Assembly (NCBI RefSeq): GCF_004010195.1
Contig: NC_057718.1
Coordinates: forward strand, 82,678,792-82,720,426
DNA length: 41,635 bases
Reading direction: 5' to 3'
Source of the DNA: Chiloscyllium plagiosum
Lineage: Eukaryota
The stretch's first letter is position 1. The number at the start of each line of letters is the position of its first letter. This document shows, piece by piece, positions 1 to 41,635 of this stretch. The notes beneath the pieces were generated by a model that worked only from the letters and a program-made list of their open reading frames with translations, was not told the DNA's origin and made no database searches. The position numbers and the translations under genes are program-made.

Positions 1-178
1 TACATTTGCAACATTTAAGAGGCATTTGGATGGTTATATGAATAGGAAGAGTTTGGAGGGATATGGACCGGGTGCTGGCAAGTGGGACTAGATTGGGTTG
101 GGATATCTGGTCGGCATGGACAGGTTAGACCGAATGGTCTGTTTCCATGCTGTACATCTCTATGACTCTATGACTCTA
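1..178 (+). mobile_element. CR1-clade LINE 3' end (continues from upstream of window)
   Basis: Near-identical to the 3' ends at 6570-6738 and 29385-29562; ends in a (CTATGACT)n tail at ~160-178. Confidence 0.85.
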
Positions 179-404
179 TATTGACAATATTAAAAACCAA
201 ACTTGATTGGAGTTTGTTTTTTTGGGGGGTATAATTTAAACTGATTGGTCTAATTTAAATTTGTTTTTGTCTCCAGGCAACCGGCTACACTAACTGCTGA
301 ACCAAAACGTTACATTGTATCTTGTTCAGAACACTTGGTGCCATCAGGTACTTCTGCTAGCTTTTAACTTTCTTAAAGGTACAGTACTCTTCTACAACTT
401 TATA

Positions 405-785
405 ACAATATTGAGTACTGAGGCTGTTGCCCTGATGCCGTCATTGTGGGGGATGCTGGTGTCGAGTACTGACATGTCCATTGTGACGAGGAATGTTCCC
501 AGTTCTACTGGTCCATGGGTGCTGAGTTTCTGTAAAACAATCTGTAGTGTCGCGACAGAAGCTGGGGGTCCCCTGTACAATGGGTTTCAAGATGCCTTCA
601 ACATTGCCAGAGAGGTTCTCACACAGGGTTCCATTGCCTGACACAATGGGACGTCCCGGTGTCTCCGCATTGTGTATTTTCGGAAGGCAGTAGAAGTCAC
701 CTACGCGAGAAGTACATGGGATGAGGGCGCTTAGGGAACTCTGAAGGACTGGATCATTAGGAAAGTATCGACAGGAGAGGAATGG
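405..785 (-). mobile_element. Penelope-like element reverse transcriptase fragment (frameshifted)
   Basis: Minus strand reads DFYCLPKIHNAETPGRPIVSGNGTLCENLS...LKPIVQGTPSFCRDTTD, then in another frame LVTMDMSVLDTSIPHNDGI. These match the PLE RT motifs FYxLPKIH, RPIVS and DVxSLYTSIP. Confidence 0.8.
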
Positions 786-1216
786 AAATTTTAGTTTTCT
801 GAAGCAAAATCAGTCACCCCATGAAAAAGGACCAAAAATAATTCAGGTGCAAGACCAGGAGACATTGCTACATTGTGGGCTAATGCAGCAGCTACTTTGC
901 AATGCAGCAAAATTCAAACAACTGAATTGGGTTTGGGTTCCTTCAAATTAAACCATGTGTACCTTCTATGCCCTGTCTGGATTTTTTTGTGTCATCTTCA
1001 AACTTAGCGAGAGTACTTTCATTTTTTTCAATCAAATCATTAATATATATTGTAACTAAGTATGGCCCAGCACTAATCCCTGTGTCATTCTATTAGCTAC
1101 AAATTGCCATGTTGAAAATGCCACTCTCATTCCTACATTTGGTCTTTTCTTAATTAGAGCTGAAAATGTGTAGCTGGAAAAGCACAGCAGGTCAGGCAGC
1201 ATCCAAGGAGCAGGAG

Positions 1217-1251
1217 AATCGACGTTTCGGGCATGAGCCCTTCTTCAGGAA
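1217..1251 (-). ncRNA. Minimal hammerhead ribozyme motif, intact core
   Basis: Reverse complement is UUC-CUGAAGA-A-GGGC-UCAU-GCCC-GAAA-CGUC-GAUU: CUGANGA box, 4-bp stem II, GAAA box and GUC triplet. Confidence 0.7.
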
Positions 1252-1256
1252 AGGAG

Positions 1257-1291
1257 AATCGACGTTTCGGGCATGAGCTCTTCTTCAGGAA
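1257..1291 (-). ncRNA. Second tandem hammerhead motif (one stem II mismatch)
   Basis: Reverse complement is CUGAAGA-A-GAGC-UCAU-GCCC-GAAA-CGUC, 40 nt from the first copy. Confidence 0.55.
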
Positions 1292-1450
1292 TTGCTGCCT
1301 GACCTGCTGCGCTTTTCCAGCAACACATTTTCAGCTGCTCCTTGGCTGCTGCCTGACCTGCTGCGCTTTTCCAGCAACACATTTTCAGCCATGATCTCCA
1401 GCATCTGCAGTCCTCACTTTCTTTTCTTAATTAGCCTATCCTTTATGCTA

Positions 1451-1577
1451 GGAGAAAGTGAGGACTGCAGATGCTGGAGATCAGAACTGAAAATGTGTTG
1501 CTGGAAAAGCGCAGCAGGTCAGGCAGCATCCAAGGAGCAGGAGAATCGACATTTCGGGATTAAGCCCTTCTTCAGGA
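1451..1577 (-). mobile_element. Short PLE-terminal unit (~127 bp) with decayed hammerhead
   Basis: Mostly the reverse complement of 19978-20070, extended to the CTCACTTTCTCC end; 13-bp TSD ATCCTTTATGCTA at 1438-1450 and 1578-1590. Confidence 0.85.
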
Positions 1578-1691
1578 ATCCTTTATGCTAATATATAACT
1601 TCCAACACTACGGGCACATATCTTACAAAGCAGGCTAACTTGCAGTACTTGCTCAAATACCTTGTGGACATCCAAATATCTTACATCAACT

Positions 1692-3872
1692 GGGGCTTTT
1701 TTAGTGCAGTGGTAGTGTCCCTATCTTTGAGCCAGAGTAGCCCAGGTTCAAGTCCAACCTGCTCCAGAGGTGAGTTACAACAGCTGCCTCATTGAGTAAA
1801 GTAACAGCTTGACATAATCATACTTTACAACCATTGTTCCATCTCTCAGTATTTCATGTCCCACCCAGCAGGGCATCTGCACAGTAGAGGGAGTTGGCCT
1901 GTGTTTGTTCAAATTTGATTTCGGACTCATGAAGTCTCATGGCATCTGATCAAACACGAGCAAAGAAATCTCCTAATTACCGTTCACCGCTTGGAGGAAG
2001 ACTGAGGATGGCAAGGGCACAGATGGTATTGTGGTTGGGGACTTCAATATCAATCACTAAAACTGGCTCAGTAACACCACTACTTCCAGAACTAGTCAAG
2101 TCGAGAAGGATATATCTGCCAGAATCGGTTTGCAGCAGGCAGTGAGGGAGTCTAAAAGAGGGATAAAACTACAAGATATTTCCCTTGTTGATCTATCTGT
2201 CTCAGATGCAAGTGCCCATGATATAATCAAAGGAGTGACAACCATACAGTCCTAGTGAAGGCGAAGATCCCATGCTGCTCAATACTACTACTGTGTTAAA
2301 TGAAAGAACCGTGAAGTGCTTTGGGTCATCAGTGGCAGCAGAGTTGTATCCAACTATAATCTGTAACCCCATAGCTTGCTATTTCCTTCACTCTATCATT
2401 ACCATCAAAGCAAGAGATTGACCCTGGTTCAATGAAGAGTGCAGGAGGGCATGCCAGGAGCAGTACTAGGCACACCTAAACATAAAATGTCAACATGAAG
2501 TTACAACACGGCATGCCAAACAGTGGAAGCAGGAAGTGATGAACAATGATTTCACAATCAATGGATCAGACCAAAGCAGTCTTGCCATGTCAGTAAAAAA
2601 TGGATTGTGACGGACAATTAAGTAACTAGCAGGAGGAGGAGTCCTCACTATCTTTAATGATGGGGGAGCCCAGTGCATCAGTGAAAACATACAGCTGAAG
2701 TGTCTGCAACTGCCTTCAGCCAGAAGTGCCAAGTGTGTCTAATCTCAGCTTCCTCCTGAGGACCCAACATCACAGATGCCAATATGCAGCCAAATCAATT
2801 CATTCCATGTGATAAAGAGAAATGGCTAAAGGCACTGGATACTGCAAAAAACTGACAATTTCAAAACTGATTGAAAGCCTAACCAAATTGGTCCATTACA
2901 GTTACAACACTGTCATCTATCCTATAATGTGTAAAATTGCTCAGGTACGTCCCATCTATCAAAAACAGGGCAAATTCAACCCAGCCAATCTCCGCCCAAC
3001 GGCTTTTTGATTTTAAGGAAAGCGTTTGAACGTCAATAGTGCATTTAAACCATACTTACCAATTAAAAACCCTACTCACTGACATTCAGTTTAAGATCCA
3101 TGAGAGCCATTTGGCCTCAGTATTGCTGGCCAGAGGCAGTGGTGGAGGCTAGTACAATTACAGCATTTAAAAAGGCATTTGGATCGGTATATGAATAGGA
3201 AGGGTTTAGAGGGATATGGGTCAAGTGCTGACAAATGGGATTAGATTAGATTAGGATATCTGGTTGGCATGGACAAGTTGGACCGAAGGGTCTGCTTCCA
3301 TACTGTACATCACTATGACTCTGTAGTCCAAACATGGACAAAACAGCTGAACACAAGAGGTGAGGTAGGATTGACTGCCCTTGATGTTAAGAGTGTATTT
3401 AGCCAAGTCCTGGCAAAACTAGAGTCAATGGGAATCAAGAGGAAAACTCTCCATTAGTTGGAATCATACCTGAGACAATTGAAAGTTGTGTTTGTTGGAG
3501 ATGAATCACCTCAATCATTCAGTTCAAAATAATCTATTGAGAGTTCATGTACCAACTTAAATGTTCACTCCCTCCACTACTGACACATCCTGACAGCAGA
3601 GTGTACCATATCCAAGATGTACTCCAGCAACTCACCAAAGCCGCTGTTTCAGCACCTTCCTAACACTAGATATTTACGTTGGAAGGACAAGTGTAACACC
3701 AGTGTTCCCTCACCATTCTTGGTTTAAAATTCTTGAATTCTCTGCTGAACCATATTGTGGGAGTACCAGATTGACTGCAATGGTTCAAGAAGGCAACTCA
3801 CCATCACTTTTTCGAGGGCAATTAGGGATGGGAAATAAATGTTAGTCTCACCAATGCCTATATCCCATTAAA
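1692..3872 (+). mobile_element. Degenerate, internally deleted EN-RT LINE (CR1/L2-like) preceded by a tRNA-like head; related to 12082-15230
   Basis: A-box-like TAGTGCAGTGG (~1702) and B-box-like GGTTCAAGTCC (~1745); EN remnant TTGGGGACTTCAAT (GDFN, ~2035); RT remnant CKIAQVRPIYQKQGKFNPANLRP (2822-3010 ORF); 3' tail GGGCAATTAGGGATGGGAAATAAATG at ~3816. Confidence 0.7.
3128..3322 (+). mobile_element. CR1 3' end nested in the older LINE
   Basis: Matches the 6545-6738 CR1 terminus; ends in CTATGACTCT. Confidence 0.8.
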
Positions 3873-4254
3873 GTACTTACAAAATGGTAATGATTGCATC
3901 AAATAGGTAAAGACCAAATAACCTGTCCTAACTTTCATTGGCAACACCCTCACCCTCATCTTTAACATCCTGGAAGTTAATCAGAAATGGAACTGATGGG
4001 GCATATCATCAACGTTGTTCAAAAGAAGCAGGGTAATGATTGTCGTAATTGTGACAAGTGGCTTCTCTCCTGACTCCTTTTTATGCCTTATTACTTCCTT
4101 TCAGGCAGGAGTGTGATGGAACACTCACTTGGTCAAATGCATCTATAAACAATTTATGTTTATGTAGTGCTTTTAACAGAAGGAAAAAAGTCCCAATGTG
4201 CCTAACACAAGAAACACCACACAGCCCAGGGGAGAACAATCCACTTAATTGGTA

Positions 4255-4486
4255 ACACAAACAGAAATTGCTGGAAAAGCTCAACAGGTCTGGCAACATC
4301 AGTTTAGATAAATCAAAGGTTAACATTTTGGTTGAGTGACCCTTCCTCAGAAGATTCTGAGGAAGGGTCACTCGACCAGCGACATTAACTCTGATTTCTC
4401 TCTCTACAAATGTTGTAAAACCTGCTGAGCTTTTCCGGCATTTTCTGTTTTATTTCTGATATACAGCATTCAGAGTTCTTTCGGTT
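4255..4486. mobile_element. Inverted pair of an older PLE-terminal unit family with degenerate hammerhead
   Basis: Perfect 19-bp inverted arms at 4334-4352 and 4355-4373 containing CTGAGGAAGGGTC; 15-bp TSD TCCACTTAATTGGTA at 4240-4254 and 4487-4501. Confidence 0.75.
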
Positions 4487-4679
4487 TCCACTTAATTGGT
4501 ATCATTGCTACGGGACCCAATTTCCAAACAGTGCATCGCCAATGTGTAGGCTGCTCTAAACTCTATTTACATGATGCAGTGTTGAAACTCGCTAAGTTTA
4601 TTTGGTGACCAGCAACTTGCTTTGTTTCCAATAGAACACCTTCAATTCCCTCACTAATAAAGAGTTTCCACTCTTTTAG

Positions 4680-4942
4680 AAGGGTTGGAGGGTTGTTTTT
4701 CAGACTGGAGGCCTGTGACCAGTGGAGTTCCACAAGGATTGGTGCTGGGTCCACTACCTTTCATCATTTATTATAAATGATTGGAATGTGAGCATAAGAG
4801 GCATATTTAGTAGGTTTGCAGATCGCACCAAAATTGTAGATTTAGTGGACACAAAGAAGGTTACCTCAGATTGCATTGGGATCTTGATCAGATGGCCCAG
4901 TGGGCTGAGAAGTGGCAGATGGAGTTTTATTTAGATAAATAG
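4680..4942 (+). mobile_element. CR1 ORF2 RT fragment
   Basis: Closely similar to 5681-5946 (SDWRPVTSGVPQG...SRFAD). Confidence 0.8.
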
Positions 4943-5506
4943 AGCAATGTGTCTGACAAAATTCAGAGGATATTTCATAGTAACACCCTTCATGCTGGAA
5001 GTTAACAGTACTTTAACACATCAAAATTTAGCCCTTCCTGTCCTGTTTCGTGAATACAAAGTGTGAATTCTGGGCTGCTCCCACAAATAAAATATAATAA
5101 AATTCTCCAAACAAAAGCAGAGGAGTACTGTACTGATGTATGTCAGTGCCTTTTTGGCATGCTGCTGAGGTAAGTTCTCAGTGTATCAAATGAAGGTGTC
5201 TACCTGCATGTGTTACAATAACTGATGACACTGCCAAATTATTTTACCCATCTGGTTAAGGACCATTGACATCTTTGTGTAAAGTAGATGAAGTTTGTGA
5301 CCCTTCTAAGGGAATAAAGATCCCACAATCTTGAACAAGCAAACTAAACTTTACCGTACAATGTTAGTAAAGTGAAAAATTTGTGTATATACAAACGTAT
5401 AAAATTGGTACTCTAATATTCAGCATTAACATAATGTATAGGTGAACATCCAAAGAGGTCATTAATTCGCTGATGTGGCCAAGACAGATTTCACAGATTT
5501 CTCAGC

Positions 5507-5648
5507 AACTGATCCGTCCCAGAAAAGAGTGGAAGTACGGGTCACCAGATCTCATTAAAACTTCAAGTTCTTTCACATGGGATTTCAAATCTTCATTTTT
5601 GAAAATCTAGTATTGGAATGCTTTCAAAGGCCACTCCATATGGGAATA
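5507..5648. repeat. Unclassified repeat, copy 1 left part (continues at 6739 after the CR1 insertion)
   Basis: Aligns by eye with 7808-7950 (CAACTGATCCGTCC...AGATCTCATTAAAACTTCAA...GCCACTCCA). Confidence 0.6.
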
Positions 5649-5649
5649 T

Positions 5650-6738
5650 TGGCTATAGAACTATCTCAAAGGTAGAAGACAGAGGGTGGTGGTGGAGGGT
5701 TGTTTTTCAGACTGGAGGCCTGTGACCAGTGGAGTGTCACAAGGATCGGTTCTGGGTCCACTACCTTTCATCATTTATACAAATGATTTGGATACGAGCA
5801 TAAGTGGTACAGTTAGTAAGTTTGCAGATGACATCAAAATTGGAGGTGTAGTGGACAGCGAAGAAGGTTATCTCAGATTACAATGGGATCTTGATCAGAT
5901 GGGCCAATAGGCTGAGAAATGGCAGATGGAGTTTTATTTAGATAAATGTGAGATGCCGCATTTTGGGAAAGCAAATGTTAGCAGGACTTATATACTTAAT
6001 GGGAAGGTCCTAGAGAGTATTGCTGAACAAAGTGATCTTGGAGTGCAGGTTCATAGCTCCTTGAAAGTGGAGTCGCAGGTAGATAGGATAGTGAAGAAGG
6101 CATTTGGTATGCTTTCCTTTATTAGTCAGAGTATTGAGTACAGGAGTTGGGAGGTCATGTTGCGGCTGTACAGGACATTGGTTAGGCCACTGTTGGAATA
6201 TTGCGTGCAATTCTAGTCACCTTCCTATCGGAAAGATGTTGTGAAACCTGAAAGGATTCAGAAAAGATTTACAAGGATGTTGCCAGGGTTGGAGGATTTG
6301 AGCTGTAGGGAGAGGTTGAATAGGCTAGGGCTGTTTTCCCTGGAGCATCGGAATCTGAGGGGTGACCTTATAGAGGTTTATAAAATCATAAGGGACATGG
6401 ATAGGATAAATAGACAAAGTCTTTTCCCTGGGGTCGGGGAGTCCAGAACTAGAGAGCATAGGTTTAGGGTGAGTGGGGAAAGATATAAAAGAGTCCTAAA
6501 GGGCAACTTTTTCACACAGAGGGTGGTACATGTATGGAATAAGCTGCCAGAGGAAGTGGTGGAGGGTGGTACAATTGAACATTTAAGAGGCATCAGGATG
6601 GGTATATGAATAGGAAGGGTTTGGAGGGATATGGGCCGGGTGCTGGCAGGTGGGACTAGATTGGGTTGAGATATCTGGCCGGCATGGACGGGTTGGACCC
6701 CAGGGTCTGCTTCCATGCTGTACATCTCTATGACTCTA
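5650..6738 (+). mobile_element. 5'-truncated CR1 LINE (ORF2 RT C-terminal half and 3' UTR), with premature stops
   Basis: ORFs 5686-5910 (SGVSQGSVLGP, SKFADD), 5926-6216 (LYRTLVRPLLEYCVQF) and 6241-6609 (RGDLIEVYKI, FFTQRVVHVWNKLP); CTATGACT tail. Confidence 0.92.
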
Positions 6739-6910
6739 TCTCGATGACTGCTCACATCCTTGTAGTTCAATCTCTTCCCAAGAGATTGCATTCCACAGGT
6801 TTCCTAAGAGGGCACTTCAATATCTACTCACTCGAATAATTCCAGTTTTGTCATAGACAACATCTTTCATTAAGGTGACATTGCCCCAGATTTCCTTGGA
6901 CCTCAATCTT
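6739..6910. repeat. Unclassified repeat, copy 1 right part
   Basis: Aligns with 7951-8120 (GATGACTG-TCACATCCT-GTAGTTCAATCT...ACTTCAATATCTACTCA). Confidence 0.6.
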
Positions 6911-7379
6911 CCTCAGTTTTACCAAGCTGGGATGACCTGTGAGCTTCCTACATTCCCATTTATCAAATGCCTCATCAAACCACATTGAGTTCACAGTTAT
7001 TCAGAGCTGACAGCAGCAATTTAGCTTGTATGTGGAAAGATTCTTTGGCTGCTCCTTTCTTTTCAAAAGAGAACCAGCAATCTTCATTGTCTTCCCATTT
7101 CCACAGGCCTTCTCCTGAGCCCTGACTGCCTTGAGATGTAACACCACACCTCTGCTACAAGGAGCCTGTTCTCCTGCATCTAAATACTTGATTGACCAGC
7201 AGCCCAAAGATAGTAACCTTCTGCTTTGAATGTCTCCTAACAGCATTGAGTCATCTTTTCTGACTTTGTCATCAATTAAAACTAACTGACCCTTGAACTG
7301 CTGTCCACTAACAATTGAGCTAATCTGGATGACCTATCAAAACTTTCCAAGGGAGTCGCACCTTTATTTGTAGGCAAGA

Positions 7380-7665
7380 ACATGTGATTCAACCACTGGG
7401 GGTGGGGCTTGATTCTTACAATCTCAACAAAACGCAAGCACATACAGCACAAATTGATACAGATAAAAGGACCTTATCACAGATGCCAAAGCCAACAGCA
7501 AGCTGTCCAATTTGGCAAGACTGCATACCAAAGTTTGTAATGGCCTGGTCCGTGGGTTGTTGTTTCTCGATGAGACCACAGTGACGGCAAAGACAGAAAT
7601 TCACTTGCAACAGCTTGCGTCCCAGTTCTTCCTGCACGGCAAGGAATCAAGCATCAGGAAACCCA
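7380..7665 (+). mobile_element. Possible degenerate RTE-clade ORF fragment
   Basis: TAKTEIHLQQLASQFFLHGKES loosely resembles the RTE motif TKxxxYxAxVxSxLLYGxE; lies upstream of the clearer RTE 3' end at 8335. Confidence 0.35.
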
Positions 7666-7807
7666 AAGTTATGGACCATTACATTGGGACTGTATCCTCC
7701 AGCAATATTGTCATACCTTGGGTTAATAATTACCAGTAATTTGCTCTTTGATGCTGAGCTCCCTAGGCTGTAATTGTCATGTCAATGCTGAATCAATCCA
7801 GTGTGGC

Positions 7808-8120
7808 ACAACTGATCCGTCCTCCAGATAAAGGTGAAATCTGGGCTATTAGATCTCATTAAAACTTCAATGTTTTCACACTGCACTCCAAATCTTCACT
7901 TTTGAAGATTTATCTTTGGAATGTCTTCCAAAGCCACTCCACATGGTAATGTCTCAATGACTGATCACATCCTGGTAGTTCAATCTATTCCCAAGGAATT
8001 ACATTCCACTGGATTCCCGAGGGTGTACTTCAATATCTACTCATTGAAATACTTCTAGCTCTTTCACAAACAATTTGCTTCAGTAAGCTGGTGTTGTGCC
8101 AGGTTTCTCTAAACCTCAAT
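7808..8120. repeat. Unclassified repeat, copy 2 (uninterrupted)
   Basis: Diverged direct copy of 5507-5648 plus 6739-6910. Confidence 0.6.
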
Positions 8121-8334
8121 TGTCTTCAACGGTACCAAGCAGGAACCACTTGGTACAAAACCCCCTGTGTCCCAGTCTTGTGTTCTCAGCATCGTTCGTA
8201 ATAGTTGTGTAATGCGAACAACGTATGCAAAACAAGAATAGTGGCTGTACAGGTACCACCTCTCCTAGGCAAACAAATATTGTTCTACTCCTCGGAGGAC
8301 TAGCTTGCATGAATTCCCAGCATGTCTGCTTTCG

Positions 8335-8775
8335 TGAGTCAGCAGAACTTGGTGAGCCAAAGAGATGACAATGACACCCACAAAGTTATGCTTTGTGAAG
8401 AGCTTGCTATTGGCCTAAGACCAACAGGTTGCCCACATCTGCAATAGGAGGATGTCTGCAAGTGAGACTTGGAGCTGACTGGGATCAAAGTTGATGCATG
8501 GCAATTCCTCACTGCTGACCAGAATACCTGGAAACAAGCAATCAGGAAAAACATGAGAAAAGGCAAACGGTGTAAGAAATAACTGGGTGGCAGAACAGGG
8601 ATTATGCTGGAAGGAAAAAAGATCAGTTGCTTTCACTATTCACCTGTGCCAGCTGCAAAAAGGATAACCGCTCTTGCTTTCTCTTCTACAACCACAATGC
8701 ATGATTTTCAGTCCAACACTTTGGCATACACGTTGAGTCTATTATCTCCCAAGAGGGACTGAACCCATTGATTTG
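8335..8775 (+). mobile_element. RTE-clade LINE 3' fragment
   Basis: Plus strand reads KVMLCEELAIGLRPTGCPHLQ*EDVCK*DLELTGIKVDAWQFLTADQNTWKQAI, followed by a CxxC (TCASCKK); resembles the RTE ORF C-terminus. Confidence 0.65.
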
Positions 8776-10970
8776 ACTTCGGGTCAGGATGGCCTGTGAC
8801 CTTAATGATTATGTTAGTATTCCCTTCACCAATGCTATTCAACACTGGGTCAGCCAGAGTTTGTGGGGTTAATGGAAGAGCGCCTCATTTGCAGTGTGTA
8901 TGAGAACACCATCTCGGACATTTATTCAGTGTCTGCCTACCCATATACATGAGAGCACACGGAGCCATGGGGGCATTGCCATTATGATGATTAACTCCTG
9001 AGCAAGAGGACTAAATATATATATTTTTGATATTTCTACAAAAATTATCCCCTTTGTGTTTTTGTTCCAAAAGTCAGGCTGGGTCCCAGTGATGGATTCC
9101 ACATTACCCCTTATGCTGTCCGTCATTCTTCATTTATCTTGGTGCACTGCTGTCACTGAAAAACTGGGCTACTAACTTTGATCCAAACTCAGAATTTGTG
9201 AATTTGGTCTCTTCCAGAATGCTAGACAGCAGAAGAAATTATGTGGAACTTTGGCGTCCTTAAAGCTCAGAAGATTAATATTTTTAAAAAATCAAATCAA
9301 AACTCACCTTATCCAGCTCTGACTAAATTATAACGAGCTTTGACCCTGTTTGGCTTAAACAGAATCTACCACAGTTCATCCATCTAGTTATTTTCTTCAC
9401 AAAATCAGCATCTCCACCTATTAAATGGTTAATTTTATCATTTTTAGAGTTTGTTGCCGAAAGATTAAGTAATAAAAAGTTGAAAGTTTCAAATAGGTTT
9501 TAATAAATGATGACAGTTGAAAATTTTCTTTCAAAATGCCTTAGCATTCCGCCCATGGATTTGGGCAAGAGCAAACCTGTCCTACCTGTTTACCCTCCCA
9601 CTCTCCCTTCAAAGTAGGACACGCCCTGTAGGGCACAGCCTCTTTATTAAGTTCCTCGCTGAGGTTGGGAGAACCTCAGCAGACACTTTTACACAAACCT
9701 GTTTGATTGCAGATCCAGCGATAAAACATGGGTTTTCCTTTCTGCAGAACCTACTGCACTTTCTTCTTGAAAGGAATCATTCCCCATGATGTCGTGGTGG
9801 AAAGGAATTTGTTTTGGAGTATTAAGAACAAAAGTATTGATTTTCAGACTGGCTGTGCATGGAAATAATAATAATTCCTCAATAGGGTCCCAGTATTAAT
9901 AATCTCTATTTTATAACACCCCAAGTCAGAAATATCCACAGGGTGTAGGTAAAGAATCCTGTCTAGGGGTAGGTCCGCTTTGGAGGGGCTGCCTGCCCAT
10001 GAACAAGAGCCTGATCTAGAATGTAAGACTACTTTCATAACTCTGTCTTCAGTTGCACCCTTCCTGACAACAACAACTTGTATTCAGATAGCATGTTTAG
10101 TGTGCGAAAACTGGAAGGTGCTTTGCAGGAATGTAATCAAGTAAAATGGATACCAAGCACTTAGAGTAAGTTTAGGGGAGATGATTAAAAGCCATGTCAT
10201 ATCATTAAGTTTTCTGTATCTCTCCATGGTAGTTTAGTGATCTTTGTCCATAGTCAGTTTAGTAACAGCTTAGAGATTGTGAGAGGGAGGTGGAGCAATA
10301 CAGGTGAGCGCTATGCATGTGACAAGTTAATGGGGGAAGGATGTGAGTAATAAAAGGCACTGGTGTAGGAGTGGATCACAGAGTAATATTAGAGATGACT
10401 ATTTCAGCACAGGAGGAGAATCATTCCGAGACAATGGGCTGAATATTAGAAAATATCGGCTAAATGTGATTTTTGTCAAGATTCATGGCAGATTTTCTCT
10501 GCAAGGCAAAATAAAATTTCTCATCCTTTCACCTCAAACTCAGCTCATCAAATAGATACCGTGCCCCTATGGTGTCTCACTCACCCAGTGCTAGTTCACC
10601 TGCTGTGTGTAGGATATATATCCCACGATCATTGGCACTGGTACTACATTTAAAAGGCAGTTGTGCACCCAGTCAAGTGATGACAGTCCCAAGCTGTCCT
10701 GCTTGGTTTGATTAACTTGTCCCAGACATGGTAGAGAAGGGGATATTGGCACTGTATTTTGAAGACTTTGAACATCCTGGTGGACAGGTTGGAGCAGCTA
10801 AAACCCCCAGCACAATGGGCTCCACTGGAAGGCAGGCTCCCTCCAGCCCAGGACTGCACTGAGGTACAGAGGAAGGGGTAAAAAGAACACTTAGATGGCA
10901 CAGATCATATAGGTCAATGCCCAAGGTTCACAGAACATGTAGCATCCTTAGGTTGTGTGTAGTGTATGGG

Positions 10971-11124
10971 CAAAAGTGAGGACTGCAGATGCTGGAGATT
11001 AGAGTCAAAAAGTGTGGTGCTGGAGAGTTGATGAAACATTTCGAGCTTATGCAACATTGACTCTCCTGCTCCTTGGATGCTGACTGATTGGCTGAGCTTT
11101 TCCAGCACCACATTTTTTGATTCT
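10971..11124. mobile_element. Older inverted/rearranged PLE-terminal unit
   Basis: Begins AAAGTGAGGACTGCAGATGCTGGAG; the right part (CTTTTCCAGCACCACATTTTTTGA) is inverted relative to the left. Confidence 0.65.
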
Positions 11125-11241
11125 GTTGGTGTATGTGCGTCTGTGTAATGCAGTTGCCTTTTGAAGGGCATCACATTGCTCGTGATTGTAACCTTCTACC
11201 TCACAGAACAAAATACTTACCCTCTTCCCTTCAAGGTATCC

Positions 11242-11395
11242 TGATGGGTATATGAATAGGAAGGGTTTAGAGGGATATGGGCCAAGTGCTGGCAAATAGG
11301 ACTAGATAAGGCTAGGATTAGGTCAGCATGGACGAGTTGGATTGAAGGGTCTGTTTCCGTGCTGTACATCTCTAGGATGCTATGATTCTATGACT
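11242..11395 (+). mobile_element. CR1 3' UTR fragment
   Basis: GATGGGTATATGAATAGGAAGGGTTTAGAGGGATATGG... with CTATGATTCTATGACT tail. Confidence 0.75.
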
Positions 11396-11568
11396 TTGCT
11401 GTTTCCTGCCCTTATATGTTATGTTCCCCCTCCTCCCCAACTTCATTCCCTCTACAATCCCAGCACTCTGCCTCTAATCCCCACCATTGTGTTTCCCAGC
11501 TTCCCTCTAGCAGCACCAGCCCCTGATGATACCCCTCCCGACATTTAGGGATGGACCTATCAGACTGA

Positions 11569-11696
11569 GAGAAAGTGAGGACTGCAGATGCTGGAGATCA
11601 GAGCTGAAAAATGTGTTGCTGGAAAAGCACAGCAGGTCAGGCAGCATCCAAGGAGCAGGAGAATCGACGGTTTGGGCATAAGCCCTTCTTCAGGAA
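11569..11696 (-). mobile_element. Short PLE-terminal unit with mutated hammerhead (GAAA box lost)
   Basis: Same unit as 1451-1577; TSD TCAGACTGA at 11560-11568 and 11701-11709, with 4 nt of filler. Confidence 0.85.
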
Positions 11697-12081
11697 CTTC
11701 TCAGACTGATCATGGCTGAGTCCTTGAGCAGCGTAGCTGTGTGGCCCTGAGCAATGATTGCAACAGACCCTGACTGATGGTCATGCAACTCCTAGATTTT
11801 CTTCCGCAACTCCCTGCACCAGGCTGACCAGGACCACCCCAAGTAGTCAAAGCCCCTGTTCTGCTTGAAGCCTGTGCAGTGTGTGGTGCTTATGCCACTA
11901 GCAGGTGATGCGCTGACGTGGCACGGTGCCCTCCAGCAACATGTCCATCCTTTGACTGATCATTGCTGACAACGATGGCGAGCTGTCTGGCTTTGCAAGA
12001 GAGAAGTAGTTAACCCATTAGCACTTGCTGAGGGGTCAAGTGCAAAGGCAGGGGATGCTGTGAGACACTACCTGAGTGAGA

Positions 12082-15000
12082 TTTTGTATTTATTTGTAGG
12101 ATATGGACATTACTGGCTGGCCAGCATTTATTATCTGTCCCTAGTTGCCCTTGAGAAGGTGGTAGTGAGCTGTCTTCTTGTACTATTGCAGCCCACCTGC
12201 TGTGGGTTGACCCACAATGCCATTAGGGAGGGAATTCCAGGATTTTGACCCAGTGACAGTGAAGGAATGTTGGTTTATTTCCAAGTTAGGATGGTGAGTA
12301 TCTTGGAAGCAAGGTTAAAGGTGGTGGTGTTCCAGTGTACTTGCTGTCCTTGTCCTTCTAGATTGAAGTAGTTGTGGGTTTGGAAGGTGCTGTCTAAGGA
12401 TCTTTGGTGAATTTCTGCAGTACATCTTGTAGATCATACACATTGCTGCTAAGGAGCACCAGTGGTGGAGGAAGTGAATGCTTGTAGATATAGTGCCAAT
12501 CAGACAGGCTGCTTTGTCCTGTATAGTCAAGCTTCTTGAGTGTTATTGGAGCTGCACTCATCCAGGCAAGTGGGGAATATCATGATGGATAGATTTTGGG
12601 GAGTTAGGAGGTGAATTATTTGCCACAGTATTCCTAGCCTCTGACATGCTCCTACAGACATTGTGTTATATGGTGAGTCTAGTTGAGTTTCTGGTCAATG
12701 GGAACCCCAAGGACGTTGATCGTGGGGCATTTGGGGATGGTAACGCCATTTAAAGTCAAGGGTGGTGGTTGTCTCTTATTGGTATTGGTCATTGTCTGTG
12801 TGGTGCAAAGGTTACTTGCTACTAGTCAGCCGAAGCTTGGATATTGTCCAGATCTTGTTGCATTTGAACATGGATTACCTCAGTATCTGAGGAGTCATGA
12901 ATAGTGCAATTGTACAATCATCAGCAAACATCCCCACTTTGACCTTATGATGAAGCGAAGATTCTTGATGAAGCAGCTGAAGATGATTGGGCCTAGGACA
13001 CCACTACCCTGAAGAACCCCAACAGAGACATCCTGGAGCTGAGATGACTGACCACTAACAATCACAACCTCTTTCTTTGTGTCAGGCAGAGAGTTTGTCC
13101 CCGATACCCATTGATTCCAACTTTGCTAGAGCTTCTTGTTGCCACACTTGGTTGAATGCAGCCTTGACATTAAGGGCTGTCACTCTCACCTCACCTCTGA
13201 TCTCAGCTTTTTTTTTCATGCTTGAACCAAGGCTATAATGAAGTCAGGAGCTGAGTGACCCTGGTGGAACCCAAACTCGACATCACTGAACAGGTTGTTG
13301 CTGAGCAGGTGCTGCTTGATAGCACTGTTGATGCCCCCTTCCATCACTCTATTGAGGATCCCAAGTAGACTAATGCAGTGGTAACCAGCCGGGTTGGATT
13401 TGTCCTGCTTTTTATGTACCAGACATACTTGGGCAATTTTCCACATTGTTGGGTAGACGCCAGTGTTGTAACTGTACTAGAACAGCTTGGCTAGGGGAGC
13501 ATAAGTCTTCAGTACTATTGCCAGAATGTTGTCAACACCCGTAGCCTTTGTAGTATCCAGTATCTCCAACCATTTCTTCATATCACATGGAGTGAATCGA
13601 ATTGACTGAAGGCTGGTATCTGCAATGCTGGGGACCATTGGAGGAGGCTAAGATGGATCATCCATTTGACACTTCTGGCTGAAGATTACTGCAAATACTT
13701 CAGTGTTATATTTTGCACTGATGTGCTGGGCTCTTAAATCATTGAGGATGGTGATATTTGTGGAGCCTCCTCCTCTAGTGAGTTGTTTAATTGTTCACTA
13801 CCATTCACGATTGGATGTGGCAGAACTGCAGAGCTTAGGTCTGTTCAATTAGTTGTAGGATTGCTTAGCTCTGTCTATCATTTTGCTGCTTATGCCGTTT
13901 GACATGCAGGTAATCCTCTGAGTACCTTACTAGGTTGAAACCTCATTACCAGGTATGCCTGATGCTGCTCCTTGCATGTTCTCCTGAACTTTCCATTGAA
14001 CCAGGGTCAATCCTCTGGTTTGATGGTAACGCTTGAGTGGGCATGTGCTGGGCCATGAGGTTGCAGATTGTGCTGGAGTACAATTCTGCTGCTGTTGATG
14101 GCTCACAGCCCCTCATAGATGCCCAGTCTTGAGTTGCTAGATCTGTTCAAAGTCTGTTCCCATTTAGTACAGTGATAGTGCCACACAACACAATGAGGTT
14201 ATTCTCAATGTGAAGGATGGACTTCACCTTCACCAGGACAGTGCAGTAGTCACTCTTCCTGATTGGTAAGGATGAGATCAAGTATGTTTTTCCCTCTTGT
14301 TGGTTCCCTCACCACCTGCCATCGACCCAGTCTAGCAGCTATGTTTTTTAGGACCTGACCACCTCGATCAGTGATGTTTCTGCGAACCGCTCTTGGCGGT
14401 GGACATTGAAATTCCCCACCAGAGTACATTTTGCTCTCTTGTCATCCTCAGTGCTTCCTCCAAGTCTTGTTCAACATGGAGGAGTACCAATTCGTCAACA
14501 CAGGATGGTACACAGTAATCAGCAGGAGGTTTCCTTGCCCAAGTTTAATCTGAAGCCATGTGATTTCATGGGGTCCAGAGTCAATGTTGATACTCCAGGG
14601 CAACTCTGTCCTGACAGTATCTCACTGTGTCACTACCATTGCTGGGTCTGTCCTGCCAGTGGGACAAGACATAACCAGGGATGGTGATGGTAGTTCCTAG
14701 GACATTTTCTGAAAGGTATTATTCCATGAGTGTGACTATGTCAGGCTGTTATTTGACTAGTCTCTCCCAGTTTTGGCACTAGCCCCCAGATATAAGTGAG
14801 GAGGACCCTGCAGGGTTGACAGGGCTGTTCCTGCTGTTGTCTTTACGGGTGCCTAGGTCGATGCCAGGTGATCTGTCTGGTTTCATTTCTTTGAGACTTC
14901 GTAGTGATTGGTACAACTGAATGGCTTGCTCGGCCATTTCAGGCGGCAACTGAAAGTCAACCATATTGCTGTAGGTCAGTCACATGTAGGCAGGACAAAG

Positions 15001-15230
15001 TGGGGATGGAGATTTCCTTCCCTGAAGAACATTTGCGAGCCAGATGGGTTTTTCTGACAATTGACAATAGTTTCATGGTCATCAGTAGATTTGTAATTCC
15101 ATATATTCTTTGTTATTGAATTCAAATTCCAGCATTTGCTGCAATGGGATTCGGACCTGGATCCCCAGTAAGTTGGCTGAGATTCTGGATTAATAATCTA
15201 ATGATAATACCACTAGGTCATTGTCTCCCA
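12082..15230 (-). mobile_element. Near full-length decayed EN-RT LINE (CR1/L2-like) with tRNA-like 5' head and no visible ORF1
   Basis: RT motifs WKIAQVCLVHKKQDKSNPAGYHCISLL...VME...EFGFHQGHS (13216-13446); EN remnant near 14390-14425; 3' tail at 12082-12160; A-box-like TGACCTAGTGG (rc of 15210-15220) and B-box-like GGTCCGAATCC (rc of 15147-15157). Confidence 0.8.
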
Positions 15231-15254
15231 GTTGAGTGCCAAGGGAAGAGTTGA

Positions 15255-15370
15255 AGGGCTTATGCCCAAAACGTCGATTCTCCTGTTCCCTGGATGCTGC
15301 CTGACCTGCTGCGCTCCAGCAACACATTTCCAGCTCTGATCTCCAGCATCTGCAGACCTCACTTTCTCCT
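15255..15370 (+). mobile_element. Short PLE-terminal unit, truncated inside the hammerhead
   Basis: AGGGCTTATGCCCAAAACGTCGATTCTCC...CTCACTTTCTCCT; TSD AAGAGTTGA at 15246-15254 and 15373-15381. Confidence 0.85.
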
Positions 15371-16008
15371 CAAAGAGTTGAGGATCCCTGATCTGTAGTC
15401 TAGCCCAGTGTCCATCCCTATGCGCAAAGTTTCCTGGCAGTGGCCTTCTAATGAAAAGTGTTGGCATGCTCCAATCGGCAGCATTGAAGTGCAGAACTTT
15501 AGTGTGAGATGTGCCATGAGGACGTGGTGAGGCTGGCACATATCAGATGCCAATGTCTGTGAATGGAGGGTGTATGCGGTTGTGTGCATTGAGATGTTGT
15601 TGCTGGCTTTTCAAGATGGTGGTCTGGAAGATCAAACAGTATTCTGGGGTTGCGAGGTAACTGCATTGACTTTGATATCAAAAATTGTTGCCGTCTAGTT
15701 TCTGTCTGGTGGGTGTGAGAATGGGATACTGTATACCAATGAGATGGAATGAAATAACAATGAGGTTGGTAATGAGTGATAATCCATGGTAGGACTCCTC
15801 TCAGCCCATATTAGTGAGAATCTCATCCTATTCAAACACTTGGTTAGAAAATGGGACTGTTTTGTTTTGACATTGAGAAGGTCCTCACTGGACACCTCAC
15901 CCAATTTCCCATGGGCCACATTGTTCATATTTTAAAAAGATTCCACCCAATATAAAGTTTTAGTTATGAGAAATAAAATCAGAATGATGAATGATAAAAT
16001 ATATTTTT

Positions 16009-16170
16009 GAGTCATAGAGATGTACGCATGGAAACAGACTCTCGAAAAAACTCATCCATGGTGACCAGATATCCTAAATTAATCTAGTTTCCTTTGCCAG
16101 CACTTTGCCCATATCCCTCTAAAGCTTTCCTATTAATGTACCCATCCAGATGCCTTTTAAATGTTATGAT
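16009..16170 (-). mobile_element. CR1 3' end
   Basis: Begins GAGTCATAGAGATGTAC, the reverse complement of the CR1 terminus. Confidence 0.75.
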
Positions 16171-16346
16171 GTTGAATATATTGAAGGAAAAGCTGAGGAA
16201 CAATGAGGGGAGATCTGTGTTTACAGTCACATTGACAACAAAGTGACAATTTGCCCAGAGACTGCATTTCAGAACTTTGTGCTTACTCCAGGAACAGTTG
16301 GGTAAAAATGTACACCACAACATTGTTATACAAGTTAGTAATCAGT

Positions 16347-16600
16347 TGTGAATCATGCAGCATACAGCCTCACCTAGCTGAAATCACTCCACAGAGGTCA
16401 GCTTCCCGTCACTAAGTCACTCTTTATTTACACATGTATAGTACTTGACACTGGTCTGGCTTCCTCAGAGTCAGCCCTCAGAGTGAACATAACGTCTGAC
16501 AATCCTGTTTATAGCTGTCAGCCAGGACCAGGTGAACAGCCCCAATCAGGAGCCTCGTTTTCTATGATGTCCACTGGCTGATCTCATTATAATCACTACA
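16347..16600 (-). mobile_element. Probable solo LTR
   Basis: TG...CA ends; on the minus strand a TATA-like CTATAAA (~16510) precedes AATAAA (~16425); flanks TCAGT and TTAGC only resemble a TSD. Confidence 0.5.
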
Positions 16601-16824
16601 TTAGCAAAGCCCAAACTTTAGAAATATTTTAACACTGGCACTCCCTGTCGCAATAAAAACTGTTGCGTGCGTGACTGCAGTTGGTGAGTTTTACTGACAG
16701 TTAAACTACCTCATTATCAGACTTCAGAACTTGCCTATGTCTGTTTCTGTTCTGAGTCATGAATTCCAACTTCATTTGTTGCTCAGAGACTGAGCCCTGC
16801 CCTTCATTATTCAATTCCTGACAT

Positions 16825-17130
16825 GTTTTTTTTAAATTTCAAAAATATACTTTACTCCTAAACAAATCTTTATATCCATATATAATCACTAGAGCAGTTT
16901 AGTTCTTCGCATGTGGAGAAACAAACAGATAGTTGCAACAAACGCAAAGGTATTTCTTATTTGTACGAGATACTATTTACATATGTATGAAGGACTGGGA
17001 AGGTCCAATAATTGAAGGGATTCCCCCATTGTACTTTGCCAGAGAGACCTTAGATGGTCGTCTTTCCCCACTTCACCTTCATAGCAGCTGTCTCAAGCTT
17101 TAGTTTATCCCTCAGCATGTAGTCCTGGAT
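16825..17130 (-). mobile_element. Tx1/L1-like LINE 3' end with poly(A)
   Basis: Minus strand reads QDYMLRDKLKLETAAMKVKWGKTTI*, then an A-rich tail; related to 36170-36602. Confidence 0.6.
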
Positions 17131-17241
17131 TCCCTTCAATCCTCATGAATTATGCTATAGGTATCTTAGCCTAAACAGTTTGAAAGTATATTGAAGACAT
17201 CCATTTATATAGTGTATTTCATGACTTAATGACAAACCAGA

Positions 17242-17960
17242 GAGTCATAGAGTTGTACAGCATGAAAACAGACCCTTCAGTCCAACTTGTCCATGCTGAC
17301 CAGATACCCATCTAGATGCCTTTTAAAAGTTGTAATTGTACCAACCAACCTTCACCACTTCCTCTGGCAGCTCATTCCATACATGCACCACCCTCTGTGT
17401 GAAAATGTTGCCCCTTAGATCCCTTTCCACTCCCACCTTAAACCATGCCCTCTAGTTCCGGACTCCCCCAACCCCAGGGAAAATACCTTGTGTATTTACC
17501 CATCCATGTCCCTCATGATTTTATAAACCTCTATAATGTCAGACCTCAGCCTCCTTTGCTCCATGGAAAACAGCCTCAGTCTATTTAGCTTCTCCCGATA
17601 GCTCAAACCCTCCAACGCCCTTGTAAATCTTTTCTGAACACTTTCAAGTTTCACAACATCCTTCCTGTAGGAGAGAGACCAGAATTGCACACAATATTCC
17701 ACAAGTGGCCTAACCAATGACCTGTACAGCCACAACATGACCTCCCAACTCTTATACTCTATGCTCTGACCAATAAAGAAAAGCATATCTAACGCGTTCT
17801 TCACTATCCTATCCTATCTACCTGTGACTCCACTTTCAAGGAACAATGAACCTGTACTCCAAGGTGTCTTTGTTCAGCAACATTCCCTAGGACCTTACCA
17901 TTAAGTGTATAAATCCTGCCCTGATTTACCTTTCCAAAATCCTCGCATTTATGTAAATTA
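17242..17960 (-). mobile_element. 5'-truncated CR1 LINE
   Basis: ORF 17496-17804 (LYRSLVRPLVEYCVQFWS...SDIIEVYKIM); CR1 tail at the left end. Confidence 0.88.
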
Positions 17961-18107
17961 GAAAGGCAGTCTACATGAATTGAATGCTTTTAAAATATAG
18001 TCAGTGTTGTAATGGCGGATAGCTAATTTGTACTTTGCAAGCTCCCATGAACAGCAATGTAATAAATAACTAAATAATTTTTACAAAGAAATATCTGAAT
18101 TAGGAAC

Positions 18108-18565
18108 TGGACTGGAGAGTTTCAGTTATGAAGAGGGATTGAACAGATTGGGGTTGTTTTTCTCAGTGCAGAGGAGATTGTGAGGGACATGATTGCGATG
18201 TAGAATATCATGAGGGTGTAGACAGGGTAGACAGGAAAAGACTATTCCCTTTGATGTGCGATCAAAGACCAGGGACATAGATTTAAGGGAAGGGGCAGAA
18301 GGTTTGGAGGAGAAGTGTGGAAAATCTTTTTCACCCAGAAAGTGGTGGGAACCTGGAATTCACTGCCTGTAAGAGTGGTAGAAAGCCTTATAACATTTAA
18401 GAGGTATTTAGATGAGCACATGCAATGCCAAGGCATACAAGGTAATGGGCCAAGTGCTGGAGAATGTGATTAGAATAGTTACATGATTGTTTTTGACTGG
18501 TGCCGACTTGATGGACTGAAGGGCCTCTTTCCGTGCTGTAGATCTCTATGATGCGATGACTCTAA
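18108..18565 (+). mobile_element. CR1 3' fragment (older subfamily)
   Basis: FFTQKVVGTWNSLP motif; tail CTCTATGATGCGATGACTCT. Confidence 0.75.
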
Positions 18566-19533
18566 GTAGGTAATTCAGCCCTTCAAGCCTGATCCCCCAT
18601 TCAGTCAGATCAGGATTGAATTGTTTATAATCCACATTCCACATTTCTTTCTATTGCTGATAGCCTTTCACTCCCTTGCCACACAACGACTCCACCTCCA
18701 CAACCTTCTGGGGCACAGAGTTCCAAAGGTGTTCAAGTCTCAGAGAAAAACAATTCCCTCGAGTCCGTCCTGAAAGAGCAAAGCCTGATACTAAAACAGT
18801 GCCCCGAGTTCTCGACTCACCCACAGGTGTAAACATCCTTTCTCTATCCACCTTGTCAAGACCATTAAACATGGTTATAGACTTCAATCAAATGACCCCT
18901 CGTCCTTCTGAACTTCAGTGGAAACAAGCCTCGCCTTTCAATCTTTCCTTCTAAAAGCATCAGCTCACTCCAGATATCAAGGTAATAAACCACCTCTGAT
19001 CTACGTCCAATGTTTTCTCATCCTTTCTTATAAAGGTGACCAAAACTAAACAAAGTACTAAAGACGTGGTCTCACTGATGCCCACTGAAGTGTAACTTTT
19101 ATGTTAAATTCCTCTAGTAATGAAGGTTAGCATCCCATGAGCCTTCTTGATTACATGATGTACCTACATACTAATCTTTGGTGACTCATGCACTAGAACA
19201 ACAAGCTGGGGTTGCACCTCAGAATTCTGAAATTGTTCTCCATTTAACATAGAGTCTGCCTTTTTATTCTTCCTGCCAAAAATGAACAACTTTACATTTT
19301 CTCACATTATACCCCATTTAACAGATTTTTGACCACTTAGCTATATTGTATATCATCTACACAACATACTTTCCAACCTAACTTTGTTTTATCTACAGAT
19401 GTAGCCACCATGCCTTTAATCTCCTCACCTAAGTCATTGCTAAAAGTTGAGTATCCCAGCATAGACCACTGTCACATCTGTCAAGCTGAACAAGTCAAGC
19501 TCACTGTTTTCTGCCAAAAAATTGGCAGAAAAC

Positions 19534-20070
19534 GCTACTTGCGGAGCGTTTCAGAGAACACCTCTGGGACACCCGGACCAACCAACCCAACCACCCTGTA
19601 GCTCAACATTTCAATTCCCCCTCCCACTCCACCAAGGATATGCAGGTCTTTGGACTCCTCCATCGTCAGACCACAACAAAACGACGGTTGGAGGAAGAAC
19701 GCCTCATCTTCCGGCTAGGAACCCTCCAACCACAAGGGATGAACTCGGATTTCACCAGTTTCCTCATTTCCCCTCCCCCCACCCTGTCTCAGTCAAATCC
19801 ATCAAATTCAGCACCGCCTTCCTAACCTGAGATCTTCTTCCCGACCTCTCCGCCCCCACCCCAGTCTGACCTATCACCCTCACCTTGACCTCTTTCCACC
19901 TATCACATTTCCGACGCCCCTCCCCCAAGTCCCTCCTCCCTACCTTTTATCTTAGCCTGCTGGACAATCTTTCCCCATTCCTGAAGAAGGGCTTATGCCC
20001 GAAACGTCGATTCTCCTGTTCCCTGGATGCTGCCTGACCTGCTGCGCTTTTCCAGCAACACATTTCCAGC
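19534..20070 (+). mobile_element. 5'-truncated Penelope-like element: GIY-YIG endonuclease C-terminus plus hammerhead-bearing 3' region
   Basis: Open frame 19535-19825 reads LLAERFREHLWDTRTNQPNHPVAQHFNSPSH...RRLEEERLIFRLGTLQPQGMN (PLE motifs RFxEH, VAxHF, TLxPxGxN); 19978-20070 is the same sequence as the short units. Confidence 0.88.
19977..20012 (+). ncRNA. Minimal type I hammerhead ribozyme motif, sense to the PLE ORF
   Basis: AUUC-CUGAAGA(19981-87)-A-GGGC-UUAU-GCCC-GAAA(20001-04)-CGUC-GAUU; predicted cleavage after C20008; stem III reduced to palindromic ACGU. Confidence 0.75.
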
Positions 20071-20276
20071 AATTTTTTTATCAACCCTAGTAAATTACTC
20101 CCTACACCATGAGCTTGAGTTTTGCTCAATTTATGTGGAATCTTGCCAATTGTCTCCTGAAAATCCAAGTACAATACATCAATAGGCTCCTCTTTACCCA
20201 CAGTGTATGTCACTCCTTCAAAGGATTCCAATAACTTGGTCAAACAGCATTTTCCTTTTACGAAACCTTACCGACT

Positions 20277-20602
20277 CAAATCACAGAATCCCTACAATAT
20301 GGAAACAGCCATTTGGCCTGTCCGACACTCCAAAGACCATCCTACCCAAACGGCCTCACCCTATTCCTGTAAACCTGCATTTCCTATGGCTAACCCATCT
20401 AACCTACACATCCCTGGACGCTATGGGCAATTTAGCATGGCCAATCCACCTTAACCTACACACCTTTGGACTGTGGGTGGAAACCAGAGTATCTGGAGGA
20501 AGCCCACGCAGACACTGGGAGAATGTGCAAACTCCATACAGGGTGGAATTGAACCCGGGTCCCTGGTGTTGTGAGGCAGCAGTTTTAACTACTGAGCCAG
20601 CC
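20277..20602 (-). mobile_element. HE1-like tRNA-derived V-SINE
   Basis: Minus-strand head GGCTCAGTAGTTAA...CCCGGGTTCAATTCC; core GGATTGGCCATGCTAAATTGCCC shared with the other copies. Confidence 0.8.
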
Positions 20603-20669
20603 TTCCTAATTACCTTGCAATTTTCCTTGTGCACAGTTATAAATGCTTTAACGATTGCTTTTCTGCGAC

Positions 20670-20860
20670 ATTGATTGAGGGGTAATTATTAACTCCCCTG
20701 TTCTTTGAAATAATGCCGTGGGATCTTTTATCCTCACTTGAGAGGGCAGAAAGTGCTTTTAGTCCACTGCTGCAAGTGAAAAAGTGGCACCTCTGACATC
20801 ACAGAACTCTTTTGGTACTGCACTGAAGAGTTAGCTTATAGTTTCATGGTGAAGTCCTCA
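20670..20860 (-). mobile_element. DeuSINE-like core fragment
   Basis: GCCGTGGGATCTTTTA...GAGAGGGCAGA...GGCACCTCTGACA...GTACTGCACTG resembles the Deu domain as I recall it; related pieces lie near 18000, 33400-33520, 34095-34210 and 36050-36710. Confidence 0.5.
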
Positions 20861-21462
20861 CATACTGTTCAATGTTATTATTCCAGATGAAGCCAAGAGA
20901 GGGTTAAACCAAAAACAAAATGGAATTCATTGCAGATCTGTTGTCTATGAACCTGTTTTACTGCAATAGCAGATTTTGAGCTGTTCCTATGTACTGACTT
21001 GGAGAGATGGAATGCTTCCCTCACATACATAATTATTTTCCATAGTGCAATTGATTCAACTTTAACAGATGCTACCTAGGTCTCACAGGGCTTGAAAAGG
21101 GATGGGCACTAAATGCTGGCCCAGCCAATTACACTCACATCCTGTGAACAAATGAAAAAAGAAACACCCACTAATTTCAGAAGAATAATCACCCAATCAA
21201 AAAATTACAGAAGGATCATCTCTCATATTCTGGCTCAGGCATTGACATGACGTTACTGATCGAGGTGGCCTTGTTCATGCCCAACCCCACCACAGATTGA
21301 GGTGCATCCGGAGCAGCCATCAGTACTCCCACAGCTGCAGCGTTTCAAATTTCAAAGGCAGGTTTTGCAATCCCAGATGACCAAAGGAACCACCATTCAA
21401 ATGCAATAAATCTGCACCTGACTGCAGTCAAAAATGTGGCTTGTACCAATGGCATTCTCAAA

Positions 21463-22008
21463 ACAGCAGGTAATGAACTTGAAAGACCCCATGTAGACAA
21501 CGAGCAAAACTAATGTCATTTACAGAATATCTTGCAAGAACTGTAACAAATACTACATTGGACAAACAGGCAGAAAACTAGCCACCAGGATAAATGAACA
21601 TCAACTAGTCACAAAACAACATGACCCTCTCTCACTAGTATCCTTACATATGGATGAGGAAGGACAACACTTCGACTGGGACAACACATTCATCCTGGGA
21701 CAAGCCAAACAGAGACTCGGACGAGAATTCCTAGAAGCCTGGCATTACAACCCGAACTCTATCAACAAACACATTGATTTGGATCCCATTTACCACCTCC
21801 TGAGAAAAAGAACAGGAAATGACACCATCATAGGAAATGACATCACTACAGGAAATGACATCACCAACCCAAGGAAAACCAAACATATAAACAGAAAGCA
21901 AGAAACACCAGCAGTGCTTCATCCGGAGGCTCACTGAAGATGCTACCTAATATGGTAACGAAACATCTGAAAATGAACCTTGCAGCTCAGCGAGCAAACC
22001 TACATCCA
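21463..22008 (+). mobile_element. 5'-truncated Penelope-like element, second family, with apparently complete GIY-YIG domain
   Basis: Open frame 21497-21937 reads NVIYRISCKNCNKYYIGQTGRKLATRINEH...REFLEAWH...SINKH; 12-bp TSD GGCATTCTCAAA at 21451-21462 and 22009-22020. Confidence 0.9.
21931..21970 (+). ncRNA. Hammerhead ribozyme motif (second PLE family)
   Basis: UCA-CUGAAGA-U-GCUACC-UAAUAU-GGUAAC-GAAA-CAUC-UGA; stem I is UCA/UGA, stem II pairs at 5 of 6 positions, AUC triplet. Confidence 0.65.
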
Positions 22009-22070
22009 GGCATTCTCAAATTGTACACTGGCTGCTTCACTGTCAAACTCAGAGATGTTATAAGCTGCAC

Positions 22071-22392
22071 AGAATCACTACAGTATTGAAAGAGATCGTT
22101 TGAGTCTGCACCAACCCTCCATAGAGCATTCAACCCAATCCCAGCCTCTTACCTTATCCCTGTAACTCTGCATTTACTATGGCTAATCCATTTAGCATGG
22201 ACATCTCTGGACACTATGGGGCAATATAGAATGGCCAATCCACCTAACCTGCACATTTTTGGTGTGAGAGGAAACTGGAGACACCGGACCACACAGACAC
22301 AGGGAGAATGTGCAACTCCACACAGATAGTCACCCAAGGCTGGAACTGAATCTTGGTCTCGGGTGCCGCGAGGCAACAGTGCTAACCACTGC
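22071..22392 (-). mobile_element. HE1-like V-SINE
   Basis: Same core and head as 30443-30762. Confidence 0.78.
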
Positions 22393-22699
22393 ATATCTGT
22401 GTCCATGTAGATATTGTGCATGTAGACCATCATGTTGCACTTGAACTGTAAAGAATGCTATCTCATATGGTGGAGCAAGTTCAAGTGAGGCATTCAAGAA
22501 GGCATTGGATTGTTATTTTGATAGTGTTATGGGAAAAGGCAGGAGATAGGCACAAGATCATAGAGCTGGTGTAGGTAAAATGGGCTGAATGGTCTCCTTT
22601 TATACAGTAATAATTTTGTGAGTCTATGTCAGAAAGCTGTAACAGAAGGAATGTTAATGCCTACTTGACCTTGACCTTATTATGGAAGTTGGGCATGAA

Positions 22700-23750
22700 C
22701 ATATCCCTTGGGTCTCACCCATACAGTTGTCAGATTAGAATCTGCATTGATATACAGTCATTAAACCAAGTCATGCAACAAGAAGGACACTTAACATCGA
22801 CAATCAATGAAATAACAGAGTATAGATAGCGCTAAAACCTTTGCTAAACTGGATCTTAATGCTATCAAATGGAAGTTGCCAAAGATTCAAGGTATTTTAC
22901 AGTATTCTCTGGCCACATTGGTCTCTTTAATAAAGAGGCTCAATTTTGAAGTCAACTCAACAGCTGAGCGGTATGATTGAATCTGCATTGCAAGGACTTG
23001 CAGGTCCACTGAACATCAGTGATGAGATTGCTCATTCTGAAAATGATATTGAGACATGCTCACAACATCATCGAGAAGGGATTCTCACCTTGAACAAAGG
23101 CAAGTGCTTGTTAAGTTGAAGCAGAATGGAACTCACCAGTAGTGGCGGCATTCCATCTAATTCACGGAAGCTTGTAGCCCTTGCAATCGCAACGGATCCT
23201 ACAAACATGCAGGAAGTCTGAAGCCTGCTGGGATTGATCACATACTGTAGTTGCTTCATTTGTAACCTTGCTACACTGTCTGCCCCCCACCAATGATCTG
23301 CTGAAAGAAACCACCAAGTAAGAGTGGAGTAAACCACACGAACAGGCTGTGTACCATTTCAAACAGCGGTTTTCAGCAAGTTGCACAGATACCTATTTCC
23401 ATGCTGGCAATACTACCCAGCTGGTCATGGGTGCAAGCCCAGTTGCTTAGGTACAATTACTGTTAACCCATCAATCATTGTGATAGCAAGCAGATCACTA
23501 ACACCTACAGAGCAATGTTATTGACCAACAGGAGAGAAAAGCTCTCTCAATTGCCTAGGGTATCTCACACTTACGTCTCTGTTCATATGGAATGATACTT
23601 AAAATAATAAGCAATCATAGTCAACCATAAGCTTATTCAGTAATTTGCATAGCAAATCAGCCAATTTCAGAGTGTACTCAAACTGCAAGACTACGATATC
23701 CATGTTGAGTATCATTCAGGCAAGTCTACCTTTAATGATAATTTTCTGCT
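22700..23750 (+). mobile_element. Ty3/Gypsy pol relic (RT and RNase H), heavily disrupted
   Basis: Fragments IRICIDIQSLNQ, FAKLDLN, DSRYFTVF, KRLNF, LNISDEI, LVMGASPV and IASRSLTPTEQCY occur in Gypsy RT-RH order. Confidence 0.75.
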
Positions 23751-23930
23751 AACAGATTACACCAAATGAAGGGATGCTGTACAAAATCTGGACTACTTAA
23801 ACATAACTGAAATGCTAAACTCACTAAAACTATCTGACATCAAAATGGCAACAAAGTAATGAGACATAGCAACTAGGCATGAAAGCTGTAGAATCTCAAA
23901 ACTGGAAAGATGTGATTGAGAGAGTGTTAA

Positions 23931-24272
23931 GGGGAGGCAATGGTCTCGTCTAGTCTCTATTCCTAGTCTATTATCCATGATCTAGTCTATCATCACTAGA
24001 CTATTCATTCAGAGACCCAGGTAATGATCCAGCAACCTGGGTTCAAATACTGCCAGGGCAGGTAGTGGAATTTGAATTCAATAAAAATCTGGAATTAAGG
24101 GTTCACAAGTTCACTAATATCCTTTAGGGAAGGAAACCACTGTCCTTACCTAGTCTTATCTACATGTGACTCCAGACCCCAGCAATGGTTGACTCTTAAT
24201 TGCTCCCTGAGCAATTTGGGATGGGCAATAAAGGCTGGCCTAGCCAGCAACACTCACATCCTGTCAATTAAT
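23931..24272 (+). mobile_element. tRNA-headed SINE sharing head and tail with the LINE at 12082-15230
   Basis: B-box-like GGGTTCAAATAC; body GGAATTTGAATTCAATAA...CATGTGACTCCAGAC...GGTTGACTCTTAA; tail GGGATGGGCAATAAA. Confidence 0.75.
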
Positions 24273-24519
24273 AAAACAAAATCTTTCCCAAACTACAAGG
24301 TCTTCACAATGTTTGAAATGCTTGCAGTAGTAATCACCTGATTTTATGTTACGCAACAACTGCATTCCACAATTATTGAGGAAATGGGTTGTCAATGCAG
24401 CCGTTGTCAAAACCAAACTATTTCTTAGGGAAAAGTAGTGGTTTCCAGTTAATAACTGCGTTATGCAGATGAAAATCAATTGGTGATATCATGTCAGGCA
24501 ATCACAATGACTACATCTT

Positions 24520-24692
24520 GGCGATTTGGAGATGCCGGTGTTGGACTGGGGTGTACAAAGTTAAAAATCACATAACACCAGGTTATAGTCCAACAGGTTT
24601 AATTGGAAGCACACTAGCTCCGAAAGCTAGTGTGCTTCCAATTAAACCTGTTGGACTATAATCTGGTGTTGTGTGATTTTTAACTTTGTACA
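24520..24692. mobile_element. Palindromic insertion, probably inverted termini of another PLE family
   Basis: 68-bp inverted arms at 24552-24619 and 24625-24692 with 2 mismatches; centre GCTCCGAAAGCTA resembles a hammerhead 3' half; direct repeat TACATCTT at 24512-24519 and 24689-24696. Confidence 0.65.
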
Positions 24693-24741
24693 TCTTTGTG
24701 AGTAGTAGTTCAAGATGTTTGAATGACCTCCAGGGCTATGG

Positions 24742-25490
24742 TGTTATGGACCAGACCAAACCCCCTCAAAATATTTCAAAAAGATAACCTAGGCCATAAC
24801 ATTTTCTCATTTTAAAGGCAAGTGGCAGGCATTCTGGATGTAATTTGATCAATCAAACCATGAGATTTGAAGGAAAGTGCATTTTATTTATATACTTAGA
24901 TAAACTACAACAAAAGAAAGAAGAACTTGGAATAACTTAATTCTATTGGAAAGCTTACAGAATAATAGCTTTGCGATTTTTGGGATGTTATATAGTTATG
25001 GTGACAAAATGCCTGAAAACAAACCTTCCAGCTCAGCAAGCTAACTTACATACTTAGAATAATAGATTATTAACTACTACTAAGTAACTGTTCCAATATA
25101 ATAAAATCCCTTAAAAAAACCCTTGACAAAGGCAAATTCAGTAAAATGGACTGACTCACATGTAACATCAGCAGCAGGAGGAAAAACATCAAAAGAAAAC
25201 TCAGAGAGAGAGAGAGAGTAGCAGAGAGAGTAGCAGGGAGAGATGTATTGCAGCTTCCAACAAGCTTCAAGACTCGAGCACTTGCTACTGAAAAATGACA
25301 ACTAAAAATCTGGTTCTATGGGAGCTTGACCCCACCCATTCAGGCTGCTTCTATTATTCCAACTTTAAAAAAAAAACAAGACCCCACAAGCTATTTACTT
25401 TATGGACTTCAATAGACAGCTTGCTACCTCTGCCTTAAAACCACTCTCAAAAGAAAATACAGAATAACATATACCTCTTAAAGCTGTTGT
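24742..25490. mobile_element. Probable LTR relic containing a small PLE-terminal remnant (~24980-25053)
   Basis: Starts TGTTATGGACCAGACC; 24982-25053 resembles 21938-22007 and is flanked by an AGAATAATAG repeat; internal (AG)n. Confidence 0.4.
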
Positions 25491-25564
25491 AATGTGAGAA
25501 TGAATTGAGATGAGCTTTGATTTTGCAGGCTTGGATATAGGTGAATGTCTACTTACTACCACTA

Positions 25565-25730
25565 GGTAAAAACAAGGACTGCAGATGCTGGAAACCAGAA
25601 TCTAGATTAGGGTGGTGCTGGAAAAGCACAGCAGGTCAGACAGCATCCGAGGAGCAGGAAAATCGACGTTACGGGCAAAAGCCCTTCATCAGGAATAGAG
25701 GCAGGGTGCCTGCAGAATGGAGAGATAAAT
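25565..25730 (-). mobile_element. Short PLE-terminal unit, variant subfamily (CUGAUGA core, GAAA mutated to GUAA)
   Basis: GGACTGCAGATGCTGG...AATCGACGTTACGGGCAAAAGCCCTTCATCAGGAA; 16-bp TSD with 1 mismatch at 25548-25563 and 25737-25752. Confidence 0.8.
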
Positions 25731-27361
25731 TTTGCCTCTACTTACTGCCACTGACAACTAGAGCTATTATCCCACAGCTTAGCCAGATTTGTGCTTTGCC
25801 TGGAGCTCCTCAAACAGGGAGAAGTGAGTTCCAAAGATGAGTCATCAAGTTCAAAATGTCAACTCTGATTCTCTCACCACTGATGCTGCCATATTTACTG
25901 AATTTCACCAGTACTTCATGTTTTTATTATCCATTCAGTAGAAGTGAATTCCATAAAATCACAGACTATTCCAAATCATTCATTGAAAAGTCACACCCTA
26001 TTGGCCAAGAGCTAACAGATAAGCTGAGAAATGTATGAGTGACTCAAGAAAAGTGCTACATGTGGATGCGTGAGGGAAAGAATTGTATTGCTTTCTTTGC
26101 AATTAGAGAATGATTTCTCAGTCGATACTGGAAAGCTCCCAGTTACACTTATCTTTGCACATCCTATGTTCAGAGATCTTCCTAAATTACCATGTGAAGC
26201 TGTATACATACATAGATGTTATTGAGAACAGAAGAAAATAATGAGGTTAAATGCAGGACAATGAATGAAATTCAGAAGTACCTTGAGAAAGGCAGAGAGT
26301 ACAGTGCCAGTGAAATGTAGTGGTCACATTCAAAAGCAAGCAACTCCTTATGATGTCAGCCATTTGTTGTGACCAGCACCAAGGGATCAATGATCACCAT
26401 TAAGCCTGGTTTGCAAATCATCACATAAAATGTGTAATTCTTCAGAGCACTGAAAAAACCATTCATTAACACTGAATCTGATTCCAACATTGACATCTCA
26501 GATAACGAACACATTTTTTTTCGACAATATCCCACAAGTAGGAGAAAGCATCCACCATACAGATGTGGTTATGTTCTTTGTTTGAAAATAAATCTTCCAT
26601 CTCATTTGATGTGACTGAGTGCATTGATAAATCTATAGAAAATTATGCATAAGTAATAGTGTAACTGGTAAAAATTGAATGTTCAGGCTATGTCTAAATT
26701 TATTCTTTACACTTTTTTGAACAAACCAATAAAACACCCACGCCTCTCAGTTATGAAGAAAGGGATGGATATAATGCATTGGAAATTGCATTTATTTTAC
26801 TTAAGGTTGCCATATACATATGTCTCAATAGGAAGTTTGGAAAGAGAATAAGGAATCTTCTTTCAGCAGAACATGCTTAGTTCTGCTTCTTATTGGATCT
26901 TTCTAAGAATTTCAGTTGGTAAGTACTTTACACAGGATTTGACAAGCTGCACCAACTGCCTGATGCCAGCAGTGCTTTCAGATAGTTGATTCCCACCCCA
27001 CCCATTACTGAAACTTACACTGTGACTGAGATAGTCAGCACCTGCTCACCTCACCTACTGAAACTAACTACAGTCTGCATTGTGATTGAGATCGCTTGAC
27101 TTCTGATGTAAAACCTTCCTACTTTGAGAAACTGCTCTTGTGAGCAACTTCTCTGTGTAATGGAAGAAGCTGGATTCTTTTATCATGATATCTCTCAGCC
27201 CTATTTCCAATGTGACATCGAACTTTCACGTTTTGACAGGACCATTTAACAAATCTGCTTGTAACTCCCCAAAGAAGGAAGTGATGTTTGTGGCAATGTT
27301 ACAGGGCCTTAGCAAGGCCACACCTCGAGTATTGTGTGCAGTATTGGTCTCCTTATCTTGT

Positions 27362-27840
27362 TTTTAGTCATTCATTCACAGGATGTGAGCATCACTGGCT
27401 GGGCCAGCATTTATTGCCCATTGCTAATTACCCAGAGGGCAGTTAAGAGTCAATCACATTGCTGTGGGTCTAGAGTCACATGTAGGAGAAAGTGAGGTCT
27501 GCAGATGCTGGAGATCAGAGCTGAAAATGTGTTGCTGGAAAAGCGCAGCAGGTCAGGCAGCATCCAGGGAACAGGAGAATCGACGTTTCGGGCATAAGCC
27601 CTTCTTCAGGAAGTCACATGTAGGCCAGACCAGCGGATTTCCATCCCTAAAGGACGTTAGTGAACCAGCTGGGATTTTCTAACAATTGACATGCTTATCA
27701 TTATACTCTTATTTCCAGATTATTATTGAATTCAAATTCCATTATATGCCACAGGGGGGATTTGAACCCAGGTCCCCAGATCATTATCTAGGTTTCTGAA
27801 TTAATAGTCTAGCGATAATAGCACTAGACCATCACCTACC
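27362..27840 (-). mobile_element. tRNA-headed SINE, same family as 23931-24272
   Basis: Reverse complement of the same head, body and tail; split at 27487-27611. Confidence 0.78.
27485..27612 (-). mobile_element. Short PLE-terminal unit with intact hammerhead (27578-27612)
   Basis: Reverse complement contains CUGAAGAAGGGCUUAUGCCCGAAACGUC; TSD AGTCACATGTAGG at 27474-27486 and 27612-27624. Confidence 0.88.
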
Positions 27841-28972
27841 ATAATCACCTACCTTCCTATCTGAGGATGGATATTCTGGCTATGGAGGGTGTGCAGCAAA
27901 GTTTTATCTGACTGATTCCTGGGATGGCAGGACTGATGTATTGGTTAGGATGACAGTCACAGGAATTTAGAAGATTGAAGGGGTTCTCATAGAAACCTAT
28001 AAAATTCTAGCATGACTATACAGAGTAAATACAGGAAGGATGTTCCCGATGATGGGGGAGTTCTGAACCAGGGGCCATAATCTAAGGATGTGGAGCAGGC
28101 CATTTCGGACTTGTCTGAGGAAAGATTTCTTCACCTTAAGAATAGTAGGGCAATGGAATTCTCTGCCCCAAAAAGCAGTTGAGGCCAAAACTTTGAATAT
28201 TTTCAAGAAGAGAATAGATATTGTTCTTAGGGCTAAGGGATCAAAGGGTATGCAGGCACAACAGGGAATAGGGTGCTGATTAAGATGATCAGCCATGATC
28301 ATATTCAATGATGGAACAGGATCAATGGGCCAAATGACCTATTCCTGTTACTATTTTTCTGCATTTCTAATGTACTTTTAGCTGCAAGAGAGCTCCAGTA
28401 ATCGCGTTATCTAAAGAGCCAAGCACCTAACCTATAGCTAAAATCATTTAGAATAGTTTATTGTTATTGTAAGTTGTTAGGGTGTACACTGGAGGGTTTG
28501 TGCAGGTACTGTGGTGAATTCCTGAATTTGGCAGGGGGTATTGCTGTATCGGCACAGGAAAGGCAGAGGATTTAGTGACCTGACTGCACAAAGGTGGTAA
28601 CTGCAGTTCTGGTGCATCTTGGTCAGCAGCATGCCAGGGAGATGGAGCAGAGGCGGCAAAGAGGGAAGGTCCTGCACTTGGCCCTCTGCAAATTTGAATC
28701 TAGATTCTATACTGTTGGAGAGTGCCAGGAGGGTATCTACCAGGCCAGGGAATGCCCTGAGAATCACAGTATGTGCATTCATCAACACTATCTGTATGCC
28801 TTATCTGAGTCCCCTATGACTTTGCCCTCCAGTGACTTTCCCTGATGTGCTGCAGTCCACTCATGTCCAGTGTCTCACAGCATACAGATCCCAAATCTAC
28901 AACAGGATCTATGGCACATGTAATGGTGGTATCTCAACTGCTCGCTATTAGTGTCAGACCATCAGTGGTATG

Positions 28973-29010
28973 CTCTCTCTCTCTCCCTCTCTCTCTCTCT
29001 CTCTCGCTCT
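28973..29010. repeat. (CT)n microsatellite
   Basis: Imperfect CT run seen directly. Confidence 0.85.
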
Positions 29011-29092
29011 GCCCTTCTTTGGGATGTGTAGGGGCCATTTACCAGGGTGTTGTTGGGAATGGAGGGTTTGAGTTATTGGGAGAGGTTGGATA

Positions 29093-29790
29093 GAGCATAG
29101 AACAATATAGCACAGTACAGGCCCTTTGGCCCTCGATGTTGTGCTGACCTTTTATCCTACACTAAGATCAAATTAACCCACATTATAGAGGTTTACAAAA
29201 TTATGAGGGGCATGGATAGGGTAAATAGACAAAGTCTGTTCCCTGGGGTTGGGGAGTCCAGAACTAGAGGCCATAGGTTTAGGGTGAGAGGGGAAAGATA
29301 TAAAAGAGACCTACGGGGCAACATTTTCACGCAGAGGGTGGTACGTGTATAGAATAAGCTGCCAGAGGAAATGGTGGAGGCTGGTACAATTGCAACATTT
29401 AAGAGGCATTTGGATGGGTATATGAATAGGAAGGTTTTGGAGGGATATGGGCTGGGTGCTGGCAGCTGGGACTAGATTGGGTTGGGATATCTGGTCAGCA
29501 TGGACAAGTTGGACCGAAGGGTCTGTTTCCATGCTGTACATCTCTATGACTCTATGACTCTATACCCTATATTTTACTATCATCCATGTGCCTATCCAAG
29601 AGTTGCTGAAATGTCCCTAATGTATCTGATTCTACTACCAGTGCATTCCACGTACCCACCACTCTGTGTAAAGAACCTACCTCTGACATCACCCCTGAAC
29701 CTTCCTCCAATTACTTTAAAATTATGCCCCCTCGTGAAAGACATTTCCACCCCGGGAAAAAGTCTCTCACACTCTATCTACTTGTACACA
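29093..29790 (-). mobile_element. CR1-like 3' fragment interrupted by a younger plus-strand CR1
   Basis: CATAGAACAATATAGCACAGTACAGGCCCTTTGG at the left end; TGCATTCCACGTACCCACCACTCTGTGTAAAGAA (rc of FFTQ-VV-WN) at ~29640. Confidence 0.6.
29184..29562 (+). mobile_element. Young CR1 3' end
   Basis: Very similar to 6368-6738; (CTATGACT)2 tail. Confidence 0.9.
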
Positions 29791-29804
29791 CACGATGGGG
29801 ACGT

Positions 29805-30180
29805 TTTCCACTGGAGTGTAGGAGATTGAGATGTGATCTTATAGAGGTTTATAAAATCATAATGTGTATAGATAAGGTGATTGGCAGGTCTCTTTTCCCT
29901 AGTGTGGGGGATTTCAACACTAGGGAGTATATTTCTAAAGATAGAGGAGAAGGATTTTAAAAAGACATGAGGATGGTTCATGTTTGGAATGAATTTTCAG
30001 AGGAAGTGTGGATATGGGTACAATTACATTTAAAAGACATTTAGATAACTACATGAATAAGAAATGTTTGGAGATATATGGACTAAGTACAGGGAGGTGG
30101 GATTAGGGTTTAGTTTGGAAGTATGTTCGGCATGGATTGGTTGGACTAAAGGGTCTGTTTCTGTGTGTATGACTCTAGGA
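29805..30180 (+). mobile_element. CR1 3' end
   Basis: FPLECRRLRCDLIEVYKII; tail TATGACTCT. Confidence 0.8.
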
Positions 30181-30442
30181 CTGTATTTCTACTGTATGCC
30201 TTAGGAGATACAGCATCCTTTCCCCTCACTGCTTCTGCCCTGATCCTTTCCATTGTGCACCACCTTGTCCGGCAAGAGAGAGTGGGCAGAATGCTGGTGA
30301 TCGTGTAACACTCTGTTATGGTGATGTGCCTGTCTGAGCTGGTGTAACCACTAGGAACTGTGTGTCAGGCTGGCAGTGTCAGAGTGAGCATGAGGACGAG
30401 GTGGAGCAATATTTTCTTTCATACTGAGTTTTGAATCCGAGA

Positions 30443-30762
30443 GATTACTAGATTACTTACAGTGTGGAAACAGGCCCTTCGGCCCAACAAGTCCACACCA
30501 ACCCGCCGAAGCGTAACCCACCCAGACCCATTCCCCTACATTTACCCCTTCACCTAACACTACGGGCAATTTAGCATGGCCAATTCACCTGACCTGCACA
30601 TTTTTTGGATTGTGGGAGGAAACCGGAGCACCCGGAGGAAACCCACGCAGACATGGGGAGAACGTGCAAACTCCACACAGTCAGTCACCTGAGGCGGGAA
30701 TTGAACCCGGGTCTCTGGTGCTGTGAGGCAACAGTGCTAACCATTGTGCCACCGTGCCACCC
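30443..30762 (-). mobile_element. Well-preserved HE1-like V-SINE
   Basis: Minus strand GGGTGGCACGGTGGCACAATGGTTAGCAC (A box) ... CCCGGGTTCAATTCCCGCC (B box), V-domain-like core, CR1-type tail GGGCCGAAGGGCCTGTTTCCACACTGT. Confidence 0.88.
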
Positions 30763-31794
30763 AGAGACTGGTGGCCGGTTGGGATTTGAGTGTTGAGCAG
30801 TGGGAGAGGTCAGTGGTATGGTGGGAAGGAGATATTGACCACCCATCATCAAGCCACTTGTGGCACTCTAATGGTGAGGCTGTTGAAACCTCTTAGCTGC
30901 CATCATGCGGTTGGACCCGCAATGTCAGTCCCGTTCCCACCATCTTTAATTGGACAACAAGCCAGGAGGCAGCCAAAGTCTTTGCTGAGCTAGTCCCATT
31001 ACCAGTAAGTGTAGGCTCGGGATCACTAGTCCAGCCTGACCTCAGGTTCCCAAAGCCAGTGGGGAAAATCCAAGTCCTGAACATCCTGGGTCAGGTCTGC
31101 AAATATTGCCTGACGCTGTTGTCGTTATATCATTTCTGACAACAATTGCACACTTCACAGCTGGATCAACCAGCCTTGTGTTTGCACTCTAAACATTAAA
31201 GGACTATTGTTTCAGGTTTGTCGTTGGTTGCTGTTCACTCCTAATTGCTAACTGAAACGTTCCTGCAAGTGTCACATGACACAAAGCTGCACATAACCCA
31301 GGTTTTTCTTTCATGAAATATTCCCTTAGCATTTTAACAGAAACAACAGACTGATCAGTAAAGGCAATCCTGCTCAAACCCTGAGTATCATTTGGAATTC
31401 AAATGTAAATAGAAGCTGCCATAGACATAAAGGTGGGTTTATTGTAACAAAGGTTTGTAATTATATATTCCATGATATCTTTCAGTATTCCTTCAGTTTG
31501 TCATAGCAATTATTAACGCAATCTTTCTTTAACTATGTGGATCAGATTTCAGTGCTGTAGTTGGGTGTGACTGCTGTTTTAATCAGTGGCTGTAGCTGTC
31601 CTACTAGGAGAAGCCAATGGAGGGAGCCAAGGCCAGGTTGAGGCCAAAGTAAATAAGTTGCATTATTTTTGTACTTTCCTTGTGGTATCAGGAGGAGAGG
31701 AGCTTCAGGGTCCACAAGCTAAGGGTATCCATGTCCTAAAATTCCCATGTCCAAATATATCAGTATAAATGATTTTCTTGATTAAGTTGAAAAC

Positions 31795-32550
31795 AGTCAT
31801 AGAGTTATACAGCACAGAAACAACCCTTTGGTTCAATATCGGAGAAAGTGAGAACTGCAGATGCTGGAGATCAGAGCTGAAAAATGCGTTGCTGGAAAAG
31901 CGCAGCAGGTCAGGCAGCATCCAAGGAACAGGAGAATCAATGTTTCAGGCATGAGCCCTTTTTCAGGGCTTATGCCCGAAACGTTGATTCTCCTGTTCCT
32001 TGGATGCTGCCTGACCTGCTGCGCTTTTCCAGCAACGCATTTTTCAGCTTCGGTTCAATATGTCCATGCTGCCAGATATCCAAAACTGATCTAGTCTCAT
32101 TTGCCAGCAGTTAGCCCATATCCGTATAAATCCTTCCTATTGATATACCCTAAGCAGCATAGACAAATTGGGTTGAAGGGCCTGTTTCTATGCTGTAAAC
32201 CTCAATGAGTCTATGACCCATCCAGATGCCTTTTAAATGTTGTAATTTTACCTGCCTCCCCTACCCCCTCTGGCAGCTTGTTCCATACATGCACCAATCT
32301 CTGAGTGATAAAGTTTCCCCTCTGGTCTTTTTTAAAATCTTTCCCCTCTCACCTTAAACCTATGCCCTGTAGTTGTGGGCTCTCATATCCTGGGGAAAAG
32401 ACCTTGACTATTCACCCTATCCATGCTTGTCATGGTTTCTAAACCTCTATAAAGTCATCCTACAGCTTCCAACACTCCAGGGGAAACAGTCCCAGCTTAT
32501 TCAGCCTCAAACCTTTCAACCCTGGCAAAACCCTTGTGAATCTCTTTCTG
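31795..32550 (-). mobile_element. CR1 3' fragment with nested insertions
   Basis: Starts AGTCATAGAGTTATACAGCAC (rc of tail); resumes after 32050; a short plus-strand CR1 tail lies at ~32155-32217. Confidence 0.7.
31841..32049. mobile_element. Inverted pair of short PLE-terminal units
   Basis: Arms ~31875-31959 and ~31966-32049 are reverse complements; TSD GGTTCAATAT at 31830-31839 and 32052-32061. Confidence 0.88.
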
Positions 32551-32676
32551 AATAGAAGAAAGGAAAAATGGTGTTGCATTTGTCAAACATTTTTGATGAC
32601 TTCAGCTAATGAAGTATTTTTGAAGTGAAGCCACTGTTGTCAAACACGAAATATTAAGAAGGTTGAGGCTGTGTCT

Positions 32677-33370
32677 TTGGTCTTCACCACAAACTCTTTC
32701 CTCTGACAACTATTCTATCTGTCACCCTGCAACTGTCTAAAGATACGACAGAATCATTCGAAACCTTCATGTTGTGTTTAACCCTAAGTTGATCTTAAGA
32801 CCGAATATCACTCCATTAGCAGGTCTAATTCCTGCCACCACCCTAACATTTCCGAACTCCAATCCAACCCTCAACTCAAAGTTACTGAAATCCTATCCAT
32901 GCCTTTCTTATTTCTAAGCATGACAATTTTCCAGTTCTAACTAACCTTGTATTGGTCCCATTCACTCATCACTCTTATCCTTATTGAAGTTTACGAGCTC
33001 CTGGTTAAAGCTATGGGTCAATTTGTAAACCCTCAATCTTGTTCTAATATCTCTCAACAGCTTCTTAGACCCTCCACACATCTACAACTTCCTTCTGACT
33101 GCAAGCTCTTAAGGTCTCTGCACTCTTCCAATTCTGGAATCCTGGGCACCCCATATTCTAACTGCTTCACCATTGGACACTCAGCTGCCCTATCTTTAAA
33201 CTGGGGAGGGCCTTTCTTAAATTTCTTGGCCTTTCTACCTCTCCATTTTCATAAAAATCAGTTCCTTGACCAAGTTTTTGTTTTCTACCCTGATAGCTCT
33301 CTCTGTAACTCTGTGTCAATTCTTTTTCAATTATAATATTCTTGTAAGTGCCTTTGGATGCTTTGCTATT
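32677..33370 (+). mobile_element. Very old L2-like LINE 3' fragment
   Basis: Pyrimidine-rich decayed sequence resembling L2 ORF2 3' region (weak, by eye); its first ~215 bp recur at 33524-34065. Confidence 0.35.
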
Positions 33371-33625
33371 TGAAAGGTAAGTGGTCATTCGTGTAGTTTT
33401 ACACAACTCAGCTAATTTGCACACCAAGATTCCACAAAGAGCAAAGAGATAGATAATGTGTTTGAGTGATGTTCATTTGAGGTAGAAATATTAATCAGGA
33501 CACTGGAAGAATAATAGTGCTATTTGGTCCTCACCACAAACTCTATTCCCTGACAATTACTCTATCTGTCTCCCTGCAATGGTTTGAAGTTACGACAGAT
33601 CATTTGAGACCTTGATGTTGTCTTT

Positions 33626-33926
33626 AGATTAAATTCCGTACAGTATTGAAACAGGTCCTTCAGCCCAACAAGTCCACACTGACCCTCTGAAGAGTAACCC
33701 GCCCAGATCCATTCTCCTGCCCTATATTTACCCCTGACTAATGCACCTAACACTATGGGCAATTTAGCATGGCCAATCCACCTGACCTACACATCTTTGG
33801 ATTGTGGGAGGAAACCCATGTAGACACAGGGAGAATGTGCAAACTCCACACTGACAGTTGCCCAAGGCAGGAGTCGAACTGGGGTCCCTGGCACTGTGAG
33901 GCTAGCAGTGAGTTACCATGCCACCC
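33626..33926 (-). mobile_element. HE1-like V-SINE
   Basis: Same head, core and tail as 30443-30762. Confidence 0.82.
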
Positions 33927-34509
33927 ATCAACTCTAAGATGATTCTTTGGGTTTAACCCTAAGATAATCTTAAGACCGACTATCACTCCATCAGCAAATC
34001 TAATTCCTTCTACTACCCTAACATTTCCTAATTCCAATCCTACCTCAATTTTTTGTTACTGAAATGTCTTGAGCTTTCTACCTCTCTCTCTCTCTCTTTT
34101 ATATCTGAATGAGAGAACAGGCTATACCTCAGTTTCGTAGCTCATTCAAAAGACATCGAAATGCAGCACTCCCTCAGTACTGTGTTGGCGTGTTAGCTGG
34201 ATTATTCTGAAAATATGATCTGTCCTAACCAACCGTTTCTTTCTCAAATACTCAAAACACCTCCCTCAGCTTTTCCACTATCCTATAATCTTCAGCTTTT
34301 GAAAGCCTGAGCTTGGCAGCATTTAATCACCACTTCCTATTTACCTCCCCTTTGAGTTAATGTTATGAAACTTGATGCTATCAGCAGTACGCACCTCAGT
34401 AACTCATCAGTAACTCAGAAACAGCATCATAGAAGCATAGAACATACAGCTTTCCAACATGTAGCAATAACAGCAAGTATACACAAAGGTCCACTGGCAA
34501 AATGTGTGA

Positions 34510-34714
34510 CTGAAAATGTGTTGCTGGAAAAGCGCAGCAGGTCAGGCAGCATCCAGGGAACAGGAGAATCAACGTTTCGGGCATAAGCCCTTCTTCAGGC
34601 TTATGCCCGAAACGTCGATTCTCCTGTTCCCTGGATGCTGCCTGACCTGCTGCGCTTTTCCAGCAACACATTTTCAGCTCTGATCTCCAGCATCTGCAGA
34701 CCTCACTTTCTCCT
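34510..34714. mobile_element. Inverted pair of short PLE-terminal units; minus-strand hammerhead at ~34567-34599 with GUU triplet
   Basis: Arms 34510-34589 and 34598-34677 are near-perfect reverse complements; TSD TGTGTGACTG at 34503-34512 and 34720-34729. Confidence 0.88.
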
Positions 34715-35045
34715 CAAAGTGTGTGACTGCAAACTGGGCAGGATGTTATAGAATCTTACAATCTTGAGACATAAAACAAAGTATCTAACTCATTATATCT
34801 GGACAAATCCTTTGGAAGTGCTATACAATTAGGGTCTATCCAAATAGCCCTGCAGATTTCCCCTCTTCAGATATTTATCTCATTGAAGTAGTTGTTATGG
34901 AAATAAGGAGGGGTGAGATCATGTTGGAATTTAATCAGAAAATTAACAATTTAAAATGGGAGCTACTCAAGGTCTGGCGTCCATGTAGGTTAGTGAACAC
35001 AGGAGTGATGGCTGAGCAGAACTTGTAGCAGGAGAGATATAGGTT

Positions 35046-35345
35046 AGAATCACAGACTCCCACAGTGCAGAAAGAGGCCATTCAGCCCATCAAATCTGTA
35101 CCAACTCTCTTTACAGCATAAAAACAGAACCTTTGGCCCAACTGATCCACGCTGACCAGGTTTCCTAAACGGAATTCGTCCCATTTGCCTGTGCTTGGCC
35201 CATATCCCTCTAATCCTTTCCTATCCAAGCCAAGCTCTGCACCTTATCCTTTAAATCCACATTTACCATGGCTAATCCTATACTTCCCTGGTCACTACAG
35301 AGCAATTTAGCATGGCCAATGACCTAACTTGCACAACTTTGCAGA
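35046..35345 (-). mobile_element. Partial HE1-like SINE with nested CR1 tail fragment
   Basis: GCAATTTAGCATGGCCAAT core at ~35302; CR1 tail reverse complement at ~35122-35228. Confidence 0.6.
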
Positions 35346-35922
35346 GCTTGGGATAAGTTGATGTTAATGGAGGTTGGAGGTGGGAGGCCAGAGAGAAATG
35401 TAAGAGTCAAATGAGTTGAGATGTCTAAGAGCTCCAACAAATTGGTGCATGGAGTAAAGGATGAGATGGATGTGAGCTGATTCTTGTGAAGGAGCGGTTG
35501 TAGATTCAGAAGCTCTAATAAGCTTGAGTAGGTTGTTGAAGACACAAGTAATCAGGATCAACCATAATCAGGTTCAAAGTAATGTAAAACAAAGCTGTGA
35601 TGATCTTAGAAATTTAAACAAAGAAACTCGTTAAACTTGATTTAATTATATTGAGCGATGACAGTGCACTCCTTATCTCTGTCCTTACACTCATGTCTGT
35701 GTTTGCGTCTGTAATCAAACGTAATTATAGTCAAATCTCTTTGAGGAAAATTATTTCAACCATTTCTTCCGCATTAAGTGTGAAACAGCCTGTCCACAAA
35801 AATTGCAAAATGATATAAACTAATATGCAATTACATTCCTCTTCCAAATCACCATTCACTGTGGTCTTCCAGTCAGAGACAGCGGAGAACTAAACTGGGT
35901 TGGTAAGGAAGGGTGGGAAGAT

Positions 35923-35961
35923 GAGACAGAGAGAGAGAGAGAGAGACAGAGAGACAGAGAG
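35923..35961. repeat. (GA)n / (GACAGA)n microsatellite
   Basis: Seen directly. Confidence 0.85.
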
Positions 35962-36169
35962 TCCAAGAAGTCTTTAAAAAGAATTTATATAGCATCAAAG
36001 AAGTCTTCAGAGTTTCTTTGCAGTGTTTTACATAACAGCAGTAGAATCACTATTACAAAGCAATGTGAATCAGTTCACATGCAGCAAGTTCCTACAAATT
36101 GGAATGTGATAATGACCAGGTAATCTGTTTCAGTAATGTTGGTTAAGGGATAAATATTAGCTCCTTGAC

Positions 36170-36602
36170 ACAGAACTGTGTGCTCTATGGTCTGTCCCCC
36201 AGGACACACACCGAGATGAACATTGATTGCGCCTGGAGGACCATCGATGAAAGATGCTCTTCGATTTGCCTGAAACTTGCTGGTCTTCTAGAGCAAGGAG
36301 TTGTGCTCGACTGAGTGTGGTCCAGGACTATGTGCTGAGGGACAGTGGGGAAAGACCACTAAGGTCTTTCTGCCCAAGTTAAATGGTGGTCCGATCAGTT
36401 ATCAGACACCCTGGTGTCTCAAATGCATGCAAGTATAGTGTTGTGCAAATAGGAAATACCTTTGATTTGTTTGTTGCATAGATCCAAATTCTAATGTTTG
36501 TTTGTTTGTTCCTTCATATGCTACTGTACAGAACCAAACTACATTTGCCACTATATATAAAGAGAATTTTATGAATAAAATCTACTTTTGAAATAAAAAA
36601 AA
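36170..36602 (+). mobile_element. Tx1/L1-like LINE 3' end with poly(A)
   Basis: GTCCAGGACTATGTGCTGAGGGAC...GTGGGGAAAGACCAC shared with 16825-17130; AATAAA then A-run; ATTAGC on both flanks. Confidence 0.6.
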
Positions 36603-37113
36603 TTAGCCTGGACACCAGAATAACCTTCAACACTTCATCAAATAATGCATTGGGACATGTGCAGCCATGTGAGTGGACAGATGAGAATGCATTTCAACTT
36701 TTCATGTGAACAAGAGTAGAATGGTTTTTAAAGCTAAACATGGCTGGTGTCACCAGGCACCATGTGGAGACTGGGGAATGGAGCAGTGGGATTTTGAAAA
36801 TGGTCCATCATTCATAGCACAAGACTGAGGAGGTGGTAACTCCTGGGCCTACAAAGTGGATGCAGTCTCCTGCCTGAATCTGGCAAATAGAACGAGAGCA
36901 GGAATCTGAGCAGCACAGCATCTCCTCTGTATTAACATGAGTAGCTCAAATCTTATGATTTAGAATGACACTCAAACAGGAGAAGAGCATGTTTCCTTGA
37001 ATAAACACAGAGGATGCTGGAGAAACTCAGCAGGACTCGCTGCATCCATGGAGAGAGAAACACAGGTAAGTAGTGTTTCCTTGTTCTGCTGCTGCTTTTG
37101 AATCATAAGATAC

Positions 37114-37124
37114 CAAGATGGCGG
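37114..37124 (+). promoter_or_regulatory. YY1-type motif CAAGATGGCGG, possibly the 5' end of a retroelement
   Basis: Matches the YY1 consensus AAGATGGCGG; followed by a pyrimidine tract and then the satellite. Confidence 0.35.
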
Positions 37125-37270
37125 TGAAATAGGATTCCTGAGCTAGAGCTCTTCCACTTGGTCCATTTCTATTCTTTCTTTCCTCTCTCTTTTCACTTTT
37201 CATTTTTTTACCTCCTGCCCTTGGTGGCATCAGTGATGTCTAGGGTGAAAGCCAGCGAGGACTACCCAGC

Positions 37271-40200
37271 CTCAGTGAGGACTCAAACTCCCAGTCTCAG
37301 TATGGACTCAGATTCCCGGACTCAGTATGGACTCAGACTCCCGGTCTCAGTATGGACTCAGACTCCAGGCCTCAGTATGGACTCAGACTCCAGGCCTCAG
37401 TATGGACTCAGACTCCCGGCCTCAATATGGACTCAGACTCCAGGCCTCAGTACGGACTCAGACTCCCGGCCTCAGTATGGACTCAAACTCCGAGCCTCAG
37501 TATGGACTCAGATTCCCGGACTCAGTATGGACTCAGACTCCAGGCCTCAGTATGGACTCAGACTCCAGGCCTCAGTATGGAATCAAACTCCCAACTTCAG
37601 TATGGACTCAGATTCTCGGACTCAGTATGGACTCAGACACCAGGCCTCAGTATGGAATCAAACTCCCAACTTCAGTATGGACTCAGATTCCGGAACTCAG
37701 TATGGACTCAGTATGGACTCAGACACCAGGCATCAGTATGGAATCAAACTCCCAACTTCAGTATGGACTCAGACTCCCGGCCTCAGTATGGACTCAGACT
37801 CCCGGCCTCAATATGGACTCAAACTCCCAGCCTCAGTATGGACTCAGATTCCCGGACTCAGTATGGACTCAGACACCAGGCCTCAGTATGGACTCAGACT
37901 CCCGGCCTCAGTATGGACTCAGATTCCAGGCCTCAGTATGGACTCAGACACCAGGCATCAGTATGGAATCAAACTCCCAACTTCAGTATGGACTCAGACT
38001 CCCGGCCTCAGTATGGACTCAGACTCCCGGCCTCAATATGGACTCAAACTCCCAGCCTCAGTATGGACTCAGACTCCCGGTCTCAGTATGGACTCAGACA
38101 CCAGGCCTCAGTATGGACTCAGACTCCCGGCCTCAATATAGACTCAGACTCCAGGCCTCAGTACGGACTCAGACTCCCGGCCTCAGTATGGACTCAAACT
38201 CCCGATCTCAGTATGGACTCAGACTCCCGACCTCAGTATGAACCCAAACTCCCGATCTCAGTATGGACTCAGACTCCCGGCCTCAGTATGGACTCAGACT
38301 CCCGGCCTCAATATGGACTCAAACTCCCAGCCTCAGTATGGACTCAGACTCCCGGTCTCAGTATGGACTCAGACACCAGGCCTCAGTATGGACTCAGACT
38401 CCCGGCCTCAATATAGACTCAGACTCCCGACCTCAGTGTGGACTCAGACTCCAGTCCTCAGTATGGACTTGAACTCCCGATCTCAGTATGGACTCAGACT
38501 CCCGACCTCAGTATGAACCCGAACTCCCGATCTCAGTATGGACTCAGACTACCGGCCTCAGTATGGACTCGAACTCCCAATCTCAGTATGGCCCAGATTA
38601 CCCAGCCTCAGTGTGGACTCAAATTCCTGGCCTCAGTATGGACTCTAACCCCCGGCCTCAGTATGGACTCAGACGCACAGCCTCAGTATGGACTCAGACT
38701 CCCGGCCTCAGGATGGACTCACACTCCAGGCCTCAGTATGGACTCAAGCGCCTGACCTCAGTATGAACTCAGACTCTCGGCCTCAGTGTGGACTCAAAAC
38801 CCCACCTCAGTATGGACTCAGACTCCCGACCTCAGTATGGACTCAGACTCCTGGCCTCAGGATGGACTCACACTCCAGGCCTCAGTATGGACTCAAACGC
38901 CTGACCTCAGTATGAACTCAGACTCTCGGCCTCAGTATGGACTCAAACTCCTGATCTCAGTGTGGACTCAGACTCCCAGTCTCAATTTGGATTCAGACTC
39001 CCAGTCTCAATATGGACACAGACTCCCGATCTTAGTATGGACTCAGACGCCAGGCCACAGGGTGGACTCAGACTCCTGACCTCAGTGTGGTCTAGCACTA
39101 CTGGCCTCAGTATGGACTCGAACTCCCAATCTCAGTATGGCCCAGAACTCCCAGCCTCAGTATGGACTCAAATTCCTGGCCTCAGTATGGACTCAGACCC
39201 CCGGCCTCAGTATGGACTCAGATCCAAAGGCTCAGTATGGACTCAGACTCACGGCCTCAGGACGGACTCACTCTCCAGGCCTCAGTATGGACTCAAACGC
39301 CCGGCCTCAGGATGGACTCGAACGCCCGGCCTCAGGATGGACTCGAATTCCCGGCCTCAGGATGGACTCAAATTCCCGATCTCAGTATGGACTGAGACTC
39401 CCGACCTCAGTATGGACTCGAACTCCCGATCTCAGTATGGACTCAGACTCCCGACCTCAGTGTGGACTCAGACTCCCATCCTCAGTATGGACTTGAACTC
39501 CCGATCTCAGTATGGACTCAGACTCCCGACCTCAGTATGAACTCGAACTCCCGATCTCAGTATGGACTTAGACTCCCAGCCTCAGTACGGACTCGAACTC
39601 CCGATCTCAGTATGGACTCAGATTCCCAGTCTCAATATGGACTCAGACTCCCAACCTCAGTGTAGACTCAGACTCCCGGCCTCAGTACGGACTCGAACTC
39701 CCGATCTCAGTATGGACTCAGACTCCCGACCTCAGTGTGGACTCAGAGCCCCAGCCTCAGTATGGACTCAGACTCCATGCCTCAGTATGGACTCGAACCC
39801 CCGATCTCAGTATGGACTCAGACCCCAGCCTCAGTATGGACTCAGACTCCATGCCTCAGTATGGACTCGAACTCCCGATCTCAGTATGGACTCAGACCCC
39901 CAGCCTCAGTATGGACTCAGACTCGAGGCCTCAGTATGGACTCGAACTCCCGACCTCAGTACGGACTCGAAATCCCGGCCTCAGTATGGACTCGAGCTCC
40001 CGATCTCAGTATGGACTCAGACCCCCAGCCTCAGTATGGACTCAGACTCCCAGCCTCAGTACGGACTCAGACTCCATGCCTCAGTATGGACTCAGACTCC
40101 CGACCTCAGTGTGGACTCAGACCCCCAGCCTCAGTACGGACTCAGACTCCTGGCCTCAGTACGGACTCAGACTCCTGGCCTCAGTATGGACTCGAATTCT

Positions 40201-41635
40201 CGATCTCAATATGGACTCAGACTCCCAACCTCAGTATGGACTCAGACTCCCTGTGTCAGTATGGACTCAGACTCCCAAGCTCAGTATGGACTCAGACTTC
40301 TGATCTCAGTATGGACTCAGACCTCCAGCCTCAGTATGGGCTCGAACTCCTGGCCTCAGTATGGACTCGAACTCCTGACTTCAGTATGAACTCAGACTCC
40401 CGATCTCAGTATAGACTCAGACTCCTGGCCTCAGTATGGACTCAGACTCCCAATCTTAGTATGGCCCAGAACACCCAGCCTCACTATGGACTCAAATTCC
40501 AGGCCTCAGTATGGACTCAGACCCCCGGCCTCAGTATGGACTCAGACTCCCGGCCTCAGTATGGACTCGGACCACCGGCCTCAGTATGGACTCAGACCCC
40601 CAGCCTCAGTACGGACTCGAACTCCTGGCCTCAGTATGGACTCAGACTCCTGGCCTCAGTATGGACTCGAACTCCCGATCTCAGCATGGACTCAGACTCC
40701 CGGCCTCAGTATGGACTCGAACTCCCGACCTCAGTATGGACTCGAACTCCCGATCTCAGTATGGACTCGAACTCCACATCTCAGTATGGACTCAGACTCC
40801 CGACCTCAGTGTGGACTCAGACTCCCGGCCTCAATATGGACTCGAACTCCCAATCTCAGTATGGACTCAGACTCCCGGCCTCAGTATGGACTCGAACTCC
40901 CGATCTCAGTATGGACTCAGACCCCCAGCCTCAGTATGGACTCAGACTCGAGGCCTCAGTATGGACTCAGACTCCCGGCCTCAGGATGGACTCGAATGCC
41001 CGGTCTCAGTGTGGACTCAGACGCCCGGCCTCAATATCGACTCAGACCCCCAGCCTCAGTATGGACTCAAACACCCGACCTCAGTATGGACTCAGACTCC
41101 AGGCCTCAGTATGGACTCAAACTCTTGACCTCAGTATGGACTCGAACTTCCGATCTCAGTATGGACTCAGACTCCCGACCTCAGTGTGGACTCAGACTCC
41201 CGGCCTCAGTATGGACTCGAACTCCCGATCTCAGTATGGACTCAGACCCCCAGCCTCAGTATGGACTCAGACTCCCGGCCTCAGTATGTACTCAAACTCT
41301 TGACCTCAGTATGGACTCGAACTCCCGATCTCAGCATGCACTCAGACTCCCGGCCTCAGTATGGACTCGAATTCTCGGTCTCAATATGGACTCAGACTCC
41401 CGATCTCAGTATGGACTCGAACTCCAGATCTCAGTATGGACTCGAACTCCAGATCTCAGTATGGACTCAGACTCCAGACCTCAGTGTGGACTCAGACACC
41501 CGGCCTCAGTATGGACTCGAACTCCCGATCTCAGTATGGACTCAGACTCCCGACCTGAGTGTGGACTCAGACTCCCGGCCTCAGTATGGACTCGAACTCC
41601 CGATCTCAGTATGGACTCAGACCCCCAGCCTCAGT
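37271..41635. repeat. 25-bp tandem satellite/minisatellite, consensus CTCAGTATGGACTCAGACTCCCGGC, about 175 units, continues beyond the window
   Basis: Direct 25-nt periodicity; CTCAGTATGGACTC is the more conserved half; few indels (11-nt slip ~37705, 1-nt deletions ~38800 and ~39825). Confidence 0.97.

Follow-up and report, generated by a model that had tools for sequence, protein, structure and literature searches.

Why do so many short copies of one retroelement terminus at this locus begin at nearly the same place, just before a hammerhead motif? The window, a 41,635-nt stretch of Chiloscyllium plagiosum DNA, had been read from its letters as holding eight short insertions with TSDs of 9–16 bp. 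BLAST and a TSD search recovered all eight, each in its place and each matching the end of a Penelope-like element (PLE); in a control with 300 random intervals, a TSD of at least 9 bp was reached in 5. Together with a ninth, older inverted copy that the sequence-only reading had overlooked (10973–11116), the insertions are:

1158–1424, mixed strands: four-segment insertion (TSD 1143–1157/1420–1434, 15 bp).
1451–1579, minus strand: solo unit with tail, beginning at the boundary, stem II damaged (TSD 1438–1450/1578–1590, 13 bp).
10973–11116, mixed strands: inverted copy from a related subfamily, older and decayed (its 7-bp flanking repeat does not exceed chance).
11569–11700, minus strand: solo unit with tail, beginning at the boundary after four extra bases (TSD 11560–11568/11701–11709, 9 bp).
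15255–15372, plus strand: solo unit with tail, beginning just 3' of the CUGA core (TSD 15246–15254/15373–15381, 9 bp).
25564–25736, minus strand: divergent subfamily with tail and a CUGAUGA core (TSD 25548–25563/25737–25752, 16 bp, one mismatch).
27485–27612, minus strand: solo unit with tail and intact hammerhead (TSD 27474–27486/27612–27624, 13 bp).
31841–32049: head-to-head palindrome of a tailed minus-strand arm and a tailless inverted arm (TSD 31826–31839/32048–32061, 14 bp, one mismatch).
34510–34721: head-to-head palindrome of a tailless inverted arm and a tailed plus-strand arm (flanking repeat 34498–34512/34715–34729, 15 bp, one mismatch, partly overlapping the element ends).

The insertions at 1158, 31841 and 34510 had been taken for simple units but turn out to be inverted structures with a tailless 5' arm. 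In the copy at 1158, two inverted arms that reach the boundary are combined with two forward arms, the last one tailed, and a 40-nt hammerhead tandem pair lies at 1212–1291, its junction not at the predicted cut. The 25565 copy belongs to a different subfamily (24–31 differences in about 125 nt) and carries about 40 nt of its own subfamily's sequence upstream of the boundary. At 4259–4450 the window holds a second family, both arms of which meet 2–3 nt before its own CUGA. Subfamilies with a different UTR can mimic a boundary.

The long copy that served as our reference is:

19535–20070, plus strand: 5'-truncated, tailless PLE 3' end (tblastn to P0002, 67% over 85 aa).

It runs from the C-terminal part of a GIY-YIG domain (about 19535–19790) through a pyrimidine-rich 3' UTR and the hammerhead into the first ~93 nt of the pseudo-LTR (pLTR), and no TSD of at least 6 bp was found within 12 nt of its ends. 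BLAST match, tail and TSDs bear out the earlier proposal that the unit derives from a PLE terminus. The match to this particular element, which had also been claimed, holds as to the terminus, but the CTCACTTTCTCC end is missing from this tailless copy, so that the unit's match to it spans only about 93 nt. The GIY-YIG fragment is 87% identical to P0001 and 67% to P0002. Alone it had no Pfam match; its homologs consist of RT, a Cys-rich linker and GIY-YIG. The GIY-YIG score falls just under the Pfam cut-off in P0001 and P0002, the more distant P0003 passes, and RVT_1 is under the cut-off in P0002 and P0003. The set shows the EN+ PLE order of an RT followed by a C-terminal GIY-YIG endonuclease. 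Of the other EN+ PLE features, the optional 30–40 nt tail at one end appears as a ~35-nt tail on one arm in 8/8 insertions (it is missing from the inverted arms and from the 19535–20070 copy), and the inverted 5' pLTR and TSDs appear in three and in all eight of the named insertions, respectively. No full-length PLE copy was found within the window. The Cys-rich linker between RT and EN is visible in P0002–P0004; Craig 2021 gives such a linker for Neptune and Nematis, and Li 2026 (bioRxiv 10.64898/2026.07.22.740005) reports only Neptune and Poseidon among the vertebrates sampled (here and below, papers are cited from their accessible portions). Judged by these sequence features, the parent PLE is probably Neptune-type. 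A weak search of longer proteins gave no homolog for a 40-aa open frame that runs through unit and tail, and no match was found for a continuation of the tail into an ORF.

The ribozyme motif of the reference copy is:

19977–20012, plus strand: minimal type-I hammerhead (descriptor scan).

Its parts are the core CUGAAGA (19981–19987), a bulged A (19988), stem II with a UUAU loop (19989–20000) and GAAA (20001–20004). Stem II is 4 bp long, and stem I meets a U-U mismatch after only 2 bp; positions 15.2/16.2 form C-G with no loop, and the cut is predicted after C20008. The hallmarks of the minimal type-I class (CUGANGA/GAAA/NUH, a bulge after position 9, G10.1-C11.1 and palindromic 15.2-16.2) are thus all present, and the descriptor match upholds the claim that the unit carries the published minimal hammerhead, with self-cleavage as a prediction. 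The descriptor matched with 0 mismatches at 19981, 27609, 34598 and 1248. Among the arms singled out earlier, only those at 27612, 1251 and 34599 (GUU triplet) have an undamaged hammerhead; the others show core or stem changes. Rfam returned no hammerhead family up to E=1 (its 12 matches, none of which reached the gathering score, comprise 11 miRNA-family hairpins and one snoRNA), so the evidence for the motif is the descriptor match and not a covariance model. Across three window families, compared by eye on single and partly decayed copies, the core is kept and stems I and II differ but mostly pair; a fourth family (24552–24700) has G-C instead of C-G at 15.2/16.2. Energy folding recovered stem II, not the full hammerhead, and a two-molecule fold predicted that the palindromic core is partly paired.

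We mapped 13 arms onto the long copy, in which CUGA starts at 19981. Seven begin at 19977–19980, three at 19986–19990 and two at 20016–20028, and the thirteenth, from the 25565 copy, begins about 40 nt further upstream; 0/13 begin at 20009, directly 3' of the predicted cut. With seven of the 13 arms at 19977–19980 and none at the cut, ribozyme cleavage does not fit. Read data gave the same position:

19976–19977, plus strand: main 5' boundary at which short copies begin (seen in runs X1, X7 and X21 as loose ends and as a step in depth).

CUGA follows this boundary after 4–5 nt and the predicted cut after 32 nt; the copies do keep the half upstream of the cut, as had been noticed. In the three of four public runs that yielded reads (X1, X7, X21), depth at 19971–19975 was 10–17% of the depth at 20019, and the top 5' loose ends among those listed were 19976 and 19977 in every run, which extends the clustering of 5' ends beyond the window. 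Agreement at these ends is low (0.31–0.51) and the consensus at 19977 is AT-rich in the DNA runs, as expected if the flanks are unrelated. No peak at 20009 was seen among the ends listed. The sequence at a further X1 peak, 19986, closes with a near-match to the CUGAUGA subfamily's boundary sequence; on this resemblance, the peak probably marks the same boundary. Behind 20070, loose ends run on into the tail (389 reads, agreement 0.75). Raw X21 reads cover the unit about 30 times as deeply as the ORF. The loose ends are the top of a longer list, and the contig runs are undercounted. The sharpness of the boundary rests on 20-nt bins and these top ends: averaged over 19975–20019, the drop is 4.3% per nt, only about four times the upstream decay of 1.1% per nt. 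A splice-acceptor origin was rejected, since a shared upstream exon would give high-agreement loose ends. Joints, known from those listed and without their kind, at 20008→19977 (X1, X7) and 20065→20009 (X1) were not counted as evidence of cleavage; GATTC at 20009–20013 resembles the boundary sequence.

The integrated template was not cut by the hammerhead, most copies ending 4–5 nt 5' of its core. We think it reasonably likely that the units are solo pLTRs, short retrocopies made by the RT-endonuclease of an autonomous Neptune-type PLE and ending at a fixed RNA 5' end. RT would begin inside the RNA at either of two nearby sites, so that a 3' end carries the ~35-nt tail or lacks it; internal starts at two nearby sites were shown for Anolis Poseidon (Frangieh 2024, PMC11167929). 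The template would escape the hammerhead cut, and in the same study the RNA used as substrate in vitro was mainly uncut, and mutating the hammerhead did not abolish insertion. The boundary would be the 5' end of the RNA, probably a transcription start set by an internal promoter, and a leader-primed transcript would then yield only a run-off cDNA of 90–130 nt. Joined directly, this cDNA would give a solo unit; fold-back or re-priming would give palindromes and short tandems. Most of the resulting copies would be dead on arrival and then decay. DNA folding energies do not support fold-back at the palindrome centres, for which a junction homology of 2–3 nt is the only ground. A19977 stands in what we take to be an initiator-like context, YYANWYY; such sites number 10 in the 536-nt copy and are hence common there. 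X21, a polyA single-cell library and the only raw-read run with data, cannot map transcript starts, and the molecule-end table lists no position at which molecule starts or ends accumulate. In D. virilis, transcription of Penelope starts inside the pLTR from an internal promoter, and an intron separates that start from the hammerhead; the pLTR of the Anolis PLE reaches well over 100 nt upstream of the hammerhead (PMC11167929). The boundary geometry is therefore not universal.

The boundary of solo PLE retrocopies could instead be made on DNA, if the GIY-YIG endonuclease cut or resolved an integration intermediate at ATT before the hammerhead core. ATT stands at or beside the boundary in the main family, the 25565 subfamily and the 4259–4450 family, the anole PLE protein favoured 5'-ATT-3' near its own ORF–pLTR junction (PMC11167929), and Craig 2021 attributed tail and inverted pLTRs to endonuclease resolution. 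However, this in vitro preference belongs to a protein of another clade, and ATT occurs in only one of the eight printed TSDs, with AAT in two more on the printed strand, so a strong target preference is not visible. We regard resolution on DNA as unlikely.

For the clustered 5' ends, the sequence-only reading had offered a discrete non-autonomous, retrozyme-like RNA or a strong RT stop at the ribozyme fold, and our analysis supports neither. The first would be a SINE- or retrozyme-like RNA of about 130 nt, derived from solo copies and using PLE proteins in trans. Short copies are in large excess over ORF-bearing ones, their 5' end is fixed, and the copy at 1158 holds a 40-nt hammerhead tandem; in a rotifer, pLTRs in cis sufficed for trans mobilisation, and Li 2026 proposes that retrozymes come from PLE termini and reports monomers. 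Yet non-LTR retrozymes are cut-to-cut tandems, and the single 2 × 40-nt tandem at 1212–1291 is the only tandem in the window, where no cut-to-cut array was found and copies are mostly dispersed. The hammerhead is minimal and lacks the canonical type I form, with no helix III and a 2-bp instead of a 6-bp helix I. The 3' ends are ragged at two known PLE positions, without an A-tail. Several subfamilies are present, and the closest short copy, at 27485–27612, is identical to the ORF-bearing long copy at 92/93 nt (BLAST). Moreover, anole RT needs RNA past its start sites, namely the first 172 nt of the ORF, with starts at 111–118 (PMC11167929); solo copies would lack such RNA if the shark element behaves like the anole PLE. 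A discrete retrozyme-like RNA moved in trans is thus unlikely, and the observations are accounted for with fewer assumptions by a fixed 5' end of the RNA. We are just as sceptical of a self-propagating PLE 'SINE' with a capped Pol II start on stem I, an uncut hammerhead as protein signal and high-copy re-mobilisation in trans. Just before 19977 the consensus has G in both DNA runs and T in the RNA run, and at 6/6 listed joints landing on 19977/19978 the inserted letters end in G, which the template can explain in three; this G is a hint of capping of the template.

A stall of RT or second-strand synthesis where a longer read-through RNA folds into the hammerhead would suit a boundary at the 5' edge of stem I and the three of 13 arms at 19986–19990, the 5' base of stem II. 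RT travels 3'→5' along RNA, however, so that a stall should lie on the 3' side of the helix and end copies 3' of stem II (about 20000); the main boundary at 19976–19977 is past the whole core. The fold is also weak (of the hammerhead helices, prediction recovers the 4-bp stem II alone), and fold-back homology of 2–3 nt accounts for two of the three arms, which are palindrome centres. A stall is highly improbable. That the step is mostly an alignment artefact of a pLTR common to subfamilies and an upstream UTR that is not would fit the 25565 copy and the 38% of X21 reads with the older-subfamily base at 20058, but we give it very little credence: TSD-bounded window copies begin directly at the boundary, loose ends in the DNA runs are AT-rich with low agreement, and after all older-subfamily reads in X21 are discounted at most 23% continue upstream and about 77% or more stop.

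The unit was also sought outside the shark. A gapped pattern gave 0 matches in viral and metagenome contigs, and 190 19-mer loci (114 metagenome, 75 prokaryote-genome, 1 viral) were dropped as chance; 0/190 held the unit, the longest BLAST match to it being 44 nt at 84%.

Returning to solo pLTRs made by run-off, copies that throughout the genome begin 32 nt before the predicted cut imply that integration normally uses an uncut template. Were this boundary indeed the transcription start, the genome itself would map the RNA 5' end, and solo pLTRs, palindromes and short tandems of the hammerhead, out of which retrozymes have been proposed to evolve, would have a simple source. The accessible texts of PMC8557442 and PMC11167929 pose the formation of PLE pseudo-LTRs and the role of the hammerhead as questions, and that of PMC11167929 does not discuss the 5' ends of genomic copies. 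In the literature searched, we found no published statement that most PLE copies end 4–5 nt before the hammerhead core.

Insertions of the EN+ elements Neptune and Penelope/Poseidon (PMC8557442, PMC3846280) show 5' truncation, an inverted pLTR, a 30–40 nt tail and solo pLTRs. With them the window shares TSDs, a tail on one arm, a head-to-head inverted arm, solo units and an upstream C-terminal GIY-YIG; unlike them, most of its copies end at one point instead of being gradually truncated. Poseidon of Anolis carolinensis (PMC11167929) likewise has two 3' end positions one tail apart and an uncut RNA template, but belongs to another clade and has a pLTR extending far upstream of the hammerhead. 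As described for metazoan PLEs (Cervera and de la Pena 2014, PMC4209133), minimal hammerheads have the same conserved core, extra base at 9/10.1, G10.1-C11.1 and palindromic 15.2-16.2 without helix III, and are mostly single dispersed motifs attributed to truncated PLEs; the shark motif differs in its 4-bp stem II and its stem I of only 2 bp plus mismatch, and its cleavage is predicted. Metazoan non-LTR retrozymes (PMC7229834; Li 2026) share with the units a type I hammerhead, a noncoding unit, a link to PLE pLTRs and large TSDs. They are, however, tandems whose units measure 170–400 nt, their hammerheads are canonical and their circular RNA is abundant, whereas the window units are ~130 nt long, mostly dispersed, equipped with a minimal hammerhead and start upstream of the cut. 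Element type, ribozyme and insertion shapes are thus already known, and the boundary refines a known system.

BLAST of the long copy, a 5'-truncated and tailless 3' end of a Penelope-like element (PLE) at 19535-20070, against the window, which is non-coding shark-type DNA with many retroelement fragments, recovered all eight short insertions named in the sequence-only reading, together with an older ninth (10973-11116) and a distantly related family (4259-4450). As had been claimed, each of the eight is flanked by a duplication (TSD) of 9-16 bp; duplications of at least 9 bp bordered 5 of 300 random intervals. No TSD was found for the long copy, including its directly upstream flank (19505-19535), which carries a short inverted repeat. 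The proposed match between short copies and long copy held, but the CTCACTTTCTCC 3' end noted for most short copies is absent from 19535-20070. One arm per short insertion carries a further ~35 nt (the tail), and inverted arms lack it. Three of the eight contain inverted structures, and the insertion at 1158 comprises four segments, including a 40-nt hammerhead tandem:

1212-1291, minus strand: hammerhead tandem of two direct 40-nt units, within the insertion at 1158

As a naturally occurring tandem, the pair is a candidate for cis cleavage as a dimer and might be picked up by retrozyme screens that rely on tandem units.

The suggested clustering of 5' ends was borne out. Mapped on the long copy, 7 of 13 arms start at 19977-19980, three at 19986-19990 and two at 20016-20028, while one reaches ~40 nt further upstream; none starts at 20009, directly behind the predicted cut. 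Evidence from beyond the window came from four public runs aligned to 19500-20099, three of which gave data (X22 gave none): X1, a contig set of unrecorded kind; X7, a contig set that is probably DNA; and X21, raw RNA reads. Depth rose sharply at the 19980 bin, from 2.0M to 9.2M in X1, from 2.1M to 9.2M in X7 and from 334 to 1294 in X21 (peaks 14.6M, 13.8M and 2024). In each of these runs the value at 19971-19975 was 10-17% of the one reached at 20019, ratios that are rough because contig depth is not copy number and RNA reads reflect transcribed host regions; the upstream share in X21 is at most 23% once an older subfamily is discounted.

Among the rows listed, 19976 and 19977 ranked as the top 5' loose ends in each of the three runs, joined by 19986 in X1 and X21. 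Agreement at 19976/19977 was 0.31-0.51, which is what unrelated flanks would give. At 19535, agreement was 0.73-0.78 and ORF sequence continues; this peak is simply the truncation point of the reference copy. The 19986 peak and 19976/19977 are probably the same point, since the X1 consensus at 19986 closes with sequence resembling the CUGAUGA subfamily's boundary. Loose 3' ends lie at 20061-20070 and run on into the tail. No loose-end peak appeared at the cut site among the 18 rows listed (1283 more exist), where contig counts are lower bounds. The short-copy observation is real and well supported; none of the papers covered by the search, a largely open-access set apart from Repbase and Dfam, describes 5' ends fixed at the hammerhead.

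The fixed 5' end lies beyond the entire hammerhead, 32 nt upstream of the predicted cut, and therefore represents neither the cleavage product, as had already been argued, nor a stall at a helix. The simplest cause would be the end of the template. A19977 stands in what we take to be an initiator-like context, such motifs being frequent (10 in 536 nt). In both contig runs, and likewise in six of six joints listed, the base before 19977 is G (X21 has T); this is possibly the trace of a cap, but half of the listed joints can be explained by template. The Drosophila virilis Penelope has an internal promoter with a start within the pseudo-LTR. If a transcript were primed within its leader, the result would be a run-off cDNA of 90-130 nt, and the ORF would be carried only if priming fell in the downstream copy of a tandem, which would account for the excess of short copies. 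Fold-back of the run-off cDNA end may create the palindrome centres, consistent with 2-3 nt of homology at 31965 and 34598. The sharp boundary, of moderate interest, makes a concrete prediction about the transcript of the PLE and about what its hammerhead does.

An ATT adjoins the hammerhead core, and resolution by an endonuclease at this site is an unlikely origin of the boundary. Slightly less probable is a discrete non-autonomous, retrozyme-like RNA, as proposed in the sequence-only reading: two of the testable hallmarks, a canonical hammerhead and units arrayed in tandem from cut to cut, are lacking, and the closest short copy is identical to the ORF-bearing copy at 92 of 93 nt. The reverse transcriptase (RT) stop at the ribozyme fold, its other proposal, is very improbable with the end past the whole structure, and a subfamily artefact is hardly credible.

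Other elements in the window are:

428-746, minus strand: N-terminal fragment of a PLE reverse transcriptase (45% to P0003, a PLE protein relative)
4259-4450: head-to-head palindrome, decayed, from a further PLE family with the core CUGAGGA
5911-6609, 17496-17940, 29200-29960 and 32216-32438, both orientations: several 3' fragments from one LINE family, presumably CR1-like by motif
21497-22010: 3' end of a PLE of a second type, with a GIY-YIG match in Pfam, presumably Poseidon-like by its C-terminal motif
24552-24700: near-perfect palindrome of a third family
24997-25051: short, decayed terminal piece from the family at 21497-22010
37260-41635: 25-bp satellite array, ~175 copies, up to the window end

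At 4259-4450 the two arms join 2-3 nt ahead of the core, a geometry shared with the main family. At the centre of 24552-24700 lies a hammerhead 3' half that bears a CUA triplet and has C-G replaced by G-C at 15.2/16.2; Rfam scored this palindrome as a miRNA-like hairpin, below the gathering score. The PLE at 21497-22010 has a UTR repeat of 18 bp and, at 21934, a hammerhead of its own. The satellite contains long open frames, with an ATG-containing stretch ahead (~37100-37180).

The parent element itself is ordinary, a PLE family with known traits. Its frame at 19535-19790 encodes the C-terminal part of a GIY-YIG domain, and Pfam gave no match on this frame itself. The closest protein relatives of the 19532-19801 frame (4 matches among 126 candidates) are source-named Chiloscyllium punctatum (87% and 67% identity). 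Relatives of the 19535-19790 frame combine RT motifs, a Cys-rich linker and GIY-YIG, most scores lying near or below Pfam cut-offs. The parent is putatively Neptune-type: a Cys-rich linker points to Neptune or Nematis (Craig 2021), and Neptune and Poseidon were the only PLE clades in the vertebrates sampled by Li 2026.

The ribozyme motif (19981-20008) agrees with the minimal hammerhead described by Cervera and de la Pena in core, bulged base and G10.1-C11.1, with a palindromic four-base stretch replacing helix III, and is expected to act only as a dimer; it differs in its stem I of just 2 bp, followed by a mismatch. An Rfam search gave no hammerhead match. According to PMC4209133, minimal PLE hammerheads have low activity in vitro, and such motifs are mostly single copies, probably from truncated PLEs. 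In most window copies the core or stem II has decayed, so single copies show no trace of selection. For the anole PLE, Frangieh 2024 (PMC11167929) reports that RT begins at either of two internal positions, one tail apart, that RNA past these sites is required, and that mutating the hammerhead leaves insertion normal. The 3' ends observed here, with or without the tail, likewise fit two RT start sites.
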